Shown here: in pieces, positions 1 through 57,918 of the stretch
Position numbering within the stretch: position 1 is the stretch's first letter
Layout: every line of letters begins with the position of its first letter
Source: an uncultured Bacilli bacterium
GTDB taxonomy: Bacteria > Bacillota_I > Bacilli_A > RF39 > UBA660
Length of the DNA: 57,918 nucleotides
Reading direction: 5' to 3'
Assembly (NCBI GenBank): GCA_947628485.1
Contig: CANRAA010000001.1
Coordinates: 1-57,918 of the forward strand
Made by a program: the position numbers and the translations under genes
Notes under the pieces: generated by a model
Database searches by the model: none
What the model saw: the letters and a program-made list of their open reading frames with translations, nothing else
Told to the model about the DNA's origin: nothing

Positions 1-95
1 CATAACCTTTATTAGTTATGTTTCTTTCTTACCCACCTTTTTTATTTTTGTCTAAATTTTGGGGTACAGTTCATTCTTCTTCTCTTTATTAATAA

Positions 96-857
96 CTAAT
101 CTACTTTTTGAGAAATGGTACAAGCATCAGTTGCAGTTACTTCTATAGTTAAATTTAATGTTTTACCTGCAAGATCGTGACCAGAAGTTGATTGATCGGT
201 GGCTGCACTATTAACTAAGTACATAGTTGCATTAATTGTTTCTTCTAAAGGACCGCTTTCTCCTTGACCTTCTAATTTAATTGATCCATTAAATTCTTTA
301 GATTTTGAACCACTATCTCCAGTAAGATCTTTTAAATTAGTTTGGACATTACCACTTCCTTCTCCTAAGCCAGCACCTTCAATAGTTAAATTAATATCGC
401 CAGCTTGCAATTGGTCTAACATATCTCCTGTAGCTGTTACTTTAACTTTATAACCACAAGTATACTCATCATTTTCGTCGCCGCCAGTAACAGTAAATTT
501 TGCTAATTCATGATTAGAACCAGCTGGAGCGCTATGACTTTCTCCATCAGTTTCTTTTAGATATTTTCCACCAGTAGTTGAAGATGTTGAATGACTTACA
601 TCAGATTTATCCATAGCATAATAGTATTCATCTTTAGCTGGTTGCTTCATATCTTCTGCTGTAACACTTAGTTCTAATGTTTTTCCACCACCTGACAATG
701 ATACTAATCCAACACTAGATGATTTTACTTCAGCTGTAGTATTTTTTGCGTTTCCACTTACACTTAAACTAAAATACGCAAACGTTGCTCCTACTACTGC
801 TACTAGTAACGTTGCTACTGCTATCACTGTTAGTAACATTGTATTTTTCTTTTCCAT
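96..857 (-). CDS. Secreted protein with SipW-dependent-type (TasA/camelysin-like) signal peptide
   Basis: ORF 96..1046 trimmed to the ATG at 857, which follows a GGGAGGG Shine-Dalgarno (SD). N-terminus MEKKNTMLLTVIAVATLLVAVVGATFAYFS fits the basic/hydrophobic/G-x-T-F-A-x-F pattern of SipW-cognate signals. Mature part is Ser/Thr/Gly-rich. GC is visibly higher than in neighbouring genes. Confidence 0.6.
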   Translation of the reverse strand: MEKKNTMLLTVIAVATLLVAVVGATFAYFSLSVSGNAKNTTAEVKSSSVGLVSLSGGGKTLELSVTAEDMKQPAKDEYYYAMDKSDVSHSTSSTTGGKYLKETDGESHSAPAGSNHELAKFTVTGGDENDEYTCGYKVKVTATGDMLDQLQAGDINLTIEGAGLGEGSGNVQTNLKDLTGDSGSKSKEFNGSIKLEGQGESGPLEETINATMYLVNSAATDQSTSGHDLAGKTLNLTIEVTATDACTISQKVD

Positions 858-960
858 TCCTTTTTCCCTCCCTTCTCTCCTCTTTCTCTCTTTCGAACTA
901 AAGTTTTTTCCCTTTCTCTTCCCCCCCACCCCGCCATCGGAGGGGGGCCTCCTATTGAAA
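858..960 (-). promoter_or_regulatory. Purine/G-rich 5' leader of the 96..857 gene
   Basis: Minus strand reads AGGAGGCCCCCCTCCGATGGCGGGGTGGGGGGGAAGAGAAAGGGAAAAAAC...GAAAGAGAGAAAGAGGAGAGAAGGGAGGGAAAAAGGA-ATG. It contains a GGAGG-CCCC-CCTCC hairpin (940..953), G-runs and several SD-like purine blocks. This is a clear composition outlier in an AT-rich window. Confidence 0.4.
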
Positions 961-1029
961 TCTATACTGTCATGCATAATATTATGTTTTACTAGCATAA
1001 TATTAATGTGTAAAAAAAATACATTTACA

Positions 1030-1058
1030 TTGAAAAAAAAATACAAAGGAGATATAAT
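1030..1058 (+). promoter_or_regulatory. Sigma-A type promoter for ATPase/Toprim module 1
   Basis: TTGAAA (1030..1035), 17 bp spacer, TATAAT (1053..1058). GGGAG SD at 1065..1069 and ATG at 1078. Confidence 0.55.
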
Positions 1059-1077
1059 ATATATGGGAGTGAATATT

Positions 1078-2181
1078 ATGATAAAAAAATTTAGTGTTAA
1101 AAACTTTAAAAATTTTAAAGATAAAGTGGTTTTAGATTTTTCAAAAATTAGAGATTATGAATTCAATCAAAGTTTAATAAAAAATAATTTAGTAAATAAA
1201 ATGTTAATATATGGTCCAAATAACTCAGGAAAAAGTAATTTAGGGGCAGCGATTATGGACATTACAACTCATCTTACTGATAATAATGGAACAGATAATA
1301 TTTTATATGCTTATTATTTAAATGGTGATTATGTTGATGATGTAGTAGAATTCAATTATGAATTTCTATTTGGAAACAAAGAAATAAATTATTTTTATAA
1401 AAAAGATCCCCAATCAAAACTTTTATCTGAAGAATTATATGAAAATGATAAATTACTTTTTAAATATAACTATATTACTAATAAATTTGATAATAATATA
1501 AAAGAAGCTCAAACAATTGATATTTCTAAAAGAACTAATAAAGAAATGTCAGTGTTAAAATTTATATATAATAATACTTTATATTGGCCTGTAGATAGTT
1601 CAGTTAAAATATTTATGGAATTTGTTAACAATATGTTATGGTTTAGAAGTTTAAAATCGAACGAATTTATGGGAGTAATGGCCAATAACGAGAATATGAA
1701 TGATTTCATTATTAATAATAGATTATTAACTTCATTTGAAAAATTTTTAAAAGATTGTGGACAAAATTATAATTTATGTGAAATTAGTGATATGGGGAAA
1801 AAAATAATTGGAGTTAAATATAAAAATTATAAAGCAAGATTTGACCTAGTTGCCTCAACTGGAACTAAATCATTATGGCTATTTTTCTATTGGATGAACA
1901 GAACAAATAATATTTCTTTTATTTATTTAGATGAATTTGATGCTTTTTATCATTATGAATTATCTGCCTATATTCTAAAATACTTAAATAACAGGACAGA
2001 ATTTCAATCAGTTTTAACTTCTCATAATACATATCTAATAACTAATGAGTTAATGAGACCAGATTGTTATTGCATTTTAAAAAATGGTAAAATTAGTAGT
2101 TTTGCAGATAGTACTCAAAAGACTATTAGGCAAGCTCACAATTTAGAAAAAATGATGCTTGGAGGGGAATTTGAAAAGTAA
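1078..2181 (+). CDS. ABC/AAA_15-21-type ATPase, defence-module partner 1
   Basis: ORF 955..2181 trimmed to ATG 1078 because the promoter lies inside the longer ORF. Starts MIKKFSVKNFKNFKD. Walker A GPNNSGKSN, Walker B FIYLDEFD, H-loop-like TSHN. Confidence 0.8.
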   Translation: MIKKFSVKNFKNFKDKVVLDFSKIRDYEFNQSLIKNNLVNKMLIYGPNNSGKSNLGAAIMDITTHLTDNNGTDNILYAYYLNGDYVDDVVEFNYEFLFGNKEINYFYKKDPQSKLLSEELYENDKLLFKYNYITNKFDNNIKEAQTIDISKRTNKEMSVLKFIYNNTLYWPVDSSVKIFMEFVNNMLWFRSLKSNEFMGVMANNENMNDFIINNRLLTSFEKFLKDCGQNYNLCEISDMGKKIIGVKYKNYKARFDLVASTGTKSLWLFFYWMNRTNNISFIYLDEFDAFYHYELSAYILKYLNNRTEFQSVLTSHNTYLITNELMRPDCYCILKNGKISSFADSTQKTIRQAHNLEKMMLGGEFEK

Positions 2182-2935
2182 AATTCTTTTGATTGTTGAA
2201 GGTGAAAAAGATGAGATTAGAATATTAGGAAGTGAAAGCCATGGTTTATTATCTCTAATAGGAGGAGATTACGAAATTGTTCCTTTTGCTAATCCTATTT
2301 ATGAATTATATGATGCATACGTTAATGGTGAGTATGATGATATAGTATCCTATTTGAGAATTAATAAAGGTTTAGAAATTGATTCTGATATATTGTCTAA
2401 AAATGCTTTTAGTGCCATATATTTAGTATTTGATTATGAGCCACAGGACCATAAATATTCTGATAGAAAAATAAAAGAATTATTGTCGATATTTAATAAC
2501 GAAACAGAATTAGGAAAACTTTACATTAATTACCCTATGGTAGAGGCATATTATCATTTAAAATCTTTGCCTGATTATGAATATAATGATAGAGTTGTAT
2601 CTTTAGAAAATTTAAATGGAAAAAATTATAAAAAATTAGTTAACACATCTACATGCTTACGTAAAAATAATATAACAAATATAAATTTATGTTATATTAT
2701 TATGCAAAATTATATTAAAGCTCAAAGAATAACTAATTCTAATGGTCAATTAATTGATCATAATAAAATATTAAATTCTCAACTAAGTTTAAAAAAAGAA
2801 AGAAACGAAATATATGTTTTAAGTACCTTTCCTTTTATAGCAATAGATTATAACTATGAAAAAACAATGGAAAAAATAAAATCAAAATTAAAAGCTAATT
2901 ATATAAAATTAGAAAATATAAAACAACCTAATTAA
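2159..2935 (+). CDS. Toprim/RloB-like (DUF4435-like) protein, partner of the 1078..2181 ATPase
   Basis: N-terminal ILLIVEGEKDE (Toprim-type Glu) and a later acidic cluster LVFDYEPQD. Overlaps the ATPase gene by 23 nt. There is no in-frame ATG before the VEGEKDE motif, only TTG at 2159 or 2171, so the start is uncertain. Confidence 0.65.
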   Translation: MEGNLKSKILLIVEGEKDEIRILGSESHGLLSLIGGDYEIVPFANPIYELYDAYVNGEYDDIVSYLRINKGLEIDSDILSKNAFSAIYLVFDYEPQDHKYSDRKIKELLSIFNNETELGKLYINYPMVEAYYHLKSLPDYEYNDRVVSLENLNGKNYKKLVNTSTCLRKNNITNINLCYIIMQNYIKAQRITNSNGQLIDHNKILNSQLSLKKERNEIYVLSTFPFIAIDYNYEKTMEKIKSKLKANYIKLENIKQPN

Positions 2936-2961
2936 TACTATTTAAATATTTAGAAAAAAAT

Positions 2962-2990
2962 AAAAGTGTTTTATTTATCACTTTTATTTT
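2962..2990 (+). terminator. Rho-independent terminator after module 1
   Basis: AAAAGTG (2962..2968) pairs with CACTTTT (2979..2985) and is followed by a T-rich run. Overlaps the 3' end of convergent der. Confidence 0.5.
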
Positions 2991-4275
2991 TAAATTGTAA
3001 GATTATTGGGGTTCCTTCTAAATCAAAGGCCTCTCTTAATTTGTTTTCTAAATATCTTTCATAACTAAAATGCACTAAATTTTTACTATTAACATTAAAA
3101 GTAAATTTCGGAGGTTTACTATCTGTTTGACTTACAAAATAAATTTTTAATCTTTTTCCTTTATAAGATGGAGGTTCATGTAAAGATACGGCATCCGTTA
3201 TCACATCATTTAAAAGACTCGTTTTAATAACTTTCCGATTATTTTCATAAGCTTTAATTACTTCAGGCATTAAAGTATGTAATCTTTTTTTGGTTAAAGC
3301 CGATGTAAAGACAAAATTAATATAAGGAACAAATTTAAAATAAACTTTTAATTCTTGTTTCCATCTTTTAATATCTTCATTAGGATCTTTTACCGTATCC
3401 CATTTATTAACACAAATAACTATTCCTTTACCAGCAGAAATAGCATAAGATAAAATATGTTTATCATGTTCAATGATTCCTTCTTTAGCGTCAATAACTA
3501 AAACACAGACATCACTTCTATCAATAGCCTTCATACTACGCATTAAACTATATTTTTCAATATTTTCATAAATGCGTCCTTTTTTCCGCATACCCGCTGT
3601 ATCAATAACAATATAATCTTTTTTATCATAGGTAAGCCTAGTATCTACAGAGTCTCTAGTAGTTCCCGCGACATCACTTACAATAACTCTTTCTTCATTT
3701 AAAAGGGCATTAATTAAAGAACTTTTACCAACATTGGGTCTTCCGATAAAACAAAATTTAACAATATCTTCTTCCTCTTCTTCTTTAACACTTATATCTT
3801 TAGTAAGAATATTAAGTAGTTCTTTAAAACCTAAATTATGTTCCGCAGAAACTCCTAAAACCATTTCAAAACCTAATTCATAATAAGCATAAATTAAATC
3901 TTTTCTTTTTTCATTATCAATTTTATTAACTAAAACGATGATTTCTTTACCACTTTTTTTAAGCATATTACGAATTTTTTTGTCAGCATCCGTTATTTCA
4001 TCTAAGCCATCAACCACAAATAAAATGGTATCGGCTTCCGTTATAGCCAGTTCCGCTTGCATTAAAATATCTTTATTAAAATCATCATCTTCACCATGAA
4101 CACCCCCAGTATCAATTAAACTAAATTTTTTATTTTGATAATTTACAACCCCATAAATACGGTCTCTTGTAATTCCCGGTTCACTTAAAATAATCGCCTT
4201 TTTTTCATTTATAAGCCGATTAAATATACTACTTTTTCCGACATTAGGTTTTCCAATTAAACAAACCGTTTTCAT
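2971..4275 (-). CDS. der: Ribosome-biogenesis GTPase Der (EngA)
   Basis: Two tandem GTPase domains with P-loops GKPNVGKSS and GRPNVGKSS plus DTGG/DTAG and NKID/NKWD motifs, then a C-terminal KH-like tail. 434 aa. Confidence 0.95.
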   Translation of the reverse strand: MKTVCLIGKPNVGKSSIFNRLINEKKAIILSEPGITRDRIYGVVNYQNKKFSLIDTGGVHGEDDDFNKDILMQAELAITEADTILFVVDGLDEITDADKKIRNMLKKSGKEIIVLVNKIDNEKRKDLIYAYYELGFEMVLGVSAEHNLGFKELLNILTKDISVKEEEEEDIVKFCFIGRPNVGKSSLINALLNEERVIVSDVAGTTRDSVDTRLTYDKKDYIVIDTAGMRKKGRIYENIEKYSLMRSMKAIDRSDVCVLVIDAKEGIIEHDKHILSYAISAGKGIVICVNKWDTVKDPNEDIKRWKQELKVYFKFVPYINFVFTSALTKKRLHTLMPEVIKAYENNRKVIKTSLLNDVITDAVSLHEPPSYKGKRLKIYFVSQTDSKPPKFTFNVNSKNLVHFSYERYLENKLREAFDLEGTPIILQFKNKSDK

Positions 4276-4285
4276 AAATCACCTT

Positions 4286-4720
4286 CTACTCACAAACAAG
4301 TTCATTTGAAGTATCTATTTTAGCATAAATTCTTTTATTTTTATAATAAATTATAACTTCTTCTAAATCTAAAAACTTTTCTTTATCTGTTGGATCCACT
4401 ATACATCCACCTTCATTATTTTCTTCACTTAAACAATTATTTTCATTATCTTTAGATAAATATTCGGGAACTAAATCACTTACGAAAAAACTTTTACAAG
4501 CATATTCTTTGTAATGTTTATCACTATTAATAATTGAGCCTTTAATATCTTCTCCAAAAAGAATAGCGGCCTCTTCCATAAGTTCAATCTTTTTTTCCAG
4601 CATATTTTTTTGAATTAAATGACTAATTCCACTTATAGATGGAACTGCAATAGCTGTAATGACCCCTAAAAGCACTATAACTCCTAATAATTCAATTAAT
4701 GTAAATCCCTTATTATTCAT
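4286..4720 (-). CDS. Type IV pilin/pseudopilin-like protein with prepilin N-terminal cleavage/methylation motif
   Basis: MNNKGFTLIELLGVIVLLGVITAIAVP is the G/FTLIE class III signal plus hydrophobic helix. Gaps of 9-10 nt to engB and der indicate one operon. Confidence 0.8.
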   Translation of the reverse strand: MNNKGFTLIELLGVIVLLGVITAIAVPSISGISHLIQKNMLEKKIELMEEAAILFGEDIKGSIINSDKHYKEYACKSFFVSDLVPEYLSKDNENNCLSEENNEGGCIVDPTDKEKFLDLEEVIIYYKNKRIYAKIDTSNELVCE

Positions 4721-4729
4721 CCTAACCTC

Positions 4730-5314
4730 TTAACTTAAATAACTAGATATAATATCTAATACTTCGTTTCTTCCTTTTTTCGTAATGGTTGACCAAGGAA
4801 TAAAACTATTATCATCTGTTAATTTCAATGTTTCTTTAATTATTTTATCTTGTTTTACGCGGCCATTCTTAGTTACTTTATCATATTTAGTAGCTACAAT
4901 AGTAACTGGTAAATTATAATAATTTAAAAAATTATACATTAAAATATCATCTTCCGTTGGTTTATGTCTATAATCAATTAGTAAAAAAACGTGTTTTAAA
5001 TTTTCTCTAGAAGCAATATAATCTTCAATCATAATGCCAAATTTCTTTTGTCTATCTTTAGAGACACTCGCAAATCCATAACCGGGAACATCTACTAAAT
5101 AAAAATTATCATTAACTAGATAAAAATTTAAAGTCTGAGTTTTTCCTGGTTTAGAAGAAGTCCTCGCAAAATTCTTTCTTTCAATTAAAGTATTAATAAA
5201 ACTACTTTTACCAACATTACTTCTTCCTAAAAGTAAAAACTCTTGTTTTTTATCAATTGGATATTGACTAATTCTTATAGCCATAATTGGTTCTGCTACT
5301 TTATCAATTTGCAT
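4730..5314 (-). CDS. engB: Ribosome-biogenesis GTPase EngB (YsxC/YihA)
   Basis: GRSNVGKSSFIN P-loop, DVPGYG and TKYDK motifs. The ORF opens with GTG at 5326. ATG at 5314 follows GGTGA with about 6 nt spacing and is preferred. ATG 5320 is also possible. Confidence 0.9.
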   Translation of the reverse strand: MQIDKVAEPIMAIRISQYPIDKKQEFLLLGRSNVGKSSFINTLIERKNFARTSSKPGKTQTLNFYLVNDNFYLVDVPGYGFASVSKDRQKKFGIMIEDYIASRENLKHVFLLIDYRHKPTEDDILMYNFLNYYNLPVTIVATKYDKVTKNGRVKQDKIIKETLKLTDDNSFIPWSTITKKGRNEVLDIISSYLS

Positions 5315-5371
5315 ACTCATCACCACACTTAAATTATATATTAAATTATGGTTATTTGCAAATTTTTAATA

Positions 5372-5404
5372 TTAAACAAAAACAACCGCCTTAATAATAA
5401 GGCA
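5372..5404 (-). terminator. Rho-independent terminator after module 2
   Basis: Minus strand has GCCTTA-TTAT-TAAGGC (5388..5403) followed by GGTTGTTTTTGTTT. Confidence 0.5.
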
Positions 5405-5465
5405 GTCATAAGATCTTCTCGGTAAACACATTCTTTGGTGTTTATCAATAATATTATACTATAAT

Positions 5466-6257
5466 TTAACTATCTTTAATAGTTATAATATTTAAATCTA
5501 ATAACATTATGGAAATTAAAGATAATAAATTATAATATTTTCTTTTAGTATAAATGTCTTCTTCTTTATTAAAAATATCTAAAGATGTTTTAGAAAAATC
5601 ATCTAAATCATATTCAGTTATACCTAAATCTAATAAAGACTTAAACATTATTTTTGTAGCATTTAAAATCGTGTGCTTATCTATTTTATTTATTTTATAA
5701 CCTTGACTTTTAATATAATTTTTTAAATTTTTCTCTTTTAAAAATAGATTATCTTTAACAAAATTAGAAATTAGATATGATTCTAAAGATGGATAACTAA
5801 GTAAAAGTAATCCATTCATTTCTTCATCTTTATTTTCTAAAGAATTACCTAAGATACCTAATAAATTTTTAGTAATATCTTGAGGATTAGAGTTATTATC
5901 TCTATCCCACAAAAAATATACATTAATATTTTTAGTATCAATACCATATTCTTCATATAATCTTTTATAAATTTCATTAAGATATTCTTTATCTTTTTTA
6001 ATTGAGGACAAATTAGAATTTTTAGCATTTATAACTATTACTCGGGAATTTTCATTTCCTTTCATAACAAATTCATCATAATTTTTAAAATTTTTTTGAT
6101 TACGACTTTTCTCTATATAATTATAATGTAAGACATCTCTAAAGATATGTTTTAATAACTCAAACTCATCTTTGGCTCCTTCTACTACAATTAATACCGT
6201 ACCAATATTTCTTTTAAAGTTAATCTTTAAAGATTTTGTTGTATCTAGGCATTCCAT
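5466..6257 (-). CDS. Toprim/RloB-like (DUF4435-like) protein, partner of the 6220..7344 ATPase
   Basis: VLIVVEGAKDE Toprim-type Glu motif and a downstream FLWDRDNN (DxD-like) motif. ATG 6257 has a GGAG SD and ATG 6269 is the alternative. Overlaps the ATPase gene by 38-50 nt. Confidence 0.7.
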   Translation of the reverse strand: MECLDTTKSLKINFKRNIGTVLIVVEGAKDEFELLKHIFRDVLHYNYIEKSRNQKNFKNYDEFVMKGNENSRVIVINAKNSNLSSIKKDKEYLNEIYKRLYEEYGIDTKNINVYFLWDRDNNSNPQDITKNLLGILGNSLENKDEEMNGLLLLSYPSLESYLISNFVKDNLFLKEKNLKNYIKSQGYKINKIDKHTILNATKIMFKSLLDLGITEYDLDDFSKTSLDIFNKEEDIYTKRKYYNLLSLISIMLLDLNIITIKDS

Positions 6258-7344
6258 TAAATACTCCATTTAAATACATCTTTTCAATGTTTTGAGATTC
6301 TCTAGGCATACTAGAAGAAAATCTTTCAACTAAGGTACCTTTTTTAGAATCAAAATAAACAGAATAAATTTGGTCTGGTCTTAATAAAGTGTTGTTTAAA
6401 ACATTTGTGGAATGAGTTGTAAAAAACATTTGGGAATTTTTAGCATAATGAAAGAAATATTTTATTAAACATTCTTCTAATTCATTATGAAAACCACTGC
6501 TAAATTCATCAATAATTAACATACATTCATTATTTACAGCGTATAAGAATGATGGAATTAATTCAATAAGAGTTCTATTTCCTGTTGATTCTAAGTTTTC
6601 AGGAATACTTACATTAGTACCTTTTTTATTAAAAGAAATAAGAATATTATTTTCATTTACATTCGAATCTGTAAATTCTATATTTTGGTTATAATTTATT
6701 CTATCTAAAAAATCGTTTATCTCTTTTGCCGAATTATTTTTTAAATATTTACGAATTGATAAATTATTATCGGAATATGCCCGAATATTTCTGTTATAAC
6801 AATTAATATAAATAGAATTCTTCATATATGAATACCATTTATTTAAGATTTCATCACCATAAAAATTAGTATCGAAATATATTCTTCTTAAAAATAATAA
6901 TTTATTGGAAAGATTATTAAATATTTTTTCTTCATTTAAATTGAATTTAGCAGTATTACCTAATCTTTCTAATATAACTAGACTATCAAATGTTAGTTTT
7001 TCGGAAACAATACCTTCTTTATCTAATTCAATTAAATAAATAATTTCTTTTCCTTCTTCCATAAATGTATATTCTATTTTATAAGTTGGTTTTGGTGTAT
7101 AAAAGCATAATTTAGATATTAAATCGATTTCATTATTAGAAAATAATAAATCAAGTAAAAGAGTAAGGCTTTTTAAAATATTTGTCTTTCCTGAAGCGTT
7201 TTCTCCTACTAATAAGCAACCTTTTAATATCTTATTACTACCAACATTTTCGCTCTCTAAAAACTTATAGTTAGAAGCGGTAAAATCAATCTCCGTTGGA
7301 CTTATAAATGTTGTATAATTATCTAATTTTATTTTCTTTAACAT
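6220..7344 (-). CDS. ABC/AAA_15-21-type ATPase, defence-module partner 2
   Basis: MLKKIKLDNYTTF start, Walker A GENASGKTN, Walker B MLIIDEFSSG, H-loop-like TTHS. GGAGG SD 7 nt upstream of the ATG. Confidence 0.8.
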   Translation of the reverse strand: MLKKIKLDNYTTFISPTEIDFTASNYKFLESENVGSNKILKGCLLVGENASGKTNILKSLTLLLDLLFSNNEIDLISKLCFYTPKPTYKIEYTFMEEGKEIIYLIELDKEGIVSEKLTFDSLVILERLGNTAKFNLNEEKIFNNLSNKLLFLRRIYFDTNFYGDEILNKWYSYMKNSIYINCYNRNIRAYSDNNLSIRKYLKNNSAKEINDFLDRINYNQNIEFTDSNVNENNILISFNKKGTNVSIPENLESTGNRTLIELIPSFLYAVNNECMLIIDEFSSGFHNELEECLIKYFFHYAKNSQMFFTTHSTNVLNNTLLRPDQIYSVYFDSKKGTLVERFSSSMPRESQNIEKMYLNGVFNGMPRYNKIFKD

Positions 7345-7362
7345 AAAATTTCCTCCATTAAT

Positions 7363-7391
7363 ATTATATATTAAATGTAAAAAATATACAA
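7363..7391 (-). promoter_or_regulatory. Sigma-A type promoter for module 2
   Basis: Minus strand has TTGTAT (7386..7391), 17 bp spacer, TATAAT (7363..7368). Confidence 0.45.
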
Positions 7392-7482
7392 CATTTTTTA
7401 AATAAATGTAATTTTTTTACACTATAATATTATGTTGTAATTATTTAAAAGTTATGTTAAAGTATTTAACCAAGGTGATTTT

Positions 7483-8565
7483 ATGGCTAAATATGTTTGG
7501 ACAAGCAAAGATTTTAAAAGATGTTTAAGAAGTTTATATGAAGCAAAAAGTAAAGAAACAAATTCCGAATTACTAAAGGTAATCGATAATGATATTTTTT
7601 TACTTAAAAGTTATATTGATTTTGATTTTGATGAACATAAGCCCAAAGATGATTATTTAAAAATGTATCGTTTAGCCAAAAGCTATCTTTATCCATTATC
7701 ATATCTTTGGGATGACTTAACGGATTTTAATGATTTGGCAAATGGCATCTTTGTTTATCCCAACACTCATTTACAAAGAATTAATTTTACTAAAAATGAT
7801 TTAGTTACCTTAACCCATGATTTTTATAAATCTTTGGGAGGCAATATATATGAGTCTTTTAAAAAGAACTTCCAAAATATAGATAATCATTTAAGTTTTC
7901 AAAAATATAAAGAAAGATATGATTCTAGAGCTTTTACTATTCCGATTAGTTATTTAGATGAATACTTCGTTAAAATATATCAAAGTAAAAACATTACCGA
8001 TTTAACTAGTATGGTACATGAATATGGACATGTGGTGGCCATTAGCACTAATTACAAATACAATATTGATAACTACTTTAGTGAAATAATACCTCTTTTT
8101 ATGGAACTATTAGTCTTAGATTACTACTATAATTTAACTAAAGATAAAACGGTTTATTTATATGCCATTGGGTGTTTTAACAAAAAAGTTGACCAAGGTT
8201 ATAGTCTAACGGATTTAATAAATATTATGAAAAATGAAAAAGAAAAATTTAAAAATTGTTATGAACTTTGGAATATGACGCAAAAGTTGGCTATTAGTGA
8301 AGATGATTTTAACTTAAGTATGGAAGATATAAATGGGGATGCTTATATCTATTTACCAGCTTATATGATAGCCATTGAACTTTATAAATCTTATAAACTA
8401 GATTCAGAGAAAACTTTAGATATTATAGGTAAAATATTAAAGTTTAAGTTAGATAATTTAAAAGAAGATTATCAAACTCTTTCTTCTTTAGGAATTAAAC
8501 CTAATTATAATTTAGAAGAGTATGAAGATGATTTAAAACAAAAAGAATTGGCTTTGAGACGCTAA
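7483..8565 (+). CDS. Putative HExxH zinc metallopeptidase (oligoendopeptidase-like)
   Basis: 360-aa ORF with MVHEYGHVVAI (HExxH) in a helical context. Family not recognised further. Confidence 0.5.
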   Translation: MAKYVWTSKDFKRCLRSLYEAKSKETNSELLKVIDNDIFLLKSYIDFDFDEHKPKDDYLKMYRLAKSYLYPLSYLWDDLTDFNDLANGIFVYPNTHLQRINFTKNDLVTLTHDFYKSLGGNIYESFKKNFQNIDNHLSFQKYKERYDSRAFTIPISYLDEYFVKIYQSKNITDLTSMVHEYGHVVAISTNYKYNIDNYFSEIIPLFMELLVLDYYYNLTKDKTVYLYAIGCFNKKVDQGYSLTDLINIMKNEKEKFKNCYELWNMTQKLAISEDDFNLSMEDINGDAYIYLPAYMIAIELYKSYKLDSEKTLDIIGKILKFKLDNLKEDYQTLSSLGIKPNYNLEEYEDDLKQKELALRR

Positions 8566-9839
8566 TTCTTTTCTTTATTATTAAGTATTTTACTAACAGC
8601 ACTCATGATGGCTATTTTACCGTAAGAATAGGTAAGAGAACCTTGTTCATATAAAATGTAGGGTTCAACAAGAGGTCCATCACAAGATATTTCAATGGAA
8701 GAACCTTGCGTAAATGAACCTGAAGCCATAATTATTTCATTATCATAACCCGGCATCGGAGATGGAATAGGAGTACTATCTGCATCAATGGCACTTGCAC
8801 TTTGAATACCTTCCGCATATTTAATTAAATCATCTTTATTTCCAAAAGTTATCGATAAAACAATATCAGCGTGTTCTTCATTATATTTAGGATTAACTTT
8901 GTATCCTAAATCTTCCAGTAATTTAGCAGTTAAAAGTGATATTTTTAAACTACTGGCTACAACATAAGGAGCATGATATAAACCCATTAAAAATTCTTTA
9001 TTAATACCTAAAGTAGGACCTACTTCTCTACCTTCTCCGGGAACAGTTAATCTTTCGGCACATAAATTAACTAAAGATTCTTTCCCCGCAATATAACCGC
9101 CATTTGGAGCAATTCCGCCCCCTAAGTTTTTAATTAAAGACCCTACCATAATATCGGCTCCTACTTCCGTTGGCGTTTTATCTTCGACAAATTCACAATA
9201 ACAATTATCAACCATAATAATAGTTTCAGGAGATATTTCTTTAATTAGTTTACAAATACTATCGACCTTTTCAATTGTTATACTTTTTCTTTCCGAATAA
9301 CCTCTACTTCTTTGAATTTCAATTAATTTAACTTTATTATTTTTTAAATATTCTTTTATCTTATCATAATCAAAATCATCATTTACTAAATCAATTTGAT
9401 CATATTTAATGCCAAAGGAAATTAAAGAACTGGCATTTTCTTTAATCCCAATTACTTCATGTAAGGTGTCATAAGGTAAACCTGTAATACTAAGCATTAA
9501 ATCATTTGGTCTTAAAAGCCCAAATAAACAAACTGTTAAAGCATGAGAACCTGAAATAAAATCTCTTCTTACTAAAGCATCTTCACTACCTAGGACACTA
9601 GCAAAAACTTTTTCTATTTGACTTCTGCCTAGATCATTATAACCATAACCCGTTGTACTATTAAAAGAGGTTTCACTAATCCCGGCTTTATTAAAAGAAG
9701 ATAAAACTTTTAAACTATTTAATTCTTCTTGTTTATCTATTTTCGCAAATTCATCCTTAAGTTCTTCTTCAATTTGTAAAACTTTCTTATAGACATCTTC
9801 TCTTATATTATAAAATTCTAAATATTTATTCATTTCCAT
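8562..9839 (-). CDS. YnbB/aluminium-resistance family PLP enzyme (methionine gamma-lyase family protein)
   Basis: N-terminal region and the SLIKNLGGGIAP PLP-lysine motif are typical of this family. 425 aa. Confidence 0.8.
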   Translation of the reverse strand: MEMNKYLEFYNIREDVYKKVLQIEEELKDEFAKIDKQEELNSLKVLSSFNKAGISETSFNSTTGYGYNDLGRSQIEKVFASVLGSEDALVRRDFISGSHALTVCLFGLLRPNDLMLSITGLPYDTLHEVIGIKENASSLISFGIKYDQIDLVNDDFDYDKIKEYLKNNKVKLIEIQRSRGYSERKSITIEKVDSICKLIKEISPETIIMVDNCYCEFVEDKTPTEVGADIMVGSLIKNLGGGIAPNGGYIAGKESLVNLCAERLTVPGEGREVGPTLGINKEFLMGLYHAPYVVASSLKISLLTAKLLEDLGYKVNPKYNEEHADIVLSITFGNKDDLIKYAEGIQSASAIDADSTPIPSPMPGYDNEIIMASGSFTQGSSIEISCDGPLVEPYILYEQGSLTYSYGKIAIMSAVSKILNNKEKN

Positions 9840-10515
9840 CCCTCATTACACATATCGTCCCACTTACAATATCATCATTAATCATTATTTCGATTATTTT
9901 TAAAGCGACACTTTCTTTACTAATTAATTTATCTTGTTCAACTCTTTCTAACTCAGCCTTTAAATATTCCGGATCCATACTTAAAGTATTTTTCGTATCA
10001 ATCCAATTGGGAGCTACCCCACATACCTTTATATTTTTAAGTCTTAAGGCTAAATTTTTGGTTAGATTTATAATCCCGGCTTTACTCGCGGCATAATCTA
10101 AAGACAAAGGATTAAAGGTATCAATGCCATCAGTCGAAGCCATATTAATTAAAGTACCTCTTTCCATATCTAAAGATGCATATCTAGCAATGTTAAAAGT
10201 CCCTCCTAAATTAACACTTACAACATTCATAAATTCTTTATAACTTTTATTTTTTATATCATTACTAATATCTAATCCCACTAAATTAACAACTACATCA
10301 ATATGACTATATTTACTCTTAACATAATTAAATAAATTTTGCACTTCTTTTTCATTTGTCACATCACATTTAATCGTTTCATAATCTTTTTTTGTTTTAT
10401 TTTTATAAAAAGTACCAACTACGGTGGCTTTATATTTAAGTAAAATATCAGCAAGAACTTCCCCAATATCATTACTTATGCCAATTATTAAAACAACTAC
10501 TCCCGTAAGGTCCAT
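9826..10515 (-). CDS. SDR-family short-chain oxidoreductase
   Basis: Gly-rich N-terminal nucleotide-binding segment, NLVG, and catalytic YAASKAG (YxxxK). Confidence 0.8.
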   Translation of the reverse strand: MDLTGVVVLIIGISNDIGEVLADILLKYKATVVGTFYKNKTKKDYETIKCDVTNEKEVQNLFNYVKSKYSHIDVVVNLVGLDISNDIKNKSYKEFMNVVSVNLGGTFNIARYASLDMERGTLINMASTDGIDTFNPLSLDYAASKAGIINLTKNLALRLKNIKVCGVAPNWIDTKNTLSMDPEYLKAELERVEQDKLISKESVALKIIEIMINDDIVSGTICVMRDGNE

Positions 10516-10541
10516 AACATCACCTCGTAGGTATTATATAA

Positions 10542-11039
10542 TTATTTAGTTAAAGTTGCAATTAAATCTGTGATAAATATACTACTTAAAACCCTTAAGA
10601 TAATTTTTAAATTTTCCCTATATTTCTTAACTAATTTTTTAATTAAAGGAAGGATAATATAAGTTAATATTAAACCCATAAGACCAAAGGTAAAAGCACT
10701 TAAAAAGCAGACAAAACCACCTATATTAAGAAAATGATTAGTATAATCCCAAAGTCTTATTTTAAATATTTTAAGTAATAAAAGACCACTTAAGTCTTCA
10801 AAAAATGCAGATGTAAAAAATGATAAAGCAAATATTACTAAAGGATATTTTTTATATTTCGAAAATAAAGAAATTAAGATTGCTCCTAAACCATAAATCG
10901 GTAAGTATGGCCCATATAAAAAGGCATGACTAAAAAACTTTCCATTATAAGCATAACTTAAAACAAGTTCATACAAAAACCCTAAAATACTACATATATA
11001 AAAAGTTGTTCCGAGCATTACTATATCCATAATTATCAC
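10542..11039 (-). CDS. Multi-pass membrane protein (putative ABC-transporter type IV / PF06541-like)
   Basis: About 4 hydrophobic helices. The LYGPYLPIYGLGA motif is reminiscent of that family. Confidence 0.45.
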   Translation of the reverse strand: MIIMDIVMLGTTFYICSILGFLYELVLSYAYNGKFFSHAFLYGPYLPIYGLGAILISLFSKYKKYPLVIFALSFFTSAFFEDLSGLLLLKIFKIRLWDYTNHFLNIGGFVCFLSAFTFGLMGLILTYIILPLIKKLVKKYRENLKIILRVLSSIFITDLIATLTK

Positions 11040-11142
11040 TATAATTAGGATGAATAATTAAAATATTTTTATCTTACCAATAATTAGAAAAGAAAAAGTA
11101 CATAAAATAGCCATAATAAAACATACTAAATATGAAAGGAAA

Positions 11143-11376
11143 ATGAATATGAAAGAAAATTATAAAAAAGCTCCGGATATTTTAACTAATAAAGATTTAG
11201 ATTACCTAAAAGATATCTTTGGTTGGAATCATACAGCTTATAAAAATGAAATGGAAGCGTTAAATTATATTGAAAATGATAGTGTTAAAGATATGATTAA
11301 TGAGGCTACAATGGTTTTTGAAGAAAACATGCATAATGTTTTAAAAATAGTAAAGGAAGAGCATAATGGAAAATAA
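11143..11376 (+). CDS. Small hypothetical protein co-transcribed with the CotF-like gene
   Basis: 77-aa ORF overlapping the next gene by 11 nt. Confidence 0.5.
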   Translation: MNMKENYKKAPDILTNKDLDYLKDIFGWNHTAYKNEMEALNYIENDSVKDMINEATMVFEENMHNVLKIVKEEHNGK

Positions 11377-11683
11377 AAAAGTAAGTAATCCTAAATTAGA
11401 AGTAAAAGAAGGTTTAAATTTAAATGACAAAGATTATATGACTAATCTTTTAAGTACACTAAAAGCGATGGTTAAAGATATGACCGTAGCTTTAACGGAG
11501 GCCTCTAATAGTAAAATTTATTCCGAATATAAAAATATGTATGAAGAACTTTTAAAACTCCAAAGAGCCTCTTATGAATTGATGTTTAAATTAGGTTGGT
11601 ATACTTTAGAAGAAACCACTCAAAATAAAAAAGATACTCTAGAAAAAGAATTACAAACTCAACTGGATAATTTACAAAATTAA
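11366..11683 (+). CDS. Spore coat protein F (CotF)-like protein
   Basis: LNDKDYMTNLLSTLKAMVKDMTVALTEASN...LKLQRASYELMFKLGWY resembles Coat_F domain proteins. Confidence 0.5.
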   Translation: MENKKVSNPKLEVKEGLNLNDKDYMTNLLSTLKAMVKDMTVALTEASNSKIYSEYKNMYEELLKLQRASYELMFKLGWYTLEETTQNKKDTLEKELQTQLDNLQN

Positions 11684-11759
11684 GATTGCTTTAATAATTT
11701 ATATAAATATTGTATAATCTAATTATGGAGATGAGTTATCATCGCCAATGTGGTTATTT

Positions 11760-11808
11760 CACTACTTTATTCGAATATCAATTCGAACTGAAGTAGTGTC
11801 TTTTTTAT
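11760..11808 (+). terminator. Rho-independent terminator
   Basis: CACTACTT (11760..11767) pairs with AAGTAGTG (11791..11798). An inner TTCGAA/TTCGAA pairing is also possible. Followed by TCTTTTTTATT. Confidence 0.6.
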
Positions 11809-11917
11809 TGCGTTTAAACAAGATGATAAAATTGGGCATCTGGTTTCACAATTAACATAGAAAAGCAATATTACACTAATTGTTTTTAATTTTTTGTTAA
11901 AAATTTAAAAATAAATG

Positions 11918-11946
11918 TTGCAATTAAGAAACAAAGATGATAAAAT
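11918..11946 (+). promoter_or_regulatory. Sigma-A type promoter of the higB-like/higA-immA operon
   Basis: TTGCAA (11918..11923), 17 bp spacer, TAAAAT (11941..11946). Confidence 0.55.
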
Positions 11947-11949
11947 AAA

Positions 11950-11966
11950 ATTACCTATTAGGTAAT
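11950..11966. promoter_or_regulatory. Perfect palindromic operator candidate
   Basis: ATTACCTA-T-TAGGTAAT is an 8+8 bp inverted repeat that begins 4 nt after the -10 hexamer and overlaps the expected transcription start. Confidence 0.55.
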
Positions 11967-11990
11967 TAATTTTTAAGGGGGGTTTTGAAT

Positions 11991-12338
11991 TTGCAACTAG
12001 AATTATATGATTCGAAAGTTAAAAAAATTATGGAAAATGCCGATAAACTAATTAAAAAAGTAGGATTAGATATGGCGAGAAAAATAAAACAAAGATTTAA
12101 CGAGATGAAGGCTTCGGCGAATTTTCTAGAATACCTTAATTATGGTATCGGAAAGCCTCATCCTCTATCAGGTAATTTAAATAACTTATTTGGAATACAC
12201 TTAAATAAGAATTATCGCTTAATAGTAGAACCATTAACAGAAAAAATGGATAATGAAAGTTTAAAAGAATGTAAAAAAGTAAATATAAAAGGAGTGGTGG
12301 AATATCATGATGGAAAAAATGAATGGATTATCCCTTAA
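11991..12338 (+). CDS. RelE/ParE-superfamily toxin, HigB (plasmid maintenance system killer)-like
   Basis: PHPLSGNLNNLFGIHLNKNYRLIVEP matches the HigB core pattern. TTG at 11991 lies 8 nt after the GGGGGG SD. The TTG at 11985 given in the ORF track is too close to that SD. Confidence 0.65.
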   Translation: MQLELYDSKVKKIMENADKLIKKVGLDMARKIKQRFNEMKASANFLEYLNYGIGKPHPLSGNLNNLFGIHLNKNYRLIVEPLTEKMDNESLKECKKVNIKGVVEYHDGKNEWIIP

Positions 12339-13398
12339 TTTGATAATACACCCAGGAGAAACAATTAAAGAATTATTGGAAGAAAATGGAATGACTCAAG
12401 AAGAATTAGCAATTCGAACTGGTTATTCTGCTAAACATATTAGTGAAGTAATAAGTGGCAAAAAAAATATATCTTCTAAATTTGCCAATTCCTTAGAATA
12501 TGTTTTTGAAATACCAACAGAATTTTGGATTAATTTACAAGGTAATTATGATAAGGAAGTATTAGAACTAGAAAAAATTAATAATATAAAAAAAGAAGAA
12601 TTAGAAGTATTAAACGAATTAAAAGATGTTGTTAAATATTGTGAATCAAATAAAATAATAGAACCTGGATTAAATAAATCATTAACCCTTTTGAATATGC
12701 GAAAATTTTTAAAAGTTAATAATTTGTTATCTATACCAAATTTACCACTTCAACAAGTATCATTTAGAGGTTCCAAAAAAATAAAAGTAAACATTAATGT
12801 TTTATATGCCTGGAAAAGAATATGTGAATATTTAACCGAAAAAATAAATGTTAAAAATGAATTTAATAAAGAATTATTAAAAGAAAAATGTTTGGACATA
12901 AAAAAAACGATGTTTCTGGAAGCAAATGATATGATTTTAGAACTTAAAAAAATATTTTTAGAATGTGGCATTGTTTTTGAAGTTGTCCATAATTTTGTTG
13001 GAGCTCCTGTTCAAGGATATATTCAAAAAAGAAAGGATAAAGTTCTACTTTGCATGACAATTCGTCAATCATTTTCAGATATATTTTGGTTTACGTTATT
13101 TCATGAAATTGGTCATTTAATAAATGATGATTTTAATGACCAATACATTGACTATTACTTTATAGAAAGTGAAGTTGAAAAAAGAGCCGATAATTTTGCC
13201 AGAAATAATCTAATAAATGATAAAGATTATGAAAAATTTAAAGAAAATGGGAAATATGATATTTCAACAATTAAAAAGTTTGCTAAAATTCAATGTGTAA
13301 AACCAGGGATTGTTATTGGAAGAATACAAAGAGAAATCGATGATTATACTTTTATGGCACAATATAGAGAAAGATACAAATGGGTAAGTGAAGTATAA
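12307..13398 (+). CDS. HigA-type XRE HTH antitoxin fused to an ImmA/IrrE (M78) metallopeptidase domain
   Basis: N-terminal IHPGETIKELLEENGMTQEELAIRTGYSAKHISEVISGKKNIS...EFWINLQGNYD is a HigA-type HTH. C-terminal part carries FHEIGH (HExxH). Overlaps the toxin gene by 32 nt. Confidence 0.75.
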   Translation: MMEKMNGLSLNLIIHPGETIKELLEENGMTQEELAIRTGYSAKHISEVISGKKNISSKFANSLEYVFEIPTEFWINLQGNYDKEVLELEKINNIKKEELEVLNELKDVVKYCESNKIIEPGLNKSLTLLNMRKFLKVNNLLSIPNLPLQQVSFRGSKKIKVNINVLYAWKRICEYLTEKINVKNEFNKELLKEKCLDIKKTMFLEANDMILELKKIFLECGIVFEVVHNFVGAPVQGYIQKRKDKVLLCMTIRQSFSDIFWFTLFHEIGHLINDDFNDQYIDYYFIESEVEKRADNFARNNLINDKDYEKFKENGKYDISTIKKFAKIQCVKPGIVIGRIQREIDDYTFMAQYRERYKWVSEV

Positions 13399-13413
13399 TA
13401 TTCCACATAAAAT

Positions 13414-13457
13414 AAATCGATAGTTATGTAATTGATAACTACCGATTTATTTTTTTA
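13414..13457. terminator. Bidirectional rho-independent terminator
   Basis: AAATCGATAGTTAT (13414..13427) pairs with ATAACTACCGATTT (13435..13448) with one mismatch. Flanked by an A-run on the left and a T-run on the right, between convergent genes. Confidence 0.7.
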
Positions 13458-13464
13458 TTAATTA

Positions 13465-13929
13465 TTATAGATACTTAATATCTTTAAGTAAGGTATCAAT
13501 GGTATCTTTATATTCATTAGTCCCTGCAATAAAGATTAATGTGTTTTTAACTTGCGATATAACAATATATTCATCAGTAGAAACTGCTACTGTTCTGGTA
13601 AATACAGCTCCTTTAGTTTCTTGATTCTTGGAATCTGTTGTTATATAGTCAACAATACTATCTTTATATTTTTTATAAACTTTTTTAGCTTCGACATCAC
13701 TTTTAAATTCATAATATTCTATTTTAAAAGGAACATCACTTTTCGTAGCTACTAAATAAGTATCTGTTTCATACTTGGCTTCTTCTTTATCACTTATTGT
13801 ATAACCCAAATCGTTAAAATGTTTATTAAATTCTTCTTTATCAACGACATTATAAAACATACAACCAGTAGTTACAATACAAACAATGGCAATTATGACA
13901 ATTCCTAATATAATACTTTTATTTTTCAT
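13465..13929 (-). CDS. Putative lipoprotein / membrane-anchored protein
   Basis: MKNKSIILGIVIIAIVCIVTTGC is a signal-like N-terminus with a lipobox-like TTGC. Confidence 0.6.
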   Translation of the reverse strand: MKNKSIILGIVIIAIVCIVTTGCMFYNVVDKEEFNKHFNDLGYTISDKEEAKYETDTYLVATKSDVPFKIEYYEFKSDVEAKKVYKKYKDSIVDYITTDSKNQETKGAVFTRTVAVSTDEYIVISQVKNTLIFIAGTNEYKDTIDTLLKDIKYL

Positions 13930-14164
13930 TTATCAATTCTCCTCTATGTTTATTATAAAACATTTCCATAATTTCTTCAAACTCATTTTGATTATTTAAC
14001 TTAATTATTACTTCTCTTCCCTCTTTTTCTATCACTTTCCGGACACAAAAATCGTTATTATCTAAAATATTGACTAGAACTAAATAATTAGAATTATTAT
14101 GGGTAAGTGTATCAATTATTCCATATTCTTTTCCATTTTCTAACTTTATAACATCAATGTTCAT
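13919..14164 (-). CDS. Small hypothetical protein (DUF1292-like)
   Basis: 81-aa ORF tightly coupled to both neighbours. Weak resemblance to DUF1292 proteins. Confidence 0.45.
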   Translation of the reverse strand: MNIDVIKLENGKEYGIIDTLTHNNSNYLVLVNILDNNDFCVRKVIEKEGREVIIKLNNQNEFEEIMEMFYNKHRGELINEK

Positions 14165-15168
14165 TATAACCCCTTACTTTCTACGGCCATTTGTTGAAGT
14201 CCTGTTGCAGCTTCCTTGTAATTTAATCCTTTAGATTCCCGATAAGATGCCGCAAAAGCATTTAAAACTTCTTTCGTATGCTCATCTAACTTTTCAAAAG
14301 ATGTTGGGTCATTGAAATGATCTGTTTTATTATATAGTTTAATGGCCTCCATTATTTCCTCGCTATAAGCATCCCTTACTCTACCGCTTTTTTGCATATA
14401 GTTAAGAAAACTAGGACAGCCATAGAACGTTTGGGCTAAATCTTGTAAAGCAGGATCTTGGGTCATTTTGTAATATAAAGTTTTCATAACATTATCCATA
14501 TTATAAAGTCTTCCTTCAGTCATACTGCAATAAGTATTATGTAAAACTTCATCTAAAGCCTCTGGATGGGCAATAATTATCTTAATAATATCGTTAGCAA
14601 TCCCCTCTTCTAGATAATCATATTGTTTAACTCTTTCGCCATTTTGCATGACATAAACGGTTTCTTTATTTTGGGTAATTATATCGTCTTTACTTTCACC
14701 ATTGGAAATAATCATTCCAATATGTTGTGTAATTTGATTTTTTTCATAATCACTTCTTTTATGAACAACTGCCCCTAAAGAAATAAGTTCCGCAACTAAA
14801 ACTACGGCAATAATTCCTTTTTTATACCAGTCTTTAGTCATTTTGCGTCTATCGGGAGCTAAAGGAATTTCTACCTTATCTCCTAAACTTTCAAAACTTT
14901 CAATCTCGGCATTGTATTCCGAAATTATTCTTGCAATATCGGCATCAGCTTTATGTTCTTGAATGATTTCATCTTTTATATAATTTTTATGAAGTACTAA
15001 AAACCGGGCATAATCTAAAGCCACTTCCGTACCCATGCGATTATTGGATTTTTCCATAATGTAAGCCGCTATTTCGGTATAATCATAATTATCTCCAACA
15101 ATTTTCCGCATATCATTTAAAGAATCGTCATATAACTTTTCTAATTTTTCACCACTATTATTGTCCAT
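14164..15168 (-). CDS. Hypothetical single-pass membrane protein
   Basis: ORF trimmed to ATG 15168 (MDNNSGEKL), which follows an AGGTGA SD. The track start at 15222 is a TTG. One TM segment, GIIAVVLVAELISLGAVV. Confidence 0.6.
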   Translation of the reverse strand: MDNNSGEKLEKLYDDSLNDMRKIVGDNYDYTEIAAYIMEKSNNRMGTEVALDYARFLVLHKNYIKDEIIQEHKADADIARIISEYNAEIESFESLGDKVEIPLAPDRRKMTKDWYKKGIIAVVLVAELISLGAVVHKRSDYEKNQITQHIGMIISNGESKDDIITQNKETVYVMQNGERVKQYDYLEEGIANDIIKIIIAHPEALDEVLHNTYCSMTEGRLYNMDNVMKTLYYKMTQDPALQDLAQTFYGCPSFLNYMQKSGRVRDAYSEEIMEAIKLYNKTDHFNDPTSFEKLDEHTKEVLNAFAASYRESKGLNYKEAATGLQQMAVESKGL

Positions 15169-15262
15169 TTCTTCACCTACTTTTAGTAATTTTAATATAC
15201 TACCCCATAAAAATAAAGTCAAACCCTTAACCCTTATTTAATTATTTTTGACAAAGAATTGA

Positions 15263-15844
15263 CTAAATATGCATTTTTCTTGTAACTATTTTACTAAGTA
15301 AATAAGAAAGTGCCACCATAAGTACTATCACAATTAAAATACGAGGATTTTTTAAACTTTCAAGTAAACTTGTTCCAATGAAACCCCAAAAAGCCACTAA
15401 AGATATTTTTCCTAAAACGATTGCCACTGCATATTTTTTAAAAGACATCTTTGATAAAGAGGCCGCTATATTGACTAGAAAAGCCGGGGTAAAAGGAATG
15501 GCAATAAGTAAGACTAAATTCGGAATACTAATCTTATCAATATATTTCATAAATTTATCAAATTCTTTAATCTTTCTAACTCTTTTTTGAAATATTCCTT
15601 TTAAAATACTCCGACACATAAAAAAGGAGAAGAAACAACCTAAACAAGTAAGAATATAGGAAATAATAAAGCCTAAAATATTACCATAAGTTAAAAATAC
15701 AATTGTTATAAAAACAAATAATGGTAATACGGGAATAATTGATTCTAAAAAAATTAATAGGCACGCAAATAAAGGACCATAAAAGGTCGATGAATAAACG
15801 ATTCCCATAATTAAATTGTATATGTTATTTAAAACTTCTCCCAT
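15263..15844 (-). CDS. TVP38/TMEM64 (DedA-related) family membrane protein
   Basis: Multi-pass protein with a typical N-terminal VLPLFVF...GFIISY...CR arrangement. Confidence 0.65.
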   Translation of the reverse strand: MGEVLNNIYNLIMGIVYSSTFYGPLFACLLIFLESIIPVLPLFVFITIVFLTYGNILGFIISYILTCLGCFFSFFMCRSILKGIFQKRVRKIKEFDKFMKYIDKISIPNLVLLIAIPFTPAFLVNIAASLSKMSFKKYAVAIVLGKISLVAFWGFIGTSLLESLKNPRILIVIVLMVALSYLLSKIVTRKMHI

Positions 15845-15884
15845 AAATATCCCATAATCATTATAATATAATTATGGATATTTT

Positions 15885-16145
15885 TCACGAATTTATTACA
15901 TATGTAACATCATAACCGTAAAATGAAAGAATTCTTACTGCTTGCTTACTTTTATGTCCTTCACTACACATAATAAAATATTTCTTATTTTTATCCAAAA
16001 AAGTCTTATGGTTCATTAAAAGTTTATCATAATAAATATTGATACTATAAGGATTATGTTTTTCCTTATAACTAATTGGATCTTTAACATCTATTAAAAT
16101 GCCCATACTTGGGTTATAATCACTTTCTTTAATTGATTTCATCAT
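15885..16145 (-). CDS. Rhodanese-like domain protein
   Basis: Single small domain with active-site-like loop CSEGHKS followed by a YGYDV strand. Confidence 0.6.
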   Translation of the reverse strand: MMKSIKESDYNPSMGILIDVKDPISYKEKHNPYSINIYYDKLLMNHKTFLDKNKKYFIMCSEGHKSKQAVRILSFYGYDVTYVINS

Positions 16146-16210
16146 ATCACCATAGTATTTTATGAAAACTAAAAAACAAGAAAAATTATAAATAACTAAA
16201 AAAGAAAAGA

Positions 16211-18475
16211 TTATTCATCTTCTCCAAAGAAATCATCAAAGAATTCATCATCTGTAATAACATTATCATTCATAATAACACTATCCACATCAATATTAAC
16301 TTTTGGTTTATTTTTCTCTTCCTCTTTATGTTCTTCTACTTTTGGAACATCCATTATTTTATCTTCTAATTTAGGTAATTCTACTTCATCATTTAAGCTT
16401 TCCATTTTCTTCGGCATCATAAATGGATTAGGTATCTTTTCCTCATCTATCTCTTCTAAATCTTCGATTTCATCTAATTTTTTAATAGCTTCATCAGATG
16501 ATTTCAACATTTCTTCATTTCGTTTTTGCATCTTTTCTTTTTCACGTTGTTCTTCTTCATCAAGTTCTTTTAATTTTCGATCAATATCTTTCATCATGGC
16601 ATCTATATCCATGTTTTGAAGTGGACTAGCAAAAGGATTTGGCCCCATCATTGGGGTTGGTTCATGCATTCCAAAAGGATTCATTCCACTTGGCATTCCT
16701 GGACCCATTAAGCCCATGCCCCCCATTGGATTAGGATTTTCTCCTTCGCCATTCATCATTCTTTTCCGTTTTTCTTCGGTAACAAATTTCTTTAAATCGA
16801 ATAGTTCAATTTGCCGCGTTTCTCTTGTTGGATAAGTAGCAATTGGATAATCTTCGCCCCAATCCATTTTAAAGTTTGGCGTATATTTAGTTTTAAACGG
16901 ATACATTCTAAGTCTTATAATTATAGCTTCCCCTAACTTTAATTTTTGTAAGTCAGAAACTGTAACAAGTGGTGTAGAAGCCGTTTTATCTTTATCTTTA
17001 GATTTAACCTCGCCACACATTTTACTAATTTCCTCTAGGGCTTTAAGTTCCGTACTAATTAAATAAATTAAATTACTACAGTTACCACGAATAACTTGGG
17101 CTACTTCTTCGCCATAAACATCATTAAGTTGGGCAAAGTTTTGAATAATAAAGGTAAATCTTATATCTCTGGAACGAGCTGCTGATACCATACTATCAAC
17201 ATCTTTTAAAGGTGGCATATTGGCAAATTCATCTAAGATAAAATTAGTTCGATATTGAAGTTTTCCGCCATTTGCCTGAGCTACATCAATTAAAGTTTCA
17301 TAACATTGTTTAATGAAAATCGTCATTAATGTATGGTAAGTTTTCTTTTCATCATGAATAATCATGAATACGGCAGTCTTCCCTTTACCAATATCTCGCA
17401 TATCAAAATCACTATAAGATAACATTTCAGATAAGTTTTCTCTCGTTGAGAATAATCTTATTTTTTGTCTAAATGTTGAAAGTAGGCCACCCTTCGTATC
17501 ACTTGGAGCATTTATAACCGTATTCGCAAACATATACGCATTAGAATCCGGTCCTTTTAAATTAAAGTATTCTTTAATAAAATTACTAGTAGCGTATCTT
17601 TCTTCGCCAATCGTACTCATATAGTTAATGCTATTTAAGTTAACTTCACTCTCGGGAGCATCTTGGAATAAACCTAAAGCAAGGCCAGAGAAATAATCCG
17701 CTGAACCTTTTTCCCAGAAGGGATCACTCTTACTACTTGGGTCATATAAAATATTTAAAGCAACGTCATCTAAAAGTTCCGTGGCTTTATCATAATTACC
17801 TTCTTTATAATATTGATAAGGCAAAGATAATGGGTTCCACGCATTACCTTTATTTGGGTCTCTAAAGTTTAAAATAATTATTTTGTATCCTCTTTCTTCA
17901 AGGCTTTTCGCAGTTTTACTATATATTTCACCTTTAGGATCGGTAATAATCATACTTTCACCCTTTTTGGCTAAAACATTAACCATTGGGAAAACTAAGT
18001 TTTCAGTTTTACCACTACCAGTAGAACCAATAACTAAGTTATGATAATCACTATCATCAACCCACATTTCTTTACCATTATTAATAAGAGGAATACCGGC
18101 ATGTTTTAATTCTTTATCTTTCGGATTGATTTTTTCAACACCACTTGAGTCCTTTATTTCTTTATCTTTAGCCCATCTACTATAGCCATCACTAGATTTT
18201 TTTTCAGATACTTTTAACCCTATTCCATGACCTTTTTCTTTATTAAAAATATAATCAGATACACTTGTGAATATCAAAATTAATACCCCAATAAAAAGTC
18301 CTAAGGTAAAAGGTAAATAAGTAACTGAAAAAGCACTCCACGGCAATAACCCATAAAATGTTCCATTATTAAGCAAACAAAATAAATTTGATACTGCTAA
18401 AGCACACAAATATAATAAAATTATACAATATAAAACAAATAAGAAAAAATCTTTAGGTTCTACTTTAAACTTCAT
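16211..18475 (-). CDS. VirD4/TraG-family type IV secretion coupling protein (T4CP) with a long low-complexity C-terminal tail
   Basis: Two N-terminal TM helices, Walker A GSTGSGKTE, TDPKGE motif, Walker B FILDEFANMP. The tail is Pro/Met/Gly-rich and then acidic. Confidence 0.8.
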   Translation of the reverse strand: MKFKVEPKDFFLFVLYCIILLYLCALAVSNLFCLLNNGTFYGLLPWSAFSVTYLPFTLGLFIGVLILIFTSVSDYIFNKEKGHGIGLKVSEKKSSDGYSRWAKDKEIKDSSGVEKINPKDKELKHAGIPLINNGKEMWVDDSDYHNLVIGSTGSGKTENLVFPMVNVLAKKGESMIITDPKGEIYSKTAKSLEERGYKIIILNFRDPNKGNAWNPLSLPYQYYKEGNYDKATELLDDVALNILYDPSSKSDPFWEKGSADYFSGLALGLFQDAPESEVNLNSINYMSTIGEERYATSNFIKEYFNLKGPDSNAYMFANTVINAPSDTKGGLLSTFRQKIRLFSTRENLSEMLSYSDFDMRDIGKGKTAVFMIIHDEKKTYHTLMTIFIKQCYETLIDVAQANGGKLQYRTNFILDEFANMPPLKDVDSMVSAARSRDIRFTFIIQNFAQLNDVYGEEVAQVIRGNCSNLIYLISTELKALEEISKMCGEVKSKDKDKTASTPLVTVSDLQKLKLGEAIIIRLRMYPFKTKYTPNFKMDWGEDYPIATYPTRETRQIELFDLKKFVTEEKRKRMMNGEGENPNPMGGMGLMGPGMPSGMNPFGMHEPTPMMGPNPFASPLQNMDIDAMMKDIDRKLKELDEEEQREKEKMQKRNEEMLKSSDEAIKKLDEIEDLEEIDEEKIPNPFMMPKKMESLNDEVELPKLEDKIMDVPKVEEHKEEEKNKPKVNIDVDSVIMNDNVITDDEFFDDFFGEDE

Positions 18476-18544
18476 CTTTTACCCTCTCCAATTCAAACAT
18501 ATTATACTATAAATACTTCATATTAGCAAAAATATTTTACTAAT

Positions 18545-19441
18545 TTAAATAAAATTAAATCCTATTTTATAATCCATTGGATAATATTCGGTTATAGTTA
18601 TAGTACCAATATCTGCGTTTGTAGCAGTATATACTATTCTATCATTTAATTCATTTCCTTCAATATTTCTAAATTCAGTAAATAAAGTATTATACATATT
18701 AGTTAAATTATTTTTAAAATCTTCAATTGTTGGAAATTTTGCTTTGGTTCCATCATCTAACATATTGTAAGCTTTTTCAGTATCAATATATAAAAGTCTT
18801 TTATATATTGCAACATAAGAAGATAATTTATTTTTTTCTTTAATTTCTAATTCTACATATTTATTAGAAGAATTTAAATTCATAGTTTCAATATTATAAT
18901 TATTAGCATAATTTTGAATATTTAAATTATCTTCTAAAGGTTTAATAACATAATATCCCTTTTTATCAAGAATTACTAAATAACATTTATCTTTGTAATA
19001 AACTATATCTCCTTCTTCAGCTGGTACATTTACTAAATACCCTTTTATAAAATAGAATGTTAAATCACTATTAGGATTATAATAAATTTCTTCCGCTATA
19101 TAATTAGTTGATTCATAGTTATTATTCAATTTTTGAGCAGCATTTTCGACTGTTAAATTATTTTCATTTTTATAATTTTCCTCTAACAAATCATAAACTG
19201 TTTTATTGTTTTGGCCAGAAATATTATCATAAAGGCTATTGATAATTTTTTGTAAAGCAAAAAAACTATCATCTTCTTTAAGTCTTACAATATTTTTTTG
19301 AATATTAGGATTTTCACTTTCGGCTGGAGGATTATCTGCTGGAGAATTTTCTCTATTACTAAGAAATACAGCTAAAACAGATGTTATAATTAATAAAATC
19401 ACTATAACTACCATTATTTTTAAACTATTAGATTTTTCCAT
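18545..19441 (-). CDS. Membrane-anchored hypothetical protein
   Basis: N-terminal TM segment IMVVIVILLIITSVLAVFL. Sits between the T4CP and the hydrolase gene. Confidence 0.6.
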   Translation of the reverse strand: MEKSNSLKIMVVIVILLIITSVLAVFLSNRENSPADNPPAESENPNIQKNIVRLKEDDSFFALQKIINSLYDNISGQNNKTVYDLLEENYKNENNLTVENAAQKLNNNYESTNYIAEEIYYNPNSDLTFYFIKGYLVNVPAEEGDIVYYKDKCYLVILDKKGYYVIKPLEDNLNIQNYANNYNIETMNLNSSNKYVELEIKEKNKLSSYVAIYKRLLYIDTEKAYNMLDDGTKAKFPTIEDFKNNLTNMYNTLFTEFRNIEGNELNDRIVYTATNADIGTITITEYYPMDYKIGFNFI

Positions 19442-19456
19442 ATATCCTCCTTTTTA

Positions 19457-22147
19457 TCATTTACAACCATTTTGAACCATTGGCAAGAATCTTACTGCAT
19501 TACTAGTTCTTGGCTCGCTCCATCTACCTTTATAACAATCTTGAGCTACTTCATAAGTTGAACAGAAAGAATTAGCCATATTAGCAACATCTTGACTACC
19601 ATAAATAATATTATAATATCTCTTATTTTCGTTTATTTCTTTTAATAAATAATCAACTTGACATTCGACTGTATCCCAAGATGAACCTTGATTTCGACAA
19701 TAACATTGCATATCACTTCCTTGACAGAAGAATCCATCATATACTGGATGATTACAAACATCATAAGCATCACAGCCAGCAACATTATGCCATTGAACTA
19801 AACCATAACTCCAACCATGATTACCATCTGCACCATTTGTGGAAGGATCAAATGTCCAACCAGTTTCAATATACATATTACCAAGTAAGGCTGCCGTAGC
19901 AACATCTGATAAACCTCTATCTTTTAAAGCTCTACAAACACCACTAAAACTAGCATCATAATTACCTGTACAACCAGCGGCTCCAGGTCTTGGATTATGA
20001 GCATCAATATAATCTAATGGATCTTTAGCTACACCATCTACAGTTACTTCAAAGTGTAGGTGGGCTCCTCTAGACATTCCTGTTGAACCAGATTTACCAA
20101 TTAATTGCCCTTGAGCAACAGTTTCGCCAACATTAACATCAACATGAGATAAGTGACAATATTTAGAAGTAGTACCATCACCATGGTCAATAACAACATA
20201 GTTACCACAACCATAACAGTCTCTAGTACCATGGTCACATACGCCTCCTACACCATTATAACAATCGTGACTATGCCTACTACTATCATAATCAGCAACA
20301 GTAATTGTCCCAGATTTAGTTGCAATAATTGGAATACCAATATTACCTCTAATATTTAAATCCACTCCATTATGCCAACTAGATGAACCAATACTTGGAT
20401 CACGATAACCAAAGTCACTTTTGTCAAAGTCAAGAAACATTGGATCTCCACCATAAATATTACCACTTGTTGGATTTTCACTACCAACTGGATACCACCA
20501 ACCTATATCACAACTACCTGTATTCTCATGAAATTCACAATAGTCTCCTAAATCATATAGTTTTCTTTTGCCACCTGAAGTTCCAGTGCTTCCCATAATT
20601 AAATTATATATTTCTTGATAACTATCACTTGTATAATGAACTCCATCTTCTTGAAAACTTACAGAATCTTGATCTAAACCTAAATCTAAATATATTAGAT
20701 TACTAAGACCAGAAGAAGATATCAAACTAGACATTGTATCGTTAAAATTATTAACTTCATTCCAATCTTGTCTTTTATTTTTATCTAATGGGCCAACTTG
20801 AACAACATAAATAGTATGATTACTCCATTTTCCTTCCGCTAATTCTTTATATTTATTAAAGTAAGTATTAGCATTACCATAATCATTAACTCCAAGCCAA
20901 ATTACAATGTTATAAGAAGTTTCCTCAGTTAATTTTGAATCAATACTACTAATAGCACTACTAACAAACCAATTATAACCTTCTGCATCTTTAGCTACAG
21001 TATTATTATCATTTACATCACTAACTGCTAATTTTATACCATTTGTTCTAGAGTCTCCAACAAAAATAGTTGGGTTTGATGCATTTATTGAAGAAGCAGT
21101 ACTTGTACTGTTACTACCATATACATTTTTTAAAATAGAATTATAACTACCATTGGATTTTCTTATTTTTTCAATAGTATTTTTACTTAAATCTAATTTA
21201 CTACTTCTATTTAAAGTCGTAATAACATCTTTATAAGAATTTGATATGTATAAAAATCTTTCTATGTCACCATAATTTTCTTCTAAATTTGTTTTTATAT
21301 CACTTGGTATCTCATTTACAGGAGTATAATCAACATCATATTCCATACTTACAGACTTAGTTGTACTATTATAATTACCTACAGCCAATGTAGTGGTTTT
21401 AATGGCAATCATTAAGGCTTTTATTTGACTATCATTAAATCCTTCTTCATCATTCTCTACTTCTTGCATATAATGATAAGTTGCCCCAACAACAAAGTTT
21501 TTTAAACTAATTATTGAAGACTCGTACGTAACTGTTGTATTATTATAGTTACAAGCACTATCAAAATAACCATTTGTAAAATCTTTTTCAGTAGCAGCAA
21601 ATATTAAAACCATTAAAAGAATTAAAATGACAATAGCCACTGCCCCTGCTATTAAAGGATTAGCCATAATTAAAGTTACTAAAGAACTTACTCCTTTAGC
21701 GGTAGCTCTTCCTATTTTCATCGCCGCATCAGCACCTGTTCTTCCTACTTTTTTCATAGTATTAACTTTGGGAGGCTTATTTTCGGCTTTAACATCTTCT
21801 ACCGGTTCTTTGCTTTTATTAATTTCTTCCATTTTATCACTAGCATCTTTAACTTTATTTTGTGTTCTTTCATTACTAGCATTTTTTAAAGAATCAGATG
21901 TATTTTTTCTATTCATTACATTTCTTCTACTAGAAGTTACAACATCTTCATTATTAGTGTTCTTAGGCGTATCTAAAAACTCTTCATTATCGCTAAGCAT
22001 ACCATCTAATTTATTTTCAATTAAATCTAGATTATTTTCTTCTATACCTAAATTATTAGCAATACTCTCTAATTGCTCTGGCTTTGTTCCGTTACCCGTA
22101 TTTATCCCTAAAGATTTGGCTTTATTAATAATTCTATCTATGCGCAT
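19457..22147 (-). CDS. Membrane-anchored multidomain cell-wall hydrolase (SGNH-like + M23 peptidase + lysozyme-like domain)
   Basis: TM near aa 160-185. IFVGDSRTNG is a GDS(L)/SGNH-like motif. HNGVD...DHGDGTTSKYCHLS...GAHLHFEV is an M23 signature. C-terminal GNMYIETGW...GLVQWH resembles phage-tail-lysozyme-like domains. Confidence 0.8.
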   Translation of the reverse strand: MRIDRIINKAKSLGINTGNGTKPEQLESIANNLGIEENNLDLIENKLDGMLSDNEEFLDTPKNTNNEDVVTSSRRNVMNRKNTSDSLKNASNERTQNKVKDASDKMEEINKSKEPVEDVKAENKPPKVNTMKKVGRTGADAAMKIGRATAKGVSSLVTLIMANPLIAGAVAIVILILLMVLIFAATEKDFTNGYFDSACNYNNTTVTYESSIISLKNFVVGATYHYMQEVENDEEGFNDSQIKALMIAIKTTTLAVGNYNSTTKSVSMEYDVDYTPVNEIPSDIKTNLEENYGDIERFLYISNSYKDVITTLNRSSKLDLSKNTIEKIRKSNGSYNSILKNVYGSNSTSTASSINASNPTIFVGDSRTNGIKLAVSDVNDNNTVAKDAEGYNWFVSSAISSIDSKLTEETSYNIVIWLGVNDYGNANTYFNKYKELAEGKWSNHTIYVVQVGPLDKNKRQDWNEVNNFNDTMSSLISSSGLSNLIYLDLGLDQDSVSFQEDGVHYTSDSYQEIYNLIMGSTGTSGGKRKLYDLGDYCEFHENTGSCDIGWWYPVGSENPTSGNIYGGDPMFLDFDKSDFGYRDPSIGSSSWHNGVDLNIRGNIGIPIIATKSGTITVADYDSSRHSHDCYNGVGGVCDHGTRDCYGCGNYVVIDHGDGTTSKYCHLSHVDVNVGETVAQGQLIGKSGSTGMSRGAHLHFEVTVDGVAKDPLDYIDAHNPRPGAAGCTGNYDASFSGVCRALKDRGLSDVATAALLGNMYIETGWTFDPSTNGADGNHGWSYGLVQWHNVAGCDAYDVCNHPVYDGFFCQGSDMQCYCRNQGSSWDTVECQVDYLLKEINENKRYYNIIYGSQDVANMANSFCSTYEVAQDCYKGRWSEPRTSNAVRFLPMVQNGCK

Positions 22148-22188
22148 ACGAGTACCACCTTCTTTTATTATTTTATCATACTAAGGAC

Positions 22189-22216
22189 AGAAAAAAAAGC
22201 GTTAAACACGCTTTAA
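22189..22216 (-). terminator. Rho-independent terminator downstream of spoVS
   Basis: Minus strand has AAAGCGT-GTTTA-ACGCTTT followed by a T-run (complement of the 8-A run at 22191..22198). Confidence 0.75.
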
Positions 22217-22224
22217 TAGACCTT

Positions 22225-22485
22225 TTATTTGGCTTCCACAATTAATTTAATTGCGGTTTTGGCTTCCCCATTAATCGTAATATCATTGAATGCTGGAATA
22301 ACGACTAAATTATCGCCAGTCGGAGCCACAAACCCCCGGCATATGGCAATCGCCTTAATCGCTTGATTTAAGGACCCAGCCCCAATAGTTTGTAATTCCA
22401 CACTTCCTTTTTCTCTGTAGATATTCGCTATTGCTCCCGCTACTTTAGAGGGATTTGATTTACTAGATACTTTTAAAATTTCCAT
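22225..22485 (-). CDS. spoVS: Stage V sporulation protein S
   Basis: 86 aa, MEILKVSSKSNPSKVAGAIA...QAIKAIAICRGF..., a full-length match to the SpoVS family pattern. Confidence 0.9.
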   Translation of the reverse strand: MEILKVSSKSNPSKVAGAIANIYREKGSVELQTIGAGSLNQAIKAIAICRGFVAPTGDNLVVIPAFNDITINGEAKTAIKLIVEAK

Positions 22486-22541
22486 TATTATTTCCTTTCT
22501 TCATAATTAAAATATATGAAGAAACAAAGAAAAAATACCTC

Positions 22542-23714
22542 TTAACGGTATTCTTCAGATATAACACTATCATACATATTTTTAATAAATTCTTTAGTAA
22601 AATTATATGGATAACGGTAATGTTTTTTTTCGTAATTTTCATTATATAAAGAATAAGGTACTAATTCAAAATTACGCATATCTTTATCATAATAATTAAT
22701 AATTGGTTCGGTTTTAATATCGGTTATATCAATTCCTTTATCTAATTTTTTAATATTTAATTTAGCCATTAGTCCCACTTGATAAGCATTATCGAAGTCT
22801 TCACCAGCTCTACTTACATCATCATCAGCGGAAGTAAAATTTCCTAAAGAATAAAAGACTAAAGTTTTATGGTTATTTCCGACCCATTTAATAGGTTCTA
22901 TAGAATGACTGTGACTACCCACAATAATATCAACTCCTAAAGAATTTAAAAAATTGGCAAGTTCTTGTTGTTCTGCATTTTCCACATGGGTAAATTCTTT
23001 TCCCCAATGCATTAAAACTACTAAAACATCTACTTTTTCTCTTAAACTAGTTACTTCACTTTTTATTTTATCTTGATATTCTTCGGTAAATTCCTTAGTT
23101 TCTGGATCTTTATATAAACTAACATATTTTAAATATTCTTCCGGTACTTTTCTATTCGTGCCATATGAATAAGCGAGGAAACCCACTTTCATTCCTTTAA
23201 CATTAATTATTTTATCTTCATTCTCATCTTTGTTAGTCCCCACTGTTAAAATATCGGTCTTCTTAAAATAATCTAAAGTCGAATTAATACCTTCTATTCC
23301 TCGATCAAAAGTGTGATTATTAATGGTTGATAATACTTCTAAATCTAATGATGCTACTAAATCCCCAATATACTTGGGAGAACAAAAGTTAAAACCATCG
23401 CCACTTACTTCTAAGTTTTCATTGCCAATAACAACTTCCATATTCCCTATGGAAATATCATCATCGACAAAATAATCCTTAACTTTCCGAAAATAAGTAT
23501 TAACACTATCTCCAGCATCAATACTTCTATAATAAGGACTTTCAAAAAGAAAATCCCCGACCATGGTAAGAGATACTAAATTATTTTCTTTCTCATCTTT
23601 TTTAGTTTTGTATTCTACTTTTTCATTTTGAAAATACTTTACTCCCAAAAGAATAAGGGTAACAATTAAAAAAGTAATAAAAATTGTGAAAATTAAACTC
23701 TTAATATGTTTCAT
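22542..23714 (-). CDS. CapA-family (PGA_cap) metallophosphatase-like protein
   Basis: N-terminal TM, MVGDFLFE, VVLMHWGKEF, VGSHSHS motifs. Confidence 0.8.
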   Translation of the reverse strand: MKHIKSLIFTIFITFLIVTLILLGVKYFQNEKVEYKTKKDEKENNLVSLTMVGDFLFESPYYRSIDAGDSVNTYFRKVKDYFVDDDISIGNMEVVIGNENLEVSGDGFNFCSPKYIGDLVASLDLEVLSTINNHTFDRGIEGINSTLDYFKKTDILTVGTNKDENEDKIINVKGMKVGFLAYSYGTNRKVPEEYLKYVSLYKDPETKEFTEEYQDKIKSEVTSLREKVDVLVVLMHWGKEFTHVENAEQQELANFLNSLGVDIIVGSHSHSIEPIKWVGNNHKTLVFYSLGNFTSADDDVSRAGEDFDNAYQVGLMAKLNIKKLDKGIDITDIKTEPIINYYDKDMRNFELVPYSLYNENYEKKHYRYPYNFTKEFIKNMYDSVISEEYR

Positions 23715-23736
23715 AAAAACCCCAAAAAAAGTAAGA

Positions 23737-24273
23737 TTACTTCTTACTTATTATATAACCCGCAAGTGGATCGGTTAATTCTAAAATACCATTTATTAGG
23801 AAGAAAAAGCCTAAAATAATAATTTGAATATCACTGGTATAATATAGATTAATTGTGGTAATAATACCGGTTAGAATAAATAAAATTAAGTTAACAACAT
23901 TAAGTTCCCATAATTTATTTTTCTTATCATGATAATAATCACTTTCTTTTAATTTAGTTAAACTCATTAAGATAACCCAAATAAATAAAGCTAGAGCTAA
24001 ATTCCATGGAGAATCATTAATATCTAAAAATAGAAGACTAGCTAATACTACGACACAAGATAAAGCCGTGCTAAAGCCACTATACTCATGCGCATTTAAA
24101 ATGGCAAAGTTTTTAACTAAGTGAATAATTCCGTAAGAAGCAATAATACTTATAAAAACAATTCGAACATTGGTAATATTAAAGATTGGTAAAAGCGTCA
24201 CAATGGCTCCTCCTACTACCAATATCCAACCTACTATAAATTCTACTAAAGTTCTTCTATCCATATTCTTCAC
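23737..24273 (-). CDS. Multi-pass membrane protein (possibly DUF308/HdeD-like)
   Basis: About 6 hydrophobic segments. No catalytic motif recognised. Confidence 0.5.
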   Translation of the reverse strand: MKNMDRRTLVEFIVGWILVVGGAIVTLLPIFNITNVRIVFISIIASYGIIHLVKNFAILNAHEYSGFSTALSCVVVLASLLFLDINDSPWNLALALFIWVILMSLTKLKESDYYHDKKNKLWELNVVNLILFILTGIITTINLYYTSDIQIIILGFFFLINGILELTDPLAGYIISKK

Positions 24274-24310
24274 TTCCCTACCTTAATTATAGTTTATTTG
24301 TTCTATTTTT

Positions 24311-25018
24311 TCAAACCTTTTTAATATCGCCAAATCTTCTATCCCTATTTTCATAATATTCTAAGGCTTCATCTAAACATTTTTCATTAAAATCAGGAAA
24401 ATAAATATCGGTAAAATAAAGTTCCGCATACGATGCTTGATATAACATAAAATTACTTAATCTTTTTTCCCTACCAGTTCTAATAAGTAAATCAATGGGT
24501 GGTAAATCTTGATATAAATATTTAGAAAAAGTTTCTTTATTAATATCTTCTTCTTTTATTTCTTTATTATTTAAATCTTTAAATAATTTTAAAGAGGCAT
24601 CGACTATTTCTTCTTGACCCCCATAATTAAAACAAATATTTAAAATACATCCCGTATTATCTTTAGTCTTATTAGTTACTTCTTCCATGGCGGATATAAC
24701 ATCACTTCTTAAGTTATTTTTACGTCCACTAAAAAGAATTTTGACATTCTTTTTAATAACGCGATCAAACTTCTCTTGAAAATATAAAATAAATAAATTC
24801 ATTAAGTAATCGACTTCTTCTTTACTTCTTTTAAAATTATCGGTCGAAAAGGCATAAACTGATAAAATTTTTATACCTTTATCTTGTGCATAAATAGCGA
24901 GTTTCTCTAAAGTCTTCGCCCCTTCTTTATGCCCTGCACTTCTATTCATTCCTCTTTCACTAGCCCATCTGCCATTACCATCCATAATAATGGCAACATG
25001 ATTAGGGATTTTGTTCAT
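24311..25018 (-). CDS. uppS: Isoprenyl transferase (undecaprenyl-diphosphate synthase)
   Basis: HVAIIMDGNGRWA, FSTDNFKRS and RTGREKRLSNFMLYQ motifs. Confidence 0.95.
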   Translation of the reverse strand: MNKIPNHVAIIMDGNGRWASERGMNRSAGHKEGAKTLEKLAIYAQDKGIKILSVYAFSTDNFKRSKEEVDYLMNLFILYFQEKFDRVIKKNVKILFSGRKNNLRSDVISAMEEVTNKTKDNTGCILNICFNYGGQEEIVDASLKLFKDLNNKEIKEEDINKETFSKYLYQDLPPIDLLIRTGREKRLSNFMLYQASYAELYFTDIYFPDFNEKCLDEALEYYENRDRRFGDIKKV

Positions 25019-25036
25019 TTTAAATAACCTTTCTTA

Positions 25037-25552
25037 CTAATAACGGATTAAATTCATAATAAATAATAAATATAAACAAACGCCATAGCGAACTTCAAAA
25101 ATACTACCTTCAAAAATAGACACTAACATATCGGCAAAACACACAATGTATCCTTCTTTACAATTAGGTTTATATTCTTTGGCTCTAACTTTATTATCTT
25201 TTTTTAAAAAAGTATAACTATTTTTAAGTAAGGCTAAATGATACATGTGACTTTCAATAATACTAGCCTCTTTATCACTAATATTAAAGTATTTCTTCGC
25301 ATTTGCACTACTAACTTGGGGATGTTCTAAATAAGAACTTTTGCCATAGAAAAAATCATGAAGAAGTCCGGCTTCCGCACCCGCTTTTTCATCACCTTTA
25401 AATAATTTGCACAACAAAAAACTTAAGAAAGATACTCTCCTGGAATGGTCAAAGCGGTTTGTCCCATGATGTCTTTCATTTTTAAGCAAGATAAAATTTT
25501 CATCATTTAAGATTTTTTCCGTTATTTCTTTATATTCATTTTTTAATTTCAT
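25037..25552 (-). CDS. HD-domain phosphohydrolase
   Basis: H...RFDHSRRV and LLHDFF motifs. Confidence 0.7.
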   Translation of the reverse strand: MKLKNEYKEITEKILNDENFILLKNERHHGTNRFDHSRRVSFLSFLLCKLFKGDEKAGAEAGLLHDFFYGKSSYLEHPQVSSANAKKYFNISDKEASIIESHMYHLALLKNSYTFLKKDNKVRAKEYKPNCKEGYIVCFADMLVSIFEGSIFEVRYGVCLYLLFIMNLIRY

Positions 25553-25647
25553 TTTAATTTCCTCTTAATAATAATTTTATTAACGACTAACTTATTATAT
25601 CATAATTTTAAGAAAATTAATACATTTTCACCTTAAACCCGGTTTGG

Positions 25648-25676
25648 TTGACAATTTCTTTAAAGTAATTTACAAT
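25648..25676 (+). promoter_or_regulatory. Sigma-A type promoter
   Basis: TTGACA (25648..25653), 17 bp spacer, TACAAT (25671..25676). The track ORF start at 25675 lies inside the -10 hexamer. Confidence 0.6.
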
Positions 25677-25698
25677 GTTGGTAAGAATTGGTGGTTAT

Positions 25699-26454
25699 AT
25701 GAAAAATAAAATATTTTATCTTACTATCTTTATTATTATAGTCCTTTTAGTAGGTACGCTTGCCTATCTCGTTCGAAATGTAAACTTAGATAACAAGAAA
25801 AGATTGGAACTTTTAGATTTAGTCGAAGAAATTAAAAAAACCGACGAAATAATCATTACCGATAATTATGATGGAGTGGAAAAGAAAAGTACAGCTACTG
25901 AAGAAGATACTGTCAAAATAATAAACCAACTAGAGAAAATTACTTACAATTCCCTAAATACATCCCCAAGTGGTAATCCCCGTTATACAATAGAGCTTAA
26001 AAGTAATAACAAATTAATAGCCACCGTTATGTATTCTTCTAGTTATTTTAAAATAAATAACTTTTTACCGGATTTAAATGACCTAGAAGGCACTTTAGGA
26101 AAAACATTATCTGAAAATTACAGTTTAAGTATTCAAGAATTAAATAAGAACCTAGCTAATACTTTAGATAAAATAACCAAAATAGTTGTTAAAGATGAAA
26201 ATAATGAAGAAACATTAAAAGAAATAACAAATAAAAAAGATCTTAAAAAAGTAGCGAGTATTATTAAAGAGGCTAAAGTTTGGGAAGGAGCGATTACTCT
26301 TCCGGGTAATATTAATTATCTCGAATTTTATCTCAAAGATGACGTCGTTATAACCATGGAAAATAATGGTAATTATACCTTGAAATATCAAAATGTTAAT
26401 TATATTTTAGATAGTTTTTCTAATGAAGAATTAGAAGAAATATTAAATGGTTAG
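25699..26454 (+). CDS. Membrane-anchored hypothetical protein
   Basis: Trimmed to ATG 25699 (MKNKIFYLTIFIIIVLLVG) after a GGTGG SD. N-terminal TM/signal anchor. Confidence 0.6.
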   Translation: MKNKIFYLTIFIIIVLLVGTLAYLVRNVNLDNKKRLELLDLVEEIKKTDEIIITDNYDGVEKKSTATEEDTVKIINQLEKITYNSLNTSPSGNPRYTIELKSNNKLIATVMYSSSYFKINNFLPDLNDLEGTLGKTLSENYSLSIQELNKNLANTLDKITKIVVKDENNEETLKEITNKKDLKKVASIIKEAKVWEGAITLPGNINYLEFYLKDDVVITMENNGNYTLKYQNVNYILDSFSNEELEEILNG

Positions 26455-26484
26455 AAATATCTAATCGTTTTTATTTACACGAAT

Positions 26485-26513
26485 TTGACAAGAACTAACA
26501 AATATGCTATAAT
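26485..26513 (+). promoter_or_regulatory. Consensus sigma-A promoter
   Basis: TTGACA (26485..26490), 17 bp spacer, TATAAT (26508..26513). Confidence 0.65.
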
Positions 26514-26540
26514 TATCATGTTTTTAAGGGGGATTTTGTT

Positions 26541-27410
26541 GTGATAACTTTAAAAGAATTAAATTATGTTAATACCTTTGCGCATAGAGCACCATATCCA
26601 GGGACTAAATATGCCGAAGATGCAGCCCAAAAATTAATTAGTTCCGTCAAAGAATATGATGAACATTACAAAGATAAAGAATACGATATTATTTTATCTG
26701 ATGGTTCCCAATTTACTTTAGATATTATGCCCAAAAACCTTTGTCACATGTTGGGAGTCGATTATAAAACTTTATCAAATGATTACAATACTTTCTTTAG
26801 AGAAAATGTTTTAGGAATGAGTACTATTCCTCGTTCTTATGATTTCTTAAAAGTATTAATTGACAATATTGATAAAGTTTTAGAATATGATTATGATCAT
26901 AAAGGCGTAATATTTAACTATTACCGAATAATGATAAAATGTTCTATTTTTGAAAAATTATCGGATTTTAGTCGCTTTAATTTTGGGGTTGTTAATTTTG
27001 ATAAGGATGTTTTTCATGAAAGAACAGGTAGTTACCATAGTAGTAATATGGAAAAATTCTTATATGTTCAAAGTAATGAACAAAATAGCCCTTACTTTAT
27101 GATGGGTATCTTAAGAGAAAAAGAAAATGAAGAATTAAGTGATAACTATGTAGTAGAGACTTTATTTGCTCCAACGGAAACCAAAAAATTCTTTAATGGG
27201 CAAAAGGCCGCTATTCCAACGCAAATCTTAATTATCAGTGATATAATGCAAAAAATCGAAGCTACAGCCTCCGAAAAACTAGCTTTAATTAACCAATATA
27301 ATTCCATAGTTAATCAATATGGGTTAGAAAATCAAATGAACATTTATGGTGATTACTTAGCTACTCTTTCAAAAGAAGATAGTGAACTAACTTTAACCAG
27401 AAAGAAATAA
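26541..27410 (+). CDS. Hypothetical protein
   Basis: 289-aa ORF with a GTG start 7 nt after an AAGGGGGA SD. No family recognised. Confidence 0.6.
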   Translation: MITLKELNYVNTFAHRAPYPGTKYAEDAAQKLISSVKEYDEHYKDKEYDIILSDGSQFTLDIMPKNLCHMLGVDYKTLSNDYNTFFRENVLGMSTIPRSYDFLKVLIDNIDKVLEYDYDHKGVIFNYYRIMIKCSIFEKLSDFSRFNFGVVNFDKDVFHERTGSYHSSNMEKFLYVQSNEQNSPYFMMGILREKENEELSDNYVVETLFAPTETKKFFNGQKAAIPTQILIISDIMQKIEATASEKLALINQYNSIVNQYGLENQMNIYGDYLATLSKEDSELTLTRKK

Positions 27411-27471
27411 AGAAGGGAAACCTTTTTTATTTTTTTATTTTAAGGTATAATTAAAATATAAAGGAGAAGTT

Positions 27472-27909
27472 ATGGAAAAAGATAAAAGAAAAAATGTTAT
27501 CATCATTTTACTAGGAATTATTATAGTTTTACTTGTTGTAGGTTTAAGTATAATTTTTATTAAAGATAAATTTTTAGAAGATACTTATGAAAAACTGGAA
27601 GATCGTTATGAATATTTATTTGAAAATAGTTTAAATAATAAAGAGAATAATCCAGATAATAATAGTTCTAACAATGATAATTCTTCAAGTAATAATACTA
27701 TTTCTAAAGATGAAGCCTTAGATATTGTCTTAAAAGATTTAAACATTAAAAAAAGTAATCTAAGAGATTTAGATATTGAACTAGAATACAAAGTAAGATA
27801 TGGTAAAAATGTTTATGAAATTAGTTTTGATTACGATTATTTTGAATATGAGTATTATTTAGATCCCGAAAGTGGAAAAATCTTAGATACATTTAAAAGT
27901 TTAAGTTAA
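27472..27909 (+). CDS. PepSY-domain membrane-anchored protein
   Basis: N-terminal TM, Asn/Ser-rich linker, C-terminal ISKDEALDIVLKDL...YEISFDYDYFEYEYYLDPESGKIL (PepSY pattern). Confidence 0.65.
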   Translation: MEKDKRKNVIIILLGIIIVLLVVGLSIIFIKDKFLEDTYEKLEDRYEYLFENSLNNKENNPDNNSSNNDNSSSNNTISKDEALDIVLKDLNIKKSNLRDLDIELEYKVRYGKNVYEISFDYDYFEYEYYLDPESGKILDTFKSLS

Positions 27910-27940
27910 AAGTTATCATTTGATAACTTTTTTTGTTTTT
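27908..27940 (+). terminator. Rho-independent terminator
   Basis: AAAGTTATCA (27909..27918) pairs with TGATAACTTT (27921..27930) and is followed by TTTTTTGTTTTT. Overlaps the 3' end of the convergent ORF. Confidence 0.6.
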
Positions 27941-28257
27941 AAAATAAGACAAATTATTAATAAGATAACTGAAGGTAGTAAAAACTCTAAACTTCTAACA
28001 ATAATAAAAGTATAAAAAGGAGCTGAATTTACATAGGTATAATAATTTAACCAATCAATGTTTAAAACTATTAAGAAAAGTAAGATTAATACTAAAGATA
28101 TAAAATATAAAACTATATTTAAGATTTTATTTAAGCCTATCTTTTCTTTTTGTTTTCTCTTTTTAATGATATAAACTAAAGAATAGATTAAATCAATAAT
28201 TATTATTAAACCTATAATTACATAACCCCCATAAAATAAATATTTCATTCTTATCAC
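27916..28257 (-). CDS. Small multi-pass membrane protein
   Basis: 113 aa with three hydrophobic segments. Confidence 0.5.
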   Translation of the reverse strand: MIRMKYLFYGGYVIIGLIIIIDLIYSLVYIIKKRKQKEKIGLNKILNIVLYFISLVLILLFLIVLNIDWLNYYTYVNSAPFYTFIIVRSLEFLLPSVILLIICLILKTKKVIK

Positions 28258-28288
28258 CTTAAAATAAGTATAGCATAACTAATTCAAC

Positions 28289-28313
28289 TAAAAAAGAAGA
28301 AATAATCTCTTCT
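28289..28313 (-). terminator. Rho-independent terminator closing the long minus-strand block
   Basis: Minus strand has AGAAGA-GATTATT-TCTTCT followed by TTTTTAG. Confidence 0.5.
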
Positions 28314-28318
28314 GCAAT

Positions 28319-28531
28319 TTATAGTTTTCTAACTTTTTTCATACCCACTTCTTCAGTATCTACTACTTCATAATTACATATAAATGGGGCCATATCCATC
28401 TCTCTTTTTAATTTATCATGATGAGTAATAACAACTCTTTTAGCTTCCACCGAAACGGTTGGGGGTTGCCATTGAGAGTTTATTTTTGTTTTAGGATATG
28501 GTTTTAAAGCCATAAGTTCTTCTTTAGTCAT
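28319..28531 (-). CDS. Small hypothetical protein
   Basis: ATG 28531 (MTKEELMALKPYPK) is preferred over the TTG at 28573. Confidence 0.4.
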   Translation of the reverse strand: MTKEELMALKPYPKTKINSQWQPPTVSVEAKRVVITHHDKLKREMDMAPFICNYEVVDTEEVGMKKVRKL

Positions 28532-28597
28532 TATATCAACTTCTTTCAATAATGTATTATATATTATATTCAATAATATAGCAATAATATTTATCTA

Positions 28598-28768
28598 TCA
28601 ATGATAGATTATCATGGCACTAAAACAATATAATTGTTCTTCCCCATTTATTCCAATAGCTACTTGATATTTAATATCAATAACATCCACATCATTACTT
28701 AAAAATTCATTAACGCTATTTTCTAAGTCTCTTTCACACTCTTCATCAATAACTTTTACTTTCATCAT
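28598..28768 (-). CDS. Cse60-like small sporulation protein
   Basis: MMKVKVIDEECERDLENSVNEFLSN..VDVIDIKYQVAI....EQLYCFSAMIIY parallels the Bacillus Cse60 family. Trimmed from the track start at 28813. Confidence 0.55.
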   Translation of the reverse strand: MMKVKVIDEECERDLENSVNEFLSNDVDVIDIKYQVAIGINGEEQLYCFSAMIIYH

Positions 28769-28827
28769 ATCACCAAATATATCATAACAAAAAAAGAGCG
28801 TAAAATTTGTCATATTTTAGAATATAA

Positions 28828-29460
28828 CTATTTTACTCTTGGTTTTACTATTTCTAAAGTTCTTAGATATTTATAACAAGTCTTTCCATCATCATTTAGA
28901 TAAGCCAAAGGATTATCACTTTGTCCTACTAAATCTTTTGCCCCTAGTTTTGAAGACCAACTTCCATCCTCATTTTGTCTTACAAAATGATAATCATAAT
29001 TTCTACCATCTTCTAAAAAGATAGCTATTTTATAACCACCTTCCCTACATGATGCATTAATTGTACTCGGATATGATTTTATTTCTAAATGTTCTAAATC
29101 TTTAGCTAATAAATTTAAAATATCTACTTCTTTTGGTTTATTTTCTTTATTATAAAGATAGGTATTACCACTTATATTACCTAAATTTAAACGATATTTA
29201 TATTGATCAAAATCATCTTTTAAATAAGCAATAGACTTTGGTATATCTAAATCGAGAGCATATAAATAACAAGTGGTCCCTTCATTAAATAAACCCGCAT
29301 CATATTTTGGTATCTTTCTTTGAATTAAGACCATTAATCTTAAATACGTCCTGTATAATTCTTTTATTTTTAATTCCGATTTATAATCTCTATTTAAACT
29401 TAATTTATTAATTTTTTCTAATATTTTTTCTATTCTTATCTTGATATTTTCTTCAGTCAT
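28828..29460 (-). CDS. Predicted Cys-His (papain/transglutaminase-like fold) protein, paralog A
   Basis: Shares these motifs with 29463..30131 and 57083..57739: ELYRxYLxL helix, TCYLYALDL (candidate nucleophile Cys), GYKIAIF, DYHFVRQNEDGSWSSKLG (candidate His), C-terminal TLEIVKP. No signal peptide. Confidence 0.5.
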   Translation of the reverse strand: MTEENIKIRIEKILEKINKLSLNRDYKSELKIKELYRTYLRLMVLIQRKIPKYDAGLFNEGTTCYLYALDLDIPKSIAYLKDDFDQYKYRLNLGNISGNTYLYNKENKPKEVDILNLLAKDLEHLEIKSYPSTINASCREGGYKIAIFLEDGRNYDYHFVRQNEDGSWSSKLGAKDLVGQSDNPLAYLNDDGKTCYKYLRTLEIVKPRVK

Positions 29461-29462
29461 AA

Positions 29463-30131
29463 TTACCTCTTTAGACTTGGTTTAACTATTTCTAAAGTCT
29501 CTACATATTCATAAAAACGCCCTTCATTATCCATACCTTCTTCTAAATGGTCAGAAGTAACTTCTTTAATAATTCCTTTATAACCATTTTTATCCATCCA
29601 AATACCATTTGGATTTTGTCTTAGAAAATGGTAATCTTTAAAATCTCTATTGATATATAAACTTATTTTATAACCATTATGTTCTAATTTACTATCAATA
29701 CTACTTTTAAAGAAATCAATTTTAAAGTAACTTAAATCACTTTCTAATCTTTCTACTAAATTACTTTTCGTGCAATATGTTTCGCGAAATAATGGCTTAT
29801 AATTAGAATATACTCCCACATCAAAACCAAAATCATTATGAATAAGTTTATTATAAGTTCTTTTAAAAATCATAGGTACTGGTAAGGCTAGAGCATACAA
29901 ATAACAATTACTATTTCTTAAACTATTGTTATTTACTTTATCAGGATTTAAACTTTGGAGTTTTAAAACTAAACTTAAATATTCCCGATATAGCACTAAA
30001 ATATTTCTTTCTAAAGTATTAATTTTAAACATGCCTAAAGAAAGATAATCTTTATCTTGATATTCTAAATATAAAGAATTTAATTCCCTATATATTTCTT
30101 TAATTTGATTTTCCATATTTTTAGTATCCAT
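29463..30131 (-). CDS. Predicted Cys-His (papain/transglutaminase-like fold) protein, paralog B
   Basis: NCYLYALAL, GYKISLY, DYHFLRQNPNGIWMDKNG, TLEIVKP. 2-nt gap to paralog A. Confidence 0.5.
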   Translation of the reverse strand: MDTKNMENQIKEIYRELNSLYLEYQDKDYLSLGMFKINTLERNILVLYREYLSLVLKLQSLNPDKVNNNSLRNSNCYLYALALPVPMIFKRTYNKLIHNDFGFDVGVYSNYKPLFRETYCTKSNLVERLESDLSYFKIDFFKSSIDSKLEHNGYKISLYINRDFKDYHFLRQNPNGIWMDKNGYKGIIKEVTSDHLEEGMDNEGRFYEYVETLEIVKPSLKR

Positions 30132-30152
30132 AAACCCCTCACATGTGCATAT

Positions 30153-30181
30153 ATTATACCATATTTACGTTATAATGTAAA
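30153..30181 (-). promoter_or_regulatory. Extended -10 promoter for Cys-His paralogs B/A
   Basis: Minus strand has TTTACA (30176..30181), 17 bp spacer ending in TG, TATAAT (30153..30158), giving TGGTATAAT. Confidence 0.6.
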
Positions 30182-31837
30182 TTAGTGTTCTTTAAGTGCT
30201 TGATTAACTTCTTTTTCTCTTTTTCTAATTAAAGATAATCTCTTTTCAAAATCATTTCTAATTTCTGAATAATCGCCTTCATTTTTTAACTCTTTAGTAT
30301 AGAAAATAGCTTTTTCTACTAAAGGTTTATTTTGCATAATTAAAGTATCTAATCGCATTACAATATCTCTAAGTTTTTCTTTATATTCCATAAGATTATT
30401 ATCATAATTTTTTAAACTTTTAATGTCCTCTAGAAGGTTACCTAAATCACTAAGTAAGGGTATATAATCATAATCATCAATTATCTTATCAATTAAAATG
30501 GAATAAAGAATATAAATGACAAAGGATAGAATTAAACAAACTACAGTATAAAAGACTTTTTTTAATTCATCATTATTAACCGTTATTTTTTCGTCTTCTA
30601 AATTAACTTCTACTTCTTTAATAATCCGAAAAGCTTCTTTGGTTAGTTCTTCAGTGCTCAAATCTCTTCGACTTAATGTTTTAATATTTTCTGGTACTAA
30701 GAAAGATTCTAAATCCATATCATATAACTTTTCTAAAGATGTACCTATATAATTACTTAAATTATAAGTAGTAACCTCTCTTCCTCCATAATCATTAATG
30801 GAACCATAATCAATAGCTAAAATACTATCATCACGTTTAGTTTTATACTCTTCGGTTACAACATAAGGATTAGGATTAGTAGGATTATAAGTAGTTGTCG
30901 TAGTCATATAGGTCTTTGTTTCATTTGCCGATTTATTTTTACCTAATTTAAATGAAGATACAATCAAAGTTGTAACTAAAGCGGAATTAATTAGTAACAT
31001 AAGACTATTTTTAATTAAACGTTTTGTTCTTTTAGGCTTATCCATATGTTGAGGCAGATTATTTAATTCATTAAAAATTTCTTCTAAAGAATATTGATAA
31101 TTACCTAGATTAGTCATTAATTTATTTAAGATGGTTTTTCTTTCTTTATAATTTAAATTATTTTCGATTAATAAAGTAATTAAGTCAATTTGGGCATAAG
31201 AATTTTCAAACCCAGCGGCATCTATTTCTCTAATTTTTAAACTAATTAATTTATTTTTCGCAAGTTTTAAATCAATCTCTTCTACTTCTTTTCTAACTAA
31301 TTTATCAAGATAATATTTATCTATTTCTCCTAAATCACTAAATAAACTACTATAACCCAAACATTTTATTTCTTCTTTAATAAATAAGTAAATAACACTG
31401 TATATATCCTCAATAATTGGCCCTTCGACATTATAATCTAAAGTTTTAGAATTATGAAGATTTTTTAAAACTAATGCTAATTTTTCTTTATATTTAATAA
31501 AATCTTGTTCTTCTTTATTCTTTTTATCTAAAAACTCTTTAATTAAACTTGTGGTATGATAAGCCACCACATAAACTTCATAATCTAATAATTTTTGATA
31601 TAGTTTTTCTAAACTATTAATGGTATTAGTATAGTTTTGCTCTAAAAAAGCACTTTGCCCTAAAGATAATTCCGGATTAGCAAAATTATAACTATCTTCG
31701 ACATTATTATTAGATTTATTGATAATTTTATTTTTTATTTCTTCAAATTTTTGCACATTAAAACCAATTTGGTTTAATTCCTGAATTCTCTTTTCTACTT
31801 TTTCTAAAGTTACATTATAAAGTATTGCTTTGTCCAA
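30182..31837 (-). CDS. Two-TM coiled-coil-rich hypothetical membrane protein
   Basis: 551 aa with a TTG start 8 nt after an AAGGGGG SD. TM segments LMLLINSALVTTLIVSSF and VFYTVVCLILSFVIYILYSILI enclose a segment of about 125 aa. Confidence 0.65.
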   Translation of the reverse strand: MDKAILYNVTLEKVEKRIQELNQIGFNVQKFEEIKNKIINKSNNNVEDSYNFANPELSLGQSAFLEQNYTNTINSLEKLYQKLLDYEVYVVAYHTTSLIKEFLDKKNKEEQDFIKYKEKLALVLKNLHNSKTLDYNVEGPIIEDIYSVIYLFIKEEIKCLGYSSLFSDLGEIDKYYLDKLVRKEVEEIDLKLAKNKLISLKIREIDAAGFENSYAQIDLITLLIENNLNYKERKTILNKLMTNLGNYQYSLEEIFNELNNLPQHMDKPKRTKRLIKNSLMLLINSALVTTLIVSSFKLGKNKSANETKTYMTTTTTYNPTNPNPYVVTEEYKTKRDDSILAIDYGSINDYGGREVTTYNLSNYIGTSLEKLYDMDLESFLVPENIKTLSRRDLSTEELTKEAFRIIKEVEVNLEDEKITVNNDELKKVFYTVVCLILSFVIYILYSILIDKIIDDYDYIPLLSDLGNLLEDIKSLKNYDNNLMEYKEKLRDIVMRLDTLIMQNKPLVEKAIFYTKELKNEGDYSEIRNDFEKRLSLIRKREKEVNQALKEH

Positions 31838-31862
31838 TGTTAAAACCCCCTTAGGTAAGGGT

Positions 31863-31891
31863 ATTATATCAAATCTTCATATTAATGTCAA
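31863..31891 (-). promoter_or_regulatory. Perfect consensus sigma-A promoter
   Basis: Minus strand has TTGACA (31886..31891), 17 bp spacer, TATAAT (31863..31868). Confidence 0.65.
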
Positions 31892-31895
31892 AAAA

Positions 31896-32183
31896 TTAAC
31901 CATATACTCTTTTTAAATATATTTTTTCTTCCTTAATCATTAAAACGACAATATCATCGTCATCAGCACTTTCAATTTTTCTTCCATACTCACTTTCTAG
32001 GCAATCCAAACTTAAAACAGCATTTTTTTCTTGTAATAATTTTTCAGACATGAATAAAAAGTCCCCTACTTCGGGTAATTTTTCGACATTATAAAATTCT
32101 ATATTAAATTGATACTCTTTATTATTCGTATCTTTTAATACATATTCATAATTATCTTTTTTAACAATCATTAATTTCTCCAT
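31896..32183 (-). CDS. Small hypothetical protein at the distal end of the LRR array
   Basis: 95-aa ORF starting 2 nt after the stop of LRR paralog 1. No motifs recognised. Confidence 0.55.
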   Translation of the reverse strand: MEKLMIVKKDNYEYVLKDTNNKEYQFNIEFYNVEKLPEVGDFLFMSEKLLQEKNAVLSLDCLESEYGRKIESADDDDIVVLMIKEEKIYLKRVYG

Positions 32184-32185
32184 AT

Positions 32186-34054
32186 TTATCTTCCTTTCTT
32201 ATTTTCCTTTTCATCAAAACATTTCGCTAAAAAATCATTGATATATAGCATAATTTTTCCCAAACCTTTTTTAGTAAATTGGGGATTATTCTTTAAAAAA
32301 TTCTTTCCTTTGATTTTAACATTAGGTATATTTAAATATTCTAAATTACTATTATTAGCTAAAAAATCATTGCCAATTTCTTCAAGTACAGGTAAATCTA
32401 ATTTTCTTAAAGAATTATTTTCAAACATAAAATAATCACTTACAGTTTTTAATTTTAGTAAAGATAATTCAGTTATTAAATTATTTGTCCTTAAAAAACT
32501 ACTTCCTACTATTTCTAAATTAGGTAACCATAATTTTTTTAATTTTTTATTACTACTCAAAAAATAATGACAAATAAATTTTAATTTAGGTAAATAGACT
32601 TCGTCAATTAATTCGTTATCACAAAGAAAACCATCTGCTACCCATTCTAAAGAAGGTAAGTTTAATTTTTCGAGATTTAAATTATTAGATAAGAAGTAAG
32701 AACCTACAATCTCTAAAGATGGTAAATCTAATTTTCTAATTTTTTCATTTCCCAATAGAAAACAATCTCCAGCCTTACGAAGTTTAGGTAAACTTAACTC
32801 TTCTAAAGAACTATTATAAGCTAAAAAGTCATAATCAACTTCTTTTAAAAGAGGTAAATTTAATTCTCTTAAGGACATATTATGACTTAAAAAGCAATAA
32901 CCTGTTTCTTGTAAATTGGGTAATTCGAGTTCCTCTAGGATGCCATTATTATCTAAAAAATAATTACCAATCTTTTGTAAATTAGCCATTTTTAAAGCTT
33001 TTAAATATCTATTATAAATTAAAAAGTTATCCCCAACTTGTTCTAACTCAGGATATTCTAACTTTAGCATTTTATTATCTTTTAAAGTTATAATTACATT
33101 ATTATTATCTTGTAAAGTTATTTTTATTTCTTTATTATCTTCTTCTCTTTTAACCTCTATTTTTTCAATATTAGAAATAGTACTAGGAAATGAATCAGAA
33201 ATTCCTTCATCATATAATCTTACCTCTTTATTTACGAAATCTAAGATAAAATAATCAAAGATAATATATTTTTCTTTATCATATCTTTTAACTTCAAAGT
33301 TATCAATTATAATATTATTGGGACAATAATAAATATTGTTTATTTCTTGATTATATTTATATAATTTACCATCATTTGCTCTAACATATCCTCTTAATTC
33401 AAAACCATTTGTTACGTGTTGTTGAACTAAACCATAATACTCGCCAAAAGATTTGGTTAAACCTGGAGTGATATTATCAAGGTTATTCGAAAAAGTACTA
33501 TCGGGATTATTAACATGATGGTTATATCTATTTTTAATGGATAAAGTATGCGATTTATCTTTGGTAAATTGAATACTTATAACACTGGTACCATAGGCAT
33601 CTTGTCTTTCAGGATTCAAAAAATTTTCTCTTTTAATTTCCAAAACATTCTTTTTTACGGCAAAGAAAACATAACATCTATCAAGTCTTCCTCCATCAAA
33701 AGTACAAAGTTCTTCTCCTTTGGCATAATACTTTTTAAACCTTTGAATATCTTCTTCGCTAGTGCATTCATATAAATCATAACCAGCATCCTCAAGTAAT
33801 TCTTTCGGTGTTTTAATAACTCTTTCTTTATTATTATCTTCAACATTCACTAAATTATATATGTAATTTTTAAATTCTATCCCTCTTAGTTGCTTTATAA
33901 TATCCTCATATAAATCATGACTTGGTTCAAAATTTTGGAACATTAATTTTAAAAGTAAACCTTCTGTTTCTAATATAGTCGCAAAATAATCACGACAAAA
34001 ATGAGCCATTTTCTCGCCATATTTCTTTTTAATTATTTTTAAATCTTGGTTCAC
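32186..34054 (-). CDS. NTD-LRR family protein, paralog 1 (622 aa)
   Basis: GTG start. Family N-terminal motifs (KKKYGEKMAHFC, ELCTFDGGRLDRCYVFFAVKKN, RQDAYGTSVISIQFT, SIKNRYNHHVNNPDST, YYCPNNIIIDNFEVKRYDKEKYI), then 22-aa LRRs. No signal peptide. Confidence 0.85.
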   Translation of the reverse strand: MNQDLKIIKKKYGEKMAHFCRDYFATILETEGLLLKLMFQNFEPSHDLYEDIIKQLRGIEFKNYIYNLVNVEDNNKERVIKTPKELLEDAGYDLYECTSEEDIQRFKKYYAKGEELCTFDGGRLDRCYVFFAVKKNVLEIKRENFLNPERQDAYGTSVISIQFTKDKSHTLSIKNRYNHHVNNPDSTFSNNLDNITPGLTKSFGEYYGLVQQHVTNGFELRGYVRANDGKLYKYNQEINNIYYCPNNIIIDNFEVKRYDKEKYIIFDYFILDFVNKEVRLYDEGISDSFPSTISNIEKIEVKREEDNKEIKITLQDNNNVIITLKDNKMLKLEYPELEQVGDNFLIYNRYLKALKMANLQKIGNYFLDNNGILEELELPNLQETGYCFLSHNMSLRELNLPLLKEVDYDFLAYNSSLEELSLPKLRKAGDCFLLGNEKIRKLDLPSLEIVGSYFLSNNLNLEKLNLPSLEWVADGFLCDNELIDEVYLPKLKFICHYFLSSNKKLKKLWLPNLEIVGSSFLRTNNLITELSLLKLKTVSDYFMFENNSLRKLDLPVLEEIGNDFLANNSNLEYLNIPNVKIKGKNFLKNNPQFTKKGLGKIMLYINDFLAKCFDEKENKKGR

Positions 34055-34136
34055 TTTATCACCATCTTTACTCTATTATAAAATATATTTAAACTTTTAA
34101 ACAATCAATATTCACATAAAAGACAATTATTGACAG
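34055..34136 (-). promoter_or_regulatory. Reiterated intergenic cassette, copy 1 (putative promoter + SD)
   Basis: Plus-strand core TAAACAATCAATATT plus CACCATCTTT...TTATAA. On the minus strand this reads TGTCAATA..TATTGATTGTTTAA....TATAAT..AAAGATGGTGA before the start codon. Confidence 0.4.
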
Positions 34137-35891
34137 TTACCTTTTTATTTTCGCTATAAAATCTTCTCTAGTAAATGTTGGATGACATTTCAAAAAATTG
34201 TAACCAACTTCTTCTAAAGAGGGTAAATTTACTATCTTTAGACATTCATTCCAATCCATAAAATAATTTCTCGCTTTTCGTAATTTCGGTAAATCTAATT
34301 CTTGTAAAGAAGTATTATGAGATAAAAAATTATCACCTACCTCCTCAAGATTAGGCATATTTATTTTTTTAACAGGCAAATTTCTCCAACAAAAATTATC
34401 ACCTACTTTTCTTAAAAGAGGACAATTAATTTCCACTAAAGAATTGTTAAAATATAAAAAACCATACCCTACTATTTTTAAATTAGGTAAGAATAATTTT
34501 TTTAAAGATGAATTATCATATAAAAAATCATTTCCCACTACTTCTAAAAGGGGTAAATCTAACTTTTCTAAATTACAGTTACGTAGTAAAAAACCATTAT
34601 CAATTTTTAAGAGTTTGGGCAAATTTAATTTTATTAAAGCTTCATTAAAATTTAAGAAATTACTACCTACCCTTTGCAAATTTGGTAAATTTAACTTGGT
34701 CATCATCCTATTACAAAGGAGGAAATTATCAGCCACTTCTTCTAATAAAGGTAATTCTAATTCTTCTAAAGTTGCATTATGGTACAAAAAACCATTACCC
34801 ACTTTTTGTAAATCAACCATTTTTAAGATTTTTAAGGCTTTGGCATTACATAAAAAGCCATTACCGACATATTCTAAATTAGGATAATTTAACTTCAATA
34901 TTTGATTATCTTTATTTAAAATTATATTTACTTCATTATTATTCATTAAAGTAATTTTTATTTCTTTAGTATCATCTTCTTTTCTTTCTATTTCGATTTT
35001 TGCGATATTAATAATGGTACTAGGAAAGGGATCTGGAATATTTTCATCATATAATCTTATTTCTTTTTTAACTAAATCTAAAATAAAATAATCCAAGATA
35101 ATATATTTCTCTTTATCATATCTTTTAACTTCAAAGTTATCAATAATGATATTATTTGGACAATAATAAATATTGTTTATCTCTTGATTACACTTATAGT
35201 ATTTACCATCTCGGGCCTTAATATAACCTCTTAATTCAAAACCATTTGTTTTATGTTGCTGCTCTAAATCATAATGTTCAGCGAAACTTTCCGTTAAACC
35301 AGGAATTATATTGTCTAAATTATTTGAATAAGTACTATCAGGATTATTAACGGTATGATTATACCTATTTTTAATTGATAAGGTATGGGATTTATCCCTC
35401 GTAAACTGAATACTTATAACACTAGTTCCATACTCATCTTGTCTTTGAGGACTAGAAAAGTCTTCTCTTTTAATATGTGAGACATTCTTTTTAACCGCAA
35501 AGAAAACATGACATCTATCTAGTCTTCCTCCATGAAAGGTACATATCTCTTCCCCAGGGGCATAATACTTTTTAAACTTTTGAATGTCTTCCTCACACTT
35601 ACATTCATATAAATCATACCCAGCCTTATTTAATAATTCTTTTGGGGTTTTAATAACTTTTTCTTTAAAGTTATCTTCGACATCCACTAAACTATAAATA
35701 TAATTTTTAAATTCATCATCTCTATTTTGGCTTATAATATCTTCATATAAATCATGACTTGGTTCAAAATGCTCGAGCATTAATTTTAAAAATAATCCCT
35801 CAGTTTCTAAAATAGTTGGAAAAAATTCCCGACAAAGATGGGCCATTTTCTCCCCATATTTCTTTTTAATTATTTTTAAATCTTCATTCAT
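34137..35891 (-). CDS. NTD-LRR family protein, paralog 2 (584 aa)
   Basis: Same N-terminal motifs, LRR tail, C-terminal cap NFLKCHPTFTREDFIAKIKR. Confidence 0.85.
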   Translation of the reverse strand: MNEDLKIIKKKYGEKMAHLCREFFPTILETEGLFLKLMLEHFEPSHDLYEDIISQNRDDEFKNYIYSLVDVEDNFKEKVIKTPKELLNKAGYDLYECKCEEDIQKFKKYYAPGEEICTFHGGRLDRCHVFFAVKKNVSHIKREDFSSPQRQDEYGTSVISIQFTRDKSHTLSIKNRYNHTVNNPDSTYSNNLDNIIPGLTESFAEHYDLEQQHKTNGFELRGYIKARDGKYYKCNQEINNIYYCPNNIIIDNFEVKRYDKEKYIILDYFILDLVKKEIRLYDENIPDPFPSTIINIAKIEIERKEDDTKEIKITLMNNNEVNIILNKDNQILKLNYPNLEYVGNGFLCNAKALKILKMVDLQKVGNGFLYHNATLEELELPLLEEVADNFLLCNRMMTKLNLPNLQRVGSNFLNFNEALIKLNLPKLLKIDNGFLLRNCNLEKLDLPLLEVVGNDFLYDNSSLKKLFLPNLKIVGYGFLYFNNSLVEINCPLLRKVGDNFCWRNLPVKKINMPNLEEVGDNFLSHNTSLQELDLPKLRKARNYFMDWNECLKIVNLPSLEEVGYNFLKCHPTFTREDFIAKIKR

Positions 35892-35931
35892 TTTAACCCT
35901 CTGCTTTCTTTTTTATAAATTTTTTAATCTA

Positions 35932-37545
35932 TTATATTTTACCTTTTTGATTAGGAATTTTATCTTCATTAGATAAAAGATTAAAATTATCACTTCCTAT
36001 TTTAAAAGAATGAAATTTTTCTTTCTTAAAAATTCTATAACAAAACAAAAAGTCATCACCAACTTCTTCTAAAGCCGGTAAATACAATTTTTCTAAATCT
36101 ACACTTTTTCTTAAAAAACTCCTACCCACTATTTTTAAAGATGGCAAGTTTACTTCTTTCAAACGAATATTTTCATTTAAAAAACTATCGTCAACTTTTT
36201 CTAATAAAGGTAAATCCAACTTTTTTAAAGATTTATTTTCAAACATAAAATAACTACCTACCCTTTGTAAATGGGGCATGTTTAAATGAGAAATTTTTCG
36301 ATTACTAGATAGAAAGTTATTACCAACTTCTTCTAAAGATGGTAAATCTACTTCTTCTAAAGCCATATTATAATTTAAAAAGCAATCTCGAGCATATTGT
36401 AATTTGGGTAAATTTAACTTTCTTACCTTGCTTCCAAAACTTAAAAAATAGTTGCCTGCTTTTTGCAAATTGGGCATACTTAGCTCTTGTAAAGAAGTAA
36501 CTAACTCTAAAAAAATATCTTTTACTTCTTGAGTGTTTTGATTTTCGTATTTAATCATTCGATTATCTTTATCTAAAACTATTAATACTTCATTATTATC
36601 TGGTAATGTTATTTTTATTTCTTTTTCTTTCTCTTTTCTTTCAACTTCTATTTTACGAATGTTAGAAATAGTATCCGGAAAAGATTCTCTCATATTTTGG
36701 TCATATAATCTTACTTCTTTTTTAACAAGATCTAAAATAAAATAGTTAAATATGATATATTTTTCTTTATCATATCTTTTAACTTCAAAATTATCAATAA
36801 TTATATTATTAGGGCAATAATAGATACCGTTTATTTCTTGATTATATATATAATATTTGTTATCACTCGCTCTAACATAGCCTTCTAATTCAAATTTACT
36901 ATTAGGATGTTGTTGGACTAAACCATAATACTTGCCAAAACTTTCTGTTAAACCATCGATTATATTATCGAGGTTATTTCCGAAAGTACTATCGGGATTA
37001 TTAACATGGTGATTATAGCGATTTTTAATGGATAAGGTATGGGACGCATCCCTCGTAAACTGAATACTTATGACACTTGTGCCATATTCATCTTGACGAT
37101 TAGGATTAGGATAGTCTTCTCTTTTGATATTATCGACATTCTTTTTAACCGCAAAGAAAACATGACATATATCAAGTCTTCCGCCCTTAAAGGTGCATAA
37201 TCTTTCACCTGGGGCATAATACTTCTTAAACTTTTGAATGTCTTCCTCACACTCACATTCATATAAATCATAACCGGCATCTGCAAGCAACTCTTTAGGT
37301 GTTTTAACAACTATTTCTTTATTATTATCTTCGACATCCACTAAACTATAAATATAATCTTTAAATTCAGTTTCTTTTCCTTGCTCTATTATATTCTCAT
37401 ATAAATCATGACTGGGTTCAAAATGCTCTAACATTAAATTTATTAGTAATCCTTCAGTTTCTAGTAAAGTAGGAAAAAATTCGCGGCATAAATGGGCCAT
37501 CTTCTCCCCATATTTTTTCTTAATTATCTTTAAATCATTATTCAC
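35932..37545 (-). CDS. NTD-LRR family protein, paralog 3 (537 aa)
   Basis: GTG start, same N-terminal motifs, shorter LRR tail with a divergent C-terminus. Confidence 0.85.
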   Translation of the reverse strand: MNNDLKIIKKKYGEKMAHLCREFFPTLLETEGLLINLMLEHFEPSHDLYENIIEQGKETEFKDYIYSLVDVEDNNKEIVVKTPKELLADAGYDLYECECEEDIQKFKKYYAPGERLCTFKGGRLDICHVFFAVKKNVDNIKREDYPNPNRQDEYGTSVISIQFTRDASHTLSIKNRYNHHVNNPDSTFGNNLDNIIDGLTESFGKYYGLVQQHPNSKFELEGYVRASDNKYYIYNQEINGIYYCPNNIIIDNFEVKRYDKEKYIIFNYFILDLVKKEVRLYDQNMRESFPDTISNIRKIEVERKEKEKEIKITLPDNNEVLIVLDKDNRMIKYENQNTQEVKDIFLELVTSLQELSMPNLQKAGNYFLSFGSKVRKLNLPKLQYARDCFLNYNMALEEVDLPSLEEVGNNFLSSNRKISHLNMPHLQRVGSYFMFENKSLKKLDLPLLEKVDDSFLNENIRLKEVNLPSLKIVGRSFLRKSVDLEKLYLPALEEVGDDFLFCYRIFKKEKFHSFKIGSDNFNLLSNEDKIPNQKGKI

Positions 37546-37602
37546 ATTATCACCATCTTTTCTTTATTATAAAATAAATTTAATCTATTAAACAATCAAT
37601 AT
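37546..37602 (-). promoter_or_regulatory. Reiterated intergenic cassette, copy 2
   Basis: Same core (TAATCTATTAAACAATCAATATTCACTTAAAAGACA on the plus strand) and the same TATAAT/GGTGA proximal part. Confidence 0.4.
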
Positions 37603-39303
37603 TCACTTAAAAGACAAGTGTTGACAGTTAATGGATGATATAAAATCCTCTTCCGAAAAAGTAGGATGATGCATTAAAAAACAAGAGCCTATTTCTTCTA
37701 TAGAAGGTAAAGATATTTCTTTAAGGGACTTATTATAAAGCAAAAATCTATAACCAACTTTTTGGAGTTTAGGTAAATCTAATTTTTCTAAAGAAGAATT
37801 AATAGTTAAACAATTATTTCCCATTTCTTCTATATTAGGTAAATTTAACACCTTTAAACATTCATTTTCATAGATAAAAAAACTTCCTGCTTTTTGTAAT
37901 TTGGGTAAACTTAATTCTTTTAAAGCATTATTAAGAACTAAGAAATTAGAATTAACTTCTTCTAAAGATGGGAGATTTACTTCTTTTAAAATCCTATTAT
38001 GAAATAAAAAACAACTTCCTACTTTTCTTAAAGATGGTAAATCTAATTTTTTTAGAGCGGTGTTATGATATAAAAAGTCATTGCCAACAAATGTTAAAGA
38101 AGGTAAATCTACCACTTCCAAAGGAGAATTACATACTAAAAATTTATTACCAACTCTTTGTAATTTAGGCAGATTTATTTTTCTTAAGCAATCATTATAA
38201 TATAAAAACTCATCACCAATTGTTTCGACATTTGGTAAATTTATTTCTTGTAAAAATTTACTATCAAATAAAAAACCATTGTCTATTTCTTTGATATTTT
38301 GATTTTCTAATTTTAACATTTTATTATCTTTATCTAAAACTATTATCACTTTATTATCTGGTAAAGTTATAATTATTTCTTTTTCCTCTTCTTTTCTTTT
38401 TATTTCTATTCTTTCGATATTCAAAATGGTATCTATAAAGGTATCCTTAAATCTCATATCATATATAATAATTTTTTTATTTACTAAATCTAAGATGAAG
38501 TAATCAAAGACAATATATTTTTCTTTATCATATCTTTTAACTTCAAAGTTATCAATAATTATATTATTAGGACAATAATAAACATTATAAAATTCTTGAT
38601 TATATTTATAGTATTTACCATCACTCGCTTTAACATAGCTATTTAATTCAAATTTGTTGTTAGGATGTTGTTGGATTAAACCATAATGCTCGGCAAAACT
38701 ACTTGTTAAACCTGGAGTTATATTATCTAAATCATTGGAAAAAGTACTATCCGGATTATTAACGGTATGATTATATCTATTCTTGATAGATAAAGTATGG
38801 GACTCATCCCTCGTAAATTGGATGCTTATAACACTAGTTCCATAGGCATCTTGTCTTTCGGGATTAGGGAAGTCTTTTCTTCTAATATGTGAGACATTCT
38901 TTTTTACCGCAAAGAAAACATGACATCTATCGAGTCTTCCGCCATCAAAAGTACATAACTCTTCCCCTTTGGCATAATACTTTTTAAACCTTTGAATGTC
39001 TTCCTCACACTCACATTCATATAAATCATAACCGACTTCCCTTAACAATTCTTCGGGAGTTTTTATGCTTTTTGTTTCCTTATTGTTTTCATTCTCAATT
39101 AAACTATAAATATAATCTTTAAAATCATTTTCTTTCCTTTGTTTTATTATATCTTCATACAAATCATGATTGGGTTCAAAATGCTCTAACATTAATTTTA
39201 AAAGTAAACCATCAGTTTCTAAGATAGTGGAAAAATAATCACGACAAAGATGGGCCATCTTCTCCCCATATTTCTTTTTAATTATTTTTAAATCATTATT
39301 CAC
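37603..39303 (-). CDS. NTD-LRR family protein, paralog 4 (566 aa)
   Basis: GTG start, same N-terminal motifs, LRR tail, cap HHPTFSEEDFISS. Confidence 0.85.
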   Translation of the reverse strand: MNNDLKIIKKKYGEKMAHLCRDYFSTILETDGLLLKLMLEHFEPNHDLYEDIIKQRKENDFKDYIYSLIENENNKETKSIKTPEELLREVGYDLYECECEEDIQRFKKYYAKGEELCTFDGGRLDRCHVFFAVKKNVSHIRRKDFPNPERQDAYGTSVISIQFTRDESHTLSIKNRYNHTVNNPDSTFSNDLDNITPGLTSSFAEHYGLIQQHPNNKFELNSYVKASDGKYYKYNQEFYNVYYCPNNIIIDNFEVKRYDKEKYIVFDYFILDLVNKKIIIYDMRFKDTFIDTILNIERIEIKRKEEEKEIIITLPDNKVIIVLDKDNKMLKLENQNIKEIDNGFLFDSKFLQEINLPNVETIGDEFLYYNDCLRKINLPKLQRVGNKFLVCNSPLEVVDLPSLTFVGNDFLYHNTALKKLDLPSLRKVGSCFLFHNRILKEVNLPSLEEVNSNFLVLNNALKELSLPKLQKAGSFFIYENECLKVLNLPNIEEMGNNCLTINSSLEKLDLPKLQKVGYRFLLYNKSLKEISLPSIEEIGSCFLMHHPTFSEEDFISSINCQHLSFK

Positions 39304-39360
39304 ATTTTCACCATCTTTCCTTTATTACAAATTATTTTAAATCTATTAAACAATCAATAT
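39304..39360 (-). promoter_or_regulatory. Reiterated intergenic cassette, copy 3
   Basis: Same core AAATCTATTAAACAATCAATATTTAG. The distal part runs into the 3' end of paralog 5. Confidence 0.4.
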
Positions 39361-41184
39361 TTAGTTAAAAGATAATCTTTTTGGTTTCGATATAAAATCT
39401 TCTCTAGTAAATATTGGATGATATTCTAAAAAATTATTTCCGGCCTCTTCTAAAGAAGGTAAATATACTTCTTCTAAAAATATGTTATTGTACAAAAAAT
39501 CATCACCAACTTTTTTTAAAACGGGTAAATTTAACTTTCTTAAGGATGTATTCTCTACTAAAAAAGCATCTGCAGTTTCCTCTAAAGATGGTAAAGATAA
39601 TTCTTTTAAGGAATTAACACTATATAAAAAGGCACTTCCAACCGATTTTAAAGATGGTAGATTTATTTCTTGAATTATTTCATTAGTGGATATAAAATCT
39701 TCACCTACTTTTCTTAAAAGGGGTAAATCTATTGTTTTAAGATTACCATTACTAAATAAAAAAGTATCTCCCGTTTCTTCTAAATAAGGTAGGGACAATT
39801 CTTCTAAAAAAATATTACTATTTAAAAAGTTATCTCCTACTTTTTTTAAAGATGGTAAAGATAAATTTTTAAGATATTGATTATAACACAGAAAAGCATT
39901 TCCCACTACTTCTAAGGATGGTAAACTTATTTCTTTTAATGAATTGTTATAAAATAAAAAGTCATTTTTAATTATTCTTAATTTAGGTAAATACAATTTT
40001 TTAAGATTTTTATTATCACATAAAAAATCATCACCAACATACTCCAAAGAAGGTAAGTTTAATTTTTCTAAAAAAATATTATTAAATAAAAAACATCTAC
40101 CTACTTTTTCTAGTAGTGGAAAACTTATTTCTTTTAAAAATTTATTATTGCATAAAAAATGACCATCAACTCTTTTAATATTACTTTCTAATTTAATCAT
40201 TTGATTATTCTTATTTAGGGATATTACGATTTTATTATCTTTTAAAGTTACAATTATTTCCTTTTCTTCTTGCTTTTTAACTACTTCTATTTTTTGAATG
40301 TTCGAAATAGTGCTCGAAAATGAATCTTCAATATATTCACAATATAATCTTATTTCTTTTTTAACTAAATCTAAAATAAAGTAATCAAAAACTATATATT
40401 TCTCTTTTTCATATCTTTTAACTTCAAAGTTATCAATAATTATATTATTGGGACAATAATAAACATTATATATTTCTTGATTATATTTATAAAATTTACC
40501 ATCATTTGCTATAACATAATTTTTTAATTCAAAATTATTTGTTTTAATTTTTTGAACTAAACCATAATGTTCGGCAAAAGAAGTTGTTAAACCTTCTACT
40601 ATATTATCTAAATTATTTGAAAAAGTACTATCCGGATTACTTACATGGTGATTATATCTATTCTTAATAGATAAAGTATGAGATGCATCCCTCGTAAATT
40701 GGATACTTAAAACACTTGTGCCATATTCATCTTGGCGATTAGGAAATAGGAAATCTTCTCTTTTGATGTCAGAAACATTCTTTTTTACCGCAAAGAAAAC
40801 ATGACATCTTTCTAGCCTTCCACCATTAAAAGTACAAAGTTCTTCCCCTTTAGCATAATACTTTTTAAACTTTTGAATGTCTTCCTCACTTGTACATTCA
40901 TATAAATCATAACCAGCCTTCTTAAGTAAATCTTTTGGAGAGGGAACTTCTGTTTCATGGTTATCATTTTCACGTTCAATTAAACTATAAATAAAATCTT
41001 TAAATTCATTTTCTTTATTTTGTCTTTTTATATCCTTATATAAATCATGATTTGGTTCAAAATGCTCTAACATTAAGTTTGAAAGTAAGCCTTCCGTTTC
41101 TAAGATAGTTGAAAAATATTCCCGGCAGAAATGGGCCATTTTCTCCCCATATTTTTTCTTAATTATTTTTAAATCTTGGTTCAT
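39361..41184 (-). CDS. NTD-LRR family protein, paralog 5 (607 aa)
   Basis: Same architecture. Its 5' part contains a 253-bp tract identical to paralog 8. Confidence 0.85.
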   Translation of the reverse strand: MNQDLKIIKKKYGEKMAHFCREYFSTILETEGLLSNLMLEHFEPNHDLYKDIKRQNKENEFKDFIYSLIERENDNHETEVPSPKDLLKKAGYDLYECTSEEDIQKFKKYYAKGEELCTFNGGRLERCHVFFAVKKNVSDIKREDFLFPNRQDEYGTSVLSIQFTRDASHTLSIKNRYNHHVSNPDSTFSNNLDNIVEGLTTSFAEHYGLVQKIKTNNFELKNYVIANDGKFYKYNQEIYNVYYCPNNIIIDNFEVKRYEKEKYIVFDYFILDLVKKEIRLYCEYIEDSFSSTISNIQKIEVVKKQEEKEIIVTLKDNKIVISLNKNNQMIKLESNIKRVDGHFLCNNKFLKEISFPLLEKVGRCFLFNNIFLEKLNLPSLEYVGDDFLCDNKNLKKLYLPKLRIIKNDFLFYNNSLKEISLPSLEVVGNAFLCYNQYLKNLSLPSLKKVGDNFLNSNIFLEELSLPYLEETGDTFLFSNGNLKTIDLPLLRKVGEDFISTNEIIQEINLPSLKSVGSAFLYSVNSLKELSLPSLEETADAFLVENTSLRKLNLPVLKKVGDDFLYNNIFLEEVYLPSLEEAGNNFLEYHPIFTREDFISKPKRLSFN

Positions 41185-41193
41185 ATTATCCCC

Positions 41194-42069
41194 CTACTTT
41201 CTTCTTTTCAAGGCCACTTCATTTAAATCATTAATCTTTTTTGTATACTCTGAATTACAAGACATAATCATCTTTTTATGCATTTCAATATTAGCATCAT
41301 CAATATATTTAGCATAAAGATAATTAGTTTCAACTTGGTCAATTGGTTTTGTTTCTTTACAAAAAACACTTAAATAATTTTCCACCATATTTTTTTCATC
41401 TTTAGTACAAAAAGAGCCTAGATAAAAGATAAAATAAGGGGCTAAAGTTCTTAAAACATAATTTATATTATCATTATGTAAATTTCTTTCATAAAATTCT
41501 AAAATATCTTTAACCATTGGACTTATATCTACATCACTAGAACAAGCCAAATTTTGTGCATATAAAGGCATTAAATATATAAGACCATAATTAGCCCAAT
41601 GATTATATGGAGTATTACCTAAAATATCATATATAAGAACTTTTTGAAAAGGATAATAATATACAAATTTTTCTTCGGGATTAAAAAGTTGTTCATTTCG
41701 AATTGGAACAGGAAATCCATTACATTTTAACCACTTATATTTTTCTTCTCCTTTTTCATAAGCCGTTAAAACTCTTTTCGTAAAACTACGAATAAATTCG
41801 AAAAATTCATTACCTAAAATAATTTGATGTTTTTTAGTATTTTCAAAACCATTCTCGGTAGGCATGGTATATCCCTTTAATATATAGGATAAAGTACTTG
41901 CTAAATACATGCCCATTATTTCTTGATTAGAATAATTAACTTCTGTAAAATTATAAATTCTTGCCCATGATGGCGGAATTCCTATCGGAAGTTTACACGG
42001 TTCTATTTCTTCATTTAATTCCTTATAACAATTATTTAAAAGCCACTTTTCACATTCTAATTTTGTCAT
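41194..42069 (-). CDS. Unrelated hypothetical protein inserted in the LRR array
   Basis: Trimmed to ATG 42069 (MTKLECEKW), 5 nt after an AGAGG SD. 291 aa, soluble, no LRR or NTD motifs. 9-nt gap to paralog 5. Confidence 0.65.
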   Translation of the reverse strand: MTKLECEKWLLNNCYKELNEEIEPCKLPIGIPPSWARIYNFTEVNYSNQEIMGMYLASTLSYILKGYTMPTENGFENTKKHQIILGNEFFEFIRSFTKRVLTAYEKGEEKYKWLKCNGFPVPIRNEQLFNPEEKFVYYYPFQKVLIYDILGNTPYNHWANYGLIYLMPLYAQNLACSSDVDISPMVKDILEFYERNLHNDNINYVLRTLAPYFIFYLGSFCTKDEKNMVENYLSVFCKETKPIDQVETNYLYAKYIDDANIEMHKKMIMSCNSEYTKKINDLNEVALKRRK

Positions 42070-42150
42070 ATTGACCTCTTTCTGGTTTCCTATCTTAACA
42101 CAAAATGACTTAATTAACAATTATTTAAGAGATAAATTTCCCATTTTAAT

Positions 42151-43638
42151 TCACTTTCTTTTATTATTTGGCATATTACCCTTCCTAAATTTTAAATAAT
42201 TTAGAAATTTTTTAAAACCATTCTTTTTAATTTGAAGTAAACAAGACTTACGAGCAGAAGGATTATCTAGAAAAAAACCATAACCTACTTTTTGCAGACT
42301 AGGAGTATTTATCTTCTTAATGGAATTATTATGATACATAAAGTCATCGCCAGCTTTTTCTAAAAGTGGTAAATTCATTTCTTCTAAAGCATCATTAAAA
42401 AAGAAAAAGTTATTTCCTACTTCTTGTAAAGAATTTAAGCTTAGTTCTTTAAATTTGCCATTTAAGCGAAAATTATTTCCTACTTTTTCTAAAGATGGCA
42501 AGTAAACTTCTTTTAAAACTTTATTATTATACAAAAAATAATCTTTAACAGTTTGTAAATTAGCCATCTTTAAAACCTCTAAATGTTTAACATAACATAA
42601 AAAATTATTTCCAACATCTTTTACATATGGATTATCTAACTCTATAATGTTATTAAATTTATTTAATACTATTGTTACTTTCCTATTATCTAGTAAAGTT
42701 ATTTTTATTTCTTTAGTATCATCTTCTTTTCTTTCTATTTCTATTTTTTCAATATTAGGAATAGTCGAAGGTAAAGAATCTTCAATATAAGAATTATAAA
42801 ATCTTATCTCTTTTTTAACTAAATCTAAAATAAAATAATCAAAGATAATAAATTTTTCTTTATCATATCTTTTAACCTTAAAATTATCAATTATTATATT
42901 ATTGGGACAATAATATACATTATAAAACTCATAATTATATTTATAGTATTTACCATCATTGGCTCTTACATAACCATCTAATTCAAATTTATTATTAAAG
43001 TATCTTTGCTCTATATCATAATATTTTCCAAAACTTTCTGTTAGACCCCAGATGATATTATCAAGGTTATTTCCAAAAGTACTATCGGGATTATTTACAG
43101 TATGATTATAACGATTTTTAATGGATAAGGTATGGGATTTATCCCTCGTAAATTGAATACTTATGACACTTGTGCCATATTCATCTTGCCTTTTTGGATT
43201 TAAGAAATTTTTTCTTTTAATTTGAGAGACATTTTTCTTAACGGCAAAGAAAACATAACATCTTTCAAGTCTTCCGCCATTAAAGGTACAAAGTTTTTCT
43301 CCGGGGGCATAATACTTTATAAACTTTTGAATGTCTTCTTCACTCTTACACTCATATAAATCATAACCAGCCTCGCTTAATAATTCTTCGGGAGTTTTTA
43401 TGATTTTTGTTTCTTTTTTGTCTTCGACATCTACTAAACTAAAAATATAATTTTTAAATTCAACTTCTTTATCTTGATTTATTATATCTTCATATAAATC
43501 ATGATTTGGTTCAAAATGCTCGAGCATTAGATTTAAAAGTAAACCTTCTGTTTCTAGTAAAGTAGAAAAATAATCACGACAAAAATGGGCCATCTTCTCC
43601 CCATATTTTTTCTTAATTATTTTTAAATCTTGGTTCAT
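42151..43638 (-). CDS. NTD-LRR family protein, paralog 6 (495 aa, short 6-repeat form)
   Basis: Near-duplicate of paralog 13, including a 203-bp exact tract. Basic C-terminal tail KKFLNYLKFRKGNMPNNKRK. Confidence 0.85.
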   Translation of the reverse strand: MNQDLKIIKKKYGEKMAHFCRDYFSTLLETEGLLLNLMLEHFEPNHDLYEDIINQDKEVEFKNYIFSLVDVEDKKETKIIKTPEELLSEAGYDLYECKSEEDIQKFIKYYAPGEKLCTFNGGRLERCYVFFAVKKNVSQIKRKNFLNPKRQDEYGTSVISIQFTRDKSHTLSIKNRYNHTVNNPDSTFGNNLDNIIWGLTESFGKYYDIEQRYFNNKFELDGYVRANDGKYYKYNYEFYNVYYCPNNIIIDNFKVKRYDKEKFIIFDYFILDLVKKEIRFYNSYIEDSLPSTIPNIEKIEIERKEDDTKEIKITLLDNRKVTIVLNKFNNIIELDNPYVKDVGNNFLCYVKHLEVLKMANLQTVKDYFLYNNKVLKEVYLPSLEKVGNNFRLNGKFKELSLNSLQEVGNNFFFFNDALEEMNLPLLEKAGDDFMYHNNSIKKINTPSLQKVGYGFFLDNPSARKSCLLQIKKNGFKKFLNYLKFRKGNMPNNKRK

Positions 43639-43720
43639 TTAATCACCATCTTTACTTTATTATAAATTATTTTAAATCTATTAAACAATCAATATTTACT
43701 TAAAAGACATTTATTGACAG
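43639..43720 (-). promoter_or_regulatory. Reiterated intergenic cassette, copy 4
   Basis: Minus strand reads CTGTCAATAAATGTCTTTTAAGTAAATATTGATTGTTTAATAGATTTAAAATAATTTATAATAAAGTAAAGATGGTGATTAA-ATG, which contains TTGTTT, an 18 bp spacer and TATAAT. Confidence 0.4.
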
Positions 43721-45667
43721 TTACCTTTTAGTTTTTGGAATAAAATCTTCTTTAAAGGTATGATGACTATTTAAAAAATTATCACCAATTATTACTAAAG
43801 AGGGTAAATTTGCCTCTAGAAGAACTCTATTGTTAGGTAAGAAATCATTCCCCACTTTTTGTAATGATGGTAAGTCTAGTATTTTAAGAAAGTCATTGTG
43901 AAACAAAAAATCATTGCCTACTTCTTTTAAGGATGGTAACCTTAATTCTTTTAAAGCACGATTATCAAATAGAAAATAATCAGCCACACTTTCTAATAAC
44001 GGCAAATTTACCTCTTGAATTATTTCATTGCAATTCAAAAATTCATGTCCGACTTTTTTTAAATGTGGTAAATCCAATTTTTTAAGATTTTGATTATGAT
44101 ATAAAAATTTATTTCCCGCTTCCTCTAAAGAAGGTAGGTCTAACTCTACTAATGAATTATTATCTCCAAGAAAATAGTGACCGACTACTTTTAGAGAAGG
44201 TAAAGATATTTTTTCTAAACCTACTACCGAAACTAAAAAGTTTCTTCCCGCCTTTTGTAATTTTGGAAGTTTAATTTCTTGTAAAGTAATATTATCATGA
44301 AAAAAATTATCATCAACTTCCAAAAGTTCTGGTAAAAATAGTTTCTCTAAAGACCAATTTCTATATAAAAAATTATGACCAACTTTTCTTAAGACCGGTA
44401 AATTTAATTTATGAATTTGACTGTTATAATAAAGAAAGTTAATCCCAACTTCTTCTAAAGATGGCAAGTCTATTTCTTTTAATTCTGAGTTACAACCAAA
44501 AAATTCTGATCCTACCCTTTTCAACTTAGGTAAATTTAATTTTTTTAGACTATTATAAGTTAAAAAACAATCGCCAACATTCTCTATATTTGGGGTATTT
44601 AATTCTTGTAAAGATGACGCAAAAGTTAAAAAATCATCTTCAACCTCTTTTAAATTTAAATTTTCTAATTTTAGGATTCTATTATTTTTATCTAAAACTA
44701 TTATTACTTCATTTTTATTTTGTAAAATAAATTTTATTTCTTTAGTATCGTCTTCTTTTCTTTTTATTTCGATCTTTTCGATATTAGGAATAGTCGAAGG
44801 AAAAGAATCTCTCATATTTGGTCCATATAATCTTACCTCTTTTTTTACTAAATCTAAAATAAAGTATTCAAAAATAATATATTTTTCTTTATCATATCTT
44901 TTAACTTCAAAGTGATCAATGATTATATTATTGGGGCAATAATAAACATTATATAGTTCTTGATTATATTTATAATATTTACCATCACTCGCATTGACAT
45001 AACCTCTTAATTCAAAACCATTTGTTTTGTGTTGTTGCTCTAAACCATAATGTTTGGCAAAAGATTCTGTTAAGCCATCAACAATATTATCAAGATTATT
45101 TGAATAAGTACTGTCAGGATTATTAACATGGTGATTATAGCGATTTTTGATAGATAAGGTATGGGATGCATCTTTGGTAAATTGAATACTTAGAACACTC
45201 GTCCCGTACGTATCTTGTCTTTGGGGATTAGGATAGTCTTCTCTTTTGATTTCTGAAACATTTTTCTTTACAGCAAAGAAAACATGACATCTACCTAACC
45301 TACCTCCATTAAAAGTACATAACTCTTCCCCTTTAGCATAATACTTTTTAAATCTTTGAATATCTTCCTCACACTTACATTCATATAAATCATAACCTAC
45401 TTCGCTTAACAATTCTTTTGGGCTTTTTATGCTTTTTGTTTCCTTATTCTTTTCAACACCTACTAAACCATAAATATAATTTTTAAAATTAATCTCTTCC
45501 TTTTGCTCTATTATATCTTCATATAAATCATGATTAGGCTCAAAATGCTCGAGCATTAATTTTAAAAGTAAACCTTCCGTTTCTAATAAGGTGGGAAAAT
45601 AATCACGACAAAGATGGGCCATTTTCTCCCCATATTTCTTTTTAATTATTTTTAAATCTTGGTTCAT
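43721..45667 (-). CDS. NTD-LRR family protein, paralog 7 (648 aa)
   Basis: Same N-terminal motifs and a long LRR tail. Confidence 0.85.
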   Translation of the reverse strand: MNQDLKIIKKKYGEKMAHLCRDYFPTLLETEGLLLKLMLEHFEPNHDLYEDIIEQKEEINFKNYIYGLVGVEKNKETKSIKSPKELLSEVGYDLYECKCEEDIQRFKKYYAKGEELCTFNGGRLGRCHVFFAVKKNVSEIKREDYPNPQRQDTYGTSVLSIQFTKDASHTLSIKNRYNHHVNNPDSTYSNNLDNIVDGLTESFAKHYGLEQQHKTNGFELRGYVNASDGKYYKYNQELYNVYYCPNNIIIDHFEVKRYDKEKYIIFEYFILDLVKKEVRLYGPNMRDSFPSTIPNIEKIEIKRKEDDTKEIKFILQNKNEVIIVLDKNNRILKLENLNLKEVEDDFLTFASSLQELNTPNIENVGDCFLTYNSLKKLNLPKLKRVGSEFFGCNSELKEIDLPSLEEVGINFLYYNSQIHKLNLPVLRKVGHNFLYRNWSLEKLFLPELLEVDDNFFHDNITLQEIKLPKLQKAGRNFLVSVVGLEKISLPSLKVVGHYFLGDNNSLVELDLPSLEEAGNKFLYHNQNLKKLDLPHLKKVGHEFLNCNEIIQEVNLPLLESVADYFLFDNRALKELRLPSLKEVGNDFLFHNDFLKILDLPSLQKVGNDFLPNNRVLLEANLPSLVIIGDNFLNSHHTFKEDFIPKTKR

Positions 45668-45749
45668 TTTATCACCATCTTTATTCTATTATAAAATATT
45701 TTAAATCTATTAAACAATCAATACTTATTTAAAAGACAAATATTGACAA
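45668..45749 (-). promoter_or_regulatory. Reiterated intergenic cassette, copy 5
   Basis: Same core AAATCTATTAAACAATCAATACTTATTTAAAAGACAAATATTGACA on the plus strand. Confidence 0.4.
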
Positions 45750-48161
45750 TTATCTTTTAAATTTTGTTGTGAATTCTTCTCTGGCAAATATAGGATGACT
45801 TTTTAAAAAATTATATTCAGCCATTTCTAATAAAGGTAAATCCAATTCTTCTAAAATTTCATTACTACTTAAAAAATTATCACCTACTTTTTGAAGTTTA
45901 GGTAAAGACAATTTTCTAATCTTACGATTATTAAATAAAAATTTATCGCCAACTTCTTCTAAAGAAGGTAAATTTAATTCTTCTAAATCTAAATTACAAA
46001 ACAAAAATCCTGTATAGGTTTTTTGCAAATTAGGCAAATTTAATTTACAAAGTTTATTATTGCTATATAGAAAATTACTTCCTGCTACTTCTAAAGAAGG
46101 TAAATTTATTTCAGCAATAATCTTATTATTACGTAAAAAATCCTTTCCAACTTTTTGTAATTTAGGTAAGTTTAATTTTTGTAAAAATTTATTATTAACT
46201 AAACAGTAAAGTCCCAGTTCTTTTAAATTAGGTAATTCTAATTCTTGTAAAGATACATTAAGATGTAAAAAATAATCTCCAATTTTTTCAACTTCAGGTA
46301 AATACAACCTTTTAAGGGCTTTATAACTAGGTAAAAAATATGATCCCGCTATTTTTAAAGAAGGTAAACTTAATGCCTCTACAGAATTATAACTATGGAA
46401 AAAGTGATCACCAACGACTGTTAAAAATGGCAAATTTACCCTTTTTAAGGAAGTAGCATTATATAAGAAATCATTACCAACTACTTCTAAGGATGGTAAA
46501 TCTATTTTTTGAATTATTTTATTTTGAACCAAAAAATCATGTCCCGCTTTTTTTAAACGTGGTAAGTTTATTTCTTTTAGATTATTATTATTAAATAAAA
46601 ATTGTGATCCGACCTCTTCTAAAGAAGGTAGGTCTAATTTTTCTAAAATTTCATTATCCGTTAGAAAAAAGTCGCCCGCTATTTTTAGAGAAGGTAAAGA
46701 TATTTCTTTTAAAGTTATTGTTATCAAGGACAAAAAATTTCTCCCCACTTTTTGTAATTTAGGCAAATTTACTTCTTTTAAAGAAGAATTAATAGGTAGA
46801 AAACAACTACCAACTTCCAAAAGCTCTGGTAAAGTCAATTCTTCTAAATCTTTATTTTTATTTAAGAAATCATTACCAACTTTTCTTAAAACCGGTAAAT
46901 TTAATTTATGAATTATTCTATTAGAAATTAAAAACCAATCTCCCACTTCTTCTAAAGAAGGTAAGTCTAATTCTTTTAAAAATAAATTATAACTTAAAAA
47001 TCCCGTTCCAACTTTTTTTAAATGGGGTAAATCCAATTTTTTTAGACAATTATGCGCTAAAACACGATCGCCGACTTCTTCTAAATTAGGCATATTTAAT
47101 TCTTTTAAATGATTAGCAAAAAATAAAAATTCATCCCCAATTTCTTTTATATTTAAATCTTCTAGTTTTATCATTTTATTATCTTTATCTAATTCTATTA
47201 TTACTTCCTTATTATTTTGGAAAATAAGTTTTATTTCTTTAGTTTTTTCTTTTCTTTTTATTTCGATCTTTTCGATATTCGAAAAAATAACAGGAAAAGT
47301 ATCTTTTATATTAGGTTTATACACACTTATCTTTTTATTAACTAAATCTAAAATAAAGTATTCAAAGACAATATATTTTTCTTTGTCATATCTTTTAACC
47401 TCAAAGTTATCAATGATTATATTATTGGTACAATAATATATGTTAAAATGTTCTTGATTATATTTATAAAATTTACCATCATTCGCTCTAACATAATCAT
47501 CTAATTCAAAGTCATTACATACATGGTTTTGAACAAGTTTATAATGTTCGGCGAAACTTTCCGTTAAACCAGGAATTATATTGTCTAAATTATTTGAGTA
47601 GGTACTATCGGGATTACGAACAGTATGATTATATCTATTTTTGATGGATAAAGTGTGGGATTTATCCCTCGTAAATTGAATACTTAAAACACTCGTCCCA
47701 TAAGCATCTTGTCTTTCAGGGAAAATAAAATCTTCTCTTTTGATGTCAGAAACATTCTTTTTTACCGCAAAGAAAACATGACATCTTTCTAGTCTTCCTC
47801 CATCAAATGTACAAAGTTTCTCCCTTTCGGCATAATACTTTTTAAATTTTTGAATGTCTTCCTCACACTTACATTCATATAAATCATAACCAGCCTTCTT
47901 AAGTAAATCTTTTGGAGAGGGAACTTCTGTTTCATGGTTATCATTTTCACGTTCAATTAAACTATAAATAAAATCTTTAAATTCATTTTCTTTATTTTGT
48001 CTTTTTATATCCTTATATAAATCATGATTTGGTTCAAAATGCTCTAACATTAAGTTTGAAAGTAAGCCTTCCGTTTCTAAGATAGTTGAAAAATATTCCC
48101 GGCAGAAATGGGCCATTTTCTCGCCATATTTTTTCTTAATTATTTTTAAATCTTCGTTCAT
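45750..48161 (-). CDS. NTD-LRR family protein, paralog 8 (803 aa, longest)
   Basis: Same N-terminal motifs. I counted 21 consecutive LRR units by hand. Confidence 0.85.
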   Translation of the reverse strand: MNEDLKIIKKKYGEKMAHFCREYFSTILETEGLLSNLMLEHFEPNHDLYKDIKRQNKENEFKDFIYSLIERENDNHETEVPSPKDLLKKAGYDLYECKCEEDIQKFKKYYAEREKLCTFDGGRLERCHVFFAVKKNVSDIKREDFIFPERQDAYGTSVLSIQFTRDKSHTLSIKNRYNHTVRNPDSTYSNNLDNIIPGLTESFAEHYKLVQNHVCNDFELDDYVRANDGKFYKYNQEHFNIYYCTNNIIIDNFEVKRYDKEKYIVFEYFILDLVNKKISVYKPNIKDTFPVIFSNIEKIEIKRKEKTKEIKLIFQNNKEVIIELDKDNKMIKLEDLNIKEIGDEFLFFANHLKELNMPNLEEVGDRVLAHNCLKKLDLPHLKKVGTGFLSYNLFLKELDLPSLEEVGDWFLISNRIIHKLNLPVLRKVGNDFLNKNKDLEELTLPELLEVGSCFLPINSSLKEVNLPKLQKVGRNFLSLITITLKEISLPSLKIAGDFFLTDNEILEKLDLPSLEEVGSQFLFNNNNLKEINLPRLKKAGHDFLVQNKIIQKIDLPSLEVVGNDFLYNATSLKRVNLPFLTVVGDHFFHSYNSVEALSLPSLKIAGSYFLPSYKALKRLYLPEVEKIGDYFLHLNVSLQELELPNLKELGLYCLVNNKFLQKLNLPKLQKVGKDFLRNNKIIAEINLPSLEVAGSNFLYSNNKLCKLNLPNLQKTYTGFLFCNLDLEELNLPSLEEVGDKFLFNNRKIRKLSLPKLQKVGDNFLSSNEILEELDLPLLEMAEYNFLKSHPIFAREEFTTKFKR
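45753..47165 (-). repeat. 21 tandem 22-aa (66-bp) BspA/TpLRR-like leucine-rich repeats (example)
   Basis: Units fit L-x-L-P-x-L-x-x-[VA]-G-x-x-F-L-x-x-N-x-x-L-x-x, for example LDLPSLEEVGDWFLISNRIIHK and LNLPVLRKVGNDFLNKNKDLEE. Confidence 0.85.
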
Positions 48162-48207
48162 AATATCACCATATTCCTTTATTATAAATCATTTTTAATC
48201 CTATAAC

Positions 48208-49875
48208 TTACCTTTTTGGATGACAATTAACTATTGAATGATTTTCTAAAAAATTGACATCATCCATTTTAAAGGTAGAAAAAAACTTATTACGTAAAAC
48301 TTTATTACCATCCAAAAAGTTAAAACTAAATTTTTCTAAAGAGGGTAAATCTAATTCTTTTAAGGCTACATTCATTTTTAAAAAATTACTGCCCACTCTT
48401 TTTAAAGAAGGTAAACTTAATTTTTTTAAAAGGATTCCTCTATATAAAAAGTAATCGCCAACTCTTTGTAATTTAGGTAAACTCAATTCTTCTAAAGAGC
48501 AATCTTCATATAAAAAGTCATTCCCAACTTCGGTAATTTCCGGTAAAATTAATTTTTTTAAAGTATCATTAAAATATAAAAAGTTGTTACCTATTCTTTG
48601 AAGACAAGGCATATTTAACTGTTTAATTTTTCTGTTATGTGAAAGAAAGTTACTCCCGACTTCTTTTAAAACGGGTAAATCTAATTCTTCTAAAGCTAAA
48701 TTATAATTTAAAAAACCAGTGTCTGCTTTTTGCAATTTTGGTAAATTCAATTTTTTAACATTCCCGAAGCTTAAAAAATACTTTCCGACTTTTTCTAAAT
48801 TGGGCATATTTAATTCTTGTAAGGAAAAAACAGAAGCTAGAAAATCATCACCCACCTCTTTTATATTTTGATTTTCTAATTTGATAATTTGATTATCTTT
48901 ATCTAAAACTATAAGTATTTCTTTACTACCTTCTAAAATTATTTTTATTTTTTTGGTCTCTTCTTTTCTTTTAATCTCTATTTTTTCGATATTAGAAACT
49001 GTATCAACAAATGAGTCTTTAATAAATGTTTCATATACTCTTACCTTTTTTTTAACAAGGTCTAAGATAAAATAATCAAAGATAATATACTTTTCTTTAT
49101 CATACCTTTGAACTTCATAGTTATCAATTATAATATTATTTGGACAATAATAAACATTCATTATTTCTTGATTATATTTATAATATTTATTATCATTGGC
49201 TCTTACATAGCCGTTTAATTCAAATTTACTATTAGGATGTTGTTGGATAAGACCATAATATTTAGCAAAAGATGCCGTTAAACCAGGAATAATATTATCT
49301 AAATTATTTGAATAGGTACTATCGGGATTATTAACAGTATGATTATATCTATTTTTGATTGATAAAGTATGGGACTCATCCCTCGTAAATTGAATACTTA
49401 TGACACTAGTCCCATAGGCATCTTGTCTTTCGGGTGATGAAAAATCTTCTCTTTTGATATTATCGGCATTCTTTTTAACAGCAAAGAAAACATGACAACT
49501 TTCCAGTCTATTTCCTCTAAAAGTACATAACTCTTCCCCACGGGCATAATACTTTTTAAATTTTTGAATATCTTCCTCACGCTTACATTCATATAAGTCA
49601 TAACCAACATCTTCCAGTAATTCTTTTGGACTTTTAAGCACCTTTTCTTCCCTTTTATCTTTATCATCCACTAAACTATAAATAAAATCTTTAAAGACAT
49701 TTTCTTTATTTTGCTTTATTATATCCGCATATAAACTATGATTAGGTTCAAAATTTTGCAACATTAAATTTGAAAGTAAGCCTTCTCTTTCCAGTAAAGT
49801 AGGAAAAAATTCCCGGCAGAAATGGGCCATTTTCTCGCCATATTTTTTCTTAATTATTTTTAAATCTTCATTCAT
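48208..49875 (-). CDS. NTD-LRR family protein, paralog 9 (555 aa)
   Basis: The ATG overlaps the upstream stop codon (ATGA). AGGTGA SD lies 5 nt upstream. Confidence 0.85.
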   Translation of the reverse strand: MNEDLKIIKKKYGEKMAHFCREFFPTLLEREGLLSNLMLQNFEPNHSLYADIIKQNKENVFKDFIYSLVDDKDKREEKVLKSPKELLEDVGYDLYECKREEDIQKFKKYYARGEELCTFRGNRLESCHVFFAVKKNADNIKREDFSSPERQDAYGTSVISIQFTRDESHTLSIKNRYNHTVNNPDSTYSNNLDNIIPGLTASFAKYYGLIQQHPNSKFELNGYVRANDNKYYKYNQEIMNVYYCPNNIIIDNYEVQRYDKEKYIIFDYFILDLVKKKVRVYETFIKDSFVDTVSNIEKIEIKRKEETKKIKIILEGSKEILIVLDKDNQIIKLENQNIKEVGDDFLASVFSLQELNMPNLEKVGKYFLSFGNVKKLNLPKLQKADTGFLNYNLALEELDLPVLKEVGSNFLSHNRKIKQLNMPCLQRIGNNFLYFNDTLKKLILPEITEVGNDFLYEDCSLEELSLPKLQRVGDYFLYRGILLKKLSLPSLKRVGSNFLKMNVALKELDLPSLEKFSFNFLDGNKVLRNKFFSTFKMDDVNFLENHSIVNCHPKR

Positions 49876-51620
49876 TTGCTCACCTTCTTTTTTGTTTTCT
49901 TTAATGTACTACTAATCACGGGATGATCTTCTAAAAATGGAAAGATAAGTTCAGGGACAATTATTTCTCTTAAATCTTCATTAAAATATAAAAATTTATT
50001 ACCTACCATTTGTAAACATGGTAAATTTATTTTATAAATTTTTTTATTAAAACATAAGAAATATTCCCCAGCACTTTTTAAAGAAGGTAAACTTAATTCT
50101 TGAAGACCTTCGTTATAATATAAAAAATAATTGCCCACTTCCTCTAAAGAAGGTAAAACTAGTTCTCGAAGACACTCATTTCCATACATAAAATCATTTC
50201 CCACTTTTTTTAAGAATGGTAAATCTAATTTTTTAAGAACTTCATTATAATATAAAAACTTATTACCAACTTCTTCTAGGAGTGGTAAATCTAATTCTTT
50301 TATGACTGCGTTTAATAGTAAGAAACTATTCCCAACTTTTCTTAATGATGGTAAACTTATTTCTTTTAAAACTTCGTTATATTGTAAGAAATTACTACCT
50401 ACTCTTTGCAAACTTGGTAAATTTAACTCTTTTATATAAACATTAAAACATAAAAAGCTATTACCAACTCTTTTTAATTTAGGAAGATTTAATTTTTTTA
50501 AATGGCTATTAAACTCACAAAAACCATCTCCTACTTTTTCTAAAACTGGTAAATTTAATTCATGAATTAAAAAATTAGAAGAAAGGAAATAATCCCCAAT
50601 TATTTTTATTTTAGGATAATCTAATTTAATAATTTGATTATTTTTATTTAATGCCATAGTTATGATATTATTGTTTTGTAAAGTTATTTTTATTTCTTTT
50701 TCCTCTTCTTTTCTTTCTATTTCTATTTTAACAATATTGAAAAAAATATCGGGAAAAGATTCTCTAATACTTTTATCATATAATCTTACCTCTTTATTTA
50801 CGAGATCTAAAATAAAGTAATCAAAAATAATATATTTTTCTTTATCATATCTTTTAACCTTAAAATTATCAATTATTATATTATTGGGACAATAATAAAT
50901 GTTATTTAACTCTTGATTATATTTATAAAATTTACCATCACTGGCTAAAACATAATAATCTATAGAAAATTCATTTCTTAAATGTTGTTGCACAAGACCA
51001 TAATACTTACCAAAACTTTCGGTTAAACCAGGAATTATATTATCTAGGTTATTCGAATAAGTACTATCGGGATTATTAACAGTATGATTATAGCGGTTTT
51101 TAATCGATAATATATGGGATTTATCCCTTGTAAATTGAATACTTATGACACTAGTTCCGTAGGCATCTTGTCTTTCGGGATTAGAAAAATCTTCTCTTTT
51201 AATGTTAGCAACATTTTTAGAAACGGCAAAGAAAACATGACAACTTTCCAGTCTATTTCCTCTAAAAGTACATAATTCTTCCCTTTTGGCATAATATTTT
51301 TTAAATTTTTGAATATCTTCCTCACACTTACATTCATATAAGTCATAACCGGCCTCGTTTAATAATTCTTCGGGGGTTTTTATTTCTTTTACCTCATTAT
51401 TTTTTTCGACATCAACAAAACTATAAATATAATTTTTAAAATCACCTTCTAGATTTTGCTCTATTATGTCATCATATAAATCATGATTTGGTTCAAAATG
51501 TTTTAACATAAGATCGGAAAGTAAACCTTCTGTTTCTAGTAAAGTAGGAAAAAATTCCCGACATAAATGAGCCATCTTTTCCCCATATTTCTTTTTAATT
51601 ATTTTTAAATCTTCATTCAT
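49872..51620 (-). CDS. NTD-LRR family protein, paralog 10 (582 aa)
   Basis: Trimmed to ATG 51620 (MNEDLKII, as in the paralogs) after an AGGTGA SD. The track start is 51638. Confidence 0.85.
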   Translation of the reverse strand: MNEDLKIIKKKYGEKMAHLCREFFPTLLETEGLLSDLMLKHFEPNHDLYDDIIEQNLEGDFKNYIYSFVDVEKNNEVKEIKTPEELLNEAGYDLYECKCEEDIQKFKKYYAKREELCTFRGNRLESCHVFFAVSKNVANIKREDFSNPERQDAYGTSVISIQFTRDKSHILSIKNRYNHTVNNPDSTYSNNLDNIIPGLTESFGKYYGLVQQHLRNEFSIDYYVLASDGKFYKYNQELNNIYYCPNNIIIDNFKVKRYDKEKYIIFDYFILDLVNKEVRLYDKSIRESFPDIFFNIVKIEIERKEEEKEIKITLQNNNIITMALNKNNQIIKLDYPKIKIIGDYFLSSNFLIHELNLPVLEKVGDGFCEFNSHLKKLNLPKLKRVGNSFLCFNVYIKELNLPSLQRVGSNFLQYNEVLKEISLPSLRKVGNSFLLLNAVIKELDLPLLEEVGNKFLYYNEVLKKLDLPFLKKVGNDFMYGNECLRELVLPSLEEVGNYFLYYNEGLQELSLPSLKSAGEYFLCFNKKIYKINLPCLQMVGNKFLYFNEDLREIIVPELIFPFLEDHPVISSTLKKTKKKVSK

Positions 51621-51664
51621 TTTTTCACCTGCTTTCATTGTTATAAATTAATTTAATATATTTA

Positions 51665-53611
51665 TTATCTTCTAATTGTATGGCCAAAATTTTCCCTAGT
51701 TAATTCAGGATATTTTGCTAAAAAGTGATTACCTATTATTTCTATTGAAGGTAAATACACTTCTTTTAAAACTTTATTACGAGGCATAAAATATTCCCCA
51801 GCTTTTATAAGCTTTGGTAAATATAATTTTTCAATAGAATTATTGTGAAATAAAAAGCAATCACCAACTTCTTCTAAAGAAGGCAAATATATCTCTTTTA
51901 AACATAAAGCATTGTCCAAAAAATAATTTCCTATGGTTACTAATGATGGCAAATTTACTTCTTGAATTATTTTATTATAAGCCAAAAAACTATCTCTTGC
52001 TTTTTTCAAAAGGGGTAAATCTAATTTTTTAAGTCTATTATTATTAAATAAAAATTTAGGCCCTACTTCTTCTAAAAGGGGTAAGTCTAATTCTTCTAAA
52101 GAAGTATCACCATCTAAGAAATTACCCCAAACTTCCCTTAAAGACGGTAAACTTAATTTTTTTAAAGATGTTCCCCTATACAAAAAGTATCGGCCTACTC
52201 TTTGTAACTTAGGCAACCTTATTTCTTTTAAAGCATTATTAGTATATAAAAAATCATCTTGGGCTTCTAAAAGTTCTGGTAAAAGTAATTCTTCTAATGC
52301 CGTATTATAATATAAGAAACAATTACCTACTTTTTGGAGTTTAGGTAAATTTAATTTATGAATTGTTTGATTAAAATAAAGAAAATCATCACTAACTTCT
52401 TCTAAAGAAGGTAAATCTAATTCTTCTAAAGAAAAATTGTCATGCAAAAATCCCCATCCTACTCTTTGCAATTTAGGTAAATATATTTTTTTAATATTAT
52501 TATCCATTAAAAAACATTTCCCAACCTTTTCAAGATTTGGCACATTAAATTCTTCTAAAGAAGGCACAAAACTCAAAAAATAATCTTGGGCTTCTTTTAA
52601 ATTTTGATTTTCGAATTTTATTATTTGATTATCTTTATTTAAAATAATTATTACTTCACTATTATCTTGTAATGTAATTTTAATTTCTTTATTCTCTTCT
52701 TTTCTTTTTACTTCTATTTTATGAATATTTGTTAAAGTACTAGGAAAAGAATCTTCCATTTCATTATCATATACTCTTATCTTTTTATTAACTAAATCTA
52801 AAATAAAGTATTCAAAAACAATATATTTTTCTTTATCATATCTTTTAACTTCAAAATCATCAATTATTATATTATTGGGACAATAATAAATATTAAAATT
52901 TTCTTGATTATATTTATAAAATTTGCCATCATTTGCTTGAACATAGCCCTTTAATTCAAAATTTTTACTTATATTATCTTGCGAAAGATTATAATACTTA
53001 CTAAAACTTTCAGTTAATCCTTCTATAATATTATCTAGATTATTCGAAAAAGTACAATCAGGATTGCTTACATGATGATTATATCTATTTTTAATAGATA
53101 AAGTATGGGATTTATCCCTCGTAAATTGAATACTTATAACACTTGTTCCATATTCATCTTGTCTTTGGGGATTAGAAAAGTTTTTTCTTTTAATTTCCGA
53201 AACATTCTTTTTAACGGCAAAGAAGACATAACATCTATTTAGTCTTCCCCCGTGGAAAGTACATAACTCTTCCCCTTTGGCATAATACTTTTTAAACTTC
53301 TGAATATCTTTTTCACTTGTACATTCATATAAATCATAACCAGCTTCACTTAATAAATATTCAGGAGTTTTAAATGGTATTTCTTTGTTATCTTTTTCAA
53401 CATCTACTAAACTATAAATATAATTTTTAAATTCAGTTTCTTTGTTTTGCTCTATTATATCTTCATATAAATCATGACTTGGTTCAAAATTATCTAATAA
53501 TAATTTTAAAAGTAGACCATCTGTTTCTAAAATGGTTGGAAAATTATCCCTGCAAAAATGCGCCATTTTCTCGCCATATTTCTTTTTTATTATTTTTAAT
53601 TCTTCATTCAT
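51665..53611 (-). CDS. NTD-LRR family protein, paralog 11 (about 648 aa)
   Basis: The junction GGTGATGAATATG gives three possible starts: GTG 53620, ATG 53617 or ATG 53611. ATG 53611 matches the paralog N-termini. Confidence 0.85.
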   Translation of the reverse strand: MNEELKIIKKKYGEKMAHFCRDNFPTILETDGLLLKLLLDNFEPSHDLYEDIIEQNKETEFKNYIYSLVDVEKDNKEIPFKTPEYLLSEAGYDLYECTSEKDIQKFKKYYAKGEELCTFHGGRLNRCYVFFAVKKNVSEIKRKNFSNPQRQDEYGTSVISIQFTRDKSHTLSIKNRYNHHVSNPDCTFSNNLDNIIEGLTESFSKYYNLSQDNISKNFELKGYVQANDGKFYKYNQENFNIYYCPNNIIIDDFEVKRYDKEKYIVFEYFILDLVNKKIRVYDNEMEDSFPSTLTNIHKIEVKRKEENKEIKITLQDNSEVIIILNKDNQIIKFENQNLKEAQDYFLSFVPSLEEFNVPNLEKVGKCFLMDNNIKKIYLPKLQRVGWGFLHDNFSLEELDLPSLEEVSDDFLYFNQTIHKLNLPKLQKVGNCFLYYNTALEELLLPELLEAQDDFLYTNNALKEIRLPKLQRVGRYFLYRGTSLKKLSLPSLREVWGNFLDGDTSLEELDLPLLEEVGPKFLFNNNRLKKLDLPLLKKARDSFLAYNKIIQEVNLPSLVTIGNYFLDNALCLKEIYLPSLEEVGDCFLFHNNSIEKLYLPKLIKAGEYFMPRNKVLKEVYLPSIEIIGNHFLAKYPELTRENFGHTIRR

Positions 53612-53616
53612 ATTCA

Positions 53617-55566
53617 TCACCTGCTTTTTCTATTTAAATTATCTTTTAACTCTAATGATAATTGCTCACAATCAAAAATTAAATCTTCCGTATTACAATA
53701 TTCTTTTAAAAGTGGCGTATAACAATAAGGAATGTCTTTCAAAAGGGAAATATCAGAAACTCTTTCTAACTTGGGAGCATATAAATATTTTATTACTTTA
53801 AAATCTTTAAAATTAATTATAGAAATAAGATTAGGTAGGTATAATATTTTTACTTTATCATTATTATATAGAAAAGAGTCTTGTATAGAAACCAAAGATG
53901 GTAAATTTATAATTTCTAATTCTCTATTTTTATACATAAAATTTTTTCCTGTTTTTTCTAACATAGGCATGTCTAATTTTTTACATGCTATATCAAAATA
54001 TAAAAAATCGTGTTTAACTTCACAACATTTGGGTAAATATACATCTTCTATAATCATATTTTCAGGAAGAAAATTATTACCAATATGAGTTACATTAGGT
54101 AAATATATTGTTTTTATTTTATCGTTATCATATAAAAAGTCATCCCCAATAGAAACTAAAGAAGGAAGATTTATAGTTTCTAATTTTCCATTTTCTGTCA
54201 TAAAATTAGCTCCTACTTTTTCTAACCTAGGCATATCTATTTTTTTACAGACAAAATTATAATACAAAAAATTGTCTTTAATTTCTCGACATTTTGGCAA
54301 AGAGACAGACTCTATTTTTTCGTTTGCCCATAGAAAGTTGCTTCCAATAAAAGTTACATTTGGCAAAGAAATGGATTTTAATTTGTTATTAAAATATAAA
54401 AAATCATTACCGATAGTTTCACATTTTGGCAAGAATATTTCTTCCAAACTATCATTATTATCTGACATAAAATCATAACTTATTCTTTCAACATTAGAAA
54501 GATATATTCTTTGACATTTTCTATTATAAAACAAATAATTTTCTTTTATTCCTCTAATATAGGGATTATTAACCATAATAATATTGTTATCTTTATCCAA
54601 ATTAATTGTTATTATAAATCCATCTTCATTATATATTAATAATTCCTTATAATCTTTTCTATTGGTTATTGTAATTTTTTTAATTTTACCTAAACTATGA
54701 ATAAAACCATCATTCTCACGAATATGTTTTTTAATTTTTTTGGTTTCTAAATTTAAAATAAAATAATCAAAGATAAGATACTTTTCTTTATCATATCTTT
54801 TAACTTCAGAATTATCAATTATAATATTATTGGGGCAATAATAAACATTATCTATTTCAAGATTATATTTATAGTATTTACCATCACTCGCTCTAACATA
54901 ATCCCTTAATTCAAATTTACCATTAGAATGTTGTTGGATAAGACCATAATATTCGGAAAAAGATTCTGTTAAGCCATCAATAATATTGTCTAAATTATTT
55001 GAGTAAGTACTATCGGGATTATTAACGGTATGGTTATAACGATTTTTTATAGATAAGGTATGGGATTTATCTTTAGTAAATTGAATACTTAGAACACTTG
55101 TGCCATATGTATCTTGCCTTTGGGGATTAGGAAAGTTTTTTCTTTTAATGTCTGAAGCATTTTTCTTAACCGCAAAGAAAACATAACATCTATTAAGCCT
55201 TCCCCCATTAAAAGTACATAATTCTTCACCACTAGCATAATATTTTTTAAACTTTTGAATATCTTCCTCACACTTACATTCATATAAATTATAACCTACT
55301 TCACTTAATAGTTCTTCGGGAGTTTTAATTACTTTTATTTTATTATCTTTTTCCACATCTACTAAACTATAAATATAATTTTTAAATTCAGTTTCTTTGT
55401 TTTGCTCTATTATATCTTCATATAAATCATGACTTGGTTCAAAATTATCTAATAATAATTTTAAAAGTAGGCCATCTGTTTCTAAAATGGTTGGAAAATT
55501 ATCCCGACAAAAATGAGCCATTTTCTCCCCATATTTCTTTTTCATTATTTTTAATTCCTCATTCAT
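53617..55566 (-). CDS. NTD-LRR family protein, paralog 12 (about 649 aa, divergent linker and LRR type)
   Basis: The first 79 aa differ from paralog 11 at only one position. The linker and repeats differ (LPNVTxIG / LPKCxE / MPxLEK / LPSLVSI units). Confidence 0.85.
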   Translation of the reverse strand: MNEELKIMKKKYGEKMAHFCRDNFPTILETDGLLLKLLLDNFEPSHDLYEDIIEQNKETEFKNYIYSLVDVEKDNKIKVIKTPEELLSEVGYNLYECKCEEDIQKFKKYYASGEELCTFNGGRLNRCYVFFAVKKNASDIKRKNFPNPQRQDTYGTSVLSIQFTKDKSHTLSIKNRYNHTVNNPDSTYSNNLDNIIDGLTESFSEYYGLIQQHSNGKFELRDYVRASDGKYYKYNLEIDNVYYCPNNIIIDNSEVKRYDKEKYLIFDYFILNLETKKIKKHIRENDGFIHSLGKIKKITITNRKDYKELLIYNEDGFIITINLDKDNNIIMVNNPYIRGIKENYLFYNRKCQRIYLSNVERISYDFMSDNNDSLEEIFLPKCETIGNDFLYFNNKLKSISLPNVTFIGSNFLWANEKIESVSLPKCREIKDNFLYYNFVCKKIDMPRLEKVGANFMTENGKLETINLPSLVSIGDDFLYDNDKIKTIYLPNVTHIGNNFLPENMIIEDVYLPKCCEVKHDFLYFDIACKKLDMPMLEKTGKNFMYKNRELEIINLPSLVSIQDSFLYNNDKVKILYLPNLISIINFKDFKVIKYLYAPKLERVSDISLLKDIPYCYTPLLKEYCNTEDLIFDCEQLSLELKDNLNRKSR

Positions 55567-55571
55567 ATTCA

Positions 55572-57059
55572 TCACCTACTTTTTTTATTTTGCTTGTTTC
55601 CATTCCTAAATTTTAAATAATTAAGAAATTTTTTTAAGTCATTTTTTTTGATTTGAAGTAAACAAGACTTACGAGCATAAGAATTATCTAGGAAAAAACT
55701 ATGACCTACTTTTTGCAGATTAGGAGTACTTATCTTCTTAATGGAATTATTACAATACATAAAATCATCGCCAACTTTTTCTAAAAGCGGCAGGTTTATT
55801 TCTTCTAAACTAGCATTAAAAAGAGTAAAACAATCTCCTACTTCTTGCAAAGAATTTAGACTTAATTCTTTAAATTGACCAATTAAGCAAAAATAATTTC
55901 CAACTTTTTCTAAAGATGGCAAGTAAACTTCTTTTAAAACTTTATTATTATATAAGAAAAAATTTTTAACAGTTTGTAAATTGGCCATCTTTAAAACCTC
56001 TAAATGTTTAACATAACATAAAAAATTATTTCCAACATCTTTTACATATGGATTATCTAACTCTATAATGTTATTAAATTTATTTAATACTATTGTTACT
56101 TTCCTATTATCTAGTAAAGTTATTTTTATTTCTTTAGTATCATCTTCTTTTCTTTCTATTTCTATTTTTTCAATATTAGGAATAGTAGAAGGGAAAGAAT
56201 CTTCAGTATAAGAATTATAAAATCTTATTTCTTTTTTAACTAAATCTAAAATAAAATAATCAAAGATAATATATTTTTCTTTATCATATCTTTTAACCTT
56301 AAAATTATCAATAATTATATTATTGGGACAATAATAAATATTATAAAACTCATAATTGTACTTATAGTATTTTCCATCATTAGCTCTTACATACCCACCT
56401 AATTCAAATTTATTGTTAAGGTGTTTTTGGACTAAACCATAATATTTTCCGAAACTTTCCGTTAAACCCCTGATGATATTATCGAGGTTATTTCCGAAAG
56501 TGCTATCAGGATTATTAACAATATGATTATAGCGATTTTTGATGGATAAGGTATGGGATTTATCCCTCGTAAATTGAATGCTTATGACACTGGTTCCATA
56601 TTCATCTTGTCTTTTAGGTTTAGGAAAATCTTCTCTTTTGATATCAGAAACATCCTTTTTAACAGCGAAGAATACATAACATCTATTAAGTCTTCCTCCA
56701 TGAAAAGTACATAACTCTTCCCCTTTGGCATAATACTTTTTAAACTTTTGAATATCTTCCTCACACTTACATTCATATAAATCATAACCAGCCTCGCTTA
56801 ATAATTCTTCGGGAGTTTTTATGATTTTTGTTTCTTTTTTGTCTTCGACATCTACTAAACTAAAAATATAATTTTTAAAATCGTTTTCTTTTTCTTGCTT
56901 TATTATATCATCATATAAATCATGATTTGGTTCAAAATGCTTTAACATAAGATTGGAAAGTAAACCTTCTGTTTCTAGTAAAGTAGGAAAAAATTCCCGA
57001 CATAAACGAGCCATCTTTTCCCCATATTTTTTCTTAATTATTTTTAATTCTTCGTTCAT
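55572..57059 (-). CDS. NTD-LRR family protein, paralog 13 (495 aa, short form)
   Basis: First LRR gene after Cys-His paralog C, with a 23-nt gap and AAGGTGGGGG SD. Near-duplicate of paralog 6. Confidence 0.85.
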   Translation of the reverse strand: MNEELKIIKKKYGEKMARLCREFFPTLLETEGLLSNLMLKHFEPNHDLYDDIIKQEKENDFKNYIFSLVDVEDKKETKIIKTPEELLSEAGYDLYECKCEEDIQKFKKYYAKGEELCTFHGGRLNRCYVFFAVKKDVSDIKREDFPKPKRQDEYGTSVISIQFTRDKSHTLSIKNRYNHIVNNPDSTFGNNLDNIIRGLTESFGKYYGLVQKHLNNKFELGGYVRANDGKYYKYNYEFYNIYYCPNNIIIDNFKVKRYDKEKYIIFDYFILDLVKKEIRFYNSYTEDSFPSTIPNIEKIEIERKEDDTKEIKITLLDNRKVTIVLNKFNNIIELDNPYVKDVGNNFLCYVKHLEVLKMANLQTVKNFFLYNNKVLKEVYLPSLEKVGNYFCLIGQFKELSLNSLQEVGDCFTLFNASLEEINLPLLEKVGDDFMYCNNSIKKISTPNLQKVGHSFFLDNSYARKSCLLQIKKNDLKKFLNYLKFRNGNKQNKKSR

Positions 57060-57082
57060 AATACCCCCACCTTTCCCCTTAA

Positions 57083-57739
57083 TTATCTAAAACTCGGTTT
57101 TACTATTTCTAAAGTTTTAATTAAATCTAAATTAACTCTATTTTGATAATATCTTTTAAAATCGTTAATGTCTTCACTAAAATGAAGTTCATTACTAGTA
57201 CCCATTTTACTAGACCAACTACCATCTAAATTTTGTCTTACAAAATGATAATTAGCAAGGCCACCGGTTATTTTCGCATCATAATAAATGCCAATTTTAT
57301 AACCCCTGTGAGAGGGATTATCTAAAACATCGGTTTCGTAATATTTAAATTTTAAATATTCTAAATCACTATATAAACATTCAAGGAATTCTTTTTCGCT
57401 TGTAATGCCATACTTTATGTTCTTGCGATACCCACTAATCATACCTACATTTTGAATGGTTAAAAAATTTTTTAAATGCGGATTTTTCATTAAGTGTTCT
57501 TCTAAAAAATAAGGCATTGGTAAATCAAGAGCACAAGTATAACAATTAGAACTTGTAGAGTAATAAGCATTATTATTTTTAGGAATTTTTGGTTGAAGTC
57601 TTACTGCTAACTTTAAGTATTCTCGATATAATTCTTGCATTTTTAAAAGGGAAGATTTACTATCATTATTAATCTTCAAAATTTCATTTTTTAAAAATAA
57701 TAATTTAGTTTTTAAATCAATCAATTCCCCTAAAATCAT
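57083..57739 (-). CDS. Predicted Cys-His (papain/transglutaminase-like fold) protein, paralog C, first gene of the block
   Basis: ELYREYLKLAVRLQPKIP, NCYTCALDL, GYKIGIYY, NYHFVRQNLDGSWSSKMG, TLEIVKP. AGAGG SD. Confidence 0.5.
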   Translation of the reverse strand: MILGELIDLKTKLLFLKNEILKINNDSKSSLLKMQELYREYLKLAVRLQPKIPKNNNAYYSTSSNCYTCALDLPMPYFLEEHLMKNPHLKNFLTIQNVGMISGYRKNIKYGITSEKEFLECLYSDLEYLKFKYYETDVLDNPSHRGYKIGIYYDAKITGGLANYHFVRQNLDGSWSSKMGTSNELHFSEDINDFKRYYQNRVNLDLIKTLEIVKPSFR

Positions 57740-57762
57740 AAATACCTCTTTTCAAGTTTCCT

Positions 57763-57791
57763 ATTATACCACAAATTGGTGAATTAGACAA
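57763..57791 (-). promoter_or_regulatory. Extended -10 promoter heading the Cys-His/LRR block
   Basis: Minus strand has TTGTCT (57786..57791), 17 bp spacer, TGGTATAAT (57763..57771). The ATG is at 57739. Confidence 0.6.
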
Positions 57792-57909
57792 GAAAAAGCA
57801 ACTAGCAAAGCAAGGAAATAAAGTGGACAAGTAAAAGCAAGAAAAAATTGGTACATTTTGTGAATACCAATTTTTTTAATAATATTTAATTTTGGACAAG
57901 TAAATGCAA
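57785..57909. repeat. Three direct copies of a roughly 17-bp motif upstream of the block
   Basis: TGGACAAGTAAAAGCAA (57824..57840), TGGACAAGTAAATGCAA (57893..57909) and degenerate TAGACAAGAAAAAGCAA (57785..57801). The third copy overlaps the -35 hexamer. Confidence 0.5.
57846..57877. terminator. Bidirectional rho-independent terminator
   Basis: AATTGGTA (57846..57853) pairs with TACCAATT (57865..57872). An A-run precedes it and a T-run follows. It probably ends a minus-strand gene lying beyond the right edge of the window. Confidence 0.6.
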
Positions 57910-57918
57910 TTTTAAATC

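Follow-up and report, generated by a model that had tools for sequence, protein, structure and literature searches.

The best-understood mechanistic model for paired ABC ATPases and Toprim proteins is PARIS, in which sequestration is followed by trigger-induced release and tRNA cleavage (PMC11464382, PMC13064643), and which acts both as a toxin-antitoxin system and as an abortive defence (PMC13064643). AbiL has been grouped with PARIS as a combination of ABC ATPase and TOPRIM/OLD protein (PMC13064643), and pairs of an AAA antitoxin and a Toprim_OLD toxin have been validated as toxin-antitoxin systems by NetFlax (PMC10440598). A further relevant family is PDC-M12 (cassette CAS_00072), one of 145 listed candidates; the PDC candidates were detected inside BREX, DISARM or type I restriction-modification (RM) loci, and HEC-01, a related ATPase and Toprim candidate, gave no defence in the assays of the same study (Payne et al., bioRxiv 10.1101/2024.01.29.577857).

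Locus architecture and gene calls

The window investigated here, i.e. the whole 57,918-nt stretch of DNA, contains two gene pairs, each comprising an ATPase and an overlapping small partner, which face each other across a tightly packed engB-pilin-der operon with intergenic gaps of 9–10 nt (Table 1). All ORFs of the original prediction, which had been made from the sequence alone, were recovered. The gene overlaps had been given as 23 nt in module 1 and 38–50 nt in module 2. In module 2, ATG 6257 is the most likely start of the partner, whose recorded length is 263 aa, giving an overlap of 38 nt with the ATPase gene. The module 1 overlap has to be reduced to 11 nt, as the module 1 partner (254 aa on record; adjacent to the ATPase gene on the same strand) most likely starts at TTG 2171, 5 nt past a GGAGG at 2161-2165. 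The same GGGAGGTGAAT-TTG junction was found in an unrelated homolog. The lack of an ATG ahead of the catalytic motif, previously flagged as unusual, has an ordinary cause: the TTG start is kept across the partner family, with the Shine-Dalgarno sequence lying within the last codons of the ATPase gene. As systems, both modules are ordinary, being further representatives of known kinds.

Table 1 Features of the two modules and the intervening operon, in window coordinates
Feature	Position	Strand	Remarks
Palindromic box TGTAAAAAAAATACA	1009..1023	+	ends 6 nt before module 1 -35 hexamer
Promoter-like site, module 1	1030..1058	+	TTGAAA-17-TATAAT; 11/12, best in region; consensus match only
Second box copy, module 1	1031-1045	+	degenerate
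Module 1	1078-2935	+	ATPase and overlapping partner (~255 aa)
ABC-type ATPase, module 1	1078..2181	+	367 aa; PDC-M12A type; PADLOC PDC-M12A, Pfam AAA_21
Partner, module 1	2171..2935	+	254 aa; PDC-M12B type; predicted remote RloB/OLD-type Toprim-like; start TTG 2171
der	2971-4275	-	Pfam MMR_HSR1 and KH_dom-like
Type IV pilin-like gene	4286-4720	-	Pfam N_methyl
engB	4730-5326	-	Pfam MMR_HSR1
Promoter-like site, engB	5333..5361	-	TTGCAA-17-TATAAT; 10/12
Intrinsic-terminator-like hairpin and T-run, after module 2	5382..5409	-	12-bp stem, then TTTTTGTTT
Module 2	5466-7344	-	ATPase and overlapping partner (~263 aa)
Partner, module 2	5466..6257	-	263 aa; predicted remote RloB/OLD-type Toprim-like; start ATG 6257
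ABC-type ATPase, module 2	6220..7344	-	374 aa; AbiLi type; PADLOC AbiLi, Pfam AAA_21 and AAA_15
TATAAT, module 2	7368-7363	-	-35/-10 read by eye from alignment, no tool call
Second box TGTATATTTTTTACA, module 2	7390-7376	-	overlaps weak -35 TTGTAT (7391-7386)
Promoter/operator block, module 2	7363..7421	-	first box TGTAAAAAAATTACA at 7421-7407

The ATPases

Both larger proteins carry the Walker A (GPNNSGKSN in module 1, GENASGKTN in module 2), Walker B (LDEFD, IDEFS) and H-loop (TSHN, TTHS) motifs quoted in the original prediction, as well as an S-T-G-x-(K/R)-(S/T)-L signature ahead of Walker B. Together with Pfam AAA_21 matches above the gathering cut-off of 27 bits (48.9 bits, 1.3e-12 for module 1; 63.0 bits, 6.6e-17 for module 2, which also matched AAA_15 at 2.2e-10), these motifs identify them as ABC-type ATPases. 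The subfamily had been left open, and the PADLOC models assign it: the module 1 ATPase matched PDC-M12A (PDLC04426, 2.9e-118, residues 1-366 on profile positions 1-368 of 369) and additionally AbiLi (7e-38), and the module 2 ATPase matched AbiLi (PDLC02335, 8.2e-48). The latter was also matched by 1,159 clusters (50% identity clustering) at E ≤1e-10. The two ATPases share 25% identity and fall into two separate clades (support 100/100 each) approximately 5 substitutions per site apart; in a small tree, the two groups join to the exclusion of RloA-type ATPases (99/92).

The partner proteins

An opening VEG-type motif and an acidic motif further on had been described previously for the partners; both proteins indeed start with (I/V)VEGxKDE, and the acidic motif reads FDYE in module 1 and WDRD in module 2. 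By BLASTP they were alignable at the VEG motif only; profile comparison showed them to be homologous to each other (95.8%, E 6.7e-9). In the 39-sequence family alignments, the residues of the opening and acidic motifs were invariant or almost so, and the conserved motifs E…DxD…PxxE (E/ExxxxE, DxD, PxxE) fall where predicted beta-strands end, on the C-terminal side. In the AF2 models, such strand ends are occupied by E26 and D118-R119-D120 of the module 2 partner (all invariant), and by E10 (≥90% conserved), D88 (invariant) and an E/D at position 90 of the module 1 partner. Both proteins accordingly show the OLD-type Toprim arrangement of a Glu after beta-1 and a DxD after beta-3.

The module 1 partner matched PDC-M12B (PDLC04430, 2.9e-50, residues 5-241 on profile positions 6-247 of 251), and the module 2 partner weakly matched AbiLii (PDLC02337, 4e-4, 19 bits, profile positions 25-75 of 170 only). 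In the Pfam search no family matched either partner, including DUF4435 and, even at E ≤ 10, RloB (PF13707); across the two partner families, RloB gave sub-threshold matches in only 1/39 and 2/39 members. Membership in Pfam RloB was consequently rejected for both, being below the gathering threshold. Using hhalign, the two partners aligned to genuine RloB at 96.2% (E 2.3e-9) and 92.0% (E 6.7e-7), with reversed or shuffled controls at ≤1.4% (E ≥0.036), through three motif blocks (hhhEGxxxE, hhhDxD and (S/N)xPxxE). Structural searches with both models returned OLD/GajA Toprim domains among the top matches (GajA, Burkholderia OLD, Thermus OLD), AriB not being among these, and both folds resemble solved Toprim domains. 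AFDB structural neighbours were labelled DUF4435, RloB, DUF3226 or 'abortive phage resistance protein'; the DUF4435 label, carried by two neighbours of the module 1 partner, signifies a relation at superfamily level only. Profiles and predicted models thus support both partners as remote relatives of RloB/OLD-type Toprim proteins, and no HMM assigned either to a non-Toprim family. They would be expected to act as metal-dependent nucleases.

Comparison with known systems

That the pairs are of an AbiL-, RloAB- or PARIS-like kind had been proposed by eye, and the PADLOC HMMs, profile-profile comparison and fold searches all agree with this. Module 1 matches both PDC-M12 component HMMs over their full length, with the same gene order and overlap; there is no structural difference, except that module 1 does not lie inside a further defence system. 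Since PDC-M12 is a candidate family, this membership says nothing about mechanism. AbiL of Lactococcus lactis likewise has two overlapping genes, the first encoding a Rad50/SMC-like ABC ATPase matching AbiLi and the second a Toprim/OLD-like protein, but the AbiLii model was matched weakly by the module 2 partner and not at all by that of module 1; the comparison yielded no close plasmid relative. Judged by sequence, module 2 resembles AbiL, its partner being divergent.

RloA/RloB, known as restriction-linked ORFs, shares with the modules an AAA_21 ATPase directly upstream of a small Toprim-like protein with alignable motif blocks. The module partners are, however, approximately 50 aa longer, their C-terminal region is helical and the Pfam RloB model does not recognize them, and the module ATPases form a separate group. 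PARIS also combines an ABC ATPase sensor with a separate Toprim effector, but the module ATPases (~43 kDa) are smaller than AriA (55 kDa) and matched only the generic AriA-labelled model PDLC02980, weakly (1e-16 to 1e-19); identity with PARIS was rejected on the shorter ATPases and the missing Pfam DUF4435 match. OLD and Gabija GajA unite the same two activities, and their Toprim regions are the best-characterized structural neighbours of the partners, but in these nucleases a single polypeptide carries both activities. GajA moreover depends on the helicase GajB, and a helicase also belongs to class 2 OLD. As the modules encode ATPase and partner in distinct, overlapping ORFs and lack a helicase gene in the vicinity, identity with OLD or Gabija was also rejected.

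Promoters, palindromic box and proposed function

Both modules have their own promoter-like sites (Table 1), and a GGGAG at 1065-1069 precedes the module 1 ATPase start (ATG 1078). The terminator-like hairpin after module 2 is the sole such site within 850-7600 and would insulate module 2 from engB, whose promoter-like element also precedes the gene in congeners lacking module 2. The pattern TGTAAAAAAWWTACA (≤1 mismatch) matches the 58 kb at four sites, each of them in the promoter of one or the other module; 0.59 would be expected by chance, and four were reached in 0/100 shuffles. A TGTAA-N5-TTACA box precedes the promoter in both modules and in all 13 cassettes examined, including the module 1-type cassettes L004, L116, L117 and L118 and, with one mismatch, that of plasmid L096. 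The module 2 block is conserved across cassettes at different loci (G000, G018 and the metagenomic L001), with similarity starting at the first box. No recognizable DNA-binding domain accounts for the box; as a putative operator, it probably mediates autoregulation of transcription.

By analogy with PARIS, OLD and the NetFlax AAA/Toprim_OLD pairs, the ATPase would be made first and the partner translationally coupled to it, given the 11- and 38-nt overlaps and, for module 1, the weak TTG start. In a complex with the metal-dependent Toprim nuclease, the ATPase would keep it inactive and sense infection; on a signal from the phage, the nuclease would be freed or activated, cut nucleic acid (DNA or tRNA) and abort infection. 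Both modules are accordingly candidates for an anti-phage function. We regard it as likely, at a probability of roughly 0.7, that they are two separate, self-contained and horizontally mobile cassettes of an ABC ATPase and a stand-alone Toprim nuclease, each independently acquired, providing defence through the nuclease.

Tentatively, the PDC-M12-type and AbiL-like pairs might further form the two branches of a single coherent ATPase-Toprim subfamily not yet described, distinct from RloAB and PARIS and defined by a common ATPase clade, a Toprim partner of ~255–265 aa whose C-terminal region is helical, and a cassette-borne TGTAA-N5-TTACA operator whose conservation extends from Firmicutes to a plasmid of enterobacteria. 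If so, a cassette-encoded protein would bind the box, giving toxin-antitoxin-like autoregulation, and two co-resident cassettes with near-identical boxes could cross-regulate or be released together.

A palindromic promoter box is also typical of autoregulated toxin-antitoxin operons, and a module 1-type cassette is the sole cargo of 4.4-kb mobilizable ColE1/Rop plasmids. The cassettes could therefore primarily be addiction modules stabilizing their carrier DNA, with a Toprim toxin and an ATPase antitoxin but no phage-specific trigger, as the validated NetFlax pairs (PMC10440598) would allow. We consider this rather unlikely: SoFic and PDC-S01 occupy the same gap in congeners, PDC-M12 was defined through nesting inside defence loci, and the two roles are compatible, PARIS being both (PMC13064643).

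A role as RloAB-type accessories acting only together with an RM system is improbable. The partners are remotely homologous to RloB, true RloB genes of this class likewise follow an AAA_21 ATPase gene, and it was their location within RM, BREX or DISARM loci that defined the PDC candidates; however, no RM genes adjoin either module or the inspected cassette copies, Pfam RloB is unmatched, the ATPases lie outside the RloA-type group, and the box is missing upstream of 22/23 RloA-type ATPases.

Distribution, genomic context and origin

Cassettes homologous to the modules were found in at least eight unrelated contexts, the module 1 type occurring, besides the plasmids, on ~10-kb Vibrio phage-like elements; in the window, no phage, integrase or RM genes adjoin either module. 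The module 1 ATPase is 82% identical to that of L004, an unrelated metagenome cassette, and the module 2 ATPase is 95% identical to the copy in G028 and ~73% to that at another locus in G018. Among 36 congeners, the module 2 partner was present in three (in one of them at another locus) and the module 1 partner in none, so the pairs are not conserved core genes. Because of the two fully supported ATPase clades, this patchy distribution and the unrelated contexts, the modules belong, on phylogenetic and comparative grounds, to two cassette families of ancient divergence and were inserted independently, rather than arising by a local inverted duplication. The diverged, facing copies, previously listed as unusual, thereby find an ordinary cause.

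An ancient inverted duplication in place, with the modules co-evolving with the GTPase block they surround, would fit the mirror-image arrangement, the box common to both modules and the grouping of their ATPases against the RloA type (99/92), but is very improbable and already contradicted by the congener counts. Moreover, the nearest relative, G028, has module 2 alone, with collinearity with the window ending at 2954; empty-site congeners have gaps of merely ~35–110 nt; and the closest relatives of the modules reside in other genomes and contexts (73–95% identity, versus 25% between the modules). A housekeeping role connected with ribosome assembly or with the pilin would explain the position beside engB and der, yet physical proximity is all that favours it and its probability is negligible, as the pairs are transcribed apart from the operon, from promoters of their own and with a terminator lying ahead of engB, occur elsewhere in unrelated contexts, and are missing from most congeners, in which engB-pilin-der is intact.

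The position of the modules around two essential GTPases, likewise listed as unusual, also has an ordinary explanation. The engB-pilin-der unit (block 2971..5326, outside the modules) is kept in 21/21 congeners examined and provides a conserved anchor with two variable flanks. The der-side gap, a defence hotspot, holds PDC-S01 in G018 (6e-142) and SoFic in G006 (3e-91), and G009 encodes a lone ATPase of the AbiLi type (4e-95) one gene past the up316-family gene. Both flanks of the unit are variable hotspots, and each module landed in one of the two gaps.

Logan contigs of public runs cross the module-core junctions with 0 mismatches (2136-3071, 5213-6261 and 7306-8702), these contigs coming from a run that may be the window's own source sample. 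The bacterium carrying both modules is an inhabitant of the rabbit gut.

Gene layout and family assignment of the two modules

The two modules are mobile, accessory and self-promoted pairs of an ATPase and a Toprim-like protein, and together with the engB-pilin-der block between them they make up seven genes that all fall within the first 7.5 kb of the window. The source of the window is a metagenome-assembled genome of 1.3 Mb (98 contigs, ~90% complete, 26% GC), and the same DNA is contained in rabbit gut metagenomes (public runs). The assignments of der, the prepilin-type gene and engB are clear from their Pfam matches.

Features of the window and of related loci. G-numbers denote compared genomes and L-numbers loci in them.
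Feature	Position	Strand	Remarks
316-aa secreted-type protein	96-1046	-	downstream of der
Module 1 promoter-like site	1030-1058	+	TTGAAA-17-TATAAT; best promoter match in the region
Module 1 ATPase ORF, 367 aa	1078-2181	+	overlaps partner ORF
Module 1 partner ORF, ~254 aa	2171/2159-2935	+	
der	2971-4275	-	Pfam MMR_HSR1 + KH_dom-like
Prepilin-type gene, 144 aa	4286-4720	-	Pfam N_methyl
engB	4730-5326	-	Pfam MMR_HSR1
engB promoter-like site	between module 2 terminator and engB	-	TTGCAA-17-TATAAT
Terminator-like hairpin after module 2	5409-5382	-	only such site found in the region
Module 2 partner ORF, ~263 aa	5466-6257/6269	-	overlaps ATPase ORF
Module 2 ATPase ORF, 374 aa	6220-7344	-	
21-nt direct repeat around module 2	5326-5346 / 7356-7376		86% identical
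360-aa gene	7483-8565	+	divergent from engB
der-side cargo, G018	L110 (G018:C17) 6529-7752		PDC-S01 (AAA_14 + DUF4143), 6e-142
der-side cargo, G006	L061 (G006:C4) 7526-8605		SoFic (Fic), 3e-91
der-side cargo, G001			sortase + unknown gene
Solo AbiLi-type ATPase, G009	L062 (G009:C2) 8398-9606		der side, one gene beyond the 316-aa-family gene; PADLOC 4e-95
engB-side cargo, other species			PD-(D/E)XK transposase-family gene; MuF_C-domain protein; glycosyltransferases
Extra segment of ~230 bases, G034	L047 (G034:C80) ~2500-2720		between engB promoter and module 2 terminator

Both ATPases passed Pfam AAA_21 and contain the Walker A, Walker B and H-loop motifs quoted in the original prediction, as well as the signature motif. 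The HMM searches proposed there were run against PADLOC and Pfam models. In PADLOC-DB, module 1 matched both components of the candidate defence system PDC-M12 over their full length (A 2.9e-118, B 2.9e-50), and the module 2 ATPase matched AbiLi (8.2e-48), with its partner giving a marginal match to AbiLii (4e-4, 19 bits). An NCBIfam search of the modules returned nothing useful, and all matches in a plasmid tblastn search for lactococcal AbiL were ≤26% identical. On these sequence matches, module 1 is assigned to PDC-M12 and module 2 is classed as AbiL-like: its ATPase is of AbiLi type, and its partner lies outside what the present models of AbiLii, RloB and DUF4435 cover. Neither module belongs to PARIS, OLD or Gabija. 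The PDC set comprises 145 untested systems, nominated through "guilt-by-embedding" as cassettes inside BREX, DISARM or type I RM loci (bioRxiv 10.1101/2024.01.29.577857), and PDC-M12 corresponds to cassette CAS_00072 in the supplement of that preprint; in the literature its name was found only in this supplement and in no paper's main text.

The partners are remote Toprim-like proteins

No usable Pfam match was obtained for either partner, singly at E ≤10 or across 39 members of each family, and a PDB sequence-profile search found nothing. Foldseek against the PDB was weak for the module 2 partner and non-significant for that of module 1; informative structure comparisons came only from a Foldseek-independent aligner and from AFDB clusters, where the neighbours included proteins annotated as DUF4435 (E 3e-9, TM 0.73), RloB, DUF3226 or "abortive phage resistance protein". 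The family around each partner is large and unannotated (158 and 240 clusters at 90% identity). In 39-sequence alignments, the module 2 partner family contains (I/V)VEG with E26 and E31 invariant, an invariant W-D-R-D (D118, D120) and LLLSYP..E, and the module 1 partner family contains VEG with E10 and E15, an invariant F-D88 followed by E/D, and YINYPMVE. As judged from the alignments, a Toprim would be expected to conserve just these residues, and in confident AlphaFold models (pLDDT 84 and 90.6) they are located at the C-terminal ends of successive β-strands; the catalytic-residue predictions are clear in both families and provide targets for mutagenesis.

The two partner families were found to be homologous using hhalign (95.8%, E 6.7e-9). 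For reference, 21 bona fide RloB proteins, each passing the Pfam cut-off, were collected from genomes within the same class and aligned. Both families matched this alignment too, with probabilities of 96.2% (E 2.3e-9) and 92.0% (E 6.7e-7) and with three motif blocks in register; controls using reversed or column-shuffled profiles reached ≤1.4%. Both partners thus belong, as distant members, to the RloB/OLD superfamily of Toprim proteins, in line with the initial Toprim-like reading; they do not fall into a non-Toprim family, and the present Pfam models for RloB and DUF4435 do not include them.

Phylogeny of the ATPases

The two window ATPases share 25% sequence identity. A maximum-likelihood tree was constructed from 32 ATPases, comprising these two, cassette homologues from other genomes and one plasmid, and ATPases encoded beside genuine RloB genes (RloA-type). 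Module 1-type and module 2-type ATPases formed separate clades (each 100/100), ~5 substitutions per site apart, and sequences from other genomes were present in each. The closest relative of the module 1 ATPase (82% identical) came from an unrelated metagenome, and those of the module 2 ATPase from the congeners G028, G034 and G018 and another assembly. Of independent acquisition and ancient duplication, the two scenarios originally considered, the tree supports the former. The two clades grouped together against the RloA-type ATPases (99/92, in a limited, unrooted sample subject to a long-branch caveat); they thus have an old ancestor in common, and the modules were acquired separately. In an exhaustive search, 1,159 clusters at 50% identity matched the module 2 ATPase at E ≤1e-10, which is, as estimated from bit scores, roughly the level at which the module 1 ATPase matches it.

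The solo AbiLi-type ATPase of G009 was considered as a third full module and rejected, as no Toprim partner was found for it and the next gene encodes a membrane protein common to many congeners. Its place in the tree is among RloA-type ATPases of the same family, which have RloB partners; it may represent an orphan or degraded system.

Distribution and mobility

A survey was made of 36 congeneric species genomes that are 62–95% complete, and absences are therefore "not found" statements. The module 2 partner was present in three of the 36, in G028 and G034 at the window's position beside engB and in G018 on another contig, engB there abutting its usual neighbour; the module 1 partner was found in none of these 36 genomes. 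The pairs are accordingly not core genes at this position across the clade, a possibility raised with the original prediction. G028 is the nearest relative (der 97% identical) and is collinear with the window at 95% identity from 2954 to 8525, the similarity stopping left of 2954, 19 nt past the module 1 stop codon. A clean module 1 insertion scar relative to G028 was sought and rejected, since everything to the left of der is different and one neighbour there is only 30% identical; the region has therefore been replaced, not simply interrupted. The direct repeat around module 2 was likewise discarded as a target duplication, its 13-nt core being observed 6 times versus 5.5 expected, and is probably similar -10/5'-UTR sequence. 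No convincing target-site duplication or terminal repeats were found in the module 1 flanks.

Elsewhere, homologous cassettes are found between unrelated housekeeping genes (AP endonuclease/PBP, rpsP-khpA/dltA, ligA, Zip, SpaA and DUF4062 contexts), and 4.4-kb ColE1/Rop mobilizable plasmids have remote module 1-type pairs as their sole cargo; such pairs also occur on ~10-kb Vibrio phage-like elements. Public contigs of two studies, in which both modules are present, break at ~2967 and ~5349-5382, coinciding with the two junctions; as these are fragmented DNA contigs, the breaks are supportive only. The E. albertii plasmid pEA04.6 (L096, 4.4 kb) and similar 4–6 kb enterobacterial plasmids carry distant module 1-type cassettes, on many as sole cargo, and related ATPase genes on small ColE1-type plasmids are sometimes annotated "abortive infection protein".

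The engB-pilin-der block as an anchor

In all 21 congeners examined, engB-pilin-der was intact, so that der and engB are normally adjacent with the pilin between them. Without the pilin, engB and der adjoin each other in one genome from another family of the same taxonomic order (G037); in 11 further families of the class, each sampled by a single genome, no engB-der adjacency was detected within ±5 kb of der. In most congeners a member of a variable secreted-protein family, to which the window's 316-aa gene belongs, directly follows der, and a homologue of the window's 360-aa gene lies divergently upstream of engB; the modules fill exactly these two gaps. Given the varied cargo across species, the GTPase block serves as a conserved anchor between flanks that, most of all on the der side, form a variable hotspot rich in defence genes. 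The modules do flank the GTPase operon as first described, and what had been called unusual is explained by this combination of anchor and variable flanks in the congeners. Within this gut genus the der gap holds PDC-M12, PDC-S01 or SoFic depending on the species, and G009 has its solo AbiLi-type ATPase nearby, giving positional support for a defence role, and the der-side hotspot offers a conserved anchor for mining more cargo in small-genome gut Bacilli.

Expression signals and a shared upstream box

The modules appear to be separate transcription units, because of the module 1 promoter match, the terminator-like hairpin after module 2 and engB's own promoter match. The module 1 partner had been noted to have TTG codons at 2159 and 2171 as unusual starts. 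TTG 2171 is favoured: it stands 5 nt past GGAGG, fits the N-terminus that the family conserves, MKSKILLIVEG, and agrees with the gene call on record (254 aa). It is not an oddity of this genome, as an unrelated metagenome contains a cassette that keeps both the TTG and its GGGAGGTGAAT spacer, and the non-ATG start is therefore a family trait; the E. albertii plasmid homologue has an ATG start instead. The TTG is consistent with translational coupling of the partner to the ATPase, and we infer that it would keep nuclease synthesis below that of the ATPase.

Upstream of module 2-type ATPases, ~80 nt stay conserved when cassettes from different loci are compared (alignment A3), the similarity starting at the palindrome TGTAAAAAAATTACA and a second copy of this box (TGTAA-N5-TTACA) overlapping the -35 region and spacer. 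The module 1 box, TGTAAAAAAAATACA, ends 6 nt before the -35 hexamer. With ≤1 mismatch allowed, the pattern occurs four times in the 58-kb window, all in the two module promoters (chance expectation 0.59; four reached by 0 of 100 shuffles). It was located at -54 to -81 from the ATG in 12/12 Firmicute-type cassettes examined, from both families and including GC-richer backgrounds, and with one mismatch on an enterobacterial plasmid cassette. Upstream of RloA-type ATPases a weak match was found in one of 23; the background frequency is 0.145 per kb. No DNA-binding domain that would explain the box was recognised. As the box accompanies the cassette from one phylum to another, the simplest reading is that a cassette-encoded protein binds it in TA-like autoregulation. 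In both families the native promoter is compact and bears the conserved palindrome, and this provides a direct handle on the regulation of AbiL and PDC-M12.

Proposed function

If the modules work like PARIS (PMC11464382), OLD and the NetFlax pairs, the ATPase would sense infection and restrain the Toprim nuclease, which upon activation would abort the infection, with DNA or tRNA as its target. In a 2026 review, AbiL and PARIS are placed together as "Rad50/SMC-type ABC ATPase + TOPRIM/OLD nuclease", and AbiL, RloAB and similar pairs are listed as still without a mechanism (PMC13064643), and the AAA/Toprim_OLD pairs of NetFlax have been validated as toxin-antitoxin modules (PMC10440598). The modules add to the many candidate anti-phage/abortive systems grouped as "ABC ATPase sensor + Toprim nuclease"; the overall interpretation in the original prediction was correct and can now be stated as PDC-M12 and AbiL-like pairs. 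As systems they are new members of a kind already known, and what the analysis contributes is the description of the hotspot, of the TTG coupling and its conservation, and of the operator-like box common to both modules. The predicted catalytic residues, the box-bearing promoter and the der-side hotspot ease and sharpen testing, PDC-M12 itself being only a candidate.

Further observations on the locus

The prepilin-type gene diverges fast, with 42–98% amino acid identity compared to 74–97% for engB and der (loci L046-L065, L110 and L097). Members of the 316-aa family are found beside der in 18/22 genomes, often as tandem arrays of 2–4 copies (der-side flanks, L046-L065 and L110), and are 30–44% identical to the window copy, in which GC rises to 35%. 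The 360-aa protein carries an HEYGH (HExxH-type) motif and gave no match in a Pfam search; homologues are encoded beside engB in 13/22 genomes and are 27–32% identical outside the closest relative. The extra segment in G034 contains a short ORF, read by eye, for a hydrophobic peptide.

Follow-up and report, generated by a model that had tools for sequence, protein, structure and literature searches.

A thirteen-gene array encoding LRR proteins with a previously undescribed N-terminal domain in an uncultured gut bacterium, and its distant homologs in phages

Among the described systems, the BspA/TpLRR surface proteins (PF13306, e.g., Tannerella forsythia BspA) share with the genes analysed here both the LRR_5 repeats and the expansion into paralog families in host-associated, Mollicutes-like bacteria (PMC4206474). 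In Candidatus Mycoplasma girerdii, 26 BspA-like proteins have been reported, only five of which possess a signal peptide and 23 of which carry a C-terminal transmembrane (TM) anchor (PMC4206474). The family described here differs from these surface proteins in having no signal peptide, lipobox, T9SS domain or TM anchor, and in the presence of a novel N-terminal domain of 335 residues (hereinafter N-domain) and of a linked gene encoding a 95-aa partner.

The window, that is, the whole stretch of 57,918 nucleotides that was analysed, belongs to the 25%-GC genome of an uncultured gut bacterium. A previous reading of the sequence alone had pointed to 13 co-oriented paralogs of 495-803 aa at positions 32186-57059, and minus-strand open reading frames (ORFs) were found at exactly these positions; the lengths hold when counted from the MN(Q/E/N)(D/E)LKI starts, which in paralogs 10-12 are located 3-6 codons inside the listed ORFs. 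The tandem array described in the same reading is confirmed, with the correction that a 308-aa ORF interrupts the series. All 13 reading frames are intact and all 13 are preceded by an SD-like GGTGA/GGGGG sequence, while GTG is the start codon of paralogs 1, 3 and 4. The features are listed below; residue numbering refers to paralog 2.

31896..32183, minus strand: small partner gene, 95 aa, pI 4.6, product ending in YLKRVYG
32186..34054, minus strand: paralog 1, 622 aa, GTG start, N-domain and 12 LRR units; last gene of the array
34137..35891, minus strand: paralog 2, 584 aa, 11 LRR units
34887-35891, minus strand: N-domain of paralog 2 (residues 1-335)
35247-35645, minus strand: alpha/beta core of paralog 2 (residues 83-215)
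34176-34901, minus strand: LRR region of paralog 2 (residues 331-572)
35932..37545, minus strand: paralog 3, 537 aa, GTG start, 7 LRR units
37603..39303, minus strand: paralog 4, 566 aa, GTG start, 10 LRR units
39361..41184, minus strand: paralog 5, 607 aa, 12 LRR units
41194..42120, minus strand: unrelated 308-aa ORF interrupting the array, no family match
42151..43638, minus strand: paralog 6, 495 aa, 6 LRR units
43721..45667, minus strand: paralog 7, 648 aa, 14 LRR units
45750..48161, minus strand: paralog 8, 803 aa, 21 LRR units (LRR_5 E=6e-35)
48208..49875, minus strand: paralog 9, 555 aa, 9 LRR units
49872..51620, minus strand: paralog 10, 582 aa from the conserved MNEDL start, 10 LRR units
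51665..53611, minus strand: paralog 11, 648 aa, 14 LRR units
53617..55566, minus strand: paralog 12, 649 aa, 12 LRR units
55572..57059, minus strand: paralog 13, 495 aa, 6 LRR units; first gene of the array

Paralogs 10 and 9 overlap by 4 nt, and the start of the partner gene lies 3 nt past the last base of the stop codon of paralog 1 (2 intervening bases). The 308-aa ORF, which has no homolog beside family genes elsewhere, is probably outside the system. Paralog 6 has its nearest relative in paralog 13 (dS 0.35), the linker and LRR are most divergent in paralog 12, and paralogs 5 and 8 have in common an identical tract of 253 nt, which indicates gene conversion between them. Promoter and terminator scans gave counts near the shuffle expectation and are uninformative in DNA of 25% GC; tRNA and Rfam scans retrieved nothing.

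The N-domain is about 335 aa long, with 70-79% identity among the 13 paralogs. The conserved blocks quoted in the sequence-only reading are present, and the domain, which that reading could not assign to any family, is unrecognised here as well: no match was retrieved from Pfam (at E<=10 only noise, with no NEL), NCBIfam, PADLOC, PHROGs or PDB sequences, a literature search on its motifs returned no matches, and its confident AlphaFold model (pLDDT 93.4, pTM 0.76, 137-sequence alignment) has no Foldseek match in PDB or BFVD at E<0.01. A first AlphaFold run, based on the 13 paralogs only, had a pLDDT of 72 and meaningless Foldseek matches, and it was replaced by the 137-sequence one. In the model, the domain is made up of a five-helix bundle, a small alpha/beta core and a beta-hairpin stalk, and the N-terminus folds confidently as a helical bundle from residue 3.

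Twenty-two positions of the N-domain are invariant across the bacterial sequences and both groups of phage homologs (see below). The invariant polar set of the core comprises E114, C117, R123, R150-x-D152-x-Y154-G-T-S157, Q162, K-N175-R-Y-N178-H, D185, T187 and N190. The NRYN(H) motif is universal in the family, H179 being replaced by D, S, E or T in 12 of the 137 aligned sequences. The C-x8-C-H motif, previously regarded as conserved, is not family-wide (C127 is found in 96/137 and H128 in 31/137 sequences), and the Cys/His residues proposed as a metal site are only partly conserved: in the phage homologs they are absent, C97 and C20 included, with the only exception of C117. We read the core as an enzyme or a nucleotide/ligand-binding effector of a previously undescribed family; the domain could instead be a non-catalytic binding or oligomerisation module. 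By eye, the motifs were also considered as those of an ADP-ribosyltransferase (ART), a PD-(D/E)xK or HNH enzyme or a papain-like Cys-His enzyme, and these assignments were rejected or left open: R150 and S157 are not spaced as in the R-S-E ARTs, H179 is not constant, and the phage homologs lack C97 and C20.

Three of the top seven Foldseek matches in BFVD (E 0.045-0.15, probability 0.33-0.44) are PcfJ-like phage proteins, and a Cys followed by three beta-strands can be seen by eye in both the PcfJ-like domain (PF14284) and the N-domain. The TM-scores between the two are only about 0.2, the Pfam hmmscan of the N-domain did not report PcfJ, and hhalign, in a comparison seeded from the PcfJ of pCF10, was negative in every form, with a probability below 1% in every comparison, although the PcfJ alignment was shallow (8 close sequences, with 18 close homologs retrieved for PcfJ). 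The scan of viral contigs with PcfJ yielded one locus.

As previously read, the C-terminal part is composed of BspA-type repeats, whose period is strictly of 22 residues and whose number ranges from 6 (paralogs 6 and 13) to 21 (paralog 8); the match with PF13306 (LRR_5) reaches E=6e-35 in paralog 8 and 1.7e-12 in paralog 12. Their consensus (LxxLxLPxLxxVGxxFLxxNxx) presumably parallels the TpLRR consensus, with Asn replacing Cys. The most variable positions are 18, 19, 21 and 22, followed by 15; they flank the conserved Asn and are rich in Tyr and other aromatics. They differ from the x-positions of the classical concave LxxLxLP face, mostly occupied by K/E/N/D/S, so that the variability does not fall where it had been expected. 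The dN/dS ratio, computed by the Nei-Gojobori method on overlapping paralog pairs (dS 0.5-0.9) of a 25%-GC genome in which gene-conversion tracts are present, was 0.19 in the N-domain, 1.64 (bootstrap interval 1.15-2.37) at positions 18/19/21/22, a choice based independently on 1,070 repeats from other genomes, and 0.26 at the other LRR positions. Purifying selection on the N-domain is strong, and the combination of a constant domain with a variable LRR, initially proposed on the basis of the letters, is borne out by these values. Since the four positions are under diversifying selection, each paralog would present a different binding stripe.

At 50% identity, the family comprises no fewer than 1,275 clusters, nearly all from uncultured gut Bacilli, in which it is clade-wide; all its members carry the N-domain, and in most of the 150 cluster representatives listed the domain begins at residue 1 or close to it. 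Sequenced plasmids and GenBank phages yielded none. Array turnover between species is rapid: in locus L004, only paralogs 11 and 12 have orthologs (N-domain identity 87% and 89%, LRR identity 83% and 74%, respectively). Across 79 loci, the genes directly beside family members have various housekeeping functions, with no defence-island context and no recurring PADLOC family except for the generic UvrD/PcrA. Many genomes harbor only one copy, in core-like surroundings (PolA/RecX, FtsEX). An endogenous role in the cell would agree with this picture no less than defence would. The linkage with FtsEX holds in three closely related loci only, an ABC ATPase neighbour cluster reflected generic similarity at variable distances, and the DUF7689-like trio and the 551-aa membrane protein flanking the window array are not conserved beside the family elsewhere.

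In 34 of the 59 complete loci (58%), a homolog of the partner gene adjoins or overlaps a family gene in the same orientation, and the gene is also next to family genes in two further contexts examined. It is absent in the remaining 42%, including several multi-copy loci; in many single-copy genomes the family gene is translationally coupled to it, and there is one copy for the whole 13-paralog array. The 95-aa protein defines a second new family; its most likely role is to bind the constant N-domain and either inhibit it, in the manner of an antitoxin, or act as its cofactor. Both this gene and the phage homologs of the N-domain had been missed in the sequence-only reading.

Distant homologs of the N-domain are present in 44 uncultured phage contigs (IMG/VR; HMM E 1e-34 to 1e-44), with 27-41% identity to the bacterial versions, which indicates that no recent transfer occurred between phages and bacteria. 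In phage group B, the N-domain and up to 22 LRR units are embedded within proteins of 3,550-4,025 aa, whose flanking parts match proteins annotated as virion structural in cultured phages of Flavobacteriia and in which LRR_5 is the only recognised domain. In one of these contigs (L124), only a 103-aa ORF separates the giant cassette gene from the large terminase gene. The occurrence of the cassette in phage proteins suggests that the conflict between bacterium and phage inside the cell is its most likely arena.

The reading that we favour, tentatively and with somewhat less than even confidence, is that the paralogs are cytoplasmic LRR-targeted effectors that have a single novel module of enzyme-like character in common and probably act in the conflict between phages and their hosts. 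Each gene would encode a cytoplasmic two-module protein, with the constant N-domain as effector and the LRR solenoid devoted to target recognition, and the 13-gene array would represent a set of different specificities, all coupled to the same activity, whose constant domain would be bound by the acidic 95-aa partner, provided in one copy per array. The host paralogs might bind a range of proteins that come from an invader or have been modified by one, and would thereupon either modify these targets or switch on the N-domain, while phages might use the homologous cassette offensively. We infer the immune or defence role, which the phage homologs strengthen somewhat. A bolder version appears rather doubtful: a non-STAND, germline-encoded immune repertoire, in which each cytoplasmic receptor would bind a different phage protein through its hypervariable TpLRR stripe, recognition would release or direct a novel enzyme domain otherwise restrained by the shared 95-aa inhibitor, and phages would carry the same cassette in giant virion-delivered proteins against host targets, so that both sides would employ an LRR-guided effector enzyme with a new fold and a new chemistry.

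The LRR_5 repeats are typical of surface antigens, and the paralogs might accordingly be BspA-like adhesins, exposed or released by a non-Sec exit (lysis, vesicles or an unrecognised signal in the N-terminal helices or in the basic C-terminal tail). If so, antigenic or adhesive variation directed at the host mucosa, gut protists or other microbes would come from the variable LRR, whereas anchoring or export would be the task of the N-domain, and the small protein would act as a chaperone. The rarity of signal peptides in the M. girerdii proteins (five of 26), the size and charge of the acidic 95-aa protein, which resembles a secretion chaperone, the basic C-terminal tails (mean net charge +2.2 across the last 12 residues) and a VirD4-type coupling protein near family genes in the window and in locus L058 are in agreement with this possibility; moreover, the phage cassette proteins, matching structural proteins, could be external fibres, which would point to an extracellular binding role. 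Nonetheless, surface exposure appears unlikely. As the sequence-only reading had stated, export signals are missing: among 270 database homologs and the 13 paralogs, none has a hydrophobic N-terminus, a TM segment, a lipobox or an LPXTG motif (0/283 for the last two), whereas 23 of the 26 M. girerdii proteins are TM-anchored. The maximum Kyte-Doolittle hydropathy over 19 residues is at most 1.46 in the paralogs, versus 2.7-3.4 in the exported/membrane proteins of the window, and the Cys content is 1.4-2.5%, versus 0.26-0.36% in three of the latter. A cytoplasmic location is thus predicted. Furthermore, the helical bundle folds confidently almost from the first residue, no secretion machinery recurs beside the genes in the 79 loci, and the invariant Arg/Asp/Tyr/Ser/Asn set resembles an active or ligand site more than an anchor.

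A cytoplasmic protein might also serve the cell itself, as an endogenous adaptor with an F-box-LRR-like logic: the LRRs would select cellular substrates, the N-domain, together with its partner, would either attach to a housekeeping machine for the modification or turnover of proteins or the processing of nucleic acids, or be such a machine itself, and the expansion in this lineage would reflect regulatory diversification, not immunity. We assign a low probability to this explanation, which accounts for the clade-wide distribution, for the many genomes with one copy in housekeeping surroundings, translationally coupled to the partner, and for the absence from sequenced plasmids and GenBank phages; a dN/dS above 1 at binding positions and the rapid array turnover would be unusual for conserved self substrates, and homologs occur in phages, also within virion-associated giant proteins. 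These homologs might in turn suggest that the genes are phage remnants or morons, i.e., a cassette domesticated from giant phage proteins and amplified by unequal crossing-over, with little function in the cell. The tandem arrangement, the gene-conversion tracts and the copy-number variation fit such recombinational amplification. The remnant explanation is nevertheless very improbable, given the 13 intact frames with SD sequences, the N-domain dN/dS of 0.19 maintained despite the divergence among paralogs, the low phage/bacterial identity and the lack of flanking phage structural genes at the bacterial loci.

If the favoured reading of LRR-targeted cytoplasmic effectors is correct, a large family restricted to uncultured gut Bacilli and to their phages would couple a new fold and chemistry to a diversifying LRR; NTPase-free, LRR-based recognition would be added to bacterial conflict biology, BspA-type repeats would gain a function inside the cell and not on the surface, and a new enzyme domain would become available together with a natural library of LRR binders. 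Even conservatively, the N-domain merits a family definition, and the selection pattern yields testable ligand-contact positions.

As regards the other known systems, the family differs from internalins in having no signal peptide, LPXTG or internalin family match. With NLRs and bacterial STAND proteins (Avs, bNACHT) it shares a repeat sensor joined to a constant part, diversified paralogs and a (here predicted) cytoplasmic location; however, the NLR-like resemblance previously proposed does not extend to the architecture, because there is no NACHT/NB-ARC NTPase (Walker A in 0/283 members, no match in Pfam or PADLOC), and a defence-island context is also lacking. Among phage proteins, Flavobacterium phage elemo gp18 and Tenacibaculum phage Gundel_1 gp074 do not possess the N-domain, whereas their uncultured relatives carry the cassette mid-protein; the gene order of Gundel_1 (giant gene, 103-aa gene, large terminase) is that of the uncultured phage. 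The phage giant proteins contain no detected domain from the catalogue of phage polyvalent proteins (Iyer et al. 2017, PMC5512222), a paper that mentions neither LRR nor PcfJ, and the bacterial genes, stand-alone and chromosomal, are not polyvalent proteins. IpaH/SspH (LRR and NEL E3 ligase) follow the same logic, in that a variable LRR picks the target for a constant catalytic domain in a cytoplasm; the domain order is reversed relative to the family described here, which has neither a NEL match nor a type III secretion context. Lastly, toxin-antitoxin and polymorphic toxin-immunity pairs have a tightly linked small gene, as the 95-aa partner is; unlike polymorphic toxins, the constant domain is here N-terminal and of no known toxin family, the C-terminus is the LRR, and a single partner is associated with 13 paralogs.

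The 32186-57059 region holds 13 minus-strand genes (paralogs 1-13, numbered from the low coordinate, paralog 13 being the first gene), each with a constant N-terminal part (N-domain) and repeats, in agreement with the tandem array recognised in the sequence-only reading. Their products span 495-803 aa, counted from the conserved MN(Q/E/N)(D/E)LKI start; an SD-like GGTGA/GGGGG precedes all of them (13/13), and five have in common a conserved spacer of 82 nt that includes a promoter-like element. The spacers range from -4 to 82 nt, with the single exception of a 966-nt gap. The co-orientation and copy number originally described were confirmed, while the array is not uninterrupted, being broken once by the following gene:

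41194-42120, minus strand: 308-aa ORF unrelated to the family, in the 966-nt gap between paralogs 5 and 6

This Cys-rich ORF (2.9%) has no match in any library searched and no homolog among the 79 related loci. Two antisense ORFs within LRR-coding regions (34444-34887, plus strand, 147 aa; 53732-54088, plus strand, 118 aa) are most likely a consequence of the repeat periodicity rather than genes. The window (25% GC) contains der, engB and uppS, chromosomal housekeeping genes that mark it as part of a chromosome. Closely related sequences come from MAGs of uncultured gut Bacilli, obtained from rabbit, Hadza human, sheep and chicken and in some records labelled Tenericutes or Mollicutes; the genera named among them are Bacilli incertae sedis.

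The first ~335 residues of the paralogs, where all the conserved blocks previously quoted were found, share 70-79% pairwise identity. As anticipated, this N-domain could be assigned to no family: neither single sequences nor profiles matched Pfam, NCBIfam, PADLOC, PHROGs or PDB sequences. A word-indexed search retrieved 2,643 family proteins, none of which is named, and at least 1,275 family clusters (50% identity) came from an exhaustive HMM search, 745 with E<=1e-30. In the 150 cluster representatives listed, the domain mostly begins at residue 1 or close to it. When ten representatives were scanned with Pfam, LRR_5 was seen in six and another credible C-terminal domain in none; with a custom repeat HMM, ~94% of 270 homologs showed LRR units of 22 residues after the N-domain. 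The AlphaFold prediction was poor with the paralogs only as alignment (pLDDT 72) and reached a pLDDT of 93.4 (pTM 0.76) with 137 diverse homologs. The model consists of five helices (residues 3-73, numbered after paralog 2), an alpha/beta core with four strands (83-215) and a beta-hairpin ladder (223-334) leading into the first LRR strand. Foldseek returned nothing at E<0.1 from the PDB, the top matches (beta-propellers and OspA-like sheets, probability 0.2 or less) falling on the hairpin ladder. Only weak matches were obtained from BFVD, three of them with 'PcfJ-like' phage proteins (E 0.045-0.15, TM ~0.2), and hhalign comparisons with pCF10 PcfJ and a small family alignment gave a probability <1% each time; the likeness to PcfJ is putative. 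On the sequence searches and the model, the N-domain constitutes a new family, whose fold is confidently predicted and has no structural match.

Searching IMG/VR with the N-domain alignment as query revealed 44 viral contigs with a homolog (HMM E-values 1e-34 to 1e-44). Group A proteins (558-585 aa, on contigs mostly of 90-208 kb) contain the core at residues ~68-285 and extra hairpin-like repeats, with no LRR. In group B proteins (3,550-4,025 aa) the N-domain lies at about residues 1420-1760 and is directly followed by up to 22 repeats of the family's 22-residue LRR type. For the flanks of this N-domain+LRR cassette, matches were obtained with proteins of cultured Flavobacteriia phages annotated as 'structural proteins', namely elemo gp18 (3,694 aa) and Gundel_1 gp074. 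The gene order in Gundel_1 (giant gene, 103-aa gene, TerL, portal) is as in the phage locus L124 (giant gene, 103-aa ORF, large terminase; phrog_6681, E 9e-74). The cultured giant proteins have no N-domain, which indicates that the cassette is an insert in a virion-associated giant protein. Iyer et al. 2017 (PMC5512222), in their account of polyvalent-protein domains, mention neither LRR nor PcfJ. GenBank phages and PLSDB plasmids contain no member of the family. Around the N-domain homolog of the group A locus L092 (IMG/VR UViG_2920693923_000001) and of other group A loci the standard-code coding density is very low, with few ORFs >=90 aa in 16.7 kb, and stop-codon recoding may be at work in these large phages; the L092 homolog has a weak ParB-like gene 2.5 kb upstream.

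In the alignment of bacterial, group A and group B cores, 22 positions are invariant: G91, C117, T118, R123, R150, D152, Y154, G155, T156, S157, Q162, N175, R176, Y177, N178, H179, V181, D185, T187, L192, G198 and L199. The C-x8-C-H motif is not family-wide, C127 occurring in 96 and H128 in 31 of the 137 aligned sequences, and C20, C97, C127 and H128 are not kept in the phage homologs. This weakens the Cys/His metal site that had been suggested, and the invariant set points instead to a putative polar pocket rich in Arg/Asp/Tyr/Ser/Asn.

The C-terminal part of the paralogs is a strict 22-residue repeat (LRR_5 in Pfam) of 6-21 units. The 144 repeats of the window give the consensus L-x-x-L-x-L-P-x-L-x-x-V-G-x-x-F-L-x-x-N-x-x, with scaffold positions 1, 4, 6, 7, 9, 12, 13, 16, 17 and 20; variability is highest at positions 18, 19, 21 and 22 (3.7-3.85 bits), followed by 15, and the x-positions 2, 3, 5 and 8 of the canonical LxxLxLP strand are mainly K/E/N/D/S (2.1-2.8 bits). 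Since defining the variable class on the same repeats would be circular, it was redefined on 1,070 repeats taken from other genomes (150 representatives), where positions 18, 19, 21 and 22 again ranked top and the aromatic share at positions 18 and 19 was 24-29%. The dN/dS (Nei-Gojobori, six colinear paralog or ortholog pairs, bootstrap 95% interval) was 0.19 (0.16-0.22) for the N-domain, 0.26 (0.22-0.31) for the other LRR positions and 1.64 (1.15-2.37) for positions 18/19/21/22, so that variation is unevenly spread. Judging from the repeat sequence, this stripe would border the ladder Asn, just ahead of the beta-strand; of the expectation that variability sits on the concave face, the concentration at few LRR positions held, and the placement at the centre of the classical face did not.

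The paralogs are old (dS 0.5-0.9), with identical tracts of 116-253 nucleotides in the N-domain. Paralogs 5 (39361-41184) and 8 (45750-48161) share a 253-nt tract and paralogs 6 (42151-43638) and 13 (55572-57059) one of 203 nt, although these pairs are diverged otherwise (dS 0.35-0.48), which indicates gene conversion inside the array. Clear orthologs in the related bacterial locus L004 exist for paralogs 11 and 12 only, with more divergence in the LRR than in the N-domain; array content therefore turns over between species.

When all the ORFs within 6 kb of genes with an N-domain (family genes) were clustered across the 79 related loci, one recurrent neighbour emerged, a ~95-aa protein always encoded on the same strand, directly up- or downstream of the family gene, frequently with a 1-4 nt overlap. 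The window has one copy per 13 paralogs:

31896-32183, minus strand: partner gene, start codon 3 nt past the final base of the paralog 1 stop codon (2 bases between)

The partner is present at 34 of the 59 loci with complete flanks and at none of the phage loci; divergent homologs, inspected on their own, are likewise coupled to a family gene. With a pI of 4.6 the protein is acidic; it ends in YLKRxYG and has no relative in Pfam or PDB. Of its 147 homologs, the 120 listed all stand alone, at lengths of 85-146 aa (85-102 aa in nearly all). No other neighbour recurs in the 79 loci, and no secretion system or defence-specific family lies beside the family genes; their nearest flanks are diverse housekeeping genes (PcrA/UvrD, DnaA, aminoacyl-tRNA synthetases, Cmk), with FtsEX in three related loci. 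Other genes noted in the window are:

96-1046 and 4286-4720, minus strand: two type IV prepilin/competence pseudopilin-like N-termini (by eye), flanking the der/engB region
955-2181/2159-2935, plus strand: AbiLi/PDC-M12A-like AAA ATPase and overlapping ~260-aa ORF
6220-7344/5466-6269, minus strand: second such ATPase and overlapping ~260-aa ORF
12307-13398, plus strand: HTH + ImmA/IrrE-like protein (PD-Lambda-2_B, E 1e-28; RmrA models)
16211-18475, minus strand: VirD4/TraG-type coupling protein
19457-22147, minus strand: 896-aa protein, M23 peptidase/lysozyme-like hydrolase by eye
28828-29460, 29463-30131 and 57083-57739, minus strand: three paralogous ~215-aa proteins (sub-threshold DUF7689, E 7e-4 to 5e-3)
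30182-31837, minus strand: 551-aa protein, strongly hydrophobic in one segment (hydropathy peaking near residue 431), directly downstream of the partner gene

The ATPase/ORF pairs (PADLOC E 4e-118 and 8e-48 for the two ATPases) are probably two AbiL-type defence pairs, and the 16211-18475 and 19457-22147 genes, amid housekeeping genes, resemble conjugation (type IV secretion) remnants; the bacterial locus L058 has a VirD4 67% identical to that of the window, ~2 kb upstream of a family gene. The ~215-aa trio brackets the array on both sides, lacks signal peptides and was not found beside family genes in other loci; its common motifs NCYxYAL and YHFxRQ suggest a likeness to papain-like Cys/His enzymes. 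A perfect TTGACA-17-TGnTATAAT promoter consensus (31891-31863) precedes the 551-aa gene, a homolog of which (51% identical) occurs ~4 kb from a family gene in one bacterial locus only (L006).

The structural and evolutionary signals for the family are strong, and the data support a self-contained module in which a novel, constant domain is joined to a diversifying LRR and often accompanied by a small partner. This module has relatives in phage proteins and lacks export features. The absence of a secretion signal, already noted, is borne out by hydropathy and motif scans: no hydrophobic N-terminus exists among the 270 database homologs or the 13 paralogs, lipobox and LPXTG are missing from all 283 family members, and the peak hydropathy of the paralogs is far under that of exported/membrane proteins encoded in the window. 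A surface adhesin using an unrecognised export route, which is the classical expectation for BspA-type repeats and has a Mollicutes precedent in Ca. M. girerdii, is hence doubtful to us, also because the C-terminal TM anchor of 23/26 BspA-like proteins of that organism (PMC4206474) is absent in the family.

We tentatively read the paralogs as a cytoplasmic LRR-targeted effector family in phage-host conflict, a possible rather than a probable role, in which the small acidic protein would act on the constant domain as a common inhibitor or cofactor; its absence from phage loci is compatible with an inhibitor guarding the producing cell. The housekeeping contexts of the family loci, the frequent single-copy state and the absence of any PADLOC relative argue against a defence role and fit an endogenous adaptor, which we regard as a less likely possibility. 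A phage remnant devoid of function is unlikely, since the reading frames are intact and purifying selection is strong.

A literature search disclosed no publication that describes the N-domain, the partner or their motifs. The repeats of the paralogs are LRR_5 like those of BspA-type surface antigens, from which the paralogs differ in lacking the defining export signal. An NLR-like architecture was not sustained, because the NTPase that defines NLR/STAND proteins is absent from the family; likewise, the NEL of IpaH is absent, and the family protein as a whole falls outside the definition of internalins. On this comparison, the array proteins are classed as putative effectors or receptors, repeat-guided and founded on a domain family that is new.

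Follow-up and report, generated by a model that had tools for sequence, protein, structure and literature searches.

Identical tracts shared by tandem paralogs of a head-plus-LRR gene array in an uncultured gut bacterium of the Bacilli: probable ectopic gene conversion

Three pairs of exactly identical DNA tracts, embedded in members of a tandem gene array of an uncultured gut bacterium, most probably arose by ectopic (inter-paralog) gene conversion. This explanation, proposed in the initial annotation of the DNA, is supported by blocks of raised identity that are bounded on both sides, by a permutation test, by incongruent trees for different segments of the genes, and by two pairs of paralogs (p11/p12 and p10/p13) that are locally closer to each other than to their orthologues in another species. 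The DNA analysed, called here the window, is a stretch of 57,918 nucleotides from a Bacilli MAG (1.3 Mb, 26 % GC, animal gut). It contains the following genes.

32186..57059, minus strand: tandem array of 13 paralogs, p1 to p13 in window order, defined from ORFs, LRR_5 matches and alignment
41194-42120: unrelated gene that breaks the array
57083..57739, minus strand: DUF7689-like gene at the head of the array, found at the same place in a related species (89 % aa)

The array is about 25 kb long and all its paralogs are co-oriented; the genome carries 14 copies of the family in total, the 14th being on another contig. Each paralog consists of a conserved N-terminal domain of about 345 aa (the head) followed by a BspA-type LRR tail. 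Each of the 13 copies has its own start codon and forms a complete ORF, with lengths of 495-803 aa; several of these ORFs overlap or are tightly spaced, and the copies are apparently co-transcribed. The DNA identity of N-terminal domains between paralogs has a background of 73-84 %, and reaches 91 % for p6/p13. The recA, mutS and mutL genes were found in the genome.

The three perfect matches described initially proved to be exact and maximal, as not one base can be added on either side of any of them. They are listed here with two other exact matches and with one segment of p13 that resembles p10.

40893..41145, minus strand: tract 1 (253 bp), p5 copy, gene nt 40-292, identical to 47870-48122
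47870..48122, minus strand: tract 1, p8 copy, exact match to the p5 copy
42563..42765, minus strand: tract 2 (203 bp), p6 copy, gene nt 874-1076, identical to 55984-56186
55984..56186, minus strand: tract 2, p13 copy, exact match to the p6 copy
53400..53515, minus strand: tract 3 (116 bp), p11 copy, nt 106-221 of the listed ORFs, identical to 55355-55470
55355..55470, minus strand: tract 3, p12 copy, exact match to the p11 copy
43352..43458, minus strand: additional exact p6/p13 tract (107 bp), gene nt 181-287, p13 copy at 56773-56879
40751..40815, minus strand: exact p5/p8 match (65 bp), p5 gene nt 370-434, p8 copy at 47728-47792
56925..57020, minus strand: p13 gene nt 40-135, p10-like, 97 % identical to p10 (51486-51581) and 85 % to its near-duplicate p6

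Further exact tracts link p6/p10 (64 bp), p8/p9 (61 bp), p2/p7 (55 bp) and p10/p13 (52 bp). The gene structures were also as first described: p5 and p8 share an N-terminal segment and have LRR tails of unequal length (p5, 607 aa with about 12 repeat units; p8, 803 aa with about 21), and p11 and p12 share an N-terminus followed by different modules, the linker/LRR type of p12 being distinct.

A GENECONV-style test (556 polymorphic sites, 2000 column permutations), of the kind the initial annotation had proposed as a check, gave runs of agreeing polymorphic sites of 140, 110 and 66 for tracts 1, 2 and 3, respectively, compared with a global maximum of 57 in the permuted data (95th percentile 38). 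In tract 1, all third-codon positions are identical (84/84), compared with a mean of 67 % in the other pairs; therefore, constraint at the protein level cannot explain the identity. Sliding identity between p5 and p8 is 97-100 % at first, then about 80-90 %, then about 62-68 %. Since the DNA upstream of p5 is unrelated to that upstream of p8, the p5/p8 block (nt ~1-434, closed by the 65-bp match) has two breakpoints. Raised identity is likewise bounded on both sides in p11/p12 (nt -23 to +221), where tract 3 is the exact core of a block of about 244 nt with 10 differing positions. The p6 and p13 genes are about 90 % identical from end to end, with values ranging from 78 % to 100 % in 60-nt windows.

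Trees of different segments were incongruent. In the 5' 290 nt, AU tests rejected the p8+p11 grouping (p = 1e-5) and the p7+p12 grouping (p = 3e-5), both of which were recovered downstream with moderate support (80/83 and 91/92, respectively). In the 3' segment, a p5+p8 grouping was not rejected (AU p = 0.2), so that the case for p5/p8 rests on the jump in divergence and on the permutation test.

The array was compared with that of a same-genus species, G020, whose paralogs are labelled q. In the tree of nt 435-1000, p11 groups with q4 (100/98), p12 with q3 (100/100), p10 with q1, and the p6-p13 pair with q8, p6 and p13 being together sister to this single orthologue (100/99); for this segment a p11+p12 grouping was rejected by the AU test (delta lnL 212, p = 0.002). 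In the tree of nt 1-225, p11 and p12 are sisters (96/96), and the AU test rejects p12+q3 (p = 0.0008). The 5' ends of p11 and p12 are 96 % identical, and the two genes are each other's closest relatives in the first ~220 nt despite having separate orthologues, which is a classic signature of gene conversion. The direction of this exchange gave borderline AU values for both groupings ({p11,p12,q3}, p = 0.054; {p11,p12,q4}, p = 0.065). The 5' part of p13 behaves similarly: over nt 40-135 it is 97 % identical to p10 and 93 % to q1, compared with 85 % to p6 and 77 % to q8. In both p11/p12 and p10/p13, paralogs are thus closer to each other than to the G020 orthologues inside the tracts, and not outside them. 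This comparison does not apply to p5/p8, because blastn against 42 genomes of the genus detected no orthologue of the block above 82 % identity. Exact searches with a 35-mer of tract 1 gave no match in JGI metagenome contigs or in GTDB genome contigs. Long tracts are not a general trait of these arrays, as exact tracts in that of G020 do not exceed 83 bp.

All tract data come from short-read metagenome assemblies, in which no single read spans a tract. We considered that a de Bruijn-graph assembler might have masked differences between paralogs, or threaded repeats wrongly, and thereby made or lengthened the tracts and the mosaics. In five further short-read contigs, which come from four samples (four other ENA assemblies), the genes stand in the same order and the three tract pairs recur with zero differences. 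These assemblies represent essentially one strain: over the 6-19 kb compared, 0-1 substitutions and one or two small indels separate them, apart from a single 77-nt patch, located between the 253-bp tract 1 and the 65-bp match.

40816..40892, minus strand: 77-nt patch of p5, state 'a', gene nt 293-369, 13 differences from the p8 patch
47793..47869, minus strand: 77-nt patch of p8, state 'b' (state 'a' in ERZ27249555)

Three combinations of patch states (p5,p8) were observed: (a,b) in the window, (a,a) in ERZ27249555 and (b,b) in ERZ27249546; the p5 patch was 'a' in ERZ27249059 and 'b' in ERZ27249050. This disagreement means that the array is probably mis-assembled somewhere, and it bears out the earlier warning that the array is prone to assembly collapse, since the independent assemblies disagree precisely where a patch is flanked by exact repeats. 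At k = 55 the patch is the only simple bulge of the array (one pair of genes, two exact runs of at least 55 nt within 300 nt), which makes assembler collapse the likelier cause of the disagreement. In addition, two contigs (L007 and L008) run into shared exact tracts and break off there after exactly 55 nt. Bulges of this kind are collapsed by metaSPAdes by design (PMC5411777), and such masking could have partly inflated the exactness of the tracts.

As a full explanation, an assembly artefact is nevertheless unlikely. Because collapse depends on exact flanks, at least k bases long, that are already present, it can lengthen a stretch of identity but cannot produce similarity between genes that are 80 % identical. 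The three tracts are invariant between assemblies although the patch varies, and the 10 differences in the p11/p12 block are reproduced in all of them. The building of the contigs itself requires all four flank-to-tract junctions to be present in reads. Logan k=31 contigs of two studies also cover the region, and those of run X1, from an independent study (2022, 94 % of sampled words), showed a single variant place in 17.7 kb; such contigs break at every shared 31-mer and give neither tract phasing nor clean copy-number depth. We infer that the exactness of the tracts was not inflated by the assembler. The patch carries a warning for work with MAGs: the sole clustered difference in 19 kb between near-identical samples lies at a graph bulge between exact repeats, and would be misread as variation between strains or as conversion still in progress.

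If the patch states were real alleles, the array might be a diversity-generating locus, in which intact, co-expressed paralogs convert fast enough to differ between animals that carry the same clone; we regard this as quite improbable. A programmed high-frequency variation, resembling antigenic or phase variation, in which cassettes are exchanged so often that clones in different animals differ in patch state, is very unlikely. Samples with otherwise near-identical DNA yielded (a,b), (a,a) and (b,b) patches, which would fit it, as would two runs (X7 and X8) that contained half of the array words and none of the six sampled words specific to the p5 patch, although six clustered words at low depth are a weak test. 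However, flips are confined to the very place where assembler collapse is expected from the k = 55 bulge, and 13 complete ORFs, several of them overlapping or tightly spaced, do not resemble an expression site with silent cassettes. Most paralogs have stable orthologues across species, and the proteins lack a signal peptide, which makes immune-type selection on a surface antigen unlikely.

There is equally little chance that the tracts are merely the undiverged remains of young duplicates, formed without exchange between established paralogs: this would suit the p6-p13 pair, sister to the single q8 and similar along its whole length, and the p5+p8 clade that the 3' segment does not reject, but p11 and p12, whose orthologues are separate, are 96 % identical at their 5' ends, p5 and p8 pass within one gene from 0 % to 20-35 % divergence, the diverged stretch having no donor elsewhere in the array, p6/p13 identity is uneven and the 5' end of p13 is p10-like, and a uniform scatter of differences is rejected by the permutation test.

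Ectopic gene conversion would involve short, non-reciprocal homologous recombination of the RecA type among the co-oriented tandem paralogs, a few hundred bases being copied from one paralog into another. At least three exchanges would have taken place after the split from the same-genus species. One would link p11 and p12 over about nt -23 to 221. A second would have carried about nt 40-135 of p10 into p13; it is the only event whose direction we could propose. The third, between p5 and p8 over about nt 1-434, may have left a pair of tracts or a single patchy one, given that 77 nt of own sequence survive as an island in the middle of the block. This block starts in the near-invariant first 39 nt of the genes, where strand invasion could be seeded. 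The p6-p13 pair may be either a post-speciation duplication or the product of a whole-gene conversion, in both cases later patched by other paralogs, which would leave 100 % stretches (203 and 107 bp) beside stretches of 78-80 %. Such exchanges would homogenise only parts of the conserved head domain.

The initial annotation had also read the tracts as domain shuffling that reassorts constant and variable modules. This was not borne out: all breakpoints found lie inside the constant head or in the near-duplicate genes, and none at the head/LRR junction. Nor is the mosaic structure of p12 a recent reassortment, as its unusual combination of head and LRR is old and common to its orthologue q3, with 96 % identity in nt 701-1000. 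As for the concerted evolution invoked at the same time, local homogenisation does occur, but the term overstates the case: because most paralogs retain their own orthologues, divergence is the main mode of evolution of the array, and homogenisation is local only.

Gene conversion within a tandem family is textbook biology. The babA/babB and sabA/sabB genes of Helicobacter and the duplicate tuf genes are bacterial examples of its ectopic form. It also occurs in a bacterial multigene family, between PE_PGRS pairs of M. tuberculosis (PMC1762029, PMC12046097). Our array resembles these cases in having short non-reciprocal tracts between diverged paralogs of one genome, recognised by identity runs with two boundaries and by conflicting segment trees, and in being hard to analyse with short reads. 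It differs from PE_PGRS in that it concerns a signal-less head-plus-LRR protein of an uncultured gut Bacilli, encoded in one co-oriented 25-kb array and seen in MAG assemblies only. In mammals, gene conversion is reported to limit the divergence of TLR1 and TLR6 (PMC2077338); these are also tandem LRR-containing paralogs in which conversion homogenises part of the gene, although, unlike the array proteins, they are eukaryotic receptors.

Segmental gene conversion within a clustered family is shared with cassette-type antigenic variation, as in Neisseria pilE/pilS, Borrelia vlsE, Treponema tprK and Mycoplasma MgPa. Unlike those systems, the array does not consist of one expression locus served by silent, truncated donors; its copies are intact and their orthologues are stable across species.

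Multigene families of BspA-like (LRR_5) proteins include BspA of Tannerella and the BspA-like expansions of Trichomonas. Our family is similar to these in its many paralogs, its variable repeat number and its LRR_5 tails, which score above the cut-off (PF13306; p5, 55.5 bits; p8, 120.4 bits; p12, 47.8 bits; gathering cut-off 27.7). In contrast with characterised BspA adhesins, the array proteins have, by inspection, no signal peptide or anchor: all the paralogs start with MN(Q/E/N)(D/E)LKI(I/M)KKKYGEKMA(H/R), which is charged and contains no hydrophobic segment. The family also differs from the BspA-like ones in being defined by its head of about 345 aa, for which no known family or fold was matched. 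Profile searches of Pfam, NCBIfam and PDB gave no match to the head. Its AlphaFold model is confident (pLDDT 88.5); Foldseek of this model against PDB gave no match at E <= 0.001, and the best hit of a wide VIA-align search (Z = 5.7) was confined to a 46-residue beta-meander. A PcfJ-like head (PF14284) was suggested by an Atlas feature search, which returned PcfJ clusters at 0.89 and was treated as a lead only; this lead was not confirmed, as hmmscan (43 family members, E <= 1) did not report PF14284. A search of AFDB clusters with the head returned the family itself and nothing else.

The conversion process is already known and it is the protein family that has no name. It is a very large one, which forms about 1,180 clusters at the 50 % identity level, and the array gives a view of how such a signal-less head-plus-LRR family evolves in uncultured gut Bacilli, with old paralogs and short conversions that re-homogenise parts of the head.

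The array contains 13 paralogous genes, numbered p1 to p13 in coordinate order, with a 14th paralog on contig C38 of the same genome:

32186-57059, minus strand: 13 paralogous genes, p1 to p13, ORFs of 495-803 aa
41194-42120: unrelated 308-aa gene breaking up the array, within the run of 13 paralogs

The window is contig C1 in its entirety (57,918 bp). According to sequencing-run look-ups, the source genome (1.30 Mb, 98 contigs, 89.6% complete, 26% GC) occurs in gut metagenomes of rabbits and other animals. Each paralog protein has a two-part architecture, a conserved N-terminal domain of about 345 aa (the head domain), which has no Pfam or NCBIfam match, and a leucine-rich repeat (LRR) tail matching Pfam LRR_5 (BspA type) above cut-off.

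Three pairs of exact tracts had been reported in the initial annotation: 40893-41145 and 47870-48122 (253 bp, p5/p8), 42563-42765 and 55984-56186 (203 bp, p6/p13), and 53400-53515 and 55355-55470 (116 bp, p11/p12). All are identical base for base, and extension by a single base on either side breaks each match; there are also shorter exact tracts, among them one of 107 bp shared by p6/p13 and one of 65 bp shared by p5/p8. The background DNA identity of the N-terminal domain is 73-84% among paralogs, and 91% for p6/p13. The breakpoint check proposed at that stage (GENECONV) was carried out as a GENECONV-like test on 556 polymorphic columns of a gap-free 1011-nt alignment, with 2000 column permutations. 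Runs of consecutive agreeing polymorphic sites reached 140 for p5/p8, 110 for p6/p13 and 66 for p11/p12, compared with a permuted maximum of 57 for any pair. Third-codon positions of the 253-bp tract are all identical (84/84; mean of other pairs 67%). The tract observation is real and significant.

In their first ~290 nt p5 and p8 share 97-100% identity, then 80-90%, and finally 62-68%; the sequences that precede their ribosome-binding sites are unrelated, and the shared block therefore has two breakpoints. This block (nt 1-434) contains 15 differences, 13 of them inside a 77-nt island (nt 293-369; 40816-40892 in p5, 47793-47869 in p8), whose p5 version has no match among the other paralogs (the closest has 10 mismatches). 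The p11/p12 block spans 244 nt (-23 to +221), with 10 differing positions and the 116-bp exact tract at its core; beyond the block the two are 53-60% identical, since p12 carries its own linker and LRR type, in agreement with the earlier description of a common N-terminus followed by unlike modules. The pair p6/p13, described as near-duplicates, does share 90% identity along all 1485 nt, though unevenly (78% to 100% in 60-nt windows), and nt 61-120 of p13 match p10 (97% identity) rather than p6. The p6/p13 similarity ends at the gene ends, and six genes separate the two.

Three segments of the head domain give conflicting trees. The 5' 290 nt reject p8+p11 (AU p = 1e-5) and p7+p12 (AU p = 3e-5), groupings that have moderate support in downstream segments. 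Paralogs that are closer than orthologues in a sub-segment only are the standard proof of gene conversion. We compared the array with that of a related species of the genus (G020), in which 13-16 paralogs, designated q, lie on a single 40-kb contig. With nt 435-1000, orthologue pairs were clear: p11-q4 (100/98), p12-q3 (100/100), p10-q1, p7-q7, p1-q11 and (p6,p13)-q8, and a p11+p12 clade was rejected (delta lnL 212, p = 0.002). With nt 1-225, p11 and p12 were sisters (96/96) and p12+q3 was rejected (p = 0.0008); these paralogs are thus closer than orthologues in nt 1-225 only. In the same segment p13 grouped with p10+q1, and its nt 40-135 are 97% identical to p10, 93% to q1, 85% to p6 and 77% to q8. 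A p10 to p13 direction of transfer can be inferred, since p10 and q1 are congruent in both segments. As p5/p8 had no match above 82% in 42 genomes of the genus, the paralog-versus-orthologue evidence comes from p11/p12 and p10/p13.

The permutation test, the incongruent segment trees and the paralogs closer than orthologues in sub-segments uphold gene conversion between paralogs; ectopic gene conversion of the ordinary kind, in a tandem family, is the best explanation. Co-oriented paralogs would exchange sequence through homologous recombination of the RecA type, with resolution that involves no crossover; the genome has recA, mutS and mutL. The p5/p8 block begins in the near-invariant first 39 nt (mean major-allele frequency 0.92 vs 0.84 overall), and many exact blocks of 40-65 nt between paralogs could seed strand invasion. 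The p5/p8 island might result from two separate events or from one heteroduplex repaired patchily, and p6/p13 arose either by duplication after speciation or by conversion of the whole gene.

Two broader proposals were not supported. Recent reassortment of modules by domain shuffling is not borne out, because all breakpoints found lie in the constant head or in near-duplicates, none at the head/LRR junction, and the unusual tail of p12 is common to its orthologue q3. Genome-wide concerted evolution is not borne out either, because within-genome identities are similar to between-genome ones and orthologues persist.

Exact-protein look-ups identified SPAdes-style contigs in four other ENA assemblies, collinear with 35421-57831 and essentially identical to it, among which all three tract pairs are present. 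Logan contigs (k=31) of two studies also include the region; in a 2022-study run (X1) they contain 94% of sampled words, with one variant place in 17.7 kb. Clustered differences between assemblies (loci L001, L004, L006 and L017) occur only at the 77-nt patch formed by the island.

State of the 77-nt patch in each assembly (a, p5-type; b, p8-type)
Window: p5 a; p8 b
ERZ27249059: p5 a; p8 not covered
ERZ27249555: p5 a; p8 a
ERZ27249546: p5 b; p8 b
ERZ27249050: p5 b; p8 not covered

Exact repeats flank the patch, one of 253 nt and one of 65 nt, and this is the sole place in the array with two exact runs of at least 55 nt within 300 nt in one pair. Two contigs stop exactly 55 nt into shared tracts, which points to an assembler word size of k = 55. 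A simple bulge is a short divergent path that joins two repeat vertices. Masking simple bulges is what metaSPAdes was built to do (PMC5411777). The patch flips are probably due to assembler collapse, since the patch is a k = 55 bulge of this kind between exact repeats; real bidirectional conversion is a distinctly less probable source. A k-mer look-up with the 6 sampled words of the p5 version detected none of them in runs X7 and X8, which contain half of the array's words; so few words make this suggestive at most. The predicted proneness of the array to collapse is thus seen in independent short-read assemblies from one strain that give (a,b), (a,a) and (b,b), a disagreement that would be mistaken for strain variation. 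That collapse created the three tracts themselves is unlikely: it can only bridge between exact repeats already there, assemblies show no variation inside the tracts despite varied outcomes at the patch, and the 10 distinguishing bases of the p11/p12 block are kept in every assembly. Gene conversion here is a known kind of process, and the assembly-collapse hazard is demonstrated at one spot.

The head-domain family is very large and unnamed (>3,400 matches in a 90% database; 1,180 clusters at 50% identity), the head domain is always N-terminal, and the sole label on database relatives is 'MAG: leucine-rich repeat protein [Bacilli bacterium]'. An AlphaFold model of the head domain (p5 residues 1-345, 40150-41184) is confident (pLDDT 88.5, pTM 0.70) and predicts one alpha/beta half and one beta-rich half. 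Foldseek against PDB returned no match at E <= 0.001, VIA-align against 48,161 chains gave a best Z of 5.7 over 46 residues, and AFDB clusters returned only the family itself. A PcfJ lead was not confirmed when 43 family members were searched with hmmscan. The residues that stay invariant across the paralogs include C97, E114, C117, R123, R142, R150, Y154, S157, S160, Q162 and an R176-Y-N motif, with H179 near-invariant, and may form a candidate active site. None of the paralogs starts with a hydrophobic N-terminal segment; judging from sequence, this lack of export signals favours a role inside the cell. The p8 LRR tail (45750-47130) has about 21 repeat units, and three consecutive segments each align to a single ~170-aa stretch in the tail of p5, a sign of probable higher-order internal duplication.

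Comparable arrays exist in two other species of the genus, G020 (contig C14, L015/L016; ~13-16 copies) and G054 (contig C87; ~10), and in most of the 42 genomes searched the copy number is 0-5. The order of the genes is only partly kept: the q3-q4 adjacency corresponds to p12-p11, but q1 lies elsewhere. The 308-aa gene matches nothing in Pfam or NCBIfam. Contig C45 of the source genome (4726-5595) carries a paralog of it with 68% identity, and a tblastn search of the G020 array contig detected no homologue. Weak DUF7689-like genes flank the array, at its head (57083-57739) and beyond its tail (29463-30131 and 28828-29460). The head copy is kept at 89% aa identity in G020 (C14, about 13446-14099), where it likewise sits immediately upstream of the first paralog. 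Near its 3' end is a 17-nt indel (57104-57120) that is no tandem repeat of its neighbours; in ERZ27249546 the product has 211 aa, as against 218 aa in the window and in both ERZ27249050 and ERZ27249059.
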